Below, piece by piece: positions 1 to 64,000 of a stretch of DNA of 64,000 bases. The position numbers were made by a program, and so were the translations under genes. The notes beneath the pieces are model-generated. The model had not been told where the DNA came from, made no database searches, and saw nothing but the letters and a program-made list of their open reading frames with translations. The DNA comes from Stegostoma tigrinum (taxonomy: Eukaryota), in assembly GCF_030684315.1 (NCBI RefSeq), contig NC_081391.1, forward strand, positions 22,900,629 to 22,964,628, in the 5' to 3' direction. Numbering within the stretch: the first letter of the stretch is position 1; each line of letters opens with the position of its first letter.

Positions 1-940
1 CACCTTTGATATTCGAGGACCCTGTTGGAGTGTTAATATCTAGAACAGAGAGGTAGACATTCAAAGGGAATCTTTTTAGTCAGAGTCTTATGGACCAATG
101 GCGTACTGTGACTGGAACATTCTTTGATAGGGTCTGGGATAAGTATTTGCAAAAGGAGGAACATGAGGAATGTGACCGAGATGGCACCGAAATAGAAAAG
201 GAGCAGGGTCTCCAGCGAATATGTCATAGCTGAATGACCTCATTTAAGGCTGCAATTTCTGCTATTGAATTCGGGGAGTGAGAGATGGTATTCAACTGGA
301 AATATATAAGTCATCCATCTTACACCATTATTTTGCAAGATTTCCCAGGCACAAAAGGATAAACATTTTTCTCTGCTCCTCTCCAACGCACAAGTAGGAA
401 GTCGATGAATTGCATTTAAGGAGGAGCATCAGGTGATTGAAGCTGGGATCATTCCTTGGGGGCTGGGGAGAGGGACAGGAGATCATGATGCTAGGGTTGG
501 CCATGAGTGCACAAAGATTTTCTACCTGAGCCATTATCTGGTAGTGGTGACTTCATTGTAATTTCAGAGCGTTGATGGCGAGGTGAGGGAGGACAGCCCC
601 GAAAACAGCAACAGGAAGATTAACAGGAGCCTTTGCTTTTGGCCAAGGAAATTCTGAGATGGGGAGTTTAGGACCTTGGTGACATTGAACGCGGCAGCTT
701 GATTAAGAGAGGTTAACAGGGCCATGCTCTGCTTGGATACCAACTCCTCCTCCACAAAGCTGCCCTCACCAGTTTGTGGCTGGCACACTTCCTGTTTGGG
801 AATGTTCATACACCAACTGTCCGGTGTTTCAGTTGGATGTGATGGAGGGATTCCATAATCTCCAGCACAATTCCGACAACGCCTTCGGGCCCACAGGGAA
901 TCACTAGTTAATCTCCCTGTGGAGCTGGTTCTGTATGAGT

Positions 941-2207
941 TCCCCGGCCTGGGTGGAGGTGAGGGAGCAGGTGTAGCACTTCCTGCCGTTACAGGGGAAG
1001 GTGCCGGGTTGGTGGGAAGTGTGAAGCGAACGAGGGAGTCACGGAGAGAGCGGTCCCTACAGAAGGCATATGGGGTGGGGAGAGAAATATCTCTTTGGTT
1101 GTAGGGTTGGGGTGTGGATGGCGGAAGTGGCAGAGAATAATACTCTGGATGCGGAGGTTGGTGGGGTGATATGTGAGGACCAGGGGAATTCTGCCTTTAT
1201 TTTTATTGGGGGAAGGGGGTTGAGGGCAGCAGTGCAGGAAATGAAAGAAATGTGGTTGAGGGCATTTTTGATCACTGGACGGGGCAATTTGAAGATCTGG
1301 AAGTAGGAGGACATCTGGGATGTGCATGAGTGGAACGCTCCATCTTAGGAGCAGATGCGGCTGAGGTGGTGGATTTGGGACTAGGAGATCACATTCTTGC
1401 AGGAAGGTGGGTGAGAGGAGGTATAGCCAGGGTAGCTGCGGGAGTCGGTGGGTTTGAAATATACATCGGTGCTGAGATGGTTACCGGAGATGGAGACAGA
1501 GAGGTCCAGGAGGGGAGGGAGGTATCAGAGATGGTCCAGGTAAACTTGAGGTTGAGGGCGAAAGGTGATAGTAAAGTTTGATGAACTGTTCAAGCTCGTC
1601 ATGGGAGCATGAGGCAGCACCGATACAGTCATCTATGTGGCAGAGGAAGAGGTGAGGGATAGTGCCAATGTAGCAGAAGAGGGACTGTTCCACATGCCTT
1701 ATGGAGAGGCAGGCATTGCTCAGACACATACGGGTACCCATAGCCACCCCTTTGCTTTGAAGGAAGTGGGATCATACCATCCCACCAACCTCCCCATCCT
1801 CCTCTGCCACTTCCAACACCTACAATCCGACCCCACCAACAAAGAGATATTTCCCTTCCCACCCCTATCGGCCTTTCGTAGGGACCGCTCTCTCTTGTCT
1901 GCTCCAACCCTCCCTCTCATCCCGGTCTCCTTGACCTGACACAACCTGCCCATCTCCTTGCCCACCCATCTGCCCCAACCTTCCCACTGACTGATCCCTA
2001 CTACTCCTACTTGCATCCCCGCCTAGCGCCATTCCACCTACATTCCCCCTCTTCCATCTATTTATTTCCCACTTCACTTCCTCCTCCCCAGTTCTGATGA
2101 AGGAGTCTAGGTCTGAAACATTGGCTCTCTGCTCCGCTGATGCTGCCTGGCCTGCTGTGTTCCTCCAGCTCCACGCTGTATTGACTCGGACTCCAGCATC
2201 TGCAGTT
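941..2207. mobile_element. Degraded Neptune-type PLE with an inversion (minus to about 1771, plus from about 1772)
   Basis: Minus ORF fragments MAMGTRM...HIDDCIGAASC and IPLVLTYHPTNLRIQ; the plus part ends in the PLE tail with a decayed hammerhead near 2094-2124. Confidence 0.85.
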
Positions 2208-3282
2208 CGTGTCAGCCCCAGTTCCATGGTTGCATTGGAGAGGGAGCATGCAGTGTCTGTCAATGCTCTCAATGCCTTGAGAGAAAAGTGGGCAATGTGG
2301 GGGAATACAATGCTTTATCTCACCCTCCACCTCCATTTTGAATTAGTCCCATCCCTCTATCCCTACCCATCCCATCTTCGATGGCTTGCATTCCCTTAAA
2401 GGGCAACGCGTGAAAATATTTAATTGGCTAAATGGGTCTTTTACTGATAGTGGTTTCTAGTTAGAAAAAAACCAACCTCACAGTGATTTTGATGGTGGGT
2501 AAGTCGCTCAGTTGTGTGTGATAGCACTTCTGGGTATAAAATCAGGTTAGCATTCTTATGGTGCAGGTTCACGTCCCAGAGAGTGTGTAATAATATCTCT
2601 AAATGGGTTGATTAGTTCAAGAAAATAAAGCAGACCTGGGGTCAGGGGGTTGGGTGGACTCACGTGCCACAGTAGTGGGGTCCCTACCTATGAGCCTAGG
2701 TGTCCTGGGTTCAAGTCCCACCTACTCCAGAAGTGTGTTATGATATCTCTGAACAAATTAATTGGAAAGAATCACCAACGGCTTGCTGGTGTGGATTTCT
2801 GGCGCCTCATTAGAGTCAGTGCTTGGCACAAGTTAATTTGAAAAGTACCAAAACAGCTCAAAGTGGCACACTCTACAAACTTGTACAGACATAGTCCTAT
2901 AAAAAACACACAAAGCAGAGCCAGAGAGGTGTCTGCAAGGCTGTCTGTCCCAGGCTGGGCCCACCTTTAGTAGTGGCTTTGTTATAATGGTCGACAATAA
3001 ACGACGCTCCATTCCAGTTGGGTCTCCTGAGTTACTGCACTCACAAAGCAGACTGTGATGGAAGGTCGTGCCTGTTCAACCTTTGCTAACATCAATAGAG
3101 CACACCCAGCCCTATGTCACCACAGAGGCATTTTCCCAGTTCCCCACACAACAGGCATTCTGTGACTGATGCTCTCCTGATAGTGAAAGGAGAAGCTTCA
3201 GTTTTGCAAAAAAATGAAAGACCTTGCAAGGCAAACCTTGCATTTCTTTAGCGTCCTACACAACCACAAGGCATTTCACATC

Positions 3283-3311
3283 ATATATATATATATATAT
3301 ATATATGTATC

Positions 3312-3347
<36 letters not shown>
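3283..3347. repeat. (TA)n microsatellite, imperfect
   Basis: Visible TA run with a few interruptions. Confidence 0.95.
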
Positions 3348-3348
<1 letters not shown>

Positions 3349-3432
3349 TGTAGGAACCATGCAGCCAAAGTGCACACAGCAAGGTTTCACAAACAGCAAT
3401 GCGATCAATAAAGACAAGATCCATTTGAAGGG

Positions 3433-3661
3433 TAATAAAATGTGAGGCTGGATGAACACAGCAGGCCCAGCAGCATCTCAGGAGCACAAAAGCTGACGTT
3501 TCGGGCCTAGACCCTTCATCAGAGAGGGGGATGGGGTGAGGGTTCTGGAATAAATAGGGAGAGAGGGGGAGGCGGACCGAAGATGGAGAGAAAAGAAGAT
3601 AGGTAGAGAGGAGAGTATAGGTGGGGAGGTAGGGAGGGGATAGGTCAGTCCAGGGAAGACG
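3433..3661 (-). mobile_element. Young 5'-truncated PLE tail with a 14-bp TSD
   Basis: Near-identical to the tail at about 37745-37975; gatccatttgaagg at 3418-3431 and 3673-3686. Confidence 0.9.
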
Positions 3662-3753
3662 TTTGATTTGACGATCCATTTGAAGGATGTTAACATTGGG
3701 TGATAAATACTATCCAGGACACAGGAGGAGGCCGACTCTCCGTTTATTTCATG

Positions 3754-3940
3754 GTGTGGAGGTGCCGGTGTCGGACTGGGGTGGGGCAGGTCAAAAGCCA
3801 CATGACACCAGGTTATAGCGCAACAGGTCTGTTTGAAATCACAAGCTTTCGGAGCTTTTGGTACACCTGACGAAGGAGCAGCACTCCGAAAACTTGTGAT
3901 TTCAAGCAAACCTTTGCTGTGATGACAGTAGGAGCTGTGA
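3754..3940. mobile_element. Palindromic PLE-tail fragment, second family, with hammerhead-like motif
   Basis: cacCTGACGAAggagcagcactccGAAAacttgtg at 3864-3898; the opposite arm contains cacaagctttcggag. Related copies at about 22946-23155 and 58442-58520. Confidence 0.65.
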
Positions 3941-4027
3941 CATCCAGTCAAGTTACAGATATGATCTCGGTTCAAGGTATCATCCTACATTCTTAATACT
4001 TTCTTGAAACTAGATTTGGCATCCTAG

Positions 4028-4345
4028 TGTGGCAATGGCCTAGTGGTATTATCACAGGACTCTTAATCTGGAAATTCAGGAGATGTTCTGGGTGACCTCG
4101 GTTCAAATCCTGCCATGGCAGATGGTGGAATTTGAATTCAATGAAGATTATGGAATTAAGAGTCTAATGCTGACCACAAAACCCATCTGGCTCGCTGATG
4201 CCCTTTAGGGAAAGAAATCCATCCCTGGCCTACATGTGACTCCAGACCCACAGCAATGTGGCTGACTCTAAACTGCCTCTGGGCAATTAGGGATGGGCAA
4301 TAAATGCTGGTCTACGCAGAGACATCCACATCTCATGAGTGAGTG
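4028..4345 (+). mobile_element. tRNA-derived SINE, old family
   Basis: A-box-like tggcctagtgg and B-box-like ggttcaaatcc. Related bodies at about 28410-28750, 41320-41610 and 58990-59310 (minus). Confidence 0.65.
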
Positions 4346-5404
4346 GCCTCACCCCAAATTCTCATGGTTAAAGGGTACGGGAAGAGAGTGAGAACAGGAG
4401 ACTGATCAGCCGCAATGATATTAAATGGTGGAGCAGGCTCAAAGGGCTGAATGGCCTATTTTCCATGTTGCTATGTCTGATTTCATAGAGGACTCCTGCA
4501 GGTCACTCACTGAGATCCATCAGTGCCAGCCTCACAGTTGCTTCAAGGAAGAGGTACTTCTTTAAATATTAAAGACGGATATCTGCTTTTTTAATCCTCA
4601 AAGCTGGAAACCAAAGAGCCTCAGTCAGAATAAATATGCCAACATAGCCCGTCGCTGCCCTTAAACACCCAAAGGGCAATTGAAAGAGAGGCTTCCACAC
4701 TGTTTCCATCTGAAACATGGCCCTGAATATATTAAATCATGTGGGGAGGCTTAAGCAATAGGTGAAGGATTAGTAAGGCCTTATGGCCCATTGGGTCCAT
4801 ACTGGCTAATGGATCCCGTGCAAACTTCCTGAATTGGGAACACAGGTTTAAAAAATTGGGTGTGCCAATGGACTTTTCCAATCGAACTTGGCATTTTAAA
4901 ATCCTTGTCCACTGGAAGATGGACAGACTGACCCAACGGCCAGTTCTGAGGTAGATTTATCATCAGTCTGATCAACATCACCCTCGCACCCCACGCTCCC
5001 CCCAACCCAACTTAAACACTGACTCCACATCGTTACCTCAATGTTGACAGCATGTGTTCATTTAAAATGTCAAAGCAGGGTCTGAGGGTGAAGGAGGGGA
5101 GGACTGTAGATATGTTGAGCATTAACCCGTGAGTACAGTTAAGGCACTGTAACAAGACCATAAACAGCAAAAGGAATCGATCCGAACGTCCCACAACTCC
5201 AGCTGCACATAGTCAAACAGTATATTATTTCAGTTTTCACCATCCAACTGCGGTCAATGCCTTTCTTTAATTGTCACAAAAGAGCTCCACTTGAGATAAA
5301 TATATTGACGAGCCAGCTACTTCCTAATTTGTGTATTGCAAAACCAACAGGCAAAAATGCTTTTTAAAAATCTCACTTACACCAAACTTCTATATGAATC
5401 TTAC

Positions 5405-5460
5405 CTGTTTGCAGTATGGTTCGCTAACTGCAACATCCGATTAAACTGTTTCTTCATCAT
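5405..5460 (-). CDS. SH3BP1: First coding exon of a BAR-RhoGAP gene of the SH3BP1/ARHGAP17/ARHGAP44 family; remaining exons not found in the window
   Basis: Minus strand reads MMKKQFNRMLQLANHTAN then AG|gtaag (phase-2 donor). This resembles the ARHGAP17/44 N-terminus MKKQFNRM(K/R)QLANQTVGR. The double Met and the neighbouring galectin favour SH3BP1, but the paralog call is inferred. Confidence 0.72.
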
Positions 5461-7490
5461 TTTCAAAACTGTTCTTTTTTCTTAAATATATAAACGTGTG
5501 TGTGTTTGTGTACTTTAGCTCAGCTGTACTAGGAGCTGCTCCTTTTAGCACCCGGTCCAGTTAGTGGGTGTGAGCTCAGCATTTCTGTTCCCTCCCACAA
5601 ACGATGAAAATGAAACTTGCGTTAAAGCCACATTGTGATGCTTCTGAATCACTTTGTGGTGGTACGGTGGAAGTTGGCATGAACCCTCTTTTCCCTAGCA
5701 TTTTCTTCCCCTTCATGGCGAGCACTCCTCCATATTCGATGCACTGTCTGAGGTTTACTGTTAATGGTTATCTCCCAGCTGTGCTGGGACTTTGCATAGC
5801 CTTCACTCTGTCCAGTCCACATTCAAATACAATGCTTCCAAAAGTATTGTGGTAAAGTAAGGAAGCAGAGGATTTGGGGGAATGCAAAGTGGTAGAGTTG
5901 ATTGGAACATGGCAAAGACCCAGAGGACAACAATGACTTCACAGTTTTTAGATTTGGGCATCCAAACAATCTGTCATCCATTGGAGTAGGCCATTCAGCC
6001 CTCTGGATCCTGTTTCCAAGCCTCAATTAGATCACCCAGCCCTGAATCCTAGGTTTATTGGCCAGAATACAAACTGCCAGAGGAAGGGCTGGAGGCTGGT
6101 ACAATTACAACATTTAGAAGGCATCTGGATGGCCACATGGATAGGAAGGGTTCAGAGGGATATGTGCCAAATGCAGGCAAATAAGGCTAGATTAATTTAG
6201 GATGTCTGGTTGGCAAGGACGAGTCGGATCATAGGGGCTGTTTCCATGCTGTAAAACACTACAACTCTAGTAGGTTTCTTGTGGCACAATAGTAGTGTCC
6301 TTACCTGAGAGCCAGGAGGCCTAGGCCCAAGCCTTGACTGCCACAGAGCAGTATCATTACATGTCTAAACAGATTGATTAAAATAACTACAAACCTAGAT
6401 TGTCGTGGTCTCATGATGCATGGGTTACTCACTACCTCAACTCTCATCAGTAGTCCTTCCCTAAGGGCATTGTGGGTGAACCCACAGAACACGGACTGTA
6501 GTGGTTCAAGAAGTCAGCTCACCCCCACCTTCTCCAGGGGCAACTAGGGACGGACAATAAATGCTGGCCCAGCCAGTGATGCCCACATCCTATGAATGAA
6601 TAAAATAAATGGAATCACTTCACTGTGAGCAAGTGTACCTCCAACTGTCTGCAAAGTTCCAGAATGCCCTCCCTAAACGTTTACATAAGAACTAGGAGCG
6701 GCAGTAGGCCATTCAGCCCCTCGGGCAAGCTCTCCTATTTAATACAATCAAAGTTAATCTCATCTCAGCCTCAACTCCACTTTCCTGCCTGCTCTCCATA
6801 ACCTTTTGATCTGTTCCTAACTAAATATCCTTCATTTTATTCTCTGTCCCTGCATCCACCACATTATGGGATAGTGAATTTCACAGATTCAAGACCCTTT
6901 GACAGAGTCATCCCTCCTTAAATCTAATTATCCTAAAACTATGACCTCTCATTGCAGATTGACCCATATGAGGAAACATCCTCTCTACATCTACTGTGCT
7001 AATCCCCTTTCGCATTACATAGACCTCAGTTTTACCCTTTTCTCTCCTTTAAGATGTTCCTGTAAACCCTTCTTATTGAACCTGTCCTAATCTTCTCCTG
7101 TGGTTCACTGTCAAATCGACTGGATGGTACGTCTTTACTGTGTTAGTAGTTGGGTTAGTTATATTAGTTGGCTCAGTGACTAGACTGCCATAGTGAGTAA
7201 AACAAGAGTGTGGGTCCAATCCTTGTAACACCTGTGTTAGTTTGTGGAGACCCTAGCTCCTTAATTTACCCTGCTGTATCTGGTTATTACCAAGTTACAC
7301 ATAACCAATTGCTTTTCTCTAATGCAGAGAGATGTCTCTGGTGCTTTTTCTATAACTCCCTACATGACACTTTGTAAACTACGTTCATTAAACAAAAGTT
7401 GTTGATGTTTTTTATTAACTAATTTTAGGGATTTCAGTCTTAATGTAAAGAGTGTTGAAGGACACCAATCTCAGGGGCACCCAACCAGTT

Positions 7491-7830
7491 TGGCACGGTG
7501 GCTCAGTGGTTAGCACAGCAGCACCCCAGCACCAGGGACCCAGGGTCGATTCTACCCTCAGGTGACTGTGTGGAGTTTGGACATTCTCCCCGTGTCTGCG
7601 TGGGCTTCCATCCAGTTGCTCCAGTTTCATCCCACAGTGCAAAATTGGGCAGGTTTGGTGGGTTGGCCATGTTAAATTGCCCAGGAGTGCCCAGGGTCTT
7701 GTGGATTGGCCATGGGAAATGTAGGATTACAGAGATAGGATCGTGGGCAGGGGCTGATTGGGATGCTCTTCAGAGGGTCAGTGTTGACTCGATGGGCCGA
7801 ATGGCCTGCTTCCACACTGTGGGGATTCCA
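7491..7830 (+). mobile_element. HE1/V-SINE-like tRNA-derived SINE
   Basis: A box tggctcagtgg, B-box-like gggtcgattc, central tgtgtggagtttg-acattctccccgtgtctgcgtggg, CR1-like 3' tail. Confidence 0.8.
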
Positions 7831-8954
7831 TGATTCGCAAACTGTTTGTCAGTCAGCCTAACACAAGAAGCATGCACATACAGAACACACTGTGCTGATG
7901 TTCTCGGGTTAAGTTGCATTGTTTTGCTGCAGGCAGGTGTTGCACATTGCTCCACATGACAAATATAGAGCGCTGCTCATTTCCTGCAACCTTTTGTTGA
8001 GCTGCATGTTCAGCTTGCCACCCTTATTTTTTTCCAGTTATGGTTCAGTTGGTTTCTCCCTCATCTCTGATGTCAGACTGGTCGCAGATTCATGTCCCAC
8101 TCCACTGCCTGGAGCATGAAGAAACCTCAGCTCTGTGTACAGCCGTACTGCATGGTCTGCTGTGCTGTCAATTGTTTAAGATGTTAAATAAGAGCCATGT
8201 CTCCTCTCTCCTATGGATATGGAAGATCCTACTGCACTATTTAATGGGGTACAGGGGAATTCTCCCAATATACTGGCTTGGTAGTTGTTTCTGAACCAAC
8301 ATCAGGAAGAACAGAGGATCTGGTTATTTTTACAACTGTGGCTGTGGCATCCTATGCACAACTGAAGCCACATTTCCTGTGCTCCAGAGTGGCTACACTG
8401 CAAATTACTTCATTGTCTCTTGTAAGCTTTGGGACATCTTGAGGCTTTGTGAAAAGCACTGTTGTCGTCTAATTTTCCTTTGATGTGCTGGTGTACCTCA
8501 TGCAAACATACAAGCTGCAAAATGCGACAACTGCAACTTGCATTCATGTAGCACCTTTGAGATAGGAACGCACCGTTAGCCACAATCTGGCATTCTAAAT
8601 TTGATTAAGAATGACATCTGAACATGTCACAGCTGGTTTGTTTGAAGAAGTTAGTAATAAGCAGTTTTAAATATATAGATTTAGCTTTTATTGTCACATA
8701 TACTCGAGTAAGGAAGCACAGGACTACAGTGGAAAGTGTATAATGTCACTACTCACGGTGCCCAGTAAGGGACCAAGGTACCAAGGGACAAGAAACTTTC
8801 GTACAAAGTAGTAAGAGAAACAGAGTTATAAAGTTAAGTATTACTTTCATAGTGTACCTATAAAAAAACAGAAATAAGGTAAAACTTCACATTAACGTCT
8901 TTCTTCATTTAAACTCGGAAAACAAAGGAATAAGTTAAACATTGAACGGTAAGA

Positions 8955-9140
8955 AAACCAAAATTACTAGAAAAGCTCAGCAGGTCTGGCAGCATCTGTG
9001 GAGGAGAAAACAGAGTTAACGTTTCAGGTCCGGTGACTCTTCCTCAGAACTGATGGTGGCTGGGAAAACATCAGTTTATAAGCAGAAAGTAGGGAGTAAA
9101 TGATAGGATAGAGCCCAAAGAAAGAGAAAGACAGTTTTGG
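8955..9140 (-). mobile_element. PLE tail fragment, third family, with hammerhead motif
   Basis: Minus strand agttCTGAGGAAgagtcaccggacctGAAAcgttaact at about 9014-9051. Related pieces near 24315-24430, 24705-24800, 29270-29420 and 55990-56090. Confidence 0.65.
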
Positions 9141-11141
9141 ATGAGTCCTCCGCTTATATCGATCTCCAGGAGACCTCAGCTGCCTGTTTGTGATGCCACT
9201 GACACAGATGCTGTCGCTGCTACCGAAATGGTCACCTCTCTGATCTCCGCAACCCCGCCACCCCCGTGCCTCGGGAACGTGCCCAGGCAGGACCCACTTG
9301 CTCACCCAGCCGAGACACTGCCATGGGGCAACATGAAGAAACACCGAGAGGGGGAAGACACCAAAAAAAAGGGGAAGGACAAAGAGGAAAAAAAGGAAAA
9401 GAAAAGAAAGAACTGGATGGAGTAGAGGGAGAGAGGTGGAGAGTCAGAGTATGGAGGGAGTTGCAGAGATCAGCAGCTGCAAGGAGAAATGACCCATGTG
9501 AGTGTTGACTGATTGGAGGAACAGGCTGGGGCTCATAATGTCTGTGAATGGTCATTAGATCTATGTTGCTTCATTATAATGAGTTTCTCTCCAATTTCCT
9601 TTCATGCTTCTTTGAAGGCCATGCTGCCTGCTGGGATATGATTCCACGGTATGTCAGCCATTTTTAATTTTCAACACGGGCTGGCTATTCAACATTGGGG
9701 CAGCACAAAACAATTAAATCTTCACTCAACACTCCATTCCCTGAAGTCTGATTGGGAGCACGAACCTGGCAGAGGAGGATACAAGATACTGAAGAATCAT
9801 TATAGAGCAGAAAGCAGCATGTCCGAACTGGGTCCCCGAATGTGCAGTTCACTTAGTGCCATCTTTCGGCCTTCTCCCTAGAAATTTTTGTATGGCTCTG
9901 GATTCCCTTCTGATTGCTCCTGTCACATCCACCACTGACTGTGGGTCTTACATTCCAGATACCAACAACTCATCACATTATCAAGATTTTCTCCTGTTAC
10001 TCCTGCTTCTGTCACACATTATTTTAAAGTTGTGCCCTTTTGACCTTGATTTTTTTTTGAGTGAGATCGGTTTTTCCCTGAGCGCTCTCTCCAGGTCCCT
10101 CAGGATTTTGAAAACCTCCACTGAATCTCCTTTCCCTCTAAGGAAAACGGCTGTAACTTCACCAACCTGTCTTCTCAACTGAATTTTCTCAACCGTGGAT
10201 TCTTGTAAACCTTTTCAGCACTCTTTCCAAAGCCTTCACATCCGGGTTATGGGGGACGGCTCTGGGTGGGATGCTTCAAGAGGCAGTGTGGACTTGTTGG
10301 GCCGAAGGGCCTGTTTCCACACTGTAGGTAATCTAATCTAATCCTTCCTAAAATGCAGAGCCCACATTTGACTGCAATCCAACAGCTGATGCTGAATGCG
10401 TGACTTATTTCCAAGATGGCAGTGCAGTAGCATGGTCCAGCCAGAGTTTGTCTGCTCCACCTGTTCTTCCTCTTCTTTTCTTCTCTTTTCTTCCTCTTAG
10501 CGATTTTTCTCTTCTCCTCTGCTGGTCTCTGACCATTGCCCTCCTTTGGCATTGACTCCTGGCCTCCAACTACTACAGGCCTCCCACCCAGGCATAGCAA
10601 CCTCCCATTGCAGCCTACTATCCTGGCATGGTGACTTCCCTACCGATTGGAGTGGTCTGTCAGCTTGGCACCCTCTTGGCTAGGCATGGCATCCGTGGCC
10701 TAGCTTGGCAGTCTGGAGTGATCTCCCAGGCTCACAATCCTCAAGGTGAAACACTGCACGGCCTAGAACCAAGGCCTGGTGTGGACTGGAGGCTAGGTAC
10801 CTGCATGGGCTGGGTTGGATGACCACTGTGCTGATCTTTTTATTTTCTCTATTTTCTAAGACCTTGCAAGTGAAGAAGCTGTACCTAGGTACCTTTGTAC
10901 CTAAGATAACACTGTATGTGGGAGCGTATAAACTTTTCACTCTGCTCATTGAGTATACGTGACAATACAGTCTAATTCTAATGCAAGTTCAACATCAACT
11001 CCTGGTTCTTGTGATATTTTTTAATACAGCCCTATTGCTCTCAACTGGAATAGATACAGGCCATTCAGCCCTGCCGATCCATATCGCTGTTTTACCTTCT
11101 CCTCGTCATCTGAATTCATCACTGGGATCATCTACAGGCAG

Positions 11142-11428
11142 TTACAGAGTCACAGAGTCATAGAATCACAAGAGTCACAGAGATGTACAGCATGGAAACA
11201 GATCCTTCAGTCCAACTTGTCCAAGCTGACCCGATATCCTAAATTAATCTGGTCCCATTTGCCAGCATTTGGCCCATATCCCTCTAAACCATTCCTATTC
11301 ATCTACCCATCCAGATGTCTTTTAAATGTTGTAATTGTACCAGCCTCCACCACTTCCTCTGGCAGCTCAGTCCCTACAAGCAGTGCCCTCTGTGTGAAAA
11401 CATTGCCCCTTTTAAATCTTTCCCTTCT
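11142..11428 (-). mobile_element. CR1-type LINE 3' fragment
   Basis: Reverse of the CR1 ORF2 C-terminus and 3' UTR, with a short agagtca(c/t) repeat tail. Confidence 0.8.
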
Positions 11429-12644
11429 CAGTCCATGGGTTACAAATGGGTTCCGTCCCTGAATTAGGTCGTAAGTCTACTTGTACGTAAGTTGGAGCAC
11501 AGTGCTGTATAGAATATCTGCTTGTAAGTTCAAGCAAGTGCTCTCATGTCGGATCCTTAAAATTAACAATAATATGGCATCTCATTCGTGAGTCAGACGA
11601 TGGCAAATTGGGGACACCCTGTATTCCCTTCTCCCTCAAATGCTGGTCTAGTTTCTCTCCAAATACATCAAACTATTTGCATTGCCACTCCCTGTCCTTT
11701 ACAGCCCCGGTAAGGAGAAATGTCCCTTAAATAGTAAATTATCTGCACATCATGACAGTGTATTTGGTGAGATAGGCCCTTAAAGAGGAAGTTTGATCAT
11801 GAGAACAGCCACATGATCCCAAGCTCAGCAAAAAGGGAAATTCCTCCAACAATCCGATGGTGATTGTCAGTGCTGAATGGTTCCTGTTTCGTGTGGATGT
11901 GTGTGAGCTGAGTAAAGCAGCTTGCCAGCAGTGATTTTGAACTAAATTCTCCTTCAGCGCCCTGACACTCAATGATACCATGAGCAGTACCCTTCACAAG
12001 ATATGACTGTCTCTGGCAAGGCCAGTACTTATTGCCCATTCTTAATTGCCCCTTGAGAAGGTGACAGTGAGCCACGGGAATTGACCAGACTGGCTTACCA
12101 GGTTATTTAAGAGCGAACTGCTGGGTCATGTGTAGCTCAGATCAGGTAAAGACTGCAGATTTCCTTCCCTAAAGGTTATAGGATGTGTTTTTATGACAAT
12201 CCAGTGGTTTTGTGGTCATCATTACTGGTAGTAGACATTTTTCAATCTCAGAGTTATTGAATTTGTTGAATTTAAGTTTTTGGTGTGATTTGATCACATA
12301 TCACCAGATTCCTGGATTAACTATCTTAAAGAACCCCGATACTAAATAACCCCTAATCTGTAAACAACCTGTACACTAGATAATCAGTCTGTAAACAATC
12401 TGTGTACTAAATAACCAGGCTGTAAATAACCCCGGTAGCTACTTTCTTCCTACTGGAAGTGACTGGCCAAATATTCTACATAATTGGCCCATTCAGAGCT
12501 TCATACTTTAATTGTTTATTTAATTATTTAAACAGATTTTTCCTGCTGAAGCAGGCACAAAGATCAGGAAAAGTGTAAAGCTTCAGAAAGAAGCAGCATT
12601 GGTGAGGTATGGAGGGGTGTGTGGGGTCGGTAGGGTTAGGGGAT

Positions 12645-13650
12645 TCTACATCACTGATTTGGAAGAAAACGTGGCTGGCCTAATTAATAATTTGGCAGAT
12701 GATACAAAGATTGGAGGAGTTGCGGATCGTAAGGAGGATTGTCAGAGGGTACAGCAGGATATCGCTCAGGTTGGGGCATGGGCAGAAAAATGGCAGGTGG
12801 AGTTTAATCTGGACAAATGTGAGGTGATGCATTTTGGTAGAAATTATACAGTGAATGGCAGAATGCTTAAGAGTATTGATATGCAGAGGGATCTGGGTGC
12901 GCTGGTCCTCAGATCACTGAAGGTGGCAGTGCAATAAGGCAGTAAAAGAGGCCTACAACATGCTTGCTCTGATTGGACGGGGTATTGAGTATGAGAATAG
13001 GCAAGTTATGCTGCAGCTTTATGGGCTCTCAGGCTGAGTCTCCAACATGGCATCTCATTGTGACCTGACCCACTCCTGTCCTCTCCCAATAAATGCAATT
13101 TCACAGGCCACAGTTGGATTACTGCATACGGTTCTGGTCAACACACTACCAGAAGGATGTGGGTGCTTTGGAGAGGGTACAGAAAAGTTTTACCAGGATG
13201 TTGCCTGGCATGGGGGTTTTTAGCTAATAAGAAAGGTTGGATAGGCTGAGAGTTTTTTTAGCTCGAATGCAGGAGGTTGAGAGGCAACCTGATAGACGTT
13301 TGTAAGATTGCGAATGGCATGGATAAAGTAGAAAGTATGAGGCTTTTTCCCAGGGAGGAGGGATCAATTACCAGGGAACACAGGTTCAAGGTGCAACGGG
13401 GGATGTTTAGAAGAGTTGTGTGAGGATTGTTTTTCACACAAAGGGTGGCGAGTGCCTGGAATGTGCTGACAGAGGAGATGGTGGAAGCTGACATGATAGC
13501 AGCATTCAAGCAGCATCTGGACAAATACACAAATAGGAAGGGAACAGGATCCTGTGAGTGAAGGCAGTTTTAATATGGAAGGGCAAAATGTGTTGGTGCA
13601 GGTTTGGAGGACCGAAGGGCCTGTTCCTGTGCTTGTATTGTTCTTTATTC
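12645..13650 (+). mobile_element. CR1-type LINE 3' part, degraded RT
   Basis: ADDTKIGG and WAEKWQVEFNLDKCEVMHFGR motifs, broken by stops. Confidence 0.9.
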
Positions 13651-14264
13651 TTTGGAAGATGGGCTTCTTGGTGCTATGTCACCAGCCAGAATAGTAGATT
13701 TACCAGGATGATCAGTTCCAGATTCCCACATCACTACTGAGTGAAATCTCCTGTGAAATTGCATTTATTGGGAGAGGACAGGAGTGGGTCAGGTCACAAT
13801 GAGATGCCCATGTTGGAGACTCAGCCTGAGAATCAGGCACTGCTGGGTGACCATTCAGGTGAAGAAACTGCTGGTCGGACTGACATTGGTGACAGAGAGG
13901 GAGGGCTGTGGGGTGGGCAGGGGCTGGGGGATTTTGCTTCGGTGAAACTAAGCTGCATTTTTGTTCTCATTAAGGAAGTCAGATCTGCAAGAATGTGTGT
14001 CTGAAGCGATTGGCTTTTGGTGCAGAATTTGTGTTGCAAAAACAAGTCATGCAATTTACCTGGTCACATTCAGAAAGCGAAAATTCAGCAAATCTCAAAG
14101 CGAAAAAGCAGAGAGGAGAGGTATTAGAGAATAGATATATTTATGCTGCGATTTGATCCTTCTTCCTCTCTCGGACCCTCCCTGGTTCTTATTGATAATA
14201 ACAAAGATGGTCAGGCTGGGCCAAGAGGGGATGGAGGTTGGATTGACTGGGTTAAATAAAAAAA

Positions 14265-14800
14265 AGTTTGTGAAGCCTCTTCTGGACTACCGTGTCCAGT
14301 TCTGGTCTCCCTGTTGTAGGAAGGATCTTATTAAGCTGGAGAGGGTTCAGAAGAGATTTACCCGGATGTTGCTGGGAGTGGAGGTTGAGTTATAAGGAGA
14401 GGCTGGGACATTTTCACTGGAGTGTAGGAGGTTAAGGGGACGACTTTACGGATGTTTATATAATCATGAGGGCATAGAGAAGATGAATAGTAGGTGTCTT
14501 TTCCTTTGGGTGGGGGATTTCAAGACTAGAGGCATATTTTTAAAGTGAGAGGAGAGAGATTTGAAAAAGACATGGGGGCAACTATTTTTACACAGAGTGT
14601 GGTTTGTGTGTGGAATGAGCTTCCAGAGGAAGAGATGGATGTGGGTAAGTTAGAACATTTAAAAGATATTTGGATAATTACATGAATAAGAAATGTTTGG
14701 AGGGATATGAGCCAAGCGCAGGCAAGTTTAGTTTGCGATTATGGTCAGCATGGACTGGCAGGACCAAAGGGGCTATTTCTGTGCTGTATGGCTATGACTT
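14265..14800 (+). mobile_element. CR1-type LINE 3' fragment
   Basis: VQFWSP...LERVQKRFTRML motif followed by a CR1 3' UTR. Confidence 0.85.
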
Positions 14801-14973
14801 TTTTGACAGTAATAATGAACTTATAGCTCATTAAGAGTGGATGATCAAGGGGGCAAAATGACTGCAAATTGATTGAAGAGGAGACAGAGAGAAACTATCT
14901 CCTTGAGTTAGGGAAGGCCAGATCGTAGAAGGCAGAAATTTGAGCCATCATAATGAAACAATGATCTGCAGGT

Positions 14974-15162
14974 CCTGGAGAACTGAAACAAAGACAGAAA
15001 TCATTGGAGAAACTCAGCAGGTCTGGCAGGACCAGTGGGAAGAAAACAATGTTACCATTTCTGATGAAGAGTCACCGGACCTGAAACATTAACCTTGCTT
15101 CGCTCTCCACTGATGCTGCCAGATCTGCTGAGTTTCTCCAGCGATTTCTGTTCTTGTTTCAG
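14974..15162. mobile_element. Palindromic PLE-tail insertion, third family
   Basis: Arms ggagaaactcagcaggtctggcag and ctgccagatctgctgagtttctcc are reverse complements; CTGATGAAgagtcaccggacctGAAAcatt at 15061-15090. Confidence 0.7.
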
Positions 15163-16103
15163 AACTGTGAGCAGGGCAGATGCGTTGCAGATATCAGATG
15201 AGCCATGGCTGTGGTATTGAACACAGTGAATCCCTGAGGCCTGGAGGTCTGCAGCCCTCTGCTATGCCTGTGGAAATATGGCTGAAATGTACCACTGCCG
15301 ACCACACAGAGAAGAGGCCCTCCTCTGTCCCAAACTCCGGGGATGATGCCTGTCCTGGTCCAGCCTGGTTATGAAATCCTGCCAGTGGGGTTTCCCCATC
15401 GAAGCTGCTCTCCCCACTCAACCCCACCACCCCTTTTCGGCAAGAACAATGAAACACAACATATCTGGATTCACTTCCTGTGTGGAATAGTTTTTAGGAA
15501 TCTGTGAGGCACTGCTTAGTGCAGGAATAATGCCATTTGTTAAACATTAATGTGGTCAGGGGAGACTGAAACCCAGCCTTTCCCCAATGGTCAAATCTCT
15601 GCCCTGAAGATGTGGATAAGGAGCAGATTCAAAGATGAATGCCCATGAGCAGCTTCCTATTTGCTATGTCTGATTGTAAGTTTCCCCATTTCACTTCCTG
15701 CTGTTAAGCTAATCCCAACCAAAGGGTTTCAGTCTGGGCTAAACAGCACCCAGTGTCAACGGTAAGTCTTCAGAGCACACACTGTAATTCCAGAGGTTGA
15801 TGAGGAATATAATTCCTGCAGAGGAAACGTTATACCATATTCCCTTTCAGTTATTGGATACCGCACAGAAAAGGGTTGGATACTTGTGGAATTCCCTGGC
15901 CAGTGAAGCAGTTGAGGCTACCTCGTTGAATGTTTTTAAGGAAAGGCTAGATTTTTGAGCAGTAAAGGAATTACGAGATATTGTGAGTAGGCAGGTAAGT
16001 GGAGCTGGGTTCACGTAAACATTAATCATGATCTTATTGAATGGTGGAGTGGGCTTGAAGGGCCTGATGGCCTACTCGTGCTCCTATCTCTTATCTTCTT
16101 ATG

Positions 16104-16497
16104 TTAGATACGGAGTAAATCTCCTTTTGCACTGTCTCTATCAAACACTCCCAGGACAGGGACAGCAAGGGGTTAAAGGCAGAGTAAAGCTCCCTCTACT
16201 CTGTCCCCATCAAACACTCCCAGGACAGGGACAGCAAGGGGTTAAAGACAGAGTAAAGCTCTCTCTACACTGTCCCCATCAAACCCTCCCAGGACAGGGA
16301 CAGCAAGGGGTTAAAGACAGAGTAAAGCTCTCTCTACACTGTCCCCATCAAACCCTCCCAGGACAGGGACAGCAAGGGGTTAAAGACAGAGTAAAGCTCT
16401 CTCTACACTGTCCCCATCAAACACTCCCAGGCCAGGGACAGGGACAGCATGGGGTTAGATACAAAGTAAAGCTCTCTCTACACCGTTCTCCCAAACA
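16104..16497 (+). repeat. 63-bp minisatellite, about 6 copies
   Basis: Unit approximately acactgtccccatcaaacactcccaggacagggacagcaaggggttaaagacagagtaaagctctctct; produces the 21-aa periodic ORF at 16028-16501. Confidence 0.92.
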
Positions 16498-17004
16498 TTG
16501 AACATAAAAGCTGGGTTTTCTTTTTCTGAAGCAGCCTCCTCTCTCATTCTGATTTAGACTCCTGCTTGCTCAGTACATTTCCTGTTGGCCTCTGCTCCAT
16601 GTGGGTTCCCTGAAATTTTGCTTTGAAGATATTACAAGCATCTACCCTGCTGTTAGTTTCACACTGTTCAATGCGACACATCGCATTAAACAGTCTGTGC
16701 TACTCCCTCAGTCACAGCTTTGGGGCAGTTCCCTCACCTGGAGTGAGTGAGGGACCCACGGGGGTCTGACTGTGACAGTGTACGTTTTTATTCTGGTAAT
16801 TGTATAATACCTGAGAATGTTGTAATATAGTTGAAGCAAGAGGCTGTCCAGCCCTAAGATCCAGATCTAGCACTCAATATGATCATGGCCAATATGTCCT
16901 ATCTTCATTTGTCTGTCTTTGCTCCAACCCCTTCAATCCTTTAACATCCCATGAAAATATGAACAAATTTTAACAGCGCACCCTAACCGAAAACTGATTG
17001 CACA

Positions 17005-17455
17005 ACTGACATATGAAGAGATTGGATTGGTTAGGGCTATATTCACTGGAGTTTAGAAAAATAGTGTGCTGGGTCTCATAGAAACCTACAAAATTCTAAC
17101 AGAGCTAGACAGGGTAAATACGGGAAGGAGGTTCCTGATGAATGAGGAGTCCAGAGCCAGGGCTCACAGTCTAAGGATGTAAGGTAGTCCATTTGGGACT
17201 GAGATGAGGAGAAATGTCTTCACCCAGAGAGTGGGGAGCCTGTGGAATTCTCAGCCACAGAAAGCAGTGAAGGCCAAAACATCCAATGTTTTCCAGGAGT
17301 TGGATATCGTTCTCTGAGCTAAAAGGATCAAAGGGTATGGAGGAGAAAGTGGGAACAGGGGAGTGAATTGGGTGATCAGCCATGATCATACTGAATGGCA
17401 CAGAAGGATTGAAGGGCTGAATGGCCTACTCTTGCTTCTATTTTCTATGTTTCTA
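17005..17455 (+). mobile_element. CR1-type LINE 3' fragment
   Basis: tatgaagag...ttcacccagagagtgggg...gggctgaatggcctactcttgct...ttctatgtttct tail. Confidence 0.8.
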
Positions 17456-18759
17456 GTATTCCTGCTACCAGTCTTCCTGATTTAACCCTCTAAGCCCCAT
17501 TGTCAGGCTGGTGAAAAACAGTTTGATACTCAACAGCCCAAGACTTCTGGATTCTTGAACTCCTCATCTCAGTGATCTCCCACAGCTCAAAGCTCTTGGA
17601 CACCTCTATGCTCACCAACTCTGGTATCATATGCTTCGCGACTTTTATTGACCTCCCTTGGTGACCTTGCCTTTCAGCTGACTGGACCCTAAGCTCCAGA
17701 ATGTCTTTTCACAATGTGGTGTGTCTCTTTCCTTCTATCTCTCAGCCCTTGAAACCTATCTCTTTGATCAAAATTTTGGGGCCCCTGTCCTAATATCTCC
17801 CTATTGTGGTGCAATGGGTGTGAAATCTAATTTGCCAATTTCTCCCGTGACGTGTCTTGAGGCGCTTTTGGTTTGCTCAAGGTGCTACAGAAATGCACAT
17901 TTCAGTTGTTGATGGGGCTTAACAGCAATCTTTGAGGGGGAAGCCCATGCTCCTTGTTGCTTGCACAGGTGTTGCAATGAGTGCTGTATAATGATACAAA
18001 GGGAGCCATGGGCGAAACCAAAAAGCTGCAAGTTTCCTTTTTGAAACCACAGGAAATTGATTGATGTCGGGACAAGTGCTTTCAGTTACATTTCTGCGCA
18101 AGAGGAAGTTTATTTTCTGCTGTTCAGTGGGCTGGAGTTCTAATACGTTGTGTTTGTAGTCTCATCAATGTTGGGCTTATTTGCACAATAGACGTTGTGA
18201 TTAAAAAAAACCTGAGAGTCAGTTTGATGCAGGAACCCCGTTTGGCATCCTGTAATTTAAAAAAATAGACGATATTTTCGGCAATATTTTTCTCTAAAAG
18301 CAAGGATCTGGATGCCCCTTGAATTTTTGTTTCAATCAGGAAATGTCTTCATAATTCCTTTCCAGTTCTGTGAGAATCTACAGAACAGCTGAAGCCTGGG
18401 ATTCTGTTACAATCTGTAATACGGTCCAGAGAGTTTTCAAGTTGCTGCTAACAGCCTGAGAGTCAATGCTGCGGTTTGTGTGTGTTCACTGTTTCCCCCC
18501 TCATCCTCCTCAGAATTAAATTTTAAATTAATATTTAAATCAATTTCATTCAAGCTTCCTTTCCTCCTTCTAGGATAGCAGGAGGCCATTCAGCCTCAAG
18601 TCCGTTTTGCCATTTAACAATAAGATAGCTGACCTGCATCTCAACTCCATTTACCTGTCATCACCTGATAATTATTGATATCGTGATCTGTCAAAAATCT
18701 ATTGTTCTCAGTTTGTCCAGTGGTCATACAATTACTAACTAATGCAAGATCCTACCTCA

Positions 18760-19020
18760 TGGTGCCTCAGAGGTTAGCGCTACTGCCTCACAGCGCCAGG
18801 GACCCGTGTTTGAATCCACCCTCGGGCGACTGTTTGTGTGGAGTGTGTACATTCTCCCTGTGTGCGTGTGTGTTTCCTTCACTCTTCAGTTTCTTCCCAC
18901 AGTCCAAAGAGGTGCAGGCTAGGTGGATTAGGAAATGCAGGGTTACAGGAATTGGGTGGGGATGTACTTTGGAAAGTCAGTGTGGACTTGATGGGCTGAC
19001 TGGCCTGTAGACATTCTATG
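18760..19020 (+). mobile_element. HE1/V-SINE-like SINE, degraded
   Basis: Same head and central domain as 7491-7830. Confidence 0.7.
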
Positions 19021-19454
19021 AGTATAGCTGCTAAGCCCTACCAACAACAGTAACGTGCATTTCTGTAGTGCCTTGAACGAAGTGGTAGGCTCCAAGGTAC
19101 GTCCTGGAAGAAATTACCAAACAGCATGTGACTCCAAGCTGCAGAAAGAGCTATCAGAAGAGGTGACTTTGTCAGAGGAACAGAAGGAGGGGGCGAAGTG
19201 AGGAGAGAGAGGCTGACACTGTTCGAGAACGATTGCTGGAGATTAGGGTTCAAGCAGCTGTAGGCAAGAATAGTATTGAATGGGGCGATGTAAACTGGTG
19301 GTGAAGAAGAGTGCTATATTGGACCAGTTTGTTGCTGTGTGTAGCCTTTAATTTTCACTCTTTCCAAGGATTTGGGTGTTACTGGCTGGGCCAGCATTCA
19401 CTGCCCATCACTTATTGCCCTAGAGTAGGTGCTGGTTAGTTGCCTTAATCACAC

Positions 19455-19682
19455 AGGCTCTTACAGCACAGAAACAGACCCTTCAGTCCTACTTGTCCAT
19501 CGCCAGACAGCTCAATCTGACCCAGTCTCATTTGCCAGCATTTGGCCCATATCCCTCTAAACCCTTCCTATTCATGTCCCCATCCAGATGCCTTTTAAAT
19601 GCTGTAACTGTACCAGCCTCCACCACTTCCTCTGGCAGCTCATTCCATACACACACCACCCTCTGTGTGAAAAAGTTACCCA
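19455..19682 (-). mobile_element. CR1-type LINE 3' fragment
   Basis: Minus ORF FFTQRVVCVWNELPEEVVEAGTVTAFKRHLD. Confidence 0.85.
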
Positions 19683-20354
19683 AAACGTCCCAGCCCATAT
19701 GTTGTAGGTGGACCCATAATGCCCTTAGAGAGGGAATTCCAATATTTTGAACGAGCAACTGTGAAGGAATGGCGATATATTTCTAAGTCAGGATGGCCAG
19801 TGGTTTGGAGGGCAACTTGCAGGGGGTGATGTTCCCAAGTATCTGTTGCCCTGGTATTTCTGAATGGTGGAGATTGTGTGTTGAAAGTTGCTCTTGAAGG
19901 TAACACAAAGTCACCAATAATCACCTCGTTTCAGTTGAGGGGAGAGGCTGAGAATGAGGGACCTGTATGATGATCACAGCCAGAATGAGAATTGAACCCA
20001 CAATGTAGGCAAATCCAGCCATTCAGCCAAGTGAGCTAACAGTACACGCTGATGACACTGAGTGTCAGTATTGGAGGGAGTAAATGTTGTAGATTGTGGC
20101 TGGGGGACCAATCAAGCGGCTGCTTTATCCTGGATGGGGTCAAGCTTCTTAAATGTTGTTGGGGCTGCCCCCATCCAGGCAAGTGGGGAGTACTCCATCA
20201 CACTCCTGACTTGTTCCTTGTAGATGGTGGACAGGTTTCAGGGAGTCAGGAAGTAGGAGAATTTTCGTGTTTCCACTAACCTTGGAGTGAAAAAGTGGTT
20301 GAAGATGAAAGTTTGGGAACTTAAAAGTCTAGATCTTGGGGCAGCAGGAAGACA

Positions 20355-20553
20355 GAGATAACACAGCGTAGAGCTGAATGAACACAGCAGGCCTGGCAGC
20401 ATCAGAGGACCAGGAAAGCTAATGTTTTGGATTGAAAGCCCTGACCCGAAAGGTCAACTCTCCTGCCCCTCTGATGCTGCCCGGCCTGCTGTGTTTCTCC
20501 AGCTCCACACTGTGTTATCTCTGACTCCAGCATCATCAGTTGCTGCTATCTCT
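20355..20553. mobile_element. Old palindromic PLE mini-insertion
   Basis: Two diverged PLE tails in outward orientation, short end left and long end right; no clear TSD. Confidence 0.7.
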
Positions 20554-21111
20554 GACAGTCAGGGGTGGTTAGGATTGTTGATTCTAGTGGGAATATCCTG
20601 AAAGGATTCAGCAGATCACCGCTCGACTCCAACTATCCTGCTCGCACACTCTTGCTATTGGTCCATCTTCGTGGTACATTGCTCCCCGTAGCTTAGCAAT
20701 GACCTGATTTGATTTGAATCTTGGTGAATCAGCTTTTTTAGCCCCATTGCTGTTATTTTTACAAGTGATCTCCAAAACAGAGAACAACAACACATTTATT
20801 TTAACATCCTTTTGATGTTCCTTCTGTGCTCTGTCCAGAAATTTGGTATTGAATTCCTGGAGGATTCACAATTAAAATGGGGAATGGCTGATGGGGACTT
20901 GCCAAGTAACAGGCTCCTTTGCAATGCTGAAGTTTATTCATGTCGGAGAATAGGCTTCGGGCCCGCAGTGAGTTGGTATCGCTCACTCACTATCACAACC
21001 TCTGAACGCTGAGCCGATTTGACCACATCAGCCTGCCATTAGCTTTCAGTCCTTTCTGTCGGGTTGAAAGACTTACCCCTACCTCCCCACCTATACTCTC
21101 CTCTCTACCTA

Positions 21112-22626
21112 GAGATAATGGGAACTGCAGATGCTGGAGAATTCCAAGATAATAAAATGTGAGGCTGGATGAACACAGCAGGCCAAGCAGCATCTCAGGA
21201 GCACAAAAGCTGACGTTTCGGGCCTAGACCCTTCATCAGAGAGGGGGATGGGGTGAGGGAACTGGAATAAATAGGGAGAGAGGGGGAGGCGGACCGAAGA
21301 TGGAGAGTAAAGAAGATAGGTGGGGAGGTAGGGAGGGGATAGGTCAGTCCAGGGAAGACGGACAGGTCAAGGAGGTGGGATGAGGTTAGTAGGTAGCTGG
21401 GGGTGCGGCTTGGGGTGGGAGGAAGGGATGGGTGAGAGGAAGAACCGGTTAGGGAGGCAGAGACAGGTTGGACTGGTTTTGGGATGCAGTGGGTGGGGGG
21501 GAAGATCTGGGCTGGTTGTGTGGTGCAGTGGGGGGAGGGGACGAACTGGGCTGGTTTAGGGATGCAGTAGGGGAAGGGGAGATTTTGAAACTGGTGAAGT
21601 CCACATTGATACCATATGGCTGCAGGGTTCCCAGGCGGAATATGAGTTGCTGTTCCTGCACCCTTTGGGTAGCATCATTGTGGCACTGCAGGAGGCCCAT
21701 GATGGACATGTCATCTAGGGAATGGGAGGGGGAGTGGAAATGGTTTGCGACTGGGAGGTGCAGTTGTTTGTTATGTACACCTGTTTGTAATGCTACACCT
21801 GTCCCCACACCTCCTCCCTCACCCCCATCCCAGGCCCCAAGATGACATTCCACATTAAGCAGAGGTTCACCTGCACATCTGCCAATGTGGTATACTGCAT
21901 CCACTGTACCCGGTGCGGCTTCCTCTACATTGGGGAAACCAAGCGGAGGCTTGGGGACCGCTTTGCAGAACACCTCCGCTCAGTTCGCAACAAACAACTG
22001 CACCTCCCAGTCGCAAACCATTTCCACTCCCCCTCCCATTCTTTAGATGACATGTCCATCATGGGCCTCCTGCAGTGCCACAATGATGCCACCCAAAGGT
22101 TGCAGGAACAGCAACTCATATTCCGCCTGGGAACCCTGCAGCCATATGGTATCAATGTGGACTTCACCAGTTTCAAAATCTCCCCTTCCCCTACTGCATC
22201 CCTAAACCAGCCCAGTTCGTCCCCTCCCCCCACTGCACCACACAACCAGCCCAGCTCTTCCCCCCCCACCCACTGCATCCCAAAACCAGTCCAACCTGTC
22301 TCTGCCTCCCTAACCGGTTCTTCCTCTCACCCATCCCTTCCTCCCACCCCAAGCCGCACCCCCAGCTACCTACTAACCTCATCCCACCTCCTTGACCTGT
22401 CCGTCTTCCCTGGACTGACCTATCCCCTCCCTACCTCCCCACCTGTACTCTCTCCACCTATCTTCTTTACTCTCCATCTTCGGTCCGCCTCCCCCATCTC
22501 CCTATTTATTCCAGTTCCCTCTCCCCATCCCCCTCTCTGATGAAGGGTCTAGGCCCGAAACGTCAGCTTTTGTGCTCCTGAGATGCTGCTTGGCCTGCTG
22601 TGTTCATCCAGCCTCACATTTTATTA
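21112..22626. mobile_element. Young Neptune-type PLE: inverted minus copy plus a plus copy with the GIY-YIG end, nested in an older PLE tail
   Basis: VVYCIHCTRCGFLYIGETKRRL endonuclease motif; arms about 21150-21773 and 21990-22626 are near-perfect reverse complements; TSD tctcctctctaccta at 21097-21111 and 22627-22641. Confidence 0.93.
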
Positions 22627-23220
22627 TCTCCTCTCTACCTATCTTGTTTTCTCTCCATCTTCGGTCCGCCTCCCCCTCTCTCCCTATTTAGTCCAGTCCC
22701 CTCCCCCCATCCCCCTCTCTGATGAAGGGTCCAGGCCTGAAACGTCAGCTTTTGTGCTCCTGAGATGCTGCTTGGCCTGCTGTGTTCATCCAGCTCCACA
22801 CTTTGTGAGCTTGAAAGACTGTTCCCAGATTGACAGCGCCACCATGTGGTAGTGAGTCAGAGTGCTGGGAATATGGAAATAAGGACTAAGAGAGAGAAAA
22901 TGGGTTAGCTGTGCCAAATGTAACCCGTATCGTGTGATTATGTTGATGTGGAGGTGCCGGTGTTGATCTGGGGTGGACAAGGTCAGAATTCACACCTCAC
23001 CAGGTTACAGTCCATCAGGTTCATTTGGAAACACAAGCTTTCGGAGCCCTGCTCCTTAGTCGGGTGAGGTGGATTCACCTAATGAGGGAGCAGCACTCCG
23101 AAAGCTTAACAAACCTGTTGAACTATAACCTGGCATCATGTGACCTCTGACCTTGTGATAACGGGCCTAGGAGTATGTGGGAATGGGTGACTGTGCGAAA
23201 AGTGACCTGTATCATAACGG

Positions 23221-23430
23221 AGTTGATACAGTGTGGAGCTGGAGGAACACAGCAGGTCAGGCAGTATCAGGAAAGTCGGTGTTTCGGGTTGGGACCCTTC
23301 ATCAGGACATCATCTGTCCCGATACAAAATGCTGACTTTCCTGCTCCTGCTGCTGCCTGACCTGCTGTGTTCCTTCAGCTCCACACTGTATTGACTCTGA
23401 GTTTGAGCAATAGCATTTTTTGCTATCTCG
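23221..23430. mobile_element. Old palindromic PLE mini-insertion
   Basis: Outward-facing tails; degenerate 12-bp TSD gt(a/g)tcataac(g/a)g at 23209-23220 and 23431-23442. Confidence 0.7.
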
Positions 23431-23704
23431 GTGTCATAACAGGACCAGGTGTGTTGTGGGTATGAAGCATGGAAGGATAGAATCAAGCTCTGAAGTTATT
23501 GAAGCTTGATGCTGAGCCCCAGAAGTTGCAGGGTCCCCAAGGTGAAGCTTGGCGTCATTTTTGCAGACAAAGTGTATGAGCAATACTGTTGCCCAGTCTG
23601 TGTTTTGTCTCCTCAATGTAGAGGAGACCGGACTGTGAGCAGGTAATACAGTAGACTGAATTGAATGGCATACAGGTAAATCACTGCTTCACCTGGAAGA
23701 AATT

Positions 23705-23927
23705 TGTAGGGATTGGAGCAAGGTCAGCTGGATGGACTTTATAGAATATGAGTTCCTTGACTGGGGCTGTTAACCCCGTCCAATCAGGGAGTCCCGACTG
23801 ACAGATATAAACAGGAGGGTCAAGGGTTCTGCTCACTCTGAAGGAGCTGAATGTGCGTCAAGGACTCTCCACATGTAAATAAAGGGTGACCTGGTGACTG
23901 GATACCAGGCTCTGTGACTTTATTTCA
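23705..23927 (+). mobile_element. Short solo-LTR-like element
   Basis: Starts TG and ends CA, with ordered CCAAT, TATAAA and AATAAA. Partial second copy at about 25127-25713. No TSD seen. Confidence 0.5.
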
Positions 23928-24447
23928 GTATCAGTTTCCAGTTGCCTGTTGTTTCAGCACACCACCAAGTTCCCACATCAATGCTTCTGTCTCAGGCCTG
24001 CAGCAGTGCTCTGGTGAGGCTCCGGACAAGCCTGAAGAACAACATCTCATTTTCCACTTGGGGATCCACTCAGCCTTTCAGCCATGTGGACTCCTAGCCC
24101 ATTTTCACATGATATTGGATACATCCAGCACAGCTCGATTCTCGTTCTTAGCTCTTGTTATCACTTATTCAGCTTTTCTCCTGCTATCCATTATCTCCTC
24201 CTTTATGTCACTCTTTCACATCTCTCCATCTCCATGTATCCATTTATCTGTCCCCTTCCCCTCCCACCATCTCCAATGTCGGCTTCAGCATAAATATCAG
24301 TTTTACCTAATTACTCGCAGCTCTGATGAAGAATCTCTGGAATAAAAGCATTAACTCTACTGTCTTCCCACAGATGCTGCCAGACCTGCTGAATTTCTCC
24401 AGTGTTTTCTGTTTCATTTCAGCAACTTCCAGCAACCGCAGTTATTT

Positions 24448-24659
24448 CAGAGACAGTAGGAACTGCAGATGCTGGAGAATCTGAGATAACAAGGTGTACA
24501 GCTGGGTGAACACAGCAGGCCAAGCAGCATCAGAGGAGCAGGAAGGTTGATGTTTCGGGTTTTCTGAAGAAGGGTCTAGGCCCAAAATGTCAGCTTTCCT
24601 GCCCCTCTGATGCTGCTTGGCCTGCTGTGTTTATCCAGCTCTACACCTTGTTATCTCTT
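24448..24659. mobile_element. Palindromic PLE mini-insertion inside a third-family PLE tail
   Basis: Long tail left, short tail right; aaccgcagttattt (24434-24447) versus aaccatagttattt (24660-24673). Confidence 0.8.
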
Positions 24660-25276
24660 AACCATAGTTATTTGTTTTATTTTACATGAATGTTGAGTTC
24701 TTCCAAAGAAGAATAATGCTGGACTTGAAACGTTAACTCTGTTTCTCTCTCCACAGATGCTGCCAGACCTGCTGAGGTTCTCCAGCACTTTTTATTTTTA
24801 CTTTCTGTTGGAAATGCTCAGCCTCCCCATGGGCTTCAGGCAATATGTGAGACATTATGTGCTGAGTTTTCTCCAGCATTTTCTGGATAAGGGAGCTGTA
24901 CAACTCACTGCCTGAATATTTTCTTACTACACCAAAGGCGATATATAAATCCAAGCTGTTATTACTGCACTCTCCTTAGTACCTTGATACGAGATACTCA
25001 GCAGATATGATGGTATAAATGTTGAGCACACTTCCTATTTCTACTTCTTTTTTTAAAGTTCATTCCTAGGATGTGAGTGTCACTGGCATAAAATTCCCAT
25101 CCCTAATTGTACAGAGTCAACAACAACTGGATGGACTTTATAGAATATGAGTTCCCTGATTGGGGCTGTTAACCCGGTCCAATCAGGGAGCCCTGACTGA
25201 CAGATATAAACAGGAGTGTCAAGGGTTCTGCTCAGTCTGAGGGAGCTGGATATGCATCAAGGACTCTCCGCACGTA

Positions 25277-25658
25277 GAACATAGAACATAGAACATAGAA
25301 CATAGAACATAGAACATAGAACAGTGAACAGTGAACAGTGAACAGTACAGCACAGAACAGGCCCTTCAGCCCACAATGTTGTGCCGACCATTGATCCTCA
25401 AGTATGCACCCTGAAATTTCTGTGACCATATGCATGTCCAGCAGTCTCTTAAATGACCCCAATGAACTTGCTTCCACAACTGCTGCTGGCAATGCATTCC
25501 ATGCTCTCACAACTCTCTGTGTAAAGAACCCGCCCCTGACATCCCCTCTATACTTTCCTCCAACCAGCTTAAAACTATGACCCCTCGTATTAGCCATTTC
25601 TGCCCTGGGAAATAGTCTCTGGCTATCAACTCTATCTATGCCTCTCATTATCTTGTAT
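25277..25658 (-). mobile_element. Young CR1 3' fragment with (TTCTATG)n tail and 5-bp TSD
   Basis: Open minus ORF MRGIDRVD...FFTQRVVRAWNALP; (catagaa)n and (gaacagt)n runs; acgta at 25272-25276 and 25659-25663. Confidence 0.92.
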
Positions 25659-25904
25659 ACGTAAATAAAGGGTGACCGGATGACAGGATACCAGGCTCTG
25701 TGACTTTATTTCAGTATCAGTTTCTAGTTGCCTGTTGTTTCAGCACACCACCAAGTTCCCACATCAATGCTTCTGTCTGGGGCCTGCAGCAGTGCTCTGG
25801 TGAGGCTCCGGACAAGCCTGAACCAACTTACCCTGCTGTCATAGCGATGTGGCTTTTCTGAATGGAGGATTTAAATTTGGTGGCATGGTCAGGAATTAGG
25901 TGGC

Positions 25905-26240
25905 CTAGTGGCTCAGTGGTTAGCAATGCTGCCTCACAGCATCAGAAACTGTGTTTTGATTCCATCCTTGGGTGACTGTGGTATGCAGTTTGCACATTCT
26001 CCCTGTGTCTGTGGGGTTTTCCTCTAGTATCGTGGTGCCCTCCCACTGTCCAAAGATGTGCAGGTTAGGGTGAATTGGCCATGCTAAATTACCCAAATGT
26101 CCAGGGACGTGCAGGCTATGTGGGTTAGCCATGGGAAATGAGGGTTACAGAGAGATGGTATGGGGTGGCTCTGGGTGTGATGGTTTTCAGGGGGTTGGTG
26201 CTGACTCGAGGAGTTGAATGGCCTGCTTCCACACTATAAG
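25905..26240 (+). mobile_element. HE1/V-SINE-like SINE
   Basis: gtggctcagtggttagca head, central V-like domain and CR1-like tail. Confidence 0.75.
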
Positions 26241-26388
26241 GATGAAGGGTCTAGGCCTGAAATGTCAGCCTTCCTGCTTCTTAGATGCTGCTTGGCCTGC
26301 TGTGTTCATCCAGCTCTACACCTTGTTATCTCCAAACTTGTGTCTTGTTTTTGATTATTGCTAGCACTCTCCCCTCTGATTCAAAATG

Positions 26389-26486
26389 GTGTTTTGGGCC
26401 TGGCGTTTTAAGGACGGGGGCCGTGTTTTGGGCCTGGCGTTTTAAGGACGGGGGCTGTGTTTTGGGCCTGGCGTTTTAAGGACGGG
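26389..26486 (+). repeat. 34-bp tandem repeat, about 2.9 copies
   Basis: gtgttttgggcctggcgttttaaggacggggg(cc/ct) starting at 26389, 26423 and 26457. Confidence 0.95.
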
Positions 26487-27119
26487 TGGCTGGACCATTA
26501 ACTTTGATTTCTCTTCATGGATGTTGCCAAACCCGCTGAGGTTTTGCAGCAATTTCTGTTTTTGTTCCAGCTCTGTCAGCTCGTGTGGTACCGAGGCAGT
26601 GCTGCTCTGCTGGAGGTGCTCTCTTTTGAAAGAGACATTGAGCGGAGGCCCCATCCACACAGAGGCCACTACTTTGAGGAAAGGGCGAGTCTCCTGGGCA
26701 ATATCTAACCAATTTGTGCTCCTGAGATGATGCTGGGCCTGCTGTGTTCATCCAGCCTCACATTTTATTATCTTGGATTCTCCAGCATCTGCAGTTCCCA
26801 TTATCACAGACAGATTTTCCGGTTATCATTTTGGGATCTTGCTGGGCACGCCGAAGCTGGCGCGTTTCCAACACTGGCGACAGTGAATGCACCACCAAAA
26901 AAAAACCCAATTGGCTGAATCGGGCCGGCCTGAGGTTGCGAAAGGCGCTATACAAATGTAAACCTCTCCCCAGGTTCAAACGTGCTCTGCCAACGTGAGC
27001 TGATGAAATTGAGAACATGCACCTCTCTGAAACCATGGAGGTATTTTACGTGTAGTTTTGAAAATATTTTTTTAAAAAGTGTTTAATCGATTCCTTAAAA
27101 CAAAAGTGAATGAACCTTG

Positions 27120-27262
27120 AGTTCAGGGGGACCTGGCCGGAAGGAGCGGATAGCTCGCTGTTGATTGGTCAGATGGAGAGCTCGCCCTACAAAAAGACAG
27201 ATGCTATTGGATGAGGGGGGCTGCCAGTCCGGTGACGCAGGGTGGGAGCTAGAAGATGGCGG
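27120..27262 (+). promoter_or_regulatory. ATP5MF CpG-rich proximal promoter
   Basis: CCGGAAG ETS/GABP-like site at 27137-27143, reverse CCAAT boxes at 27164-27168 and 27206-27210, TGACG at 27233-27237, YY1-like AAGATGGCGG over the start codon. Typical of nuclear OXPHOS gene promoters. Confidence 0.6.
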
Positions 27263-27271
27263 ACAGAGCAG
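27256..27271 (+). CDS. ATP5MF: ATP synthase membrane subunit f, coding exon 1 (MADRA)
   Basis: ATG GCG GAC AGA GCA G|gtgagg in a CpG-rich region, strong Kozak context (aagATGG); joins exon 2 in frame. Confidence 0.85.
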
Positions 27272-28851
27272 GTGAGGATCCAGCGGCCCCTGGATACAGT
27301 GTAACCAGAGCAGGATACAGTATTGCCAGTGGAGGGTTACTGTGTTACCAGGCAGTCTGACCAGATACAATGTATCCGCTGCAAGGGCTGGGCATCCCGG
27401 GGGAAGCCGTCACCCCGGGCAAGGTCACCCTGACTGTAGCACAACTCACCCTGCGGGCAGAGGCGACTGTTGGCAGTGGGCCAGAGGTAGACGGGTGGGT
27501 AGGTTGGTAGGTGAGGGACAGTGGGCCGGGGTGGTGGGTTAGACCCGAGAGAGAGAGACACTGGAGGAGCCATGGGCTCTTTGAGAGAGGCGCTGGTGTG
27601 TAGTAAACTGGGGACAATGTCCCAAAGAGAGGGTAGTGAGAAACAGAAATGGCAGTGTTGGGGTGGGGTTGTGTGGCAGTGGAAAGAGAGCAGTGTGCTA
27701 GAGAGAGAGGTAGGGTTTGAGAGAACTTGAGGGAGAGGTAGTCCAGGGTTTGGGGTGGGGAACTAGTAAAAGAGAACTAGAGTAGTGGGGAGGTGCTAGT
27801 GGAGGTCGGGGAAGTGTTGTTGGAGCCTCTGAAAGAGAGGGATAAGGGCTGTGTGTATTGTGGGATATAGGGACTGCACTCTCTTCAACTGAGGCTGGGA
27901 AATATCCCAGAGAGATTGGTCTGAGACTTATGTTAAGAGTGTTAGGAAATGGAGGAGATGCTAAATCTTATAAGAAGAGTTGGCGAGTGTAACGGATTCC
28001 ACTGGCAGAGGCTGGTGTCTGCCTTTTTGAGAGGGTCTGGAAAAGATTGAACTGGCGAGGGTTGTGTTGGGTGGTAGGAGATTGAGAAGTCTCTCAGTGT
28101 GGGATTGGGACTCTGTTTACCCAGTTAGTCTGGTATTCAGTTGCTACTGGCAATTTGAGATCAGGATTGGGGAACTGGCCTGTGGGGTTCAGAGGTGAAT
28201 CAAATTCTAATCATTTATATTCGGTACGGGCTACAGCTCAGTTGGTTGGCTAGTTAGTTTGTGACGACATTGTGGGTTTGATTCCTGTGCTGGCTGAGGT
28301 TATGATGCAGGCTTCTCCTTCTCAACCGTGTCCCTCTTTCGAGGTGTGGTGACCCGAAGGTCAAACCACCTCCAGTCCTGTGGTCCTTTGGAACGATGAT
28401 GATTGTACTTTTTTTATAATCTTGAGGCCCAGGCTAATGTGCTGGGGGTGTGGGGTCAAGTCCCACCATGACATGACATGACATGGCATGGAATTTAAAC
28501 TCCATTAATAAATCTGCAATATGATACCGGTCTCTGTGATGGTGACCATGACAGCTGTTGTTGTATAAACCCATGTGATTCACTAATGTCCTTCGGGGAA
28601 GGAAATCTGCCCTTACCTAGTCTCGTTTATGCATGACTCCAGACACTGCGATATGGTTGCCTCTTCAGCTGCTCGCTGAAATGGGTGAGGAAACCACTCG
28701 GGTTTACGGCAGTAGGAGATGGGTATTGAATGTTGGCCTTGCCAACGGCACCTATCAACAAAGAAGATTGTAACATGCTTTTTTTTTGGCTACCTTCTCC
28801 TCTTATCTCCCTCACCCTGACACTGCCCTCCTGGTTGGTTTTTGTCAGCAG

Positions 28852-28959
28852 TTCCAGTTGCGGAGAAACCTCTGATGGATGTGAAGCTTGGGGAGCTGTC
28901 CCGTTGGATCACTGCACGAGATTTCACCCCCAACGGCATTATCGGGGCTTTGCGTAGAG
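28852..28959 (+). CDS. ATP5MF: ATP5MF coding exon 2 (alternative acceptor would start it at 28849)
   Basis: tttgtcagcag acceptor, gtaag donor. Translates VPVAEKPLMDVKLGELSRWITARDFTPNGIIGALRRG, matching the subunit f VKLGEL..W...RDF motif. Confidence 0.95.
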
Positions 28960-30324
28960 GTAAGAACATAATCTGACCAAATTTTGCAAGTAATTGTGCA
29001 GCATTTTGTAATGGAAACGTTTGACCACTTCCTTTTTAATCAGGCTTTCTATCTGGCACATAGAACATTTACAGCACAGTACAGGCCCTTCGGCCCTTGA
29101 TGTTGTGCCGACCTGTCATACCAATCTGAAGCCCATCTAACCTACACTATTCCATGTATGTCCATATGCTTGTCCATTAAATCCTGCCATATCCAAAGGC
29201 CTGCATTTGATCTGAGGGCAGTTAAGGCTCAATACAACCTTATTTTATCTAAAATTAACACTAAGCATTGGAGAAAATCAGCAGATATAGGCAGCATCTG
29301 GAGAGAGAGAAAAACAGTTAACATTTTTAGGTCCAGTAAGATTCTTCTCTTGGAACAACAGTTCTGAAGAAGTGTCACTTTCGACTGGAAACATTAACTT
29401 CTCCTCTCTCCGTAGATTCTCCCCACTTCCTTAGTTTCCCTAGCACTTTGTGGATCCTGGAGATCAGAAATAGTGTTTTGCTGTTATTTTGGTTACTTCA
29501 GATTGTTGAGGACAGAATGGTTCTGGGCATATTGCCTTGTACACCTCTAGTTCTGCAAGTGCAGTTCTGTGTTTTAGCTAGATTTATACAGAGCTGAAAA
29601 GGCCCTTCGACTCATCAAGTCTGCGCCATGATAACTAGCACTAAAAGTGCGCTAATCTCAATTTCCTGCACTCGTTCTGTATCCTTGAATGTTATGATAT
29701 AATAGTCTGCTGAGGATAGCAATAAAGTGAAAAGTAGTCTCAGGTGTGGCTTAAAGGGAGAAATCAGCAAATATACCCACCTCCACACACATCGTATCTT
29801 GACATGGACTACTTTCAGCACAGCCAGCTCACATTTTCATCTACTTGTCCCTAACATTAGCTTTTCTTCTTCCCTGGCTTATATCAACCATCCATTGTCT
29901 GTTTTGGAGTCTGTCCATGTATCGCCACCGTTCCGCTACCCCCAACACTTTATCTGCAGCTCCCCCTACCCTCACATCCAGTCCTGAGGAAAAGTAATAC
30001 CAGATGCTATCTAGCCTGCTGTGATCTTTTGGCATCCTGTTTGTGTACCTTGGATTCCAGCATCTGCAGTTTGTTTGTTTTGGTTTTTTGTTTCTTAACC
30101 TGAAAATATTTGTGTAGTATCTCACCCGTCACTTGTGGTTCTGCACGTAGATGGCCTTACTGATCTTTAAAGAGGCCTGTTCTATCCCTAGTTGCTCTTT
30201 TGCTCTCTATATGTATTTGTAGAATCATCTTTTGGATTTTTAAAATTGTACAAAGCCATGATCCCATATGGATGAAGTGCTACTGACTATTTTAACTGTG
30301 CTCTCTTTTCCTGTTTCTCTCCAG

Positions 30325-30441
30325 GCCATGACCGTTACTACAATAAGTACATTAATGTAAAGCGAGGTGGGATTGGGGGAATTGCTATGTTTCTGACTGG
30401 TTACGTTCTGCTCAGTTACATCTGGGAGTACGATCACCTCA
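30325..30441 (+). CDS. ATP5MF: ATP5MF coding exon 3
   Basis: Pyrimidine tract plus cag acceptor, gtaagt donor. Translates HDRYYNKYINVKRGGIGGIAMFLTGYVLLSYIWEYDHL, including the RYYNKYINVK motif and the membrane helix. Confidence 0.96.
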
Positions 30442-31843
30442 GTAAGTGGAGCCCCTTGGGCTTGATACTTGTTGCTGAACATGTTAGAGTAAATGGTTAC
30501 ACGCATTGCAATTACACCGAGGCACCAAAGAGTACAGTACGCTGATTGAAGAAAAGTGAAATACTAGTGCACTTTCCAGGAAGTCCAATTTGAAATGTTT
30601 TGCACTGTACTTTAGACAGTTTCTAAATAGTATATTTTTCAGTGTGAAAATGGGGAACAGAGTTGATTCCGACTCTTTTTGTTGGGCTGCTTGAATGATC
30701 CGAGAAGTGTTTTGGAACAGTTGCTTGAGCACCACATGGACCGTGGTGCGCCCAGAAGATGGCTCATTGCCACCTTCAGGGGCGATTGGAAAATCAACAA
30801 ATAAATTCTGTCTTGCCAGCACGTGCCCATGTCCCAGGAAGTATTCTCTGGGACAACTTTAATGTTGTATTTGGCACTTCAGCTACAATCCTCATTACTC
30901 GCAATCCATCCTGTTTACGCAGACAGGTGTTGATTTATGAGGATGTTGCCAAGCCTGGAGGGTTTGAGGGAGAGGCTGACTAGATTGGGGCTATTTTTCT
31001 TGGTGTCAGACCCTGAGAGGTGACCTGACAGACGTTTATAAACTTTCTCGTGCGTGTGCCGCGGGGCACAGTGATGGAGGCTGGTACACCAATAATGTTT
31101 AAACGGCGTCCGGATGGATCTACGGATAGGAAACATTCAGAGGGGAATGGACCAAATTATAGCAAGTGGGAGTAGAGTAATTTAGGTTGGCATGGACAAG
31201 TTGGACAGACGTGTCTATTTCCATGCTGTACAACTCCGACTCTAAGTCGCTCTGCAGCTGACCGGAATATAGCGTGCGTGTGTTACGATCATGCATGAAC
31301 ATCCTGCTGAGAAGTTTTACAGTGCACATGGATGAACTGAGTCAGAAGATGCACAGGTTCAGGTCCCACTCCCAGAAACTGGAGTACATACTCCAGGCTG
31401 ACTCGCAGTGCAGAACTGGAGAAGTGATACATCACCAAAGTTACTGTCTTTTGCCCTGGACCTTAATACTAGGCCCAGAGTGTCACCTTGGGTGGACAAA
31501 AAGATGACCTGGCACTATTGTTAAAGAGCAGTAGGATGCGTGCCCCAATATCGAGGTCAATATTTGCTCAGTCTCCAAAGAACCTGTGAGTTTGGTCATG
31601 AATGCATTGTCATTGTGGGAGCTGGCTGTGTTGAAATTTGTTGCTAAACTTTCATACAATAGTCACTTTTTAAATTTCAAATCAAGAGTACTTCATGGGC
31701 AGCCCAAGGTGTTTCACAGCCAAATGTTGTGAAAGGTGCTCTAGGAATGCTTCCCCAAGCTGTAGAACTAATGCATTCTTGTTATAAGCCAGTAGCTTTC
31801 CACAATCAATTGTTAACTTTTCTTAACTTTATTTTCCCCGCAG

Positions 31844-31872
31844 AGCATGAGCGATGGAGAAAGTACCACTGA
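31844..31872 (+). CDS. ATP5MF: ATP5MF coding exon 4 (KHERWRKYH-stop)
   Basis: ttttccccgcag acceptor; characteristic C-terminus KHERxRKYH; TGA at 31870-31872. Confidence 0.95.
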
Positions 31873-31940
31873 ATTGCTGCTATGTTCCACTTGCTGTATT
31901 TATGGAATTTGAGATGAGTGTTCAAGTTAGAATCATGGAA

Positions 31941-31946
31941 AATAAA
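31941..31946 (+). terminator. Probable polyadenylation signal of ATP5MF
   Basis: AATAAA about 70 nt after the stop codon, followed by a T/GT-rich stretch. Confidence 0.65.
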
Positions 31947-34199
31947 ATCAGAACAGTTTCAATGCTGAATTGTTCATTCTTTGGCTTCCTCACTCTGTAT
32001 CGTGACTGAATATTCCTAAGTGCAGGTGCAATATGAACTAAGCAGAGTGCCTGTTACTAGGAAAGTGCTAGAGTCTATTATGAAGGATATAATAGCAGAG
32101 CATTTTGAAACACTTAATGTGATCGAGCAAAGTCAGCATGGCTTCATTAAGGGGAAATGATGTCTGACTCATTCTTTGAAGAGGTAACCATCAGGATAAA
32201 GGGTCAATGTATTGAATTTTGATTTCCAAAAAGTGTTTAAGGTGTTGCACACAAGGCTACTTTTTTTTAAAAAAAACTCATTTGTGAGATGTGGGTGTCG
32301 TTGGCTGCGCCAGCATTTCTTGTCCATCCCTAGTTGCCCCTTGAGAAGGTGGTGGTGAGCTGTCGTCTTGAATGTCTGCAGTCCACCTGCTGTGTTGACC
32401 CACAATGCCATTGGGAGGCAATTCCAGGATTTTGACCCAGTGACAGTGAAGGAATTATGATTTCTAAGTCAGGATGGGGAGTGGTTTGGAGGTAAACTTG
32501 GCAGGGTGCTGTTCCCATGTATCTATGGCCCTTGTCCTGTAGATGGCAGTGGTTGTGGGTTTGGATGGTGCTATCTGAGGATCTTTGAATTAATAAGATA
32601 GGAGCCCCTTGGAGTAATGTAAGCATGGATAGAACATTAACTTAACTAATGGGAGATAGTTGGGATAATGACCATTTTCACAATGACAACCTATAACTCG
32701 TGCTGTTCAGCCAGAGGGATCAGGGCTGGAATCACAATTATTTACTCTCTAAGTTAGTTAGATGAGAAGAGTGTACTGTTGCCAATGATACAAATAGGTG
32801 GGTTTGCAAGTGGTGAGGATGACAGTGTACAAAGGTTTCTAGACAGTGGGTAGAAACTTCACTGATGCAAAATGTGAAGTTACATTCTTTGGCAGGAAGA
32901 AAAGAACTGTTGAGGTCCTGACTCTCTTCCTCTTCCTCCTCCTCCACAGCTGGTAGCCAAAGAATTCCAAAAGTGATTGATCACTCTCAACATCCAGAGT
33001 TTCCCACCATGTTTGGCATCGTGGCTTGTTTGTTTATTTGAAGTCTGAGGTGGTGGTGGTGGGGGGCGGGGGGGAAAGGGAATGGTTGGGAGAGCTCTCC
33101 CTGTGGTTGGAGTCATACCCAACAGAAAGGAAGATGGGGGTTGTGAATTTAGAGATCACTCATTTCAGCTCCAGGAGTTCTTCCGGGTAGTGTCCTGGGC
33201 CCCCACCACCCTCAGCTGCTTCAGTAAATCTCCCTCTGTCATGAGGTCAGAAATGGGCATGTTCACTGACAGCCACATGATGTTTGGCTCCATTTTTGGA
33301 CAGTGCCCAAATTCAGCCAGACTTGAGCTAAGGGTGGACAACATTTTGTGCCCATAGGTGCCAATGCCCACTTCCAATGAGAGAACTGACATTGACACTC
33401 AATACCATTACCACTGGATACCCACCATCAACGTTCTGGGGGTTACAATTGACATCATTACTGAACTAGACCAGAAATGCTGTGGCCACAAGAGGTGGTC
33501 AAATGTCACAATGTCAGTGGTGAGTAACTTGCCTCTTCACTCCTCAAAGCCTGCAAAACATTGACAGAAGCGTGAAGGAATACTCAAATATGCTTGAATA
33601 CATGCAAATCCAATATTCAGAAGCTTGACACTGTGCTGAGTGTAAATTTAAACAGCATCCTGGTCAGCAGTTTAGATATTTATACTTGCCACCACCAATG
33701 TACTATAGTTAGTATGCTGTTGTATAAAATGCATGTGTGGTGGGAGCATGAGAAATGGAGTAGCAGGAAAGGGTAGAGGCATTGAATAAACTATTTTCAT
33801 CAATCTTCACAGTAGTAGATACAGTAGCATTCCAGAAATAATAAAGACACAAACAGTCAGTACAGAAGAAAGCACTCCGGGAGATTAATGGGCTTAAAAC
33901 TGACAAATCTTCTGGACTTAAATTGTTGGAGGTACCCAAAGGGTTGGTAGCAACCTGGAGTGGGAAAAACATGATTAATGTTGAGTCCAGTGACCCCTTT
34001 CCTCAGAACTGACAACATCGATGAGTTGCATTAGGATATTAAAGGAAGTATCTGCAGAGATAGTGGATGGACTGGTAACAGTCTCCCAGAACCTAAGGAT
34101 TCTTGGAAAAGTGCCAGACAACTTGATAGTTTTCCAGCTATCACCCTTATTCAGAAAGGAGACAAAACTAGTAACAATAGGCCAACGAAACACTCACTG

Positions 34200-35860
34200 T
34201 TGGCTCCATATTTATATCTATAGTTCCTGCACTACATATGAGCAAACAGTTGCACTCAAAGGCAAGCTGCAGACATATGCTGGGCTCACTGAAGGGTGGT
34301 AGAATTGACCCTTCTGCATCCATACGTGTACAGGCAATCCATGATGTAATTCCCCATTTACCCTATTTCTAGCCAAGGCTGGCTTAGCACAATGTGAATT
34401 AGCCAAATAGTCATGTGAGTTGTTGCAATCAGTTCAAAATGAGTTTCTCCTCATGCACTGAAGGATTCCTGCATGTTTGTCAAGACCTTACAAGTTGAGA
34501 ACAGTGGCATGTCTGCATGTTCTTAACATTGCCAGTTTATTTACCAATGTGCCAGTTGAAGAAGCCATTGTCATTTGCACTATATCACTACTTCATAGTA
34601 ATCCAGATGTACCACAGGTCTCTGAATCTGTGGTCTTCAGACTTATATACTTGGCAACTCGTGCAATTGAGTTCAGCTCCGATTGCATGGCAAATGCCCA
34701 ATATTGGCATTGCCATGGAAACTCCTTTGTGTCCAGCCCTTGCTGACATCTTTATTAGTTACCATGAGAAGTGCATCTTTGCCAGAAAGACCATGTAACT
34801 TTTATCCTTTGTACACTGAAATGTAAATGACCGTTTGCAATATTTGAATCCACAGCTGCAAGGAATTTCTTTGTACAATCTAATAAACTCCATTCTGTGC
34901 TCAAATTTACCATTGCAGCATTCAGTTCAGCTGTCTCTTCAGTGTTTTGGTGGAAAAGTCAGAAAATGGGTTCTCAATGACCATCTACCAAAAGCCAACA
35001 GTCGAGGTCGACATATGTGCTGGGATCAGTCCGATCCCATGTGCTGAAAAATCATTCTTATTGGTGACCTTGTGAATAGTACCATTTGCTCACCAGGTAG
35101 TTTTGACATCGAGAATGTGCACATCAAAACTACCCTGTGTCAGAGATAATGGGAACTGCAGATGCTGGAGAATCAAAGATAATAAAATGTGAGGCTGGAT
35201 GAACACAGCAGGCCAAGCAGCATCTCAGGAGCACAAAAGCTGACGTTTCGGGCCTAGACCCTTCATCTCTGATGAAGGGTCTAGGCCCGAAACGTCAGCT
35301 TTTGTGCTCCTGAGATGCTGCTTGGCCTGCTGTGTTCATCCAGCCTCACATTTTATTACCCTGTGTCATGTTGGAGATACCCTGATCAAATCATCACTTG
35401 TATGTTGCGAAAACTCAAGAAATGGCCTGCAGACTCAGTTCAGACTCTGAGCAGTGTCAAGTCTACCTCATTACCCTGCAGGGGAAAAGTGTCTGAAAAC
35501 TTTGAACAGATGAAGCTAACTGTCTCATGCTCCTATTATGTAGTAAACCATGAGTGGTTTTCTCTGTGATCAAAATGCTGCAGTCAAGCCAAAATGTTTT
35601 GCCTACCACACCAATGAATAAAAGTATGCGTTTGTATCAGTGTGATGCCAGCTATGTAGGCTGTAAGCCCCAATGACTGCTGGGCTCTTTCAAAGAACAC
35701 ATCTGTTGATCATCACAGTGGACATCTGAGTGTGCTCAACCAGGCCTCAAGATTATATCCATCATTTGATGTGGTTATGCTAGGAAATAATTTATTAAAT
35801 AATCCAGATTGTGCCATGAGATACACTGGAAACCAATTTAAGATCATCACTCAGGTTGAC
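34200..35860 (+). mobile_element. Highly degraded Poseidon/Penelope-type PLE (RT and GIY-YIG remnants)
   Basis: NIASLFTNVPVEEAI and IAMETPLCPALADIFISYHE resemble the RT motifs SLFTNVP and GxAMGSPLxPxLANIF; CDASYVG near 35640. Frameshifted throughout. Confidence 0.7.
35143..35356. mobile_element. Young palindromic PLE mini-insertion with a 12-bp TSD
   Basis: 88-bp inverted arms 35180-35267 and 35271-35358 around a 3-nt loop; taccctgtgtca at 35131-35142 and 35357-35368. Confidence 0.95.
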
Positions 35861-35896
35861 AGTGAGAGTGCCAGAAGGAACAGAGACATGGAAGAT

Positions 35897-38011
35897 AATA
35901 AAATGTGAGGCTGGATGAACACAGCAGGCCAAGCAGCATCTCAGTAGCACAAAAGCTGACGTTTCGGGCCTAGACCCTTCATCAGAGAGGGGGATGGGGG
36001 GAGGGAACTGGAATAAATAGGGAGAGAGGGGGAGGCGGACCGAAGATGGAGAGTAAAGAAGATAGGTGGAGAGAGTGTAGGTGGGGAGATAGGGAGGGGA
36101 TAGGTCAGTCCAGGGAAGACAGACAGGTCAAGGAGGTGGGATGAGGTTAGTAGGTAGCTGGGGGTGCGGCTTGGGGTGGGAGGAAGGGATGGGTGAGAGG
36201 AAGAACCGGTTAGGGAGGCAGAGATAGGCTTCTTCCTGTCCCGCAGGCCCGACCAGGCCCCCTCCACCGACACTCTCATCCGCCTAGCTGAACTCGTCCT
36301 CACACTCAACAACTTCTCTTTTGACTCCTCCCACTTCCTACAGACTAAGGGGGTGGCCATGGGCACCCGCATGGGCCCCAGCTATGCCTGCCTCTTTGTA
36401 GGTTACGTGGAACAGTCCCTCTTCCGCACCTACACAGGCCCCAAACCCCACCTCTTCCTCCGGTACATTGATGACTGTATCGGCGCCGCCTCTTGCTCCC
36501 CAGAGGAGCTCGACCAGTTCATCCACTTCACCAACACCTTCCACCCCAACCTTCAGTTCACCTGGGCCATCTCCAGCACATCCCTCACCTTCCTGGACCT
36601 CTCAGTCTCCATCTCAGGCAACCAGCTTGTAACTGATGTCCATTTCAAGCCCACCGACTCCCACAGCTACCTAGAATACACCTCCTCCCACCCACCCTCC
36701 TGCAAAAATTCCATCCCCTATTCCCAATTCCTCCGCCTCCGCCGCATCTGCTCCCACGATAAGACATTCCACTCCCGCACATCCCAGATGTCCAAGTTAT
36801 TTAAGGACCGCAACTTCCCCCCCACAGTGATCGAGAACGCCCTTGACCGCGTCTCCCGCATTTCCCGCGACACATCCCTCACACCCCCCCCCCGCCACAA
36901 CCGCCCCAAGAGGATCCCCCTCGTTCTCACACACCACCCTACCAACCTCCGGATACAACGCATTATCCTCCGACACTTCCGCCATTTACAATCCGACCCC
37001 ACCACCCAAGACATTTTTCCATCCCCTCCCCTGTCTGCTTTCCGGAGAGACCACTCTCTCCGTGACTCCCTTGTTCGCTCCACACTGCCCTCCAACCCCA
37101 CCACACCCGGCACCTTCCCCTGCAACCGCAGGAAGTGCTACACTTGTCCCCACACCTCCTCCCTCACCCCCATCCCAGGCCCCAAGATGACATTCCACAT
37201 TAAGCAGAGGTTCACCTGCATATCTGCCAATGTGGTATACTGCATCCACTGTACCCGGTGCGGCTTCCTCTACATTGGGGAAACCAAGCGGAGGCTTGGG
37301 GACCGCTTTGCAGAACACCTCCGCTCAGTTCGCAACAAACAACTGCACCTCCCAGTTGCAAACCATTTCCACTCCCCCTCCCATTCTCTTGATGACATGT
37401 CCATCATGGGCCTCCTGCACTGCCACAATGATGCCACCCGAAGGTTGCAGGAACAGCAACTCATATTCCGCCTGGGAACCCTGCAGCCATATGGTATCAA
37501 TGTGGACTTCACCAGTTTCAAAATCTCCCCTTCCCCCACTGCATCCCTAAACCAGCCCAGTTCATCCCCTCCCCCCACTGCACCACACAACCAGCCCAGC
37601 TCTTCCCCCCCACCCACTGCATCCCAAAACCAGTCCAACCTGTCTCTGCCTCCCTAACCGGTTCTTCCTCTCACCCATCCCTTCCTCCCACCCCAAGCCG
37701 CACCCCCATCTACCTACTAACCTCATCCCACCTCCTTGACCTGTCCGTCTTCCCTGGACTGACCTATCCCCTCCTTACCTCCTCACCTATACTCTCCTCC
37801 CCACCTATCTTCTTTTCTCTCCATCTTCGGTCCGCCCCCCCCCTCTCTCCCTATTTATTCCAGAACCCTCCCCCCATCCCCCTCTCTGATGAAGGGTCTA
37901 GGCCCGAAACGTCAGCTTTTGTGCTCCTGAGATGCTGCTTGGCCTGCTGTGTTCATCCAGCCTCACATTTTATTATCTTGGATTCTCCAGCATCTGCAGT
38001 TCCCATTATCT
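35897..38011 (+). mobile_element. Young 5'-truncated Neptune-type PLE with an inverted tail on the left and a 16-bp TSD
   Basis: Minus tail 35897 to about 36225, then plus body; cagagacatggaagat at 35881-35896 and 38012-38027. Confidence 0.95.
36230..37657 (+). CDS. PLE reverse transcriptase C-terminal half plus GIY-YIG endonuclease (5'-truncated, uninterrupted frame)
   Basis: GVAMGTRMGPSYACLFVG, RYIDD, FLDL, Cys linker CNRRKCYTC and VVYCIHCTRCGFLYIGET...RFAEH. Frame is open from the junction to the stop. Confidence 0.88.
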   Translation, partial: FFLSRRPDQAPSTDTLIRLAELVLTLNNFSFDSSHFLQTKGVAMGTRMGPSYACLFVGYVEQSLFRTYTGPKPHLFLRYIDDCIGAASCSPEELDQFIHFTNTFHPNLQFTWAISSTSLTFLDLSVSISGNQLVTDVHFKPTDSHSYLEYTSSHPPSCKNSIPYSQFLRLRRICSHDKTFHSRTSQMSKLFKDRNFPPTVIENALDRVSRISRDTSLTPPPRHNRPKRIPLVLTHHPTNLRIQRIILRHFRHLQSDPTTQDIFPSPPLSAFRRDHSLRDSLVRSTLPSNPTTPGTFPCNRRKCYTCPHTSSLTPIPGPKMTFHIKQRFTCISANVVYCIHCTRCGFLYIGETKRRLGDRFAEHLRSVRNKQLHLPVANHFHSPSHSLDDMSIMGLLHCHNDATRRLQEQQLIFRLGTLQPYGINVDFTSFKISPSPTASLNQPSSSPPPTAPHNQPSSSPPPTASQNQSNLSLPP

Positions 38012-39737
38012 CAGAGACATGGAAGATCCTGCTTTGTGTTGATAAAAAGAATTTGGACGTAGATATTTTCTTAATCAACCTGTTCATCTCTGCAGCAAAT
38101 GGGACTAGAACGCAGGCCTCCTGGCTCAGAGGGAGGGACACAATCACTGTATTGTGAGAGTGCTACAAATTTGTACATGTGTTCTACTCCTTTAAAAAAG
38201 GTGTGTTTTGGAGACAGCCATCGGCTGCTGCATCTCCGTGGCAACATCCTGACCAATTAGACCAGGCAGGTTGATTCTGAGAATCAGGATTGACAGGTAA
38301 CCATTCTCGCTGCATCCCTACGATGAAACAGCCAACTGACACTCTTCTCATGCTGTGTGAAGTGGGTGTTCCTCTTTTGTTTAAGTCTGTTTCTTGCATC
38401 CTAGATCTGACGAGTTCAAGATGAAAAGCTTCGTCTTTTTGGTCTCCTTTCAGCAATGTTTAAGTACCATACTACCGAGCAATTATTCACATTTGGGATT
38501 CCAAAAGGCATTCAATAAGGTACCACATGTAAGGCTAGTTAATCAGATAAGAGCCCATTGGGTATTGGAGGCAGTACAATAGCATGCAAAGAGCATTGGC
38601 TAACTAATAGAAACAGAGATTGGGATAAGGGGGGCTATTTTCAGGAAGGCGACCTGTTATGAATGGAGTGCCACAGTGATCAGTGATGGGTTCACAATTA
38701 TTTACAATATATTAATGACTTGGATGAGTGAAGTTAATGTACTGTAGTCAAATTTGCAGATGGTACGGAAATTGATTCCCTTCGAAGTCATATACCATCC
38801 TGGCTCGACACTACATCACCATCCCTTCACAATCACTGGGTCCCTTGCTGTCAGCACTGGCTGTCACTGCCCCATGAAGACGGCATTGATTCAAGGTAGC
38901 TCACAGGTACTTCCTCAAGGGTAATTAGGGATGGTCAATAAATGCTGGCCTTGCTAATTATACTCACATTTCAGGCCTCGGAAGACTTGGCTGGGAGGCT
39001 GCCCGAGAATACAAAGGTGCAGCAGAAAATGGCTCTTGTAGAAAAGCGGTCATGCCCCTACCTCTGGGTCAGGAGGCTGAGTTCAAGTCCTACTTTCTTC
39101 AGGAATGTGTTGTAGCATACCTGCACAGGTTCATTTTAAGGTTGAGGAGAAGCCACCGCAGTCTCAGCAAATTGTAGGGCTTTTCCTCTCATTAGAGGAA
39201 TAACAGGTGGCAAGTTTATCCTGTGGGTCACACCTCAGGCAAGCAGCAAGGTTGAGAATAATGGACCTTCATGGTCACCTCAGCCAGTGTAGGAATTGAA
39301 CCTATACTGTTGATGTCACTCTGCATTGCAAACTGAGATTTTACTTTATATTAAAACATTCATGAAGAGTTAATACATTCATTCCATTTGAACATTCTAT
39401 TCAAAAGTTTCTATAACTAACTATTAACTGAATTATATCCTCTAACATCTAAATCCTTTAATTCTCTCCGGCACACTCCCATTTACCTGGTACAAAGCGA
39501 TCCTTGCAGTTTCTTTATTCCCCATCTTTAAAACAATATAAAAATCCATCTCTAGTAATTTTGAATCAGAAACTCCACCAGTTAATCAGGCACAGTAACA
39601 CCAGATCCCCTTAAATCGATCCTCTGGTTTTCCCCATCAGTTTCATCTCCGCTGTTTGTCATCAGTATCCCCTTCTCCTTCCCCTTGCATTGGATGCTCC
39701 GATAGGTTGCTGTTTCCAAAGGATGGACAAATGACGG

Positions 39738-39840
39738 GAGGGGGACGGGGTGGTTGTTTGAAAAGAAGCACACTGATTGGATCACCTTAAATGCTAGTCA
39801 TGTGTCAGCTGATGTTCGATGGTACTTATAAAGATCTGTA
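39738..39840 (+). promoter_or_regulatory. Galectin proximal promoter (GC-rich box, CCAAT, TATA)
   Basis: G-rich box near 39738-39753, ATTGG at 39776-39780, TATAAA at 39827-39832, 80 nt upstream of the predicted ATG. Confidence 0.6.
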
Positions 39841-39906
39841 CTTGTGCGTTCAGTTAGGAAGTTGGTTGTCTCTTAGCTAAGGGAAGCAAAACACAGGCAA
39901 GAGATA

Positions 39907-39915
39907 ATGAAGACT
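39907..39915 (+). CDS. Prototype galectin, coding exon 1 (MKT)
   Basis: ATG AAG ACT|gtaagt with consensus donor downstream of a TATA box. A 9-nt phase-0 first coding exon is the LGALS1-type layout. Confidence 0.72.
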
Positions 39916-42900
39916 GTAAGTATTGGCCAAATCTTGGGTTAGCAGCTGTGCCTGAGTTTAAAGCTTATGTTGCTATTGATTCAAAGTGGGTGTCTGCTGA
40001 TTGCTAGTTTGACAGCAGTATCTATTGCTAAGGCCTTTAACCTGCAGTCAGTGAATGTGAGCATTTCTTAATCTAGCTACTTTAGTATTTAGAAGTCACA
40101 TTTTTAATGAGCCTGCTGGCTATCAATGTTTGAAGAATTTGGGTTGGGATGGTGATTTGTGGTACACAAATTAGAGAGACAGATGAAGTGATAGATTTCT
40201 GTCTGACTTGATGAAGCACTTTGTGAAATTTGAATATTTAACTTTGAGAATATGACCTAAATTTTTGGCCTATGGCTGTTGCTTGAGATCCTTGGGAACC
40301 CAAGAATGTTGTCATCACTTAGCATCTCTCTACTGAGACTAAATCTTAAGCTAAACTTCTCATAGTCCTACTTAAAATTCATTGCTGTGATTTGAAACAA
40401 ACTAACTGGAAGTTCATGACTTAACTGATCCCTTAAGTCAAGATCTCCACTAAAACTAAACTTTTTACCTTTTTTAAAATTAAACTCTACAAGAACTCCT
40501 AATCCTACCACTTTGTATTTTGCTTAAAGTTTGACTTCCTGCTTCAGACTACTTTAAGAGAAGTAAACCTGCAATTCTGTCAGTACTCTGCACTTAATGA
40601 GGTCTTTTGGGTAAAGAATAGGGAATTGCTCAACTTGAGCCAGGTGAGCTCCTGCATGAGCTAATCTGAAACTATGTTGCCAATGGTGACTGATTAAATT
40701 TATTGCCCATGATTCTGATGGGGGTTGGGAGAAAGCATTCTGCCCTCAAATTGCAAATCCCTTTCTGTAATTGCCACTGTGGAGGGATTGGCCTCTGCTT
40801 AGTATCATATCTAGTACTTCAGGTCGAGCTTCAAGATCGTTCTGATCTGATGATGTGCTCCCTGTCTGGAGCAGGTGGGGTTTGAACCTAGGCTGCATTT
40901 GGAAAGGAGCTGTGGTGGCCACCACCACTATCTCAAGCCCCTCCTTGGGCCTGGATTATAAACCTCATGCCCCTGGAATAGGATGTGAATCTACAACCTT
41001 GTGACTCACTGGCAGCTGCCTGTGTATTGTGCACTCCAGCAGTTTCTAGTAACTGAGGAAGGACTTGCAACAGTTTTTTCTTTTTGGACCTGCAACTAAA
41101 ACTGTCTTGGAAATCTTTCAGTTCCTCTAATGTTTCTTTGTGACTAAAATGCTGTGTGCTAGCTTCTGCACAATCATGGAAGCTTACAATGCAAGAAGTG
41201 ACCCTTCCCCATGTTGCTGGGACCACTCCCCCCCCCCCCCCCCCAAAAAAAAAGCTATTTTCTGATCAACTCCCACATGTTATGCTGCTTTCTTCTTTGA
41301 GCTGCTGATTGTATTATTGACCAGTGCCTCCAAAGATTCAAGTTCTGGGCACCTGGGTTCAAATCTCACCACAGCTGATGGTGGAGTTTGAATTCTTAAT
41401 TCTGGAATTGAGTCCAATGGCCATGAATTTCCTGAACGACTGTCAAGAAAAACCCACCTGGTTCACTAATGTCCTCCTTGGGAAGGAAACTGCTATCCTT
41501 ACCTGGTCTGGCCTCCCTGTGACTGCAGCCCCACAGCAATGTGTGGTTGACTCCTAATTGCCCTCTGGGCATCTAGGGATGGGCAACAAATATTAACTAT
41601 CCAGTGATTGAATAAAGTGGGTGTTGAACCTGGGACTCCTGGCTCAGAAGTAGGGACAAAGAGCTTCTACTCACAACAGAATTTTAAATGACATTTTGTA
41701 CAAAAAAATGCATTGGCTTCTGATGTTTCAGAATCAACCTGTTTAGTTATACTATGGTCCACCTCTGAAGCAGATGGGACCTGAACCCAAGTGCCCTTGT
41801 TCTTGTCCTCATCCTTTCACCACTGGGCCCCCCCCCACCAAAAAAAACAAGACCCTATCACTGCATCATCTTGTTCCTGCTTGCTCTCACTAAAGCACAG
41901 CACCTGTCCCCATGGCATATAACTTCAACAGCCACAAACCTTTAATACTGGTCCCCTGGTTCACAATTGTCTCTAATTGTAACTTTGCAAATGGAAGCTG
42001 ACAAAAATATCCAACTCTTGATTAGCAAAATTGCAGACTCTCTGTAAATCACTTGTCACTGTAAACATTATGCTCTTCCATTAACATGATCAGTCCTGGC
42101 TGTAAATGTTGGCTATTTTACTGTTAGGGACTCTAGTTCATTCACTGGAAAATCCTTTCTCAACACTTCAATATGAACATTTCACTTTGTGAAATGATCT
42201 ATGAATGACATAGATAATCCATGTTCCAAAATAGCTTCACCATGTATAGTCTCCTGACCTCATGTCTGCTGAGTTGGTCTAAATTAACCTGATGCATCTG
42301 AATCATCAGTGTGTATGCTTCCAGGATGTTTGTTTCACTCCAGAATTTTCAGAAACAAGATGCCGAAGAAGAATCCTGCTTCTTAACAAAGGAAGGATGT
42401 TAAAGGTTGATCCAAGGATTAAGTACCTGCTTTGCTCCAGTCTTGCTTCATACAGTATTTGCACTGTTCCTCAGTGAGGAGGGCTGAGGGGTTATCGATG
42501 GAAGTTTCTCTCCCTTCAAGAATTATCTTTAAGCTTGGCCTCCTTGACATGTGTTGTAGTATTTGATAATCAATTACCAGATGTACCAGGTATAGTCTTA
42601 TTTCAATGAACCCTAGCTAATGCTAGGAGCAAAGCTACTGCAGGTACTAGAATCTGAACTGAAAACAAGTGCTGGGAATCAGAGGGTGAAGCAGCAAACT
42701 AATGTTCTAAAACTTGGCTTTGAAGAGCCATCTAGATTCAAAACATGAGCTGTCTGTGGATGCTGCCTGACCTCCTAATTTCCAGCACTTTTCAGTCTAA
42801 CTCCAATGTGTCTCTGCTATTTCTCTTGCATCCCAGTTATGTACTATTTATGCCCAGTGAGCTGCAGCTCTGCTGACATCTCAATGTCTTAGCATCTGAG

Positions 42901-44386
42901 TTGTTTTGCTAAACAACTACCAATCGGGTGGCTACAGGGCTGGTCTGATGTTCTGTCCTCCCTCCCTCTCTCCTTCTGGGAGTACAGCAACATTGAATGG
43001 TGCAAAAGGCTTATTTCAAAGCAGCTTATTAAGAAGGTTACGTTTTTAAAAAAGATGTGATTTAACATGCCTTCTGGAAACTGACCTGAAACTAGCATCA
43101 TTTTACCCAATTCTGACAGAAATTGGAGTATGTCATTACATTCTGAAGTTAAGGCTACTTTAAGTTTGTGGTGTTTTGTTTTAATTTTTAAGTGTTTGAC
43201 TTAAATGAAGCCAAAAATCATTGAACTGCAACCTTTTCTTGAAGGTGAACTTTTTATATTGGGTTAAATTTTTAACAAGCTAAATCTCTCTCCCTTGTTG
43301 AAATGAGTTGGTAGGTGAGACACACTGGCTTCTCCTTGCTTTGGGTTTTATTTCTGAAAATCATCTACAACCACCTTAACTCTTTGACAGAAACTCAGCA
43401 CTTCTGCATTCAATAGTTGCTGAGATTGAGACTTATCAAACACTTTGTCTCAACTGAAGCTTAAGAACAGGAACTAGCCTTTACTTGATTCCACCTGCAA
43501 ACAAAACAATTCTGCAAACTTGGGTGGAGGGAGGATGTGACCAGGCCTAATGTTTTGTTGGCCAAAAATGGCTTGGACTGATTTGTTGACATCTACAGAA
43601 CAGATGATGCTGAACTGAATCTATTTTAATTTTTCCTGCTTCCACCCACTCAGTGAGTTTCTATCACTTTCAATTGATGACTGTACCTTGAACTTCTTGC
43701 TGTCCAGGTTTCTGCTTGTACTTTAAGTCTTCAGAAACTTTTTTCATGTGCTTTGCACACCTCAGCTGAAGCACATTCCTGGGGACTGCAGTTGAAGATC
43801 CCATGGAATCTACACTGATTTTGCACTGTGCATTCAATGGGAGAGCTGAACTTTGAATTATTCCTTTGGGTTGTCCTCATGAAATGTGGGGTTTTTCTTC
43901 CCTACTCTTTGGTTTCCTGCATTCAATTTGGGTGACTAATTTTGATAATGCTACAGAAGTTCCAGCATTCATTTTCCTCTTGTCCTTCCTTCCAGTCTAA
44001 GCTTCACTTTCTCTAGTAAATTGCAGCAAGTTGTGGATGAGTGCTTTCTCTCCTTGTTCAATCTGATTGCTTTCATGGACTGTAGGTGTTTGGCTGTTAC
44101 CCAATCTAATGGGCCTTTATCAATGGGTTACCTCCAATAGCATGAGCAAACCATGTTGCTATGGGGAAGGACAGCAGAACTCACTCCCTAATAAACATTT
44201 TTGCTCAATTGCTTGAGGCTTAACAGTCACTACTGAGGCAAGCTTTTGCTTCTGTTTAGCTGAGTCCCAGTTTGAACTCAGAATGAATCTGTGTCCCCCA
44301 GATCACTTGCTATGGATTACAAGCAGTGTCTTTAACAACATCTCCCCTGTGCTGCTCTCATATCTGTTTACCTCCTGTCCCAATAG

Positions 44387-44466
44387 GTTCTGGAAATGTT
44401 TGATGTTGACATGAAAGTTGGTGACACTGTCAAATTCAAAGTCTTTACTGACCCAGAGGCAGACAG
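44387..44466 (+). CDS. Prototype galectin (galectin-1/2-like), exon 2
   Basis: caatag acceptor, gtaag donor, 80 nt. Translates VLEMFDVDMKVGDTVKFKVFTDPEADR, similar to the galectin-2 N-terminus. Confidence 0.88.
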
Positions 44467-45611
44467 GTAAGAGTGCATGTGCGGTTTTTCCTATTTTGCT
44501 GGCTTCATAGCCTTAACCTCAAACTCCTCACTGTACATAGTCATCAAGTGACTGGACTGTTTTTGTTCACTTGTCCTCTAGCTGTGGTGTGACTCAATAC
44601 AATGCTTGTGAAGAGCTGTACTGGACTAGCAACTTTAAGCAATTTTTCTTTCCCCAGGTGTTGCACCTGAGTTTCTCCAGCCCTTCCTGTTTTGTTCCTG
44701 AATCTTTGTCCCTAATTGCTTTATAAGATTCATTAGGAGATTACTAAAATCTAGCTGGGGAATCTTTCCCTTGAGTCTTAAGAGTAGCATGATTAACAGC
44801 AACTCTGGAATGATTTTCATTTAGCCTCCTAGGATCTAGGATGGTCTGCAGAATGCTTGACTGACATACAATTTTGGACTTTCAGTAATCCTTGTCCGAT
44901 GTGTTCAAACTCCTGGGCCCTAAAAGTGCTGCAGTCAAGGAAATTACAAAATTCCAACTGTCTGATCCTAGAACAAGTAACAGATGATTACCATGCTTCT
45001 GTATGATTAGTGCCTCTCTTCAGAGCTCTAGGCACAGAAATGTAGAACTCTAACTGACCTGTGCACTTCATAATGGGAATACAAAATCCACTAGGTCATG
45101 TTGAGAATAATGACTGGCATAATAGCCATGACATTGCAGTCATATGCAAGAGATAGAAGGAAGACTGGGCTGGTGTGACAGATCTCAATGAGTTGAGAAA
45201 CCTAACAGCCCCCTGTGACTAAGTGACCTCTTTTAAACAGGTCACAGCCTCCCAGCAGTGGCTAGATCAGCATTGACTCCATTCAGCATTAATGTAGAAC
45301 TCTAAGACTTGTGGCAGCACAAAAATAGAACTCAAACTGGTACCAAGTTTTAAAATTTTGATAATACAGCTCCTACTTCTGGATAGGGAGGAAATCTTCT
45401 GTTGTCTAGTTTCTAGAATCAACTAACATTCTGAAATGGCCTTGTGCTCAATTTGAATCAGTTACACTCCAATTGTAGAACTTAAGGGTGAAGTGGACTG
45501 TGAATACCAGCCTTGGCCTCCTAGTGAAGTATAAAAATCACTAGCAATGTTTCCATTTACAGAAGACTGAGCAGCCTGCCATACAGAACCTGAACACTTG
45601 TTTGTTTGCAG

Positions 45612-45780
45612 GTTTGCAATTAGTCTGGGAAAAGATGACTCTGAGTTGGCATTACACTTCAACCCAAGGTTTGATGATGAAGATGGTAGAGTGATTGTCT
45701 GTAACAGCAAAGAAGACGGTGTGTGGTGCACTGAGCAGAGAGAGGACTCCTTCATGTTTGAGAAGGGAGAGTGCTTTAAG
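45612..45780 (+). CDS. Prototype galectin exon 3 (carbohydrate-recognition core)
   Basis: 169 nt between ttgcag and gtgagc. FAISLGKDDSELALHFNPRFDDEDGRVIVCNSKEDGVWCTEQREDSFMFEKGECFK contains HFNPRF, VCNS and WxxEQR. Confidence 0.96.
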
Positions 45781-47368
45781 GTGAGCATGGAAGCTCTGAA
45801 CTTGTACGTGTCACTTGCAGAAAACTTCTTGATCTGAGTTGGCATCTGAATCTCAGCCCTCTGGGGCATGACATAGCATTTCTTCTAAAATTTGTGCCTA
45901 GGCTTGGGGATTGTGCCAAATTCCCTCTAGGAAGAAGGTTAATGTACCGACTCCCCTTTAGGAACTGGCCAGCCAGCACTTGGCAGTTCAGGGCTGTGAA
46001 AGCCCACTGTTACTGTCTATAAGCATAGCTGTCACAATATGGCAGGCTAATACTTTGGGGGCAAGCAAGGTCTGAACAGTGCCTGTGTAAGAGCCTCAAT
46101 TAGGTGTCTTGTCTGTTAAGTCTCTGGATTTGCTGGCTGATGGACTGTATTGCTTTCTGTACACAGAAATGGACCCTAGAGGCCCACCCAGTTGATGCTG
46201 ACCATAATCCCAAACTAAACCAGTCTGACCTGCTTGCTCCTAGCCCACTTCCCTCAACCTCTTTACTTAGACACTTTAAGGGTGGGTGGGGAGGAAGATG
46301 ATTTGTAAGGTGGGGCTAGGCTTCCCATCAGAACCAAGACAGTAACACTAGAGCTAGGCTGGTCAGGGTGCTTACTTTTATTTTTCTGGTAACTTGGTAT
46401 CCTGCTTGCATGTTGCCACTGCTCACTGTTCTGGCCCAGTCAGCACAGAAACTGGGCTGTACTTAAACTCAGCACACCATTGTTGCAGTTTCTGCTCCCT
46501 CTTTTAAAAATCTTAGGCTTAGCCCACTAGGCACTGTTGAAGCTTTGAAGGTGTTCCTCTGCAGGATTGTCTTGTATGTTCCCATGCAATTTTACAGACT
46601 GTCCCTGATCCTTTTTGCAAGCTGCACTTCAGTTTTTGACTGTCAATTGACAGTCCAATCTGAAAACAAATGTTAGACAGCACCTGTGAAGAGAACACAA
46701 GCTACCACTAGTATAGATGATTCTTCAATACTTAACTGTTTTGTTGTGTGGCTCCCCTTGCAATGTTATATACAGTCTGTCTCTTACCTAGTAACTTGTT
46801 TACTGTTAAACATTTGTATTCTTGGATGTTATCTGGTGGCTAGTCTCTCAATGACCTCTACTCAACTGCTGGTGTTTCAGTTGAATTTTTGAAGCAGCTA
46901 CTGCTCAGACTTGGAATCTGAGGACTTGAACAATCAAAAGGGATGCCTAGAGAAATTTGGCTCTGAGTATCTAGAGCAAGATGGGAATTGGTATGGATCT
47001 TTGAATTACACAAACTGAAGATGACAGGTGTGTCTATGATCAGTTATTAGCATTTGAAACTCTGGTAATGAAGACAACTCTAGAAAAATCTTCAGGAAAC
47101 TGTCTGGCAATAATAAACTAAAGGTGTTCCTCAAACTTGAGTTGCACTAACTAGCCAGTCCCTTTTTATGGGAAGAATGTTGAAACTGTGAAACTAAAGA
47201 AATAATACAAATTACTATAACTTGAAGCTGTTAACCTTCTGAATTCACTATGCTGCTGTGTAACAGAGCTGACTTCAAACAGCTGTTTCCCCCTCCATTG
47301 TTACCAGACCTGTTGAGCTTTTCCAGCATTTCTAAATATTAGGAACAAAACATTCCCTGATGGGGCAT

Positions 47369-47582
47369 GAGATAATGGGAACTGCAGATCCTAGAGAGTC
47401 CAATATAAGTGTGGAGCTGGATGAACAGCAGGCCAAGCAGCATCTTAGGAGCACAAAAGCTGACATTTCAGGCCTCAGCCCTTCACTAGACAAGACTGAA
47501 GGGTCTAGACCTGAAATGGCAACTTTTGTGCTCCTAGTTGCTGCTTGGCCTGCTGTTCATCCAGCTCCACACACTTTATCTT
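47369..47582. mobile_element. Palindromic PLE mini-insertion in galectin intron 3
   Basis: Long tail left, short tail right; perfect TSD ctgatggggcat at 47357-47368 and 47583-47594. Confidence 0.88.
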
Positions 47583-49041
47583 CTGATGGGGCATTGTCAT
47601 GTCCCTCTTTTTTTTTTGCAATGCGATCTGCAGTCTTCACCTTGAACTATAGTGAAGCCTGAACCAGCCCAGAATATTACTGATTAACTAAAGTACTTTG
47701 TTCCCTTTAAAGTGTAGAGAGGGGTACATTTGTGATCCAGTCAGTTTCTAGACTGGCACATGACAACTTTTTAGCTTTCTCCTTGTTTGGATTGGGAAAA
47801 CACCTCCCTGAATATGGGTCCCGTTGGCTATAACAGCATTTACTGCTGTTTCCTGGTTGTCGTCACCTTGACCCCTAGTCCATGCAGTAAAAATCTCATC
47901 TCTGGGGTGTTTCTGAAGGAAATGTTTCCAAGTCCAGATCATGTGGCTTGCAGGTGGTGTTCCCATGTATCTGCTGACCTCTTCCTTTTAGATGGAAGTC
48001 ATAGATTTGGAAAGTGTTGTCTGAGGAGCCTTGGTGAATTTGAGTAACTGTTAATTGTTGCTACTCCACTAGGTGGCAGCCTCTGCATTACTTAATGACA
48101 AACCTTGTGATGGAGTATAGTTGCAGAGATAGTAGGAACTGCTGCTTTTTTCTTCAGAAGGGTCTAGGCCCCAAAAATGTTGTCAGCCTTCTTGCCCCTC
48201 TGCTGCTTGGCCTGCTGTGTTCATCTCTTTCCCCCCCCCGCCACCACCACACCTTGATACTGCCAATTCTCCAAATTGTGCTTAAAGTTGAGGAACAGTG
48301 TTCTACTGTCAGTACAGGGGTCATCCCTAGCTGAGTCACTCATTGGGTCAACTTGCATGTGTTGGCTAATTCCTTCCTTCTCTCTGAACAAGAGACTGGA
48401 TTCTGTCTGTGCAGGCTCAGGTTCCTGCCCCACCAGCACTTGGTACTCTAGGACTCAACCTCCCTCAGGACTTCTAACCTGAGTCTCAACTGAGGTCAGG
48501 ACACTTCCTCAGCTCTACAAGTACTAAAGCACAATAGTAATGCAGAGCTCAAACATATACAGTACTGCAATCTTGGGTTGCAAAATTCCCATAGCGTTTC
48601 AGCTAAGTCTCTTTTAAAATATACTTGTTTACTAGTCTTCCCCCCCCCCCCCCGTCTTCCTTTTTGCCTCCCCCCTCCCCCCCCACCAAGAATGTTTTCA
48701 ACATCTGAAAACCTCAGTCGCTTAAGGTGTCCAGACATTTAACCATGTTTTTAATCAGTATCAAATATTAACACTTATGAAATAGAGCCTTTTTGTGGTT
48801 AAATGCACTAAATATCAGTGACTTGCAGTCAATTTGTCTGTCTTCAAATGTCATTGGGTTCAGTGAACATGGCAACATGACAAGCAAGTCCTTGAGTTGA
48901 AGTGGAAAGGAACATGCTAGCACAGGTCATGAATCTGTACTTCACACTTGGAATTTAAAATTACAGGTGGGTTTGAGATGAACTTACAGAATACAACTTT
49001 CTGTCTTTCCCTTTCTGTCTAACCTCTTTAATTTTCAACAG

Positions 49042-49188
49042 TTTTCCATTACATTCCTTGGAGTGAAGTTTGAGATTAAGCTGCCTGACTATGTTCTGGA
49101 GTTCCCTAATCGCACTTCCATGGACACCATGACATTCCTCCAGGTGCAAGGGGATGTTAGGGTGAAGTCCCTGAAGTTTGATTATTGA
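49042..49188 (+). CDS. Prototype galectin exon 4 (terminal)
   Basis: ttttcaacag acceptor. FSITFLGVKFEIKLPDYVLEFPNRTSMDTMTFLQVQGDVRVKSLKFDY-stop has the KLPD and FPNR motifs. Spliced protein is 134 aa. Candidate AATAAA at 49914-49919. Confidence 0.93.
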   Translation, partial: FSITFLGVKFEIKLPDYVLEFPNRTSMDTMTFLQVQGDVRVKSLKFDY

Positions 49189-52100
49189 TGTTTAACGTGT
49201 TAGTCTCCTCGCAGCAAGAGCTTTCTTCAAAGGGCTAACCGCATCTTCTGAACTACTTTCAATCCCACTTTTCTCCAAGTGGGAATCGCCCATTCTGTTT
49301 GGATAGTAATTGAAGACAAACCCTCCATGTTGCTGAGTCCCTACATTTCTACTTACATGCTCAGTCTATTTCCTAGTGACCTGCCCATGCCTCAAGATGA
49401 CCAATTGAATTCCAGGCCTTTGGACTTGGGAGTCTCTATGGATCCTTCTCAAAATGGCCAGCCAGATTCCAACTCCAGAATCAGTTTTGTGCTTTCATCC
49501 AGACTGAGGCACTGTGAGCCCTACACACTAGCACTCAATAGAATGATCCCTGATCAAGGCTATGGTATTGAATCCAGGTTAAACTATGGGAAGATTTGGC
49601 CATCGAACATGTCCCATCTCCTACCTGCCCTTAGGATGACTTTTGAAGTAGACTGGGGGATTGTGCTTGGCTCAAAAGCAACATCTGCAGGGTTTTTGCT
49701 ATCGAGCAGCCTGGCTTTGAGGTTCTCTATTTCCACAAGTAATTCATTCACATCTGTTAAGTGTCCTCTTGTACCTTGGTCCACTGAGCTATTTCACTTA
49801 AATAGGATCTTTTAAAATTAAACTTCTCTCTGTAAAGAGTGTGGAACTCCAGTTGTGTGAATAAGCCACTGAAACAACAGAATGAAGACTGAGAACTGAT
49901 GTTTGATCTCCTGAATAAAGTCTACTTGAAATTGAGATTGTGTACAACTGTCATTCAATATAACTTTGGAGCTGTATAATTGTGGTGCTTTTTTTTCCCT
50001 CAAAGCCTCTTTGCATTGCAATCAATACAAGAGCCCATTCTTGTGAATGGAGTGTCAGCATAACCATGCTGATATCAGTGTGCACTAGTTTGAATTTTTT
50101 ACTTCTCAAACAACCCCTGTTCAAAGCCAAATTTAACACAAGTTAAACCAATAACATTGCAGTAGCAAAATGTAGCTTTGGACCTGCAACTCAGTTGCTG
50201 CTAGAATAAGCATGTTTGCAACTATGCAATTCCTTCCAAGTGAGGGATGAACGAATGACCTGCACATCAAGTGCAACTTCTGCTGCAGTAACGGATGAGT
50301 CTCAAGATGTGTCCTCCTATTCAGCTGGGTGGGGAAATGAGAAGAATGTGTAGTTTTTTTGGCTAGAGACAAATAATGCCTCAAAGGGCCTCCCTTTCCC
50401 CTAGTGTCTTGTCCCACACCAGCAAGCATTGAGCTGACTATCGAATGCATCAGCTGCCTGGCCAGCCTGAGACTGGAATGACCTTCACTCAAGTCACTCG
50501 CTGTGGGAGCGTTCACTAACTTGCATCCCTGTGATAAGTCGTAAATAATGAAGTCAGCAGTAGAGAGTTTGGAATCCCATTCTTTTCCTGCTGTGTGAAA
50601 GTTGCAACAGTCCACCAACTGCAATAAATCTGTACACCCCCTCAGAAGGGCATCTATACAGAGCATTCCAATGTCTGTAGAGGAATCTTGCATTTACTTA
50701 TTGATTCTCGGCAGTAATGGATGAGTCTCAAGATGTGTCCTCCTATCCAGCTCAGCTGGGTGGGGAAATACTCCAAGCCTTGGAGTATTTTGGGAAGGAG
50801 CTTTGTTCTTTCAGTGCAGAATATAACCCGCAGCTGTTGCTAGTGTTCTGGCTTTCTTTGATTTGAATGCCATCTTAGAATTTGACAGCTTTTTAGTTTT
50901 TGTCAAAAGCCAAATACTAGATGTTGGAAATCACAGCCAGCGATTTGCTGGAAAAACTCTGCAGGCCTGGCAGCATCTGTGGAGAGAAAACAGTTAATGT
51001 TTCAGTCAGGTCACATGGGAGGGAAATTGCAAGTTTTAAAGTATCTTTCACTCCTGTATCCTGAAGATTCTCTTCCTCTACCCTCCCTTACTGAAGTCTG
51101 CTGTCACTCTTCTGATTATTCTAATTATGAAGCTGTATGTCTCCAACTAACCATCGTGGTTTACTTTTGAGGTCTGGATTTCCTTTTTGTGAATTATTAT
51201 AACAATGCCCTCTTTTAGCTGCCTCTTCTGTCGTCGTCTATTTTTGTCTAAAAAATCAAACTACACTTAATCTCCCATAGATCAGTCCTTGATACTAGTC
51301 TTACCTTGGTCTTTAAAACATTGTTTAGATCAGAGTAATTCATTAACTGCTCAGGCACAGTGAGGTTAAATTCACTTCACTTCATTGCTGCATGTCTCCA
51401 GAATTTTGCACTACAACCTGTTCCAATATTTTGGTGCCCACCTTTTTAGTGCTGGTTCATCTTGAACCCAGCTCTGCCATTTGGTGTGGGGTTTCCCCCC
51501 CTCCCCCCTCCCCTCTCCTTTCTTGGGTTTCTCTTCCACCAAACATCTCTTTTTCTACATCTCTTTTTCTTCTTCTTTTCCCCCCACACTCTCTCTTCTC
51601 CCCCACGCGCCCCCCGGCCCAAAAAAAACTCTGCAGGGAAGGGAAGTTTTAACATTGTTTCTGGTATATTGGTTGTTTTCTCATTACATTACACTATGCT
51701 TCCCTGTCACCCCTCTCATTTTAACCCCCTCTTTATTTCCTTTTTCACTGGTTCCTGCTATCATTCCTTTTCGTGCTCTTTTCCACCTTCCACCCCTTCC
51801 CTAGGCTGGTCCACACAAGCTGTCGCTTCAGCAGAGGCCCATACTGATCACTGTAGCATGCAGGCCTGAGTTGGTAGACAATGAAATTGGCAAGCTGTTG
51901 CATTTTAAGCCCAATTTGACTTAGCTCCCACCCCACCATGTTCCTGCATGAAAGGGTAGCAGAAGCAGATTCAATTCCCGCTACCATTTATTTATTTCAA
52001 ACCTTCAGTATCGATAAGATAATTAAATCCAAGAACTGACAGGATGGACCTCATGGCCTTCTGGGTTCTCTCCACCTCAATCATGAGAGGAAGGATGCAC

Positions 52101-52214
52101 TCCTGTGTTGCTCCTTCTGTGACAGCCAGCACAGCAAGGATTCTGTCCCTTCCCCTGTAGGCCTTCCTCAGGAATCCTATCCTCCAGGGCACCCTGACCC
52201 ACTCTCATAAGGGT

Positions 52215-52855
52215 TTACAATATGGAAGCAGGCCCTTCAGCTCAGTTTGTCCATGCGCTCAGTTTCTCGTGACTAATCTAGCCATGCTTACCTGCACTTA
52301 GTCCAAATCCGCCCCGTTCATGTACCTGTCTAAATGATCACAATGACCTTGCATCCACTGTTACTTGCAGTGGCCTGTTCCAAACATTCACAATCTTCCC
52401 CCCCCCCCCCCCCCCCCCCCCCCCCCACCAGGTGGTGATGGGAATGCCCGCCAGATTTTTTTTTTTGGTATCTCTCCATCTCCCTCCAAACCTATGCCTC
52501 CTAGCTACAGGCTTCCCCCTACCAGTGGGGAAAAGCTGTCTGCTAACATACCTTATCAATGCCTATCCAGCCTCTCCTTATACCTCAAACCTTTCAGTCC
52601 CAATAGTATCTGAATAAATCTTTCTCTGCAGACTCTTTCTAATTTAATAACACCCTTTTTATAGAAGGGTGACCAGAACTGCCTGCAGTACTCCAAATGT
52701 GGCCTTACAGTATCTCGTACAGCTGCAACGAGTTGTTCCCACTCCCATCCTCAGTGATCTGACTGAAGACAATAAGCATGCTCTGAACCAACTCTGTCCT
52801 GTCTATTTTTGTGGCTCCACTTTCAAGAAGCTATGAAGCTGAATCCAGAGATCTT
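52215..52855 (-). mobile_element. CR1-type LINE 3' fragment, degraded, containing a poly-C run
   Basis: ccagaactgcctgcagtactccaaatgtgg is the reverse of the PHLEYCxQFW-coding motif; CR1 3' UTR at the left end. Confidence 0.7.
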
Positions 52856-54636
52856 TGATAACAAGGTGTACAGCTGGATGAACACAGCAGGCCAAGCAGT
52901 GTCAAAGGAGCAGGAAGGCTGATGCTTCGGGCCTAGACACTTCTTCATGAAATGGGGGAGGGGAAGAGGGTTCTGAAATAAACAGGGAGAGAGGGAGACG
53001 GATAAAAGATGGGTAGACGTGAAGATAGGTGGAGAGGAGACAGACAGGTCAAAGAGGCGGGGATGGAACCAGTAAAGGTGAGTGTAGTTGGGGAGGTAGG
53101 GAGGGGATGGGTCAGTCCAAGGAGGAGGGACAGGTCAAGGGGGTGGGATGAGGTTAGTAAGTAGGGGGTGGGCTTGAGGTGGGAGGAGAGGATAGGTGAG
53201 AGGAAGGGCAGGTTGGGGTGGCGGGGATGAGCTGGGCTAGTTTTGCGATATGGTAGGGGGAGGGGATATTTTTGAAGCTTGTGAAATCCACATTGATACC
53301 ATTGGGCTGCAGGGTTCCCAAGCGGAATATGAGTTGTTCCTGCAACCTTCGGGTGGCATTGTTGTGGCACTGCGGGAGGCCCAGGATGGACATGTCGTCT
53401 AGGAATGGGAGGGGAAGTTGAAATGGTTCATGACTGGGAGGTGCAGTTGTTTATTGCGAACCGAGCAGAGGTGTTCTGCAAAGCAGTCCCCAAGCCTCCA
53501 CTTGGTTTCCCTGATGTAGAGGAGGCCACAATGGGACCAGTGGAAGCAGTATACCACATTGGTGGATGTGCAGGTGCACATCTGCTTGATGTGGAAAGTC
53601 TTCTTGGGGCCTGGGATGGGGGTGAGGGAGGAGGTGTGGGGGCGAGGTGTAGCACTTCCTGTGGTTGCAGGGAAAAGTGCCGGGTGTGGTGGGGATGGAG
53701 GGGTGTGTGGAGCAGACAAGGGAGTCACGGAGAGAGTGGTCCCTTTGGGAAGCAGGTAAGAGTGGAGAGGGGAAAATGTCTTTGGTAGTGGGGTTGGATT
53801 GCAGGTGGCGGAAGTGTCGGAAGATGATGCGTTGGATCTGGAGGTTGGTGAGGGCGAGGGGGATTCTGTTTTGGTTGTTATTGTGGGGAGGAGGTGTGAG
53901 GGATGAGTTGCAAGAAATGTGGGAGACACGGTCTAGGGCATTCTCGAGATGTCCTGGAGTGGAATGCCTCATCCTGGGAGCAGATGTGGCAGAGGCGAAG
54001 GAATTGGGGATGGCATTTTTGCAGGAAGGTGGGTGGGAGGAGGTGTATTCTAGGTAGCTGTGGGAGTTGGTGGTCTTGAAATGGATATCTGTTTCTAGGT
54101 GGTTGCCAGAGATGGAGACAGAGAGGTCCAGGAAGGAGAGAGAGGTATTAGAGATGGCCCAGGTGAACTTAAGGTTGGGGTGGAAGGTGTTGGTGAAGTG
54201 GATGAACTGTTCAAGCTCCTCGTGGAAGCATGAGGTGGCACTGATACAGTCATTGATGTAACGGAGGAAGAGGTGGGGTTTAGGGCCAGCGTAGGTACGG
54301 AAGAGGGATTGTTCCACGTAACCTACAAAGGGGCAGGCATAGCTTGGGCCCATGTGGGATGAGGCATTCCACTCCCATACATCTCAGATGTCCTCGTTTT
54401 TCAACAACCACAGCTTCCCCCCCTCAATGGTTGAGAATGCCCTCGACCGTGTCTCCTGCATTTCCCGCAACTCATCCCTCACCCCCTCCCCGCAATAACA
54501 GCCAAAACAGAATCCCCCTTGTCCTCATGTACCACCCCACCAACCTCCAGATCCAACGCATCAACCTCCAACACTTACGCCATCTGCAATCCGAGCCCAC
54601 CACCCAAGACATTTTTCCCTCCCCACCCTTACTTGT
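52856..54636 (-). mobile_element. Older Neptune-type PLE (minus to about 54353) with an inverted plus segment
   Basis: Minus ORFs MGPSYACPFVG...RYIND and NVVYCFHWSHCGLLYIRET; frameshifted, catalytic YIDD changed to YIND. Confidence 0.9.
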
Positions 54637-57026
54637 CTAAGACCTTCAAAATTGACCTTGTCCCAATTTAGAGCTTTAACTCATGGACCAGACCAATCCT
54701 TTTCCAAGGCTACTTTACTTGAATTATGCTCACTAGTCCCGAAGTGCTCCCCCACTAACATGTCCATCACTCGCCCTGCCTTATTTCCCACATTTTTCCC
54801 CTTCTCGAGTAGGGCCTTTTACATACTGCATGAGAAATTCTACCCTGGACACACTTAACAAATTTCTCTCCATCCAAACCTTTAATAGTGTGACAGTCCC
54901 AGTCGATGTTTGGAAAGTTAAAATCCCCTATTATTACAACCTTGTTGTTCTTTCAGCTATCTGCAACCTCCTTCCATATCGGCAGCTCAATCCCCTGCTG
55001 TGGCTGCTGGGAGGTGGTGCTATTGTCCAGTGCTTTTACAGTGATCTCTCCCTTTTTATTTTTTAGTTCGACACATATAGGCTCAGTGGACGGACCCTTA
55101 AGCATATCTTCTCTCAGTATTGCCGGGATGTTCTCCCTAATTGAAAACATAACCCCTTACTTTCTACCCTTCCTTTAGCATCTGTGCCCTGGAACAATGA
55201 GCTGCCAGTCCTGTCCCTCTCTCAGCCGTGTTTCTGTAATAGCTATAATATCCCAGTTCCATGTTCCTATCCACACTGTGAGTTCATCTGTCTCACCTGT
55301 CAGGCCCCTTGCATTGAAACAAGTCCAGTTTAACCCTTTAAACTCCTCCCCCACTCTCAACACATCCCCACAATCACACAGCACTTCCTGCTGCAACAGC
55401 CCAAGGTGTAACAGCTGCCCATTCACCTCCTTCCGCCCAAATATCCAAGGCCCCCGACATACCTTCCTGGTGAAGCAGCACTTTGCACATTCTAGCCCAC
55501 TGTTTCCACGACTGTAACTCCTGTCAATGTGGTCTCCCTCTACATTGGGGAGACAGAGTGCAGACTGGGTAATACTCTGTTCACAAAACAAAAGACCCTG
55601 AGCTTCCAGTTGCTTGCCACTTTAACACTCCACCCTGTTCCCTGGCCAAAACATCTCTCAGGCTTGCTTGCAGTGCTCCAGCAAAGCTAGCACAGGCTGG
55701 AAAGAACAACATTTCCTTTTCTGCTTGGGGATCCTGCAATGTTCAATCCTCTTGGGGCCTGAGCGCCTTCTCCCATGTCCTTACCCGGGGCCCACAAACC
55801 AGACCTTGTCATTACATGAGTCACTATTAGTACCAACTCTTGTCAGCCAGTAATGGCCCTCGTTAGCAGCTAACAATTCTCCCAGGGTGAACTTTACCAA
55901 CTTCTTTGTCTGACTGACTTTCTCCCTGAGCTCCATCTCCATATTTTATTTACTCCTCCACCCTCCCCACACATATACCAACCTTTTCCTAGCTCAGAAG
56001 AAGGGTTGCTGGACCTGATACATTAATTCTGCTTTCATTGCGCAGATGCTGCCAGACCTGTTGAGGTTTCTCCAGCAAATTCTGTTTTTGTTGTGGATAG
56101 GATTTTTCAATCTCAACCCATTGCAAATGTATCTACCAGAAAGCCAAGGATAGAGCTGGAGGTAATCTTCACATATTCTGTGAACATTGTCACACTGTAA
56201 ATGAGCAGAATTACCTTGTGAACTTTAGCTCACATCTATTATAAGCCCTCAGGTCAAAGATGAAACTGAGCGGACATATTTTAAGAAGTTTCCATTTTGG
56301 AACAAATGAGAATTATTTTCTGAGGATCGTTATTGTGTGGAATCCTCTGCCCCAGACATTAGTGGAGACCGGGTCTTTCAACTTTAGGCTGCTGTAGACA
56401 TATTTTTGAAGGTTGAGAGATTTGTGCGGTACAGCCAGGAAAGTGAAACTATTACCATGACCAGATCAGTCCTGGTCTTGTCGATTGGTGGAACAGGATT
56501 GAAGGGCTGAATGGCCAAATTCTGCTCCAACATCCTAACTTCCTTTGTACACAGTAGAAATAGACATCTTCTCATCCAAGTGAGTTTTTAACTCTCTCTC
56601 TCTCTCTCTCTTTGAGTGAATCCCCAGCACACTAGTGAATTTGAAGGGGACACAAAACTTTTACATTTCCTATCCCCTAGAGGATAGGAAGCTACTGTGA
56701 TTGTGTTTTTAGGTTATCCTCTGCATTAACCGTTGAACATTCCTGCTCAGGGAGAATTTGAAAACACAGATTATTTCTTCCAAGTAGCTCTGATAAGCAG
56801 CCATTTACTGAATGGGTTGCTTAGCAGTGTTCAATGAAAGTGTGACCCGGATCCTAAGCAATGCTTTTTCTCCCTGCTTTGGTTTTATCACTTGTCTGTG
56901 ATGGTGCAACTTTAAACCATTAGACAGCCCATTTGTAACCACATTTCAGAGAAAACGAGTGAGTGTGTAAAAACTGCAGCTCATGTTGTTTGTGTGACAG
57001 CAGCTCCAATAAAAAGCAGCAGCTAG

Positions 57027-58234
57027 ATTTTAACCTCACTGCGAAGCCTCTTCCAGGGATGCCTAACCTGAAGAAGTTACCCTCCTCCCTCCGGACCAAC
57101 CTCAGGGAATCTCTCTCCCATTGCAACTCTCTTGTACTCTCCATCTTCGGTCCGCCTCCCCCTCTCTCCCTATTTATTCCAGTTCCCTCCCCCCATCCCC
57201 CTCTCTGATGAAGGGTCTAGGCCCGAAACGTCAGCTTTTGTGCTCCTGAGATGCTGCTTGGCCTGCTGTGTTCATCCAGCCTCACATTTTATTATCTTGG
57301 AATCTCCAGCATCTGCAGTTCCCATTATCTCTGATACTATTTTAACCTCACTGCGAAGCCTCTTCCAGGGATGCCTAACCTGAAGAAGTTACCCTCCTCC
57401 CTCCGGACCAACCTCAGGGAATCTCTCTCCCATTGCAACTCTCTTGTACTCTCCATCTTCGGTCCGCCTCCCCCTCTCTCCCTATTTATTCCAGTTCCCT
57501 CCCCCCATCCCCCTCTCTGATGAAGGGTCTAGGCCCGAAACGTCAGCTTTTGTGCTCCTGAGATGCTGCTTGGCCTGCTGTGTTCATCCAGCCTCACATT
57601 TTATTATCTTGGAATCTCCAGCATCTGCAGTTCCCATTATCTCTGATACTATTTTAACCTCACTGCGAAGCCTCTTCCAGGGATGCCTAACCTGAAGAAG
57701 TTACCCTCCTCCCTCCGGACCAACCTCAGGGAATCTCTCTCCCATTGCAACTCTCTTGTACTCTCCATCTTCGGTCCGCCTCCCCCTCTCTCCCTATTTA
57801 TTCCAGTTCCCTCCCCCCATCCCCCTCTCTGATGAAGGGTCTAGGCCCGAAACGTCAGCTTTTGTGCTCCTGAGATGCTGCTTGGCCTGCTGTGTTCATC
57901 CAGCCTCACATTTTATTATCTTGGAATCTCCAGCATCTGCAGTTCCCATTATCTCTGATACTATTTTAACCTCACTGCGAAGCCTCTTCCAGGGATGCCT
58001 AACCTGAAGAAGTTACCCTCCTCCCTCCGGACCAACCTCAGGGAATCTCTCTCCCATTGCAACTCTCTTGTACTCTCCATCTTCGGTCCGCCTCCCCCTC
58101 TCTCCCTATTTATTCCAGTTCCCTCCCCCCATCCCCCTCTCTGATGAAGGGTCTAGGCCCGAAACGTCAGCTTTTGTGCTCCTGAGATGCTGCTTGGCCT
58201 GCTGTGTTCATCCAGCCTCACATTTTATTATCTT
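57027..58234 (+). repeat. 312-bp tandem array (about 3.9 copies) of an internally deleted PLE derivative, one hammerhead per unit
   Basis: Identical 83-aa ORFs start at 57132, 57444 and 57756, and the same frame opens again at 58068; units look identical by eye. Confidence 0.96.
57203..57234 (+). ncRNA. Minimal type I hammerhead ribozyme motif (cores also start at 57517, 57829 and 58141, and occur in other young PLE tails)
   Basis: CUGAUGA, extra A, stem II GGGU/GCCC with CUAG loop, GAAA, C, GUC; predicted cleavage after 57232. Stem III is reduced to the palindrome ACGU and stem I is only about 2 bp. Confidence 0.7.
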
Positions 58235-60019
58235 AGATCACAGCGTGGCGCTTTTGGATCGAGCCTTCTCTGTGGTTGACTTGAGGGCTATTTATTTTCA
58301 ACGTCCTGACAGCTCCTCTGAAACTCTTCTCTTTGTGGAGTAACCAGATGGACCCGGTTCTGCTGAAGTCATCACAAGCCTCTAAAAACGATATACTTAG
58401 TCCGACCAGGGAAGGATAATTTTTTTGAAGGGTTTGCAAAGTCAGGAATCAGACGATGACAGGTTATAGTCCAAGAGGTTTATTTGAAAACACAAGCTTT
58501 CGGAGCCTAGCCCCTTTGTCAGGAGCAGGGTTTCAGAGAGAGACAGAGACTCTTGTTTCTGCTCTCTGCATATGACCCTTGAGGCAAAATGTCTGTTAGT
58601 GGTATAAATCAGTTCGTCTGAGGAATAATACCCTTCCCTTTTACTTTTGTCTTGGGCTGGAGTATACAACAGCAAAGCTCTTGGATTCAAGCTATCTACG
58701 GTGCAGAAGCAAGCCATTTGGCCCATCATGCTCATGCCAGCTCTTAGAAAGAACTAACACACTCGCTTGGACTCCTTCCCACTCGTCTCTGCACATTTTC
58801 TCCCTTTAAAGATATATCCAGTTCCCTTTACATTACATCTCCTTCTGAGTCTCTTACTCTGCTCGCTGTTATTTGTATCTTGCAGTTTATGACTGTATGC
58901 TAATTTCTGGGTGGACTATCAAGCCTCCTTCCTCAGTCCAAAGTTTGAAGCCTCTGCTGCTTGATTTTTGGGGTACTTTTTTCTAAATTCAGTCACAGAA
59001 TCTGGACATCACTGGCCAGGCAGCATTTATTGCCCATCCCTAATTGCCCAGGGGGCAGTTAAGAGTCAACCACATTGCCGTGGGTCTGGAGTCACATGTA
59101 GGCCAGACTAGGTAAGGAGGGCAGTTTCCTTCCCTAAAGGACATTAGTGACCCAGATGGGTTTTTCCAACAATTGACACCAGTTTCATGGTCATCATTAG
59201 TCTCCTAATTTTTAATGGAATCCGCCATCTGCCAGGGCAGAATTTGAACCCAGGGTACGGGTCATTACTGGGAGTTTCTGGATTAATAGTCTAGTGATAA
59301 TACTACGAGGCCGTCACGTTCTTGGGGACAAAATTCGCAAGGAGGCTGAGGATACAGGGTATGTCCTGAGGCAGAATGTGATCCGTGCACCAATCATGGA
59401 GTTGGAAGAGTGACATTGCAGAAATATTGATCCAAGGTTTTGAATTGGGCATAAATAACATGGGAGCCATGAGCTGTTTGCATCCCCAAGTGATGGACTT
59501 GGCAGAAATACAAAGCACACTTTATTAGGCAGTTGACAGTTACACAAGTGACATATCAGACAATACAACTGTATGAGGTAAGCCCAAAGTATGGGAAAGA
59601 GAAACTTCAGCTGTAAGTGGGGGGGGGAGGTGGGATTTAAAGGGACCTGAAACGTCAGCTTTCCTGCTCCTCTGATGCTGCTTGGCCTGCTGTGTTCATC
59701 CAGGTCTGCACCTTGTTATCTCAGATTCCAGCATCGGCAGTTCCTACTATCTCCGAAAGGCAGAGTAGTCATTTTTGGTTTGTTTGTTATTTATTGGTTT
59801 ACCCTTGGCCAGTTCCAGTTTTGTTCTGTTTCTCGTGATGATTTAAGTTCTTTTTAAGCAACCTTGACTAGTCTCAGAGCTGTGCACAGGGCCACTATCT
59901 ACGTTGCTCTAAGGACAAGGAGCCACCAGAAAAGATGCAGAGGGGATTTCAAAGGATCGTGTCAGAAACTGGAGATTCTAATGACCCAACTGGGCCCATT
60001 TCTCTAGAGCCGAGTGGGG

Positions 60020-60592
60020 ACATAGAACATAGAACATTACAGCGCAGTACAGGCCCTTCGGCCCTCGACCTGTGAAACCAATCTGAAGCCCATCTAACCT
60101 ACACTATTCCATTATCATCTATATGTTTATTCAATGACCATTTAAATCCCCTTAAACTTGGTGAGTCTACTACTGTTGCAGGCAGGGCATCCCACGCCCT
60201 TACTACTCTCTTAGTAAAGAACCTATCTCTGACATCTGTCCTATATCTATCACCCCTCAATTTAAAGCTATGTCCCCTCATGCTAGCCATCACCACAAGA
60301 GAAAAAAGGATCTCACTGTCCACCCTATCTAATCCTTTGATCATCTGGTATGTCTCTATTAAGCCATTTCTTAACCTTCTTCTCTCTAACGAAAACAGAC
60401 TCAAGTCCCTCAGCCTTTCCTCATAAGACCTTCCCTCCAGACCAGGCACTATTCTGGTAAATCTCCTCTGCACCCTTTCCAATGCTTCCATGTCCTTCTT
60501 ATAATGCGGCGACCAGAACTGTACGCAATACTCCAAGTGTGGCTGCACCAGGGTTTTGCACAGCTGCATCATGACCTCATGGCTCCGAAACT
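60020..60592 (-). mobile_element. CR1-type LINE 3' fragment with (TTCTATG)n tail
   Basis: Minus ORF LVQPHLEYCVQFWSPHYKKDMEALERVQRRFTR...; the same tail family occurs at about 29059-29175 in ATP5MF intron 2. Confidence 0.92.
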
Positions 60593-61717
60593 CACATAAC
60601 GGAGGCCTTGCACCTTATAGAGGAGATTGGTAGGGGCAAACAGAGAAAATCATTTCATTTGTGAATAGTTGAAAGCTTCACAAGGACATGATTACAAGGC
60701 AGCCAATTATCAATCGAGTCAGAAATTCTGAAGAAAATTCTTCACTCTGGCAGTGAGCGAGATGTGGAACTCATTCCCATAGGGTCAAGGTCAGCTGTAT
60801 AGATGACGAATTTGGATCAACATGAGGGAGAATGGAATCAGACTTTTTCAGATGGGGTCAGCTGAAGTGGAGGATGCAAAAAGGCTTGTGGGGAGCTTAA
60901 ACACCAGCATAGAGCAATTGGGCTGAATGGCCTGCAAATGGTCCTCTTTTAAGTTGAGTTTAGAAACTTGGATTCCATTTTTGAAGCCTCTTTCTGAAGT
61001 CAGGCAACAGATTTGCGAAACAGGGCAGTAAGAACAAGACTGCATATCTATAGCATCTTTCACAGTTTCAGGATGCCCTAATGCAGTAGGGTTAATGTGT
61101 AGTCTTTTGTTGATGTTCAGATACTTGCATGGGGACAATCTGATGGCCAGTCTATTAATTCTGGTCAGGGCTGTCAGGGAGTGGGGAATAGAGCAGGAAG
61201 GGCGCGGGAATCTTCAGATTTGAGCCAGTCTATCCAGAGATTCTTGTCAAGAAGCGCACAGAGGACAGTGGGAATATGGAAATCTCTCCCTATGAAAGCT
61301 TGGATCTGAGATTGAATCCCAATTGGAAATTTTAATGCAGAGATTTTAGCTATTCATTAGGGTCAAAATCATTATAATCCCGGAGGACCACTCTCTCATC
61401 AGAGAGAAACGCCAGGTGGGGGTTTAACCCGAGGGTCACCACACCTCAGATGAGGGGAGAGGTTGTTTGGATCCATGTAGTGGCATTACTACCTTCCATT
61501 AGAGAGAGAGATGGATAAAGGTGTTGAGAATTCCACAAGTGAGACAGGTAGATGGTACGCAGATCAGCGACGATCTAGTAAAATGGTGGCTGAACTGGTT
61601 CAAGGGGCCAATTGTCTGTCCCTAAGTTCTGCTACTGTCATCTATTGAAGGCTTGCTTGAGAACACACAAAGATAAGATGATGGGTACCTCAGGAGTAAC
61701 TCATTCTGGTGAATGGC

Positions 61718-62821
61718 TCATTGAGTCAAGTTAGACACTGTTGTTCGATTTCTCCCCTGGTACTCCAACTGGAGTGACTTCGCTGTGTTCGTTTGGGCAG
61801 CTGATCTCTTGGGCCCTTGACTGTCCATTTGGCCCCTCTTAAAGGTGACCCGCTCAGTTGATGTTCTGCTGTGGTGTGCCATATACTCCTTGTAGTTCTT
61901 GGTGAGTAACATGTAGAGGAATGGGTTGATACAGCTGTTACTGTAGGTCAGGCAGGTCACAAAGAAGTTGATGTACATCTGTGCCAGTGGTGTCATACTC
62001 AGAGCTTCTTGCTTATAAAGTTTTGTCAACTGCCAGACCCAAAATGGCAGAAAGCAGGCCCAGTACAACAAGATGATGCTAAAAATCATGTACAAGACCT
62101 TCTGCTTTAGAGTACGATTTCTATTGTCCGAAACCATTCTCCCCGAGAGCCAGTAAGCTAGTGCCAACCGGATGTACAGGTATCCAATTACAATGCCTGG
62201 AGATAAAATGCTGGTATTGAATAAAATGGTGAGATACGTTTTGTAGGCTTCAGGATTCCAAGTTGGGAAGCAAATCCGCTTTGTTGACCCTGTAGGGTTG
62301 ACGGTCTCTCGTAAATGGATCATAATCATCATCGGCAAGGTCAGGAGGCAGGATAATGACCAAATGGTGGCAGTGATTATCCTTCGGCACGTTCTGGTAG
62401 CCCGGCTGGCCAGGGGTGAGGTCACAGCCCTGTATCGTTCGACGCTCATGGCTGTGAGGATGAAAATGCTGGCGTGCATGGTCAGGAGGTCCAGGCTGAG
62501 GAGGAACCTGCAGCCGATCTCCCCAAAGTACCAGTCTTTGGCAAAATATGTGCACACCACGAAAGGGATGGTGAGCAAGTATAGGAGGTCGGCCAGTGCC
62601 AGGTTGGCGATGTAAATGTACATGGATCCAGCAGACTTGATTGATCGGTTGGCGATCACCAACGTGTAGATATTGCCCAGCATGCCAAAGATACACATGA
62701 TGGTTAGGATCACCCCGAGGAGTGTTGTAATCAGGACCTCATTCACGTTACCTTCATCTGGAAGCGAGGAATTGCTGGTCAAGTTTCCTTTTGTGAGTTG
62801 GCCATTGTCAACTCTGTCCAT
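61718..62821 (-). CDS. UTS2R: Urotensin-II receptor-family class A GPCR, 367 aa, single coding exon
   Basis: Seven hydrophobic segments; NLALADLLY, LDLLTMHASIFILTAMSVERY, CFLPFWVWQL and TCLTYSNSCINPFLY match UTS2R-family motifs. Which uts2r paralog it is cannot be determined. Confidence 0.92.
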   Translation of the reverse strand: MDRVDNGQLTKGNLTSNSSLPDEGNVNEVLITTLLGVILTIMCIFGMLGNIYTLVIANRSIKSAGSMYIYIANLALADLLYLLTIPFVVCTYFAKDWYFGEIGCRFLLSLDLLTMHASIFILTAMSVERYRAVTSPLASRATRTCRRIITATIWSLSCLLTLPMMIMIHLRETVNPTGSTKRICFPTWNPEAYKTYLTILFNTSILSPGIVIGYLYIRLALAYWLSGRMVSDNRNRTLKQKVLYMIFSIILLYWACFLPFWVWQLTKLYKQEALSMTPLAQMYINFFVTCLTYSNSCINPFLYMLLTKNYKEYMAHHSRTSTERVTFKRGQMDSQGPKRSAAQTNTAKSLQLEYQGRNRTTVSNLTQ

Positions 62822-63141
62822 TTTGCCCCTCTGTTTGCTGCCAGAGTTTTTAAGTTGTCTTCCTCTTCCTGCTATCCCTTTTCAGGCCACCTGGAAAAGA
62901 ACCCACAATATATTTCATTTCAATTAGTTCAATGTTTCATTGGTTATCTTTTCTTATGTGTATTTTTTTTTGTTTATTCTTTCATGAGATGTTGAATACT
63001 AGGCCAGCATTTATTGCCTATTCCCTTATTGTCCAGCGGGCATTAAAGGTCAACCCCATTGCTGTTGGCCTGGAGTCACATGTAGGCCTGCCCAGGAAAG
63101 GACAGCAGATTTCCTTCCTTAAGGAACATGAAATGAGTGAG

Positions 63142-63362
63142 AGAGAGATAATAGAAACTGCAGGTGCTGGAGAATCCGAGATAACAAGGTATGGAGCTGG
63201 ATGAACACAGCAGGCCAAGCAGCTTCTTAGGAGCAGGAAAGCTGACGCTTCAGGCCTAGACCCTTCAATTTCTGATGAAGGCTCTAGGCCCAAAATGTCA
63301 GCCTTCCTGTTCCTAAGATGCTGCTTGGCCTGCTGTGTTCATCCAACTCCGCACTTTGTTAT
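63142..63362. mobile_element. Palindromic PLE mini-insertion inside an old SINE
   Basis: Long tail left, short tail right; catgaaatgagtgag (63127-63141) versus cataaaatgaatgag (63363-63377). Confidence 0.82.
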
Positions 63363-64000
63363 CATAAAATGAATGAGGTGGGTTTTAAGTGCCACTCGAT
63401 GGGAAGCATGCGGTCGCAATTTAATCAGCATTTTATTCCAGATTTTATCAAGTTCAAATCCCACCATCCACTGGAAGCCATGTCCCCAGAGAGTTATTCA
63501 GAAGTACCATGACTTTGTCCACCCCAGTCCAACTCCAGCACCTCCATATTAAGCCCACAGCATTCATCTGAGGTTCGGGATTACTATAATAAAAGCAAAA
63601 TTCTGCAGGCGCTGGAAATCTGAAACAAAAATAGAGAAACTCTGCAGGTCTGGCAGCCTCTGTGGAGAGAAGAGGAGTCATACTGAGGTTGAAATGTTAT
63701 CTGTTTTTCTCTCTTTCGCTAAGTTTCTCCAGTGTTCTCTGTGCTTGCTCTGTCCAGTGGCATGGCCACTGGTTGCTACCTCCCCACAATAATTCCACTT
63801 CCTTCTCTGGATGCATGTTCACAGCTTTCTGAAGCAAAGAACAGTCCCGGCCTTGACAATGTTTCTGTGCCCAGTTGACCTAGGTGTGTCGTGCCCCTCT
63901 CGAGATTTACTCCCTCTGTCTCATGTGCCTGACCCTTCTCAGGCCACATGCCTGATGTGAACCCTCTCAGACTGGTAATTGTGAAAAGTAGCTTGTGAAG

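Follow-up and report, generated by a model that had tools for sequence, protein, structure and literature searches.

Why should two fragments of a retroelement, inserted back to back, end at different positions? In the window (the whole 64-kb stretch of Stegostoma tigrinum DNA analysed here), an earlier note had picked out eight inverted insertions, each said to pair one long with one short terminus. It had explained them by priming at two stereotyped positions on an RNA that keeps sequence downstream of its ribozyme site, and had taken the asymmetry to be undescribed. Our recount bears out the pattern in 8/8 insertions, with coordinates that were right to within 1-4 bases, and retains two stereotyped priming positions and an apparently uncleaved template reaching past both ends; the supposed novelty of the asymmetry is lost.

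The element and its two end positions

Judged by sequence, the eight insertions consist of end fragments, paired back to back, of a Penelope-like retroelement (PLE) that is endonuclease-positive and has a Neptune-type linker. Positions are counted from the predicted hammerhead cut after GAAACGTC, at window position 37913 in the young copy.

36245..37657, + strand: 5'-truncated ORF, predicted reverse transcriptase core (YIDD), CX4CXXC linker and GIY-YIG endonuclease with CCHH residues
37886..37913, + strand: minimal hammerhead motif, core starting at -27, predicted cut after 37913
37979..38012, + strand: tail, about 34 nt between two ATTATCT motifs, accounting for the whole long/short difference
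57027..58234, + strand: tandem array, 3.9 x 312 bp, unit -105..+207, ending at the short position

Reverse transcriptase, endonuclease and hammerhead functions are all predicted. The YIDD and VVY..YIG motifs share one frame, with the reverse transcriptase followed by a C-terminal GIY-YIG in a single ORF, and inspection against the definition in PMC8557442 finds the CCHH motif, its two cysteines lying between GIY and YIG. The truncated ORF had no match in a Pfam search and only a weak one to a group I intron endonuclease (E 0.041); among its 324 longer homologs (top identity 56%), many carry PF00078 and some PF01541. The linker cysteines (C293/C298/C301 of P0001) are invariant across nine aligned proteins, and a CX2-5CxxC linker, taken alone, points to the Neptune or Nematis clade; the Penelope/Poseidon clade, defined by its absence, does not fit. 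PLE reverse transcriptases form the sister group of telomerase (PMC8557442). Terminal features of PLEs are present: repeats in tandem or inverted, a 30-40-bp tail and target-site duplications (TSDs) of variable length. Older PLE copies are the target of two of the eight insertions, and none of the seven TSDs is a simple microsatellite, the insertion bias reported as a Neptune tendency.

The eight insertions end in two classes about 34 nt apart, short (S, +62..+66) and long (L, +99..+102). An ATTATCT motif ends at +65 and another at +98, one per class, much as the earlier note had read them (about 66 and 100 nt past the cut). The long end is thus the short end plus a Penelope tail, and this asymmetry is already known: the tail, of 30-40 bases, often stands at one end only (PMC8557442, PMC3846280), is called optional (PMC3846280), and has a counterpart in the 34-37-bp repeat of D. 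virilis Penelope (PMC2377424). Because the difference of about 34 nt is this described one-sided tail, the claim of novelty fails. A counted rule that like ends never pair was not found in the literature searched; older Penelope literature may state it.

A hammerhead descriptor matched the window 14 times, where 20 shuffles yielded 0-1 matches apiece; no Rfam hammerhead family matched the window at E 0.1. The array holds four hammerhead motifs, one per unit, at a 312-bp period. It extends past the long end, so the template continues beyond it. Both the array and public contigs of two organisms carry element sequence after +99, up to at least +207; in those contigs summed depth drops about 13-fold past +105 while contigs still extend into +105..+207. 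The arms read through the ribozyme cut site, and template sequence flanks both ends on both sides. The sequences thus support a template that would be uncleaved and extend past both ends. Folding around the borders was unremarkable (z +1.07, -0.19, -0.26), so by this test no stem-loop marks the priming sites. The hairpins resemble microRNA precursors and MITEs, and could be mis-annotated as either; we dismissed six sub-threshold Rfam microRNA matches, four of them on the hairpins, as fold-back look-alikes.

Strictness of the long/short pairing

The pairs (left/right end; strand not assigned) and the solo copies with TSDs are as follows.

I1, 20356..20552: old head-to-head pair, S/L; no TSD found
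I2, 21112..22629: young pair, L/S; arms L -579..+99/+100 and S -777..+65; TSD 21097-21111 / 22627-22641 (15 bp, 0 mismatches)
I3, 23221..23429: old pair, S/L; TSD 23209-23218 / 23431-23440 (10 bp, 1 mismatch; 12 bp, 2 mismatches in a second scoring)
I4, 24450..24656: pair, L/S; TSD 24434-24447 / 24660-24673 (14 bp, 2 mismatches)
I5, 35143..35358: young hairpin, L (to +102) left, S (to +62) right; TSD 35131-35142 / 35357-35368 (12 bp, perfect)
I6, 35893..38012: young pair, S/L; arms S -274..+66 and L -1684..+99; TSD 35881-35896 / 38012-38027 (16 bp, 0 mismatches)
I7, 47369..47584: pair, L/S; TSD 47357-47368 / 47583-47594 (12 bp, perfect)
I8, 63145..63364: pair, L/S; TSD 63127-63141 / 63363-63377 (15 bp, 2 mismatches)
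14951..15162: extra pair of the related family B, L/S
22936..23156: extra pair of the distinct family C, L/S; own hammerhead motif; weak TSD, 6-8 bp
3434..3661, - strand: young solo short-ended copy, with an 11-nt filler at its 5' junction; TSD 3418-3431 / 3673-3686 (14 bp)
21075..22806, + strand: older solo copy with a short end, interrupted by I2 (pieces 21075-21111 and 22642-22806); TSD 21064-21073 / 22811-22820 (10 bp)

I2 thus landed in a copy of the element older than itself, and the target of I4 was a family-B copy (24318-24443), in its tail region. TSDs of 10-16 bp (12-16 bp in the earlier note), from perfect to two mismatches, flank seven insertions, as had been reported, and random flanks gave an equal score in 0-2 of 300 trials; for I1 they equalled the best score in 73 of 300. 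Since the seven TSDs enclose both arms, each pair is one event. A test needing no reference, from inverted-repeat end to TSD, returned an offset on one side only, of 32-38 nt, for all seven. The centre joints differ in 8/8, again as first noted, so there is no single master hairpin, and MITE-like spread of one is ruled out. So is a MITE or other non-autonomous DNA transposon, the ends being unequal by 32-38 nt, the TSDs 10-16 bp long and the centres unshared.

Is the pairing strict, or a run of luck? If ends were chosen independently, eight unlike pairs in eight would arise with probability 0.5^8 = 0.004, and ten in ten, counting the extra pairs of families B and C, with p = 0.001. An even choice is a fair null because the nine solo copies split into five short and four long-like ends (TSDs were found for two of the five and none of the four, among few copies). 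Like pairs, which would have told against the rule, do not occur in this family's match lists for the 64-kb window. The ends might still be independent, with like pairs lost or missed: the pairs are few, the eight tested are those the earlier note chose, the inverted-repeat listing covers 25 of 104, the listing of contig joints 15 of 141, and the literature writes 'optionally' and 'often'. We consider this very improbable, given the p values and the lack of like pairs. I5, moreover, has kept a perfect 88-nt inverted repeat with a 3-nt spacer, and the tail sits at the outer edge, so that it leaves hairpin stability at the centre unaffected.

The one-sided extension also appears in two further Penelope-like families of the window, with weak TSDs; that of 14951..15162 (13 bp, 2 mismatches, offset 37) comes from one scoring without a null, and a second did not recover it. 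Beyond the window, we sampled 80 metagenome loci holding 60 inverted repeats, five with a hammerhead pattern, of which four were tested and one lay at a contig edge. Three pairs (L009, L016, L025) had TSDs of 13-16 bp (null 0/40 each) and one-sided offsets of 42, 50 and 59 nt. For the fourth, L003, the best TSD candidate (net offset -7, null 23/40) was not significant, and this pair could be short/short, an ambiguity that favours independent ends. L070 and two small L016 matches, in or near local repeats, were set aside. The conserved 31-nt core had no match in viral, prokaryote-genome or metagenome contigs.

Priming, templates and rival routes

How, then, could one insertion event yield two different ends? 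On balance, we think it probable that a staggered cut supplies two priming nicks, each using its own tail border, and that the cDNAs are joined head to head. The enzyme, probably a dimer, would make a staggered cut at the target; both 3' ends would prime target-primed reverse transcription, one near +65 and the other near +100, with 1-5 nt of pairing fixing each start to within a few bases. The two cDNAs, copied from one or two element RNAs, would be joined by repair at their 5'-truncated ends, giving a head-to-head pair, tails outward, inside one TSD. In the short hairpins both cDNAs would stop at the upstream edge of the hammerhead, and 5' ends do cluster there.

The borders of the young insertions I2, I5 and I6 share 3, 2 and 5 nt with the target at their short ends and 1, 3 and 1 nt at their long ends, 15 nt in all where 4-5 would be expected (P between 4e-4 and 3e-3, from only six junctions). 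For a Poseidon element of Anolis carolinensis (PAc), PMC11167929 describes, with purified protein, two start sites flanking the tail, cleavage and extension on both strands, a predicted dimer and dispensable hammerhead cleavage. It finds no apparent difference between top- and bottom-strand start sites, so strict pairing is not predicted from that alone. Its priming needs no homology, which does not support the earlier note's listing of microhomology-guided priming as known. This contrast with the genomic microhomology counts against the two-nick model, as do the difference in clade (Poseidon in vitro, Neptune-type here), I1, which lacks a TSD, the possible short/short pair L003, the word 'optional' for the tail in PMC3846280, and the absence of head-to-head centre joints among the 15 joints listed of 141.

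The arms themselves carry traces of their templates. Those of I6 differ at 13/336 positions and two indels, the short arm lying nearer to the I2 arms (6/321 and 8/335 differences), and other copies show the same distinguishing states; one arm was therefore not copied from the other, and the two come from different template haplotypes. The arms of I5 are identical (0/87), those of I2 close (8/625); I7 has a private 2-nt deletion common to both arms, and the I3 arms share private states. That arms always share a template is unsupported: when the short shared region was compared, the partner arm came between first and sixth among 19, and I6 is discordant.

These data bear on two other routes. In one, a DNA intermediate arises by cDNA fold-back or strand switch, and the endonuclease cuts or recognises the terminal repeat at the tail borders, so that the tail stays on one side. 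Such copying predicts the shared deletion of I7 and the shared states of I3; endonuclease-mediated resolution is held to be the most likely source of the tail (PMC8557442), and self-priming has been proposed for inverted junctions (PMC3846280). Earlier work cited in PMC11167929 has the tail needed for endonuclease recognition, and that paper gives a 5'-ATT-3' cut preference, while both ends here follow ATTATCT. We nevertheless hold this route to be unlikely, considering the discordant I6 arms, the microhomology at both junctions, and in vitro start sites that coincide with the tail borders (PMC11167929).

The other route keeps to one RNA, with two primers 34 nt apart on the same terminal-repeat copy and steric exclusion forcing a long/short pair; it is a variant of L1 twin priming. 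It would explain the strictness directly, and the arms of I5 and I2 and the common deletion of I7 agree with it. The two haplotypes of I6 do not, unless gene conversion came later or the tandem RNA was chimeric, nor does a four-arm test of I2 and I6, in which no site groups arms by insertion; we judge this route distinctly improbable.

Returning to two-nick priming, a further step is possible, if tentative. The tail borders may be obligate, non-interchangeable sites, one per nick of an asymmetric dimer, with the short one primed first, an assignment that might hold even with two different RNAs, as I6 suggests. As part of the same tentative reading, this intermediate, when its strands fail to separate or it is re-targeted, might yield inward-facing short-to-long pairs, which would account for the opposite-strand short-to-long joints that occur in about 200 public contigs per run. 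If the borders are obligate, 'tail at one end' would become a strict mechanistic rule across Penelope-like clades.

Comparison with known systems

In L1 twin priming, both target nicks prime and an inversion forms inside one TSD, as proposed here; its arms derive from separate stretches of a single RNA, without overlap, and priming is at poly(A). By contrast, the terminal sequence here is the same in both arms, which begin at two fixed internal sites.

Like the minimal metazoan PLE hammerheads (PMC4209133), for which opposite-strand pairs 100-700 bp apart have been noted, ours combine a CUGANGA / GAAA core with a bulge of one base ahead of helix II and a palindromic junction, lack a stable helix III, and mostly lie in solo truncated copies; unlike theirs, the helix I of the young family, where cleavage is predicted, has only 2 bp. 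The 312-bp array, with at least two tandem units bearing a complete hammerhead motif, matches non-LTR retrozymes (bioRxiv 10.64898/2026.07.22.740005) in its hammerhead per unit and its origin from a PLE terminal repeat. The likeness covers the array, not the inverted pairs, and is known here from DNA.

With PAc (PMC11167929), the family shares two internal start sites, one at either border of the tail and both downstream of the hammerhead, an uncleaved template (the dominant substrate in vitro) and both DNA strands nicked and extended. It differs in having the CX2-5CxxC linker and 1-5 nt of microhomology where PAc initiates non-homologously; pairing of sites per insertion, absent from the text consulted, is counted here. 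Literature searches returned no in vitro study of a Neptune-type element.

The closest match is the complex insertions of canonical endonuclease-positive PLEs, described as an inverted pLTR with a tail (PMC8557442, PMC3846280). These too have a 5'-truncated inverted copy adjoining the 5' end, tails that point outward, one end longer by 30-40 bp, TSDs of about 10 bp or more and a hammerhead motif in the terminal repeat. Here, by comparison, the arms are often only about 90-130 nt, one 7-nt motif is common to both borders, and 8/8 pairs are unlike where papers say 'often' or 'optionally'. Over the known tail, the locus makes small additions: the microhomology, the two-haplotype arms of I6, the clustered 5' ends and the opposite-strand joints. 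The genome holds very many short two-armed copies with clean TSDs, which make pairing strictness, border microhomology and template sharing between arms countable; from such numbers, priming at two nicks could be told apart from fold-back followed by endonuclease resolution, and this in a Neptune-type element.

Insertions with unequal ends

The window is animal DNA, perhaps of a cartilaginous fish, with a GC content of 46%. It harbors one repeat family scattered as many short pieces, which self-comparison of the window also finds as a young 5'-truncated copy (36229-38012). The reading frame (ORF) of this copy encodes a reverse transcriptase core that a CX4CXXC linker joins to a GIY-YIG domain containing the CCHH residues. 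The truncated ORF alone has no Pfam match; its 324 longer homologs are in many cases annotated with RVT_1 and in some with GIY-YIG. Judged from these predicted domains rather than from a tree, and by the definitions in PMC8557442, the family belongs to the endonuclease-positive Penelope-like elements of Neptune/Nematis type. A minimal hammerhead motif lies in its terminal repeat; the window has 14 matches, against 0-1 per shuffle in 20 shuffles.

Head-to-head insertions of the family in the window
20356-20552, I1
21112-22629, I2, young
23221-23429, I3
24450-24656, I4
35143-35358, I5, young
35893-38012, I6, young
47369-47584, I7
63145-63364, I8

All eight have their ends outward, with one terminus at +62 to +66 from the predicted hammerhead cut (short) and the other at +99 to +102 (long), the difference being the tail. 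A reference-free test finds the same one-sided offset, 32-38 nt, in seven of them. Solo copies comprise five short-ended and four long-like, so that half of the pairs should be heterotypic (long/short) if ends were chosen independently. In fact all eight are (p = 0.004), as the earlier note had claimed, and no like pair (long/long or short/short) was seen in the window. The long/short pattern is real and above chance, and it is very unlikely that sampling or selection created it. Target-site duplications (TSDs) surround both arms in seven insertions (null 0-2/300 each), the exception being I1; the same note had proposed 12-16 bp, and the range widens to 10-16 bp. It was also right that the centres are unlike one another, with a few-base overlap in some and filler in others. 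Other families contribute two further long/short pairs, at 14951-15162 and 22936-23156, whose TSDs are weakly supported. Two damaged pairs (48126-48225 and 3750-3918) are long at the left, and in both the right arm is shorter than the short class.

Two older long copies carry internal inversions in the ORF region; one (52857-54635) has no significant TSD and the other (951-1923) no tail at its left. I8 sits some 260 bp upstream of an uninterrupted rhodopsin-family GPCR frame (61718-62881, minus strand; PF00001, E 5e-47). A solo copy at 26241 adjoins one of three copies (7494-7826, 18758-18929, 25908-26243) of a repeat that we take to be SINE-like. Frames at 12524-12937, 25232-25705 and 60099-60614 are, by eye, presumably CR1/L2-type LINE reverse transcriptase fragments. 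An 82-bp inverted repeat (98.8%; 13027-13107 and 13750-13831) that flanks about 640 bp is unrelated to the Penelope-like family and possibly marks a young DNA-transposon derivative.

Template beyond the ends

Array and joints referred to below
57027-58234, tandem array of 3.9 x 312-bp units, each spanning -105 to +207 with one hammerhead motif
57592-57612 to 57641-57649, opposite-strand joints; among the rows listed, 190 contigs in X1 and 206 in X3

The 312-bp units are retrozyme-like, +207 returning to -105 at a CT-rich near-match. One unit was compared with contigs of four public runs: X1 and X3 (two samples from one study of organism A, of which X1 may derive from the same source as the window), X15 (organism A, other study) and X6 (organism C). 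Contigs of X3 and X15 contain comparable joints that go back from the end of the unit but carry other filler, so units of this kind have formed on more than one occasion. Contigs cover +105 to +207 in all four runs, and several enter this stretch from the tail; summed depth in X1, which is not a copy number, falls from 26 M in the core to about 11 M in the tail and 0.8 M past +105. Both ends thus lie inside a longer RNA, and the arms cross the ribozyme site, in agreement with the earlier proposal that the template retains sequence 3' of that site.

Among the ends listed, loose ends pile up at +65 (at least 615 contigs in X1, 623 in X3 and 13 in X15) and at -28, window position 57516 (at least 766 in X1, 721 in X3, 193 in X6 and 18 in X15). 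The -28 cluster of 5' ends, present in 4/4 runs, marks the upstream edge of the hammerhead core, not the cut site. In six short hairpins the alignment starts at -32 to -10 in 11 of 12 arms, the last starting at -15 by nhmmer or +3 by blastn. Arms could begin near -30 because of a splice junction, a structural block or the start of a transcript.

Opposite-strand joints make up 10 of the 15 joint rows listed (of 141), and all 10 connect +48 to +68 with +97 to +105; short-short and long-long joints are absent from these 15. Short-to-long joints of this kind number zero in X6 and X15 among the rows listed, and their depth per contig is about single-copy. As listed, without spacer letters or strand order, the joints are likeliest tail-to-tail short-to-long junctions. 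Whole long/short units may have been duplicated in tandem or re-inserted, or two nicks may have been primed while the strands stayed together. Either origin hints, though not as a count, at heterotypic pairing outside the window.

How a pair could be made

At the young junctions the ambiguous zone of the short ends measures 3, 2 and 5 nt and that of the long ends 1, 3 and 1 nt, a microhomology total of 15 nt versus 4-5 expected (P = 4e-4 to 3e-3, three insertions). That each end varies by a few bases agrees with short pairing setting the register. I2 and I4 inserted into older Penelope-like copies; their targets (21097-21111, 24434-24447), two of the eight, are terminal repeats of such copies, which hints at self-targeting.

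The arms of I6 differ at 13/336 positions plus two indels, the short arm being nearer the I2 arms (6/321, 8/335), and the distinguishing states are found again in other copies. Unless conversion came later, two template haplotypes are therefore combined in at least one insertion. Speaking against this as a general rule, both I7 arms share a private 2-nt deletion and the I5 arms are identical. We consider it probable that both nicks of one staggered cut would act as primers for reverse transcription, each at its own tail border, and that repair would then join the truncated cDNAs. This proposal draws on the anatomy seen here and on two start sites used in vitro by a relative; that each nick has its own site is our inference. 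Fold-back followed by endonuclease resolution would suit I7 and the ATTATCT motif at both borders but not I6, and we think it rather unlikely. More doubtful still is the priming of one RNA by two primers, which would account for the strictness but not for I6.

Related loci and known Penelope-like elements

With an alignment of the ORF and eight homologs as query, 80 of 465 related metagenome loci were taken, yielding 60 inverted repeats; five carry the hammerhead pattern and four were testable. Three (L009, L016, L025) have perfect 13-16-bp duplications (null 0/40 each) and one-sided extensions of 42, 50 and 59 nt, their short ends also lying roughly 55-75 nt beyond the cut; in the fourth, L003, no duplication is significant. 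Because the tails of the other three are related in sequence, these amount to about one further family. A separate locus, L010, holds an inverted pair of tRNA-derived sequence (900-1306; ARAGORN tRNA-Thr at 974-1047, minus strand). This pair, in which a search found no hammerhead pattern, is flanked by a perfect 13-bp duplication, is extended by 46 nt on one side, and looks like a SINE-like element inserted in the same long/short manner.

Minimal hammerheads, including close opposite-strand pairs, are described in PMC4209133, arrays of the same sort as the 312-bp array in a retrozyme preprint (bioRxiv 10.64898/2026.07.22.740005), and inverted pLTRs together with short 3' extensions in PMC8969392. 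PMC11167929 reports that Poseidon protein in vitro cuts and extends both strands, that two internal start sites bound the tail, and that initiation needs no hammerhead cleavage and is non-homologous to the cut DNA. A counted strict long/short rule was not found in the literature searched, which stopped short of key older reviews and of PMC11167929 Fig. S2. The asymmetry itself, which the earlier note held to be undescribed, had already been reported: in PMC8557442 a 30-40-bp tail often occupies just one end, PMC3846280 has an optional 31-bp tail on one inverted repeat, with TSDs of 8-10 bp, and PMC2377424 gives 34-37 bp for the D. virilis Penelope repeat. The asymmetry is the Penelope tail already on record, here in a new Neptune-type family; still of interest beside the published elements are how strict it appears to be, the junction microhomology, the insertion with two haplotypes and the inward joints.

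Follow-up and report, generated by a model that had tools for sequence, protein, structure and literature searches.

We identified the hairpin insertion at 35131-35368 of the window, the 64,000-nucleotide stretch of Stegostoma tigrinum DNA analysed here, as a minimal insertion of a Penelope-like element (PLE) with a reverse transcriptase (RT) and a GIY-YIG endonuclease (EN), and not as a MITE. The copy exists as described and is very young; it belongs, as an ordinary member, to an abundant class and represents the smallest form of the known PLE layout. We consider it likely that such minis are dead-end products, made when reverse transcription was primed from both ends of a staggered cut, close to the 5' end of the element RNA, and both copies ran off that end.

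Structure of the hairpin insertion

The insert between the target repeats spans 35143-35356 (214 bp), and its hairpin arms (35180-35267 and 35271-35358, 88 nt each) are 100% complementary around a 3-nt spacer. Folded as DNA, the hairpin reaches -123.6 kcal/mol (z -26), and none of 200 shuffles was as good. The direct repeat TACCCTGTGTCA flanks the insert and lengthens to 14 bp with one mismatch, which is in line with the mode of 14-16 bp in the family. When the PLE leader is numbered from the C of CTGATGA as +1, the long arm covers +3 to +127 and the short arm -3 to +90, so that their ends lie 37 nt apart. Compared with the terminus of the PLE at 35892-38013, the short arm shows no difference and the long arm a single one; the final 3 bases of the left duplication equal the element's continuation past its long end, as read from the tandem copy at 57330. 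An earlier note, made from the sequence alone, had described just such a 214-bp insert of two outward-pointing PLE tails, with an 88-bp perfect hairpin, a 12-bp target-site duplication and one long and one short terminus 35-40 nt apart, and each of these points stood. The relevant features are listed below, with the tail understood as in earlier work on such elements (PMC8557442, PMC11167929).

35131..35142, + strand: left target-site duplication, 12 bp exact (35129-35142 makes 14 bp with one mismatch)
35143..35267, - strand: long arm, PLE leader +3 to +127, without the first two hammerhead-core bases; putative first-strand cDNA primed from the top-strand nick
35143..35179, - strand: 37-nt tail, on the long arm only, the stretch from the short to the long start site
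35261..35277, no strand: head-to-head junction CTTCATC-TCT-GATGAAG, with a 2-nt overlap (35266-35267) common to both arms
35266..35358, + strand: short arm, PLE leader -3 to +90, its last 2 bases common to the right duplication; putative cDNA primed from the bottom-strand nick
35269..35296, + strand: minimal type I hammerhead-like motif (CTGATGA, helix II, GAAAC, GTC), by inspection against PMC4209133
35357..35368, + strand: right target-site duplication, direct repeat
35892..38013, + strand: long-class insertion of the parent family with its own duplication; inverted short-ended pLTR at the left, frame, pLTR, long end
36197-37657, + strand: 5'-truncated RT + CX4CXXC + GIY-YIG frame inside 35892-38013
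37852-37859, + strand: TATA-like TATTTATT, predicted core promoter
37882, + strand: C at -4 where arms end, 30 nt downstream of the TATA-like box, predicted start site

The layout is that of an EN+ Penelope-like insertion, with an inverted 5'-truncated copy, a one-sided tail and a duplication around the unit. Where a MITE has terminal inverted repeats that reach both ends, one arm is longer here by the whole tail, and the ends vary by ~10 nt; where a MITE has a short fixed duplication, lengths of 10-19 bp with a mode of 14-16 were found. The earlier note had likewise held that the insert is not a MITE, which agrees with unequal arms drawn from a retroelement leader and with duplications of variable length. 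Nor does the insert form the head-to-tail array of a retrozyme, as it is a single head-to-head unit.

On inspection, the hammerhead-like motif of the pLTR has the core letters, and its helix I looks weak; an Rfam scan of the window gave no matches at the gathering score, to a hammerhead or otherwise. The predicted cut falls after GTC at 35296 (+28/29). The hairpin axis (~0) is found some 28 nt further upstream, at the motif's front edge, which rules out the ribozyme cut as the axis of the window copy. The earlier note had placed the axis at the hammerhead core: it does sit at the edge of the motif, but the RNA 5' end proposed below would explain its position better than the hammerhead itself.

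The parent element

The truncated frame in the window had no match in Pfam at 1e-3 or in a PDB sequence search, and weak Pfam matches appear at a looser cut-off. A natural copy elsewhere in the genome (L249) carries an open frame of 1,088 codons that begins at +130, directly after the tail, and is 97% identical to the window frame. This frame matches RVT_1 (E 3.4e-5, at 587-714) and GIY-YIG (E 0.0015, at 948-988), both under the Pfam curated cut-offs; among its 693 homologues, most have RT families and some GIY-YIG, and the closest one with a source name is a bamboo-shark protein (77%). A single ORF of this kind, with an RT plus, at the C terminus, a GIY-YIG endonuclease, is that of an EN+ PLE. 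Between RT and EN, upstream of the GIY-YIG motif, stands C-NRRK-C-YT-C (CX4CXXC). A CX2-5CxxC in this place marks Neptune/Nematis elements (PMC8557442), and judged by its linker motif the parent is of the Neptune/Nematis type.

Hammerhead and tail occur both upstream and downstream of the frame in L248, L249, L250, L253 and L255. Because the frame opens straight after it, the tail is the element's RNA leader, which the tandem layout repeats downstream. The leader of the Anolis element likewise runs on into the ORF (PMC11167929), and a genome pattern search found 1,714 read-through copies.

The window holds further relatives. An array at 57137-58238 consists of head-to-tail 312-bp units, each made up of the pLTR end with the TATA-like box, the hammerhead, the tail and ~115 nt from the start of the ORF region; we regard it as retrozyme-like and as a possible source of short capped templates, and many of the 1,714 read-through copies sit in such head-to-tail arrays with other unit lengths. 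At 21111-22813, a pLTR seems to have received a long-class fold-back of the same family, with an 11-bp duplication, which gave a partial tandem. Decayed palindromes of ~180 bp lie at 14983-15162 and 22977-23156, the first with a hammerhead-like centre from another PLE-like family.

Abundance, ends and target junctions

Exact-motif pattern searches of the 3.2-Gb genome counted 8,962 hairpin centres (control 0), at least 6,857 long+short minis of 201-231 bp and 161 long+long ones. The short motif stands on both arms of 7,110 copies, which leaves little room for short+short minis. A sample of 1.21 Mb was drawn from random stretches, from DNA flanking 35 selected loci, whose central element was taken out, and from the window, whose tandem array was left aside. 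It yielded 122 arms of at least 88% identity away from locus edges. All 30 adjacent inverted pairs among them combined a long with a short end (30/30), and 62 arms were unpaired. Scaling up the 20 young minis in this sample, which includes the flanks of selected loci, gives a rough 50,000 young copies genome-wide. Older, decayed fold-back minis of related subfamilies occur in the window with the same layout (63145-63363, 47368-47579, 24450-24656, 20373-20552 and 23226-23392), so the process has been running for a long time.

The earlier note had suggested tabulating end positions, duplication lengths and central junctions. End positions proved bimodal, with the template match ending at +84..+97 or +125..+134 and three ends further out; they are preferred rather than fixed and vary over ~10 nt. 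A target duplication was present in 72 of 83 non-query minis and measured 14-16 bp in 55 of the 72, neither short nor fixed. Both target junctions show an excess of 1-3 nt microhomology between the target end and the continuation of the RNA. Among junctions without untemplated bases (negative-value junctions, 19 long and 17 short, being set aside), zero microhomology was found at 11/53 long junctions (~52% expected, p 3e-6) and 13/55 short ones (~52% expected, p 2e-5). Both therefore look like priming events, and this microhomology of primer and template supports, as read from DNA scars, the earlier proposal that both staggered nicks primed at two internal sites. Two start sites and a one-sided tail are already published (PMC11167929, PMC8557442).

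The central junctions vary, as independent formation predicts. The first 50 centres listed on contig C1 are diverse, and one of the 50 equals the centre of the window copy, with long and short arms oriented the other way round; 59 centre types occur as singletons, and some mini junctions hold untemplated or captured bases. The best 30 genome matches to the window copy include 27 with a near-identical 214-bp layout and 28 with the same exact centre. In a subfamily test of identical centres, based on the tail marker and +55, these 28 query-selected copies carried three tail subfamily alleles, and other repeated centres also span subfamilies. Varying centres, together with identical centres across three subfamilies, indicate that copies form anew each time; the shared masters with a shared interior of a MITE- or SINE-like family were not found.

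A second, smaller class of minis appears to be centred on the predicted ribozyme cut (+29 arm-start pattern, 2,627 matches). Among its first 100 listed rows, about 63 show a perfectly palindromic centre that was counted once per strand; the others suggest roughly three times the level of the control site. This class may reflect ribozyme-cut templates, or just a 4-nt palindrome that favours joins.

A common limit of the arms and a predicted promoter

The extent of the arms is limited 4-6 nt upstream of the hammerhead core. In the 1.21-Mb sample, 77 arm 5' ends fell within -7..+60 and 1 within -75..-8 (p 5e-22), and 40 further ends were scattered over 2 kb upstream. Single, unpaired tails end at the same wall. 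Both arms were mini in 20 pairs and long in 9, and 1 pair was mixed (Fisher p 7e-7). Many arms, including both of the window copy, end before -4 and as far in as +60, which calls for trimming or early stalls in addition.

The wall stands at a fixed distance from a candidate promoter. TATTTA begins at -34 in 40 of the 47 young pLTRs where it was found (50 examined), 30 nt above -4, and this spacing is textbook for TATA boxes (PMC4422821). Position -4 is a C within a pyrimidine run; C starts in such runs occur and are a common type in fish (PMC6954239). The box TATTTATT agrees with the TATAWAAR consensus at 5/8 places only, and on the opposite strand it reads AATAAA, which could be a poly(A) signal for antisense transcripts; given both, the box may be conserved for another reason. 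We infer, from spacing and base context, that the pLTR promoter probably yields a capped RNA starting at -4. In D. virilis, the front of helix I holds a splice acceptor (PMC4209133); an acceptor of this kind was rejected here, as no AG precedes -4 and the bases upstream at the junctions do not form a constant exon.

Arms that reach the wall often carry one more base there, a G. With T fixed at -6, the genome matches had G at -5 in 1,243 and A/T in 482 (72% G), against 33% expected from local composition. Counted by eye, G stood at the wall in 44 of 71 non-read-through rows and in 26 of 45 judged unambiguous; in some fold-back rows the G may come from the opposite arm, which makes them ambiguous. 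One truncation site near +18 served as control and, likewise by eye, had G in ~13/79 rows. The -4 pattern itself had 5,376 matches (with 29 read-through variants among the first 100 listed), the control 384. Source-type copies have C at this position (91/93 read-through copies, 11/11 continuing into the ORF), which rules out a source variant as the main template of the G, and G junctions were found in all three subfamilies. Raw-data contigs of run X2 contain two joints into -4 with a lone G between them.

An untemplated G at the full 5' extent of L1 copies has been attributed to copying of the cap (PMC9341517), and the non-source G at the wall is likewise likely to be what cap copying leaves behind. 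An RT could add C at any run-off end, capped or not, and would leave the same sign, yet the RNA end would still be placed at -4. G at -5 also occurs in some read-through pLTR copies (9/29 variant rows; L226, L227, L233, L238 and L239), where it could be a cap-derived G fixed by a jump onto a pLTR or, equally, a minor variant.

One RNA or two

Divergence is 2.5% between the two arms of one element and 4.0% from element to element, and no permutation out of 2,000 gave so low a value. At the markers +55, +77 and +83 they agree far above chance and disagree in 8/78, 7/81 and 7/81 minis, and 96 rare variants occur on one arm only versus 11 on both. Marker disagreement and one-arm variants argue against a strict single template, and the disagreement also against pure self-copying (PMC3846280). 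The agreement could stem from subfamilies active at different times or from arm-to-arm conversion. A rule that the short arm always leads was not seen in minis (39 vs 31, 13 ties); in long-class pairs the short arm leads in 7/9. Between a single RNA that serves both polymerases, with two RNAs for a minority of copies, and two RNAs in an asymmetric dimer, we lean modestly towards the single RNA. One RNA used once per start site would be the simplest account both of the long+short rule and of the rule that pairs are both mini or both long.

Proposed mechanism and alternatives

In the mechanism that we favour, a cut with a stagger of 14-16 nt would let both nicks prime reverse transcription on the element RNA. 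A capped RNA from -4 would contain the hammerhead and both internal start sites in its first 130 nt, and a tandem transcript would have a second tail downstream. Priming at the downstream tail would lead to ordinary long insertions with an inverted pLTR, and priming at the 5'-proximal tail to run-off cDNAs of ~95 and ~130 nt, often ending in a cap-copied C. The two cDNA ends would then be joined by template switch or microhomology end joining with few bases lost or gained, in the window copy via the 2-nt overlap at +3/-3. In the one-RNA version, the trailing RT from the long site would displace the short-site cDNA. We suggest more tentatively, and as something short of probable, that minis are fossil strong-stop products: one capped RNA copied twice at once, from both nicks and two start sites, where the trailing polymerase would displace the cDNA ahead of it and, at the cap, jump to the end of that cDNA. 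At L132:835-1398, a duplication surrounds a unit whose two arms extend to -4 and -5. Between them lie 337 bp copied from the neighbouring upstream flank (439-767, 99%), as if by a jump from the end of the RNA to DNA close by.

Twin priming could also be combined with a different cause of the wall, namely a polymerase stall inside a longer RNA, at the edge of the hammerhead (folded or dimeric) or at a G-quadruplex-prone run of the cDNA, with a non-templated C added. The wall does coincide with the 5' edge of the hammerhead motif, and the cDNA just past it is rich in G runs. However, the roughly one third of arms that pass -4 end anywhere over 2 kb and almost never in -75..-8, which two template classes fit better than a leaky pause, and 29 of 30 pairs are both-mini or both-long. 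With the exact spacing from the wall to the TATA-like box, the lack of a G excess at the control site and a leader RNA without an unusually stable fold (z +0.97) also against it, a stall seems unlikely. Somewhat less likely still is self-priming, in which one cDNA, or an antisense template (PMC3846280), folds back at its end and serves as its own template, the tail then arising from unequal resolution of the ends by the endonuclease. Palindromes are known at inverted junctions (PMC3846280), the arms of one element are more alike than chance, and those of the window copy are identical; but each target junction has microhomology to the RNA's own continuation at its separate site, the two arms differ in subfamily allele in 9-10% of minis, either arm may extend further (39 vs 31), some junctions include untemplated or captured bases, and two start sites have been demonstrated in vitro (PMC11167929).

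The uniformity of the best genome matches, 27 of 30 in layout and 28 in centre, would suit a hairpin that is a non-autonomous retroelement of its own, transcribed through its centre and reinserted by the PLE protein. Yet that set was selected by the query, the single matching centre among the first 50 on C1 has the opposite orientation, identical centres cross three tail subfamilies here and at other repeated centres, the 59 singleton types stand beside them, and single tails end at the same wall; the reading is in our view quite improbable as a general account. A few copies may have spread secondarily to a minor extent. A DNA-transposon MITE or an assembly chimera has in its favour a short, non-coding sequence with a long inverted repeat. 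It is refuted for the family by unequal arms identical to a retroelement leader, ends that vary by ~10 nt, variable duplications of 14-16 bp and copies in their thousands, each in a unique site flanked by its own duplication and with decay in the old ones, so that we give it practically no weight. At the left junction of the window copy itself, four raw-data runs gave no coverage of the unique flank, and thus showed neither support nor an empty allele.

Relation to known systems

The canonical EN+ PLE insertion unit has an adjacent inverted 5'-truncated pLTR and a one-sided tail of 30-40 bp (PMC8557442), as exemplified by Pen2/Pen2a of Adineta vaga (PMC3846280) and Penelope of Drosophila virilis (PMC2377424). 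Minis share with it the head-to-head inverted copy, the tail at one end, the duplication around the unit, the palindromic junction and the hammerhead-like pLTR motif, and the canonical long form is itself present in the window (35892-38013). Unlike canonical units, minis have no ORF or pLTR body, their arms stay within the first 130 nt of the leader, they have a sharp common limit with a non-source G, and they occur in thousands of exact-motif copies. The Poseidon element PAc of Anolis carolinensis has been studied in vitro: its protein cuts and extends both strands and starts at two internal positions between which the tail lies, hammerhead cleavage is dispensable, and the start sites were reported as not homologous to the cut DNA (PMC11167929). 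The main text of that study does not address the formation of inverted arms or cDNA ends in vivo (PMC11167929). Our family resembles PAc in the two start sites bounding the tail and in a leader that continues into the ORF, and differs from this member of the Poseidon clade in the CX2-5CxxC linker of its parent and in the 1-3 nt microhomology at its junctions.

In L1 twin priming, both nicks prime on the element RNA and the products, two cDNAs that copy different parts of the RNA, are joined by microhomology. Minis would be like L1 in twin-nick priming and the microhomology join, and are like it in a 14-16 bp duplication and the untemplated G at full 5' extent; unlike L1, both cDNAs copy the same 88 nt from two fixed internal starts, and there is no poly(A) tail. 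Retroviral minus-strand strong-stop DNA is a short, tRNA-primed cDNA that starts near the RNA 5' end and runs off at the cap. Minis would share the short cDNA, the start near the RNA 5' end and the run-off at the cap, and would differ in being primed by target DNA, made twice and integrated as an end product, with no sign of the obligatory transfer to the 3' end.

Animal non-LTR retrozymes are, like minis, short and non-coding derivatives of PLEs; they bear a hammerhead and are reported also from a cartilaginous fish (bioRxiv 10.64898/2026.07.22.740005); minimal hammerheads are scattered through vertebrate genomes (PMC4209133). Retrozymes are head-to-tail arrays, the kind that the array at 57137-58238 fits, whereas a mini is a single head-to-head unit. 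In the main text of the retrozyme preprint, 'inverted' appears only in the reference list, and 'hairpin' and 'palindrom' do not appear (bioRxiv 10.64898/2026.07.22.740005). We found no prior description of such minis or of a limit at the cap or start site in the literature searched, a scope outside which lie subscription papers and Repbase/Dfam entries.

Significance

Inverted truncated copies, one-sided tails and two start sites are published; what the minis add is mechanistic, as their sequences point to priming from both nicks and to run-off at a capped start. The origin of inverted pLTRs and one-sided tails was stated to be unresolved (PMC8557442), and later steps were described as 'yet to be validated' (PMC11167929). 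This family supplies thousands of natural reaction products with base-level junctions. They support priming in vivo from both nicks, with a stagger of 14-16 nt, over self-priming on an antisense template, and they point to a candidate promoter and start site. In shark repeat libraries, such hairpins would be mis-filed as MITEs, and transcription of the young copies could, on the rough count given above, yield a large amount of double-stranded RNA. If the strong-stop reading is true, one rule would cover the one-sided tail, the inverted pLTR and, through cap jumps onto other templates, tandems that regenerate the promoter, and tens of thousands of junctions would show where, in vivo, the RNA of a PLE starts, its cap is copied and its ribozyme cuts.

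What the first reader, a model, noticed from the sequence alone, without database searches (positions are those of the whole stretch)
57027..58234. Retrozyme-like array: 312-bp PLE-derived units, each with one hammerhead ribozyme
Seen: about 3.9 apparently identical head-to-tail copies. Each has about 200 bp of the young PLE tail (hammerhead cores at 57205, 57517, 57829, 58141) plus about 110 bp not found in other PLE copies here, which contains an ATG (57059, MPNLKKLPSSLRTNLRESLSHCNSL) that may be the element's ORF start. The array ends at the same short tail terminus as the dispersed insertions and is bracketed by tagat (57024-57028 and 58234-58238). Known: PLEs carry minimal hammerheads, and metazoan non-LTR retrozymes are tandem hammerhead repeats of a few hundred nt that yield circular RNAs. 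Inference: a single insertion made by repeated reverse transcription around a 312-nt circle from an internally deleted PLE, i.e. a newly formed non-autonomous retrozyme. A transcript could release three exact 312-nt monomers.
Basis: partly seen in the sequence, partly recalled or inferred. Interest (0 to 1): 0.85.

Follow-up and report, generated by a model that had tools for sequence, protein, structure and literature searches.

The report
Penelope element shedding hammerhead mini-arrays
The four 312-bp repeats are one of 41 insertions of a small parasite cut from an intact Penelope-like jumping gene that has spawned dozens of such mini-arrays, likely by repeatedly copying a short RNA, and insertion ends across the genome pile up at the ribozyme's predicted cut site, suggesting that it really cleaves in the germ line.

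Summary
Observation confirmed: 57027-58234 is 3.87 identical 312-bp units, each with a minimal hammerhead. It is not a one-off. The junction occurs 100 times at 41 loci, all with Penelope-like (PLE) insertion signatures: two fixed 3' ends, variable 5' ends, inverted arms and 11-17-bp duplications. The unit is a contiguous, 0-mismatch piece of the pLTR-ORF junction of an intact 1073-aa Neptune-like PLE. That PLE sheds such minis constantly: 56 of 80 sampled loci, 47 different junctions. Three other junctions tested are single-locus 4-9-mers, one without a hammerhead, so the ribozyme is not needed for arrays. Best model: the PLE reverse transcriptase repeatedly copies a short junction RNA, likely circular. 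Read-through multimers and DNA-level expansion remain live rivals. Separately, copies whose 5' edge lies exactly at the predicted hammerhead cut number 3,494, versus 261-693 at four control positions: an indirect footprint of cleavage in vivo, which the papers I read report as lacking. PLE-derived retrozymes are already proposed in print (2026 preprint). No RNA or cleavage was tested. The scan noted a ribozyme-free analogue in another genome.

The parts
57027..58234 (+). Tandem array: 3 full 312-bp units (57027, 57339, 57651) plus 272 bp (57963-58234); one insertion of the 312/313 mini-PLE family
   Evidence: 0 mismatches; family at 41 loci
57027..57136 (+). 32-nt leader plus first 78 nt of the parent PLE ORF (ATG 57059); repeated every 312 bp
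   Evidence: identical to L091:1338-1447, start of a 1073-aa RT + GIY-YIG ORF
57135..57136 (+). Novel junction joining parent position e110 to e3409, 2-nt microhomology; repeated at 57447, 57759, 58071
   Evidence: exact 34-mer found 100 times at 41 loci
57135..57338 (+). Parent 3' UTR / pseudo-LTR segment with the hammerhead and both RT start sites
   Evidence: 99.5% to L091 pLTR 1130-1337 and 3' end 4742-4943
57203..57234 (+). Minimal type I hammerhead: 2-bp helix I, core, unpaired A, 4-bp helix II, palindromic helix III stub; predicted cut 57232|57233
   Evidence: sequence; min-HHR features in PMC4209133; genome-wide 5'-edge peak at the cut
57515..57546 (+). Hammerhead of unit 2 (predicted cut 57544|57545)
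57827..57858 (+). Hammerhead of unit 3 (predicted cut 57856|57857)
58139..58170 (+). Hammerhead of unit 4 (predicted cut 58168|58169)
57294..57338 (+). 'Tail' between the two inferred RT start sites (about u272 and u306); the array's 3' end (58234) is the u272 site
   Evidence: 55 of 57 arm ends fall in u266-276 or u302-312; same arrangement shown in vitro for an anole PLE (PMC11167929)
57024..57028 (+). Left copy of possible 5-bp target duplication (overlaps the element by 2 nt)
   Evidence: chance level 0.093
58234..58238 (+). Right copy of possible 5-bp target duplication
35892..38018 (+). 5'-truncated copy of the same parent PLE (RT-thumb-EN part, 36228-38018) with an inverted arm (35892-36228); context, not part of the array
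   Evidence: 98% to L091; ORF 36197-37657

Best explanation
The array is one insertion of a 41-locus non-autonomous family whose 312-bp unit is an exact piece of the pseudo-LTR/ORF junction of an intact Penelope-like element, and its four copies were likely written in one event by that element's reverse transcriptase going repeatedly around a short, probably circular, RNA. Shown: the parentage, the dispersed family, and PLE-type ends (3' ends at two sites about 35 nt apart, variable 5' ends, inverted arms, target duplications). Inferred: (1) The parent protein binds RNA around the pLTR-ORF junction and starts cDNA internally at u272 and u306, one site per arm, on one template. (2) A junction-spanning RNA fragment whose ends are joined (ligation, or a precise end-to-end RT jump) becomes an endless template and gives a head-to-tail array; this has happened many times, with units of 208-1244 nt. 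(3) A few such arrays, this family among them, are transcribed and re-mobilised in trans. (4) The hammerhead cuts a minority of templates, about 5% of passes, leaving cDNAs that stop at the cut; in hammerhead-bearing arrays it could release monomers for re-circularisation, but it is not needed to make arrays.
For: Family and signatures: 100 junction copies at 41 loci; 55 of 57 arm 3' ends at two sites and 5' ends spread over the whole unit; 16 of 41 loci two-armed, 15 of these 16 with 11-17-bp duplications, microhomology included; 14 of 16 pair one short with one long end, none uses the same site twice; in a second set of two-armed copies 26 of 31 mixed, 1 same-site, 4 unclear. Parent: intact 1073-aa ORF with RT and GIY-YIG hits below Pfam cut-offs; unit = L091:1134-1445 with 0 mismatches. 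Repeated birth: 56 of 80 ORF-start loci are minis with 47 junction classes (loci from the first 100 of 2,412 rows). Born as multimers: 3 of 3 other junctions tested occur at a single locus as 4, 4 and 9 copies; variants fixed in every unit, inverted arm included, with 0-1 other differences in L033, L045, L054; both arms share the junction in 14 of 14 informative family loci; arm lengths not distinguishable from ordinary copies (median 509 vs 628 bp, n=55 and 31, p=0.15). Cleavage footprint: 5' edges at u207 3,494 vs u202 261, u208 693, u209 495, u234 456; 29 of 30 inspected rows are true junctions; symmetric joins about 20 per 100 rows at u207 vs 6 and 4 per 100 rows at two control palindromes, about 700 vs 16-18 extrapolated.
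Against: No RNA evidence of any kind. Older arrays (L038, L043, L067) and all three single-locus arrays (L073, L081, L161) carry variants shared by subsets of units, which points to DNA-level duplication or conversion after insertion, so some copy number is not RT-made. In L073 one arm is ordinary PLE and the other a mini, so two templates can be used. In vitro the anole PLE uses unprocessed RNA, hammerhead mutants still insert, and no RNA-seq reads ended at the cut (PMC11167929). The lone motif prefers an inactive fold (-11.4 vs -3.1 kcal/mol) and the 312-nt circle is no more structured than shuffles (z=+0.6). About 60 of the first 100 u207 rows are symmetric joins whose exact break is ambiguous between u207 and u211, and 11 more have 3-nt microhomology; the unambiguous remainder (about 1,000) is only 1.4-4 times the controls. 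Only four control positions were counted genome-wide. No arm of the 312 family itself ends exactly at u207 (0 of 57; nearest 204, 208, 210).
Confidence: 0.6

Rival explanations
1. Linear read-through model: an existing array is transcribed as one long uncut RNA and the PLE protein starts internally at any unit's tail, so new insertions are multimers copied from a multimer; no circle is involved.
For: This is the scenario proposed for the anole PLE. About 59,000 copies read through the hammerhead against about 3,500 that stop there. Long arrays of up to 10 units exist in the family. Seamless junctions are expected.
Against: It cannot create the first multimer. Three junctions exist only as one multimer, with no source array in the assembly. 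Arrays with their own fixed variants (L033, L045, L054) have no matching source among the 41 loci, although sources could be lost, polymorphic or missed by an exact 34-mer.
Confidence: 0.2
2. DNA-level expansion: the PLE inserts a 1-2-unit mini, and unequal crossing-over or slippage between its direct repeats later builds the array.
For: Variants shared by subsets of units in L038, L039, L043, L062, L067, L073, L081 and L161. The 2026 preprint favours local amplification after insertion. Many of the 41 loci hold only one junction.
Against: The youngest arrays (window, L044, L057, L033 with 8 units) have no internal differences, leaving little time for several crossovers; multi-unit arms in both orientations inside one target duplication share the same variants.
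Confidence: 0.17
3. Assembly artefact: a single unit was multiplied by the assembler.
For: Units are 100% identical; short-read contigs cannot span the array.
Against: 41 loci with different unit numbers, internal variants, inverted arms and target duplications; the head-to-tail join is natural parent sequence.
Confidence: 0.03

Closest known systems
Metazoan non-LTR retrozymes (Cervera and de la Pena 2020, PMC7229834; Li, Clavereau, Pollet 2026, bioRxiv 10.64898/2026.07.22.740005)
   Same: Non-coding tandem units of about 300 bp, one type I hammerhead per unit, dispersed multimers, related to PLE pseudo-LTRs; the preprint reports them in one chondrichthyan (mean 363 bp).
   Different: Here the hammerhead is the parent's unchanged minimal motif, not a canonical one; the unit keeps the PLE ORF start and is 100% identical to an intact parent; the circle is not predicted to be self-paired; circular RNA and cleavage are untested; sister arrays form without a hammerhead.
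EN+ Penelope-like elements, Neptune-type (CX2-5CxxC linker before GIY-YIG; Craig et al. 2021, PMC8557442) and anole Poseidon PAc (Frangieh et al. 2024, PMC11167929)
   Same: Partial tandems, inverted 5' arm, 30-40-bp tail at one end, two internal RT start sites near the pLTR-ORF junction, minimal hammerhead upstream of them.
   Different: The 312 unit encodes no protein. In PAc the hammerhead overlaps the start codon and the start sites lie in the ORF; here both lie upstream of the ATG. PAc RNA-seq showed no ends at the cut, whereas genomic copies here pile up at it. Clade is assigned by motif only, no tree.
Non-autonomous Chlamys PLEs such as MRC1 of Chlamydomonas (PMC8557442, passage)
   Same: Non-autonomous PLE derivatives with multicopy head-to-tail insertions.
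   Different: Those belong to a clade that mostly lacks hammerheads and resemble the parent mainly at the 3' end; here the whole unit is a junction fragment of the parent.

Membership tests
non-LTR retrozyme | tandem repeats of about 150-450 bp with a type I hammerhead in each of at least two consecutive units | tested here: met
   312-bp units, 4 hammerheads; motif MFE -11.4 kcal/mol passes the preprint's -5 filter, although in an inactive fold
non-LTR retrozyme | non-coding, no LTR/PBS/PPT, dispersed with larger target duplications | tested here: met
   only 26 codons of parent ORF; 41 loci; 11-17-bp duplications in 15 of 16 two-armed loci; the window's own 5-bp match is weak. PBS and PPT were not searched for.
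non-LTR retrozyme (Cervera 2020 sense) | canonical type I hammerhead (helix I about 6 bp, loop-loop contact) | tested here: not met
   2-bp helix I, minimal PLE type; no Rfam hit
non-LTR retrozyme (Cervera 2020 sense) | highly self-paired circular monomer, GC below 50% | tested here: not met
   circular MFE -52.6 vs shuffles -55.3 +/- 4.2, 44% paired, GC 51.6%
non-LTR retrozyme | self-cleavage of the transcript | tested here: inconclusive
   indirect genomic peak at the cut for the parent family; no biochemical test; 0 of 57 family arms end there
non-LTR retrozyme | accumulation of circular and linear monomer RNA | not testable with these tools
   needs RNase R and denaturing northern blots
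non-autonomous PLE derivative | sequence derived from an autonomous PLE present in the same genome | tested here: met
   0 of 312 mismatches to intact L091 element
non-autonomous PLE derivative | PLE insertion signature: 5' truncation, inverted arm, tail at one end, partial tandem | tested here: met
   signature as described
Neptune-clade PLE (parent) | RT followed by CX2-5CxxC linker and C-terminal GIY-YIG endonuclease | tested here: met
   RVT_1 E 4.7e-5 and GIY-YIG E 5.8e-4, both under Pfam cut-off; C-x4-C-x2-C before the GIY-YIG read; motif rule (also present in Nematis)
Neptune-clade PLE (parent) | RT phylogenetic placement | not tested
   no reference set or tree was built

The most novel reading that the evidence does not exclude
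This genome records retrozymes being born: an active PLE keeps turning short RNA fragments from its pLTR-ORF junction into rolling templates, producing on the order of a thousand mini-arrays with different junctions, of which a few (this 312-nt family) spread as hammerhead-processed circles; the pile-up of paired cDNA ends at the GUC cut is in vivo evidence that a minimal PLE hammerhead cleaves and that both RT subunits copy one RNA from two start sites.
Probability: 0.4. Interest if true: 0.8.

Novelty: new variant of a known kind. Interest (0 to 1): 0.63.

Why it matters
[quoted passage not shown] This locus gives a parent and a parasite that are 100% identical over the unit, 41 insertions to compare, dozens of independent births including a hammerhead-less control array, and a countable genomic footprint at the cut. 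That makes circle versus read-through, and the role of the ribozyme, directly testable with one protein and one 312-nt RNA. The general idea that retrozymes derive from PLE pseudo-LTRs is already in print, which limits the novelty.

Tried and rejected
Rfam at gathering and E-value thresholds: no hit. Sequencing runs: no RNA holder listed. Contigs of four runs laid on the locus could not span the array or show an empty allele; one contig of run X1 matches the left flank and 28 nt of the array, short of the 31 needed, and that run may be the assembly's source. PDB sequence search with the parent RT-EN part: no match. A first look at 5' ends among bystander copies showed no clear peak (1 at u207). 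A stricter recount gave 3 of 34 true edges at u207 over 61 positions (loci selected by the u207 pattern, L096 and L161 left out); an apparent peak at u224 was an older subfamily variant and was rejected. RT stalling at the predicted misfolded hairpin (3' edge u208) was considered: it predicts an excess at u209, which is at baseline (495 vs 456), so it is disfavoured but not excluded for the symmetric joins. A transcription start at u207 would give the same footprint and is not excluded. One marker pattern (T164) was mis-specified and gave no counts; it was ignored. 'Newly formed at this locus' was rejected. 'Hammerhead required for tandem formation' was rejected.

Full report
Observation. The array is as described: period-312 identity from 57027 to 58234, three full units and 272 bp, no mismatches, with hammerhead cores at 57205, 57517, 57829 and 58141. 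I number the unit u1-u312 from 57027. The motif is a minimal type I hammerhead: 2-bp helix I, an unpaired A before a 4-bp helix II, and a palindromic stub for helix III, with the predicted cut after u206. Rfam does not score it. The unpaired base is described for PLE min-HHRs, and a 2-bp helix I for D. virilis Penelope (PMC4209133, passages). The 'tagat' bracket is present but near chance (0.093).

Parent. The window lies in G000 (3.2 Gb, 835 contigs); 'shark-like' is my recalled impression and was not tested. A 40-mer from the unit's first 110 bp occurs 2,412 times and the hammerhead 41-mer 58,991 times. Locus L091 holds an intact element: inverted arm 623-1119, pseudo-LTR 1120-1337, ATG 1370, a 1073-aa ORF to 4588 and a 3' end at 4943. 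It has weak RT and GIY-YIG hits, both under Pfam cut-off, and a C-x4-C-x2-C linker, which marks Neptune/Nematis rather than Poseidon (PMC8557442, passages). The rotated unit equals L091:1134-1445 with 0 mismatches. So the unit is one contiguous piece across the pLTR-ORF junction whose ends (e110 and e3409, 2-nt microhomology) have been joined.

Family. The junction 34-mer occurs 100 times at 41 loci on 24 contigs; I fetched all 40 loci outside the window. Of 57 arms, 27 end at u266-276, 28 at u302-312 and 2 elsewhere, while 5' ends are spread over the unit. Sixteen loci have an inverted arm; 15 of these have 11-17-bp duplications, microhomology included. In 14 of 16, one arm uses the short and the other the long end; none uses the same site twice. 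In a second set of two-armed copies, 26 of 31 were mixed, 1 same-site and 4 unclear. [quoted passage not shown] Mobilisation by the parent's machinery is therefore well supported (about 0.95).

Repeated birth. From the first 100 of the 2,412 ORF-start rows I examined 80 loci: 56 minis, 22 long copies, 2 unclassified. The 56 fall in 47 junction classes, with units of 238-1244 bp (median 334); five classes recur at 2-5 loci. I tested three other junctions genome-wide: 293 bp (4 copies), 362 bp (4 copies) and 208 bp (9 copies), each at one locus only. The 208-bp unit lacks the hammerhead core and helix II yet forms a 9-mer with a target duplication. The ribozyme is thus not needed to make arrays, in line with multicopy non-autonomous elements of the mostly hammerhead-less Chlamys clade.

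How the copies arise. For copying at the RNA stage: single-locus multimers; variants fixed in all units, including the inverted arm, in L033, L045 and L054; no internal differences in the window, L044, L057 and the 8 units of L033; the same junction in both arms in 14 of 14 informative family loci and in 9 other minis, with one exception, L073; arm lengths like those of ordinary copies (p=0.15, n=55 and 31). Against: variants shared by subsets of units in L038, L039, L043, L062, L067 and in all three single-locus arrays show DNA-level turnover; source arrays may be missing from a haploid assembly; the anole protein works on uncut RNA. A circle and repeated exact end-to-end jumps cannot be told apart from DNA. 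I give reiterated copying 0.6, linear read-through 0.2, DNA expansion 0.17 and artefact 0.03.

Does the hammerhead cut? I counted copies whose 25 exact bases from a given position are preceded by two non-reference letters: u207, the first base after the cut, 3,494; u202 261, 9 of them the 208-bp array; u208 693; u209 495; u234 456. Of the first 30 u207 rows, 29 are true junctions and one is a 2-nt deletion. They include joins to flank, to the other arm, and to the ORF start (L156, L157). Forty of the first 100 rows are 20 symmetric joins through the 4-nt palindrome at the cut, against 6 and 4 pairs per 100 rows at the two control palindromes, roughly 700 against 16-18. Both arms ending at one base is what a shared template with a physical end predicts. 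Caveats: about 60 of 100 rows are symmetric-type and 11 more have 3-nt microhomology, so their break may lie at u207-211; the remaining 29 or so per 100 (about 1,000) exceed the controls by only 1.4-4 times; a transcription start or an RT stall could mimic the peak; a small bystander sample gave 3 of 34 edges at u207; none of the family's 57 arms ends there. Most templates are read through (about 59,000), so they are uncut or re-ligated. The lone motif is predicted to misfold (-11.4 vs -3.1 kcal/mol) and the circle is not unusually structured (z=+0.6), so activity would need a dimer or protein help, as shown for the anole ribozyme.

What is known. Non-LTR retrozymes are tandem 150-450-bp hammerhead repeats expressed as circles, with PLEs proposed as movers (PMC7229834, parts 2-4 of 6). 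A circular PLE intermediate was proposed in 2014. A 2026 preprint (parts 1-3 of 5; supplements not available) links vertebrate retrozymes to pseudo-LTRs by co-occurrence and phylogeny, includes one chondrichthyan, and found cleavage in 1 of 9 dimers. By its operational definition this array is a retrozyme; by the stricter 2020 description it lacks the canonical ribozyme and the self-paired circle. PMC6155905 was seen as passages. Seven searches of the held library (listings and abstract starts) showed no report of insertion ends piling up at a PLE hammerhead cut or of serial birth of junction minis from one parent; subscription journals are mostly not covered. Scan notes on other genomes describe a ribozyme-free tandem parasite with PLE-type ends and an ordinary hammerhead pair; I read them after finding the hammerhead-less array and did not check them. 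No notes exist for this genome.

Verdict. The circle is the most likely template but is unproven, and the hammerhead seems active but dispensable. New variant of a known kind; interest 0.63.

Noticed in passing
L161 (G000:C2:58041500-58046500), minus strand: Nine-copy array of a 208-bp mini that lacks the hammerhead core, with a target duplication; junction unique in the genome.
   Followed up: yes
L091:623-4943 (G000:C1:132142500-132150000): Intact Neptune-like PLE with a 1073-aa ORF, 5' pseudo-LTR and inverted arm; 3612-bp monomer; likely close to the active parent.
   Followed up: yes
L096/L156, L157, L163: Minis whose junction joins the ORF start directly to the first base after the predicted hammerhead cut; in L163 both arms end at that base.
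   Followed up: partly
L043, L038, L067: Variants recur with 2- or 3-unit periodicity inside older arrays (for example units 1, 4, 7 in L043): DNA turnover or multimeric templates.
   Followed up: partly
L073 (G000:C1:49656000-49661000): One arm is 910 bp of ordinary PLE and the other a four-junction 362-bp mini array, so one insertion used two different templates.
   Followed up: partly
window 61718-62881 (-): Intronless-looking rhodopsin-family GPCR ORF (7tm_1, E 4.9e-47); urotensin II receptor-like by recall; its 3' end is about 3.5 kb from the array.
   Followed up: no
window 2094, 9047, 15061, 23305, 29364: Hammerhead-like motifs of other, older PLE families with different helix I pairs, suggesting covariation of the short helix.
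   Followed up: no
window 16130-16483: Five-copy 69-bp tandem repeat, 93% identical.
   Followed up: no
window 22450-22816: A PLE 3' end followed by a second, more diverged 182-bp tail copy with its own hammerhead (22537, 22719).
   Followed up: no
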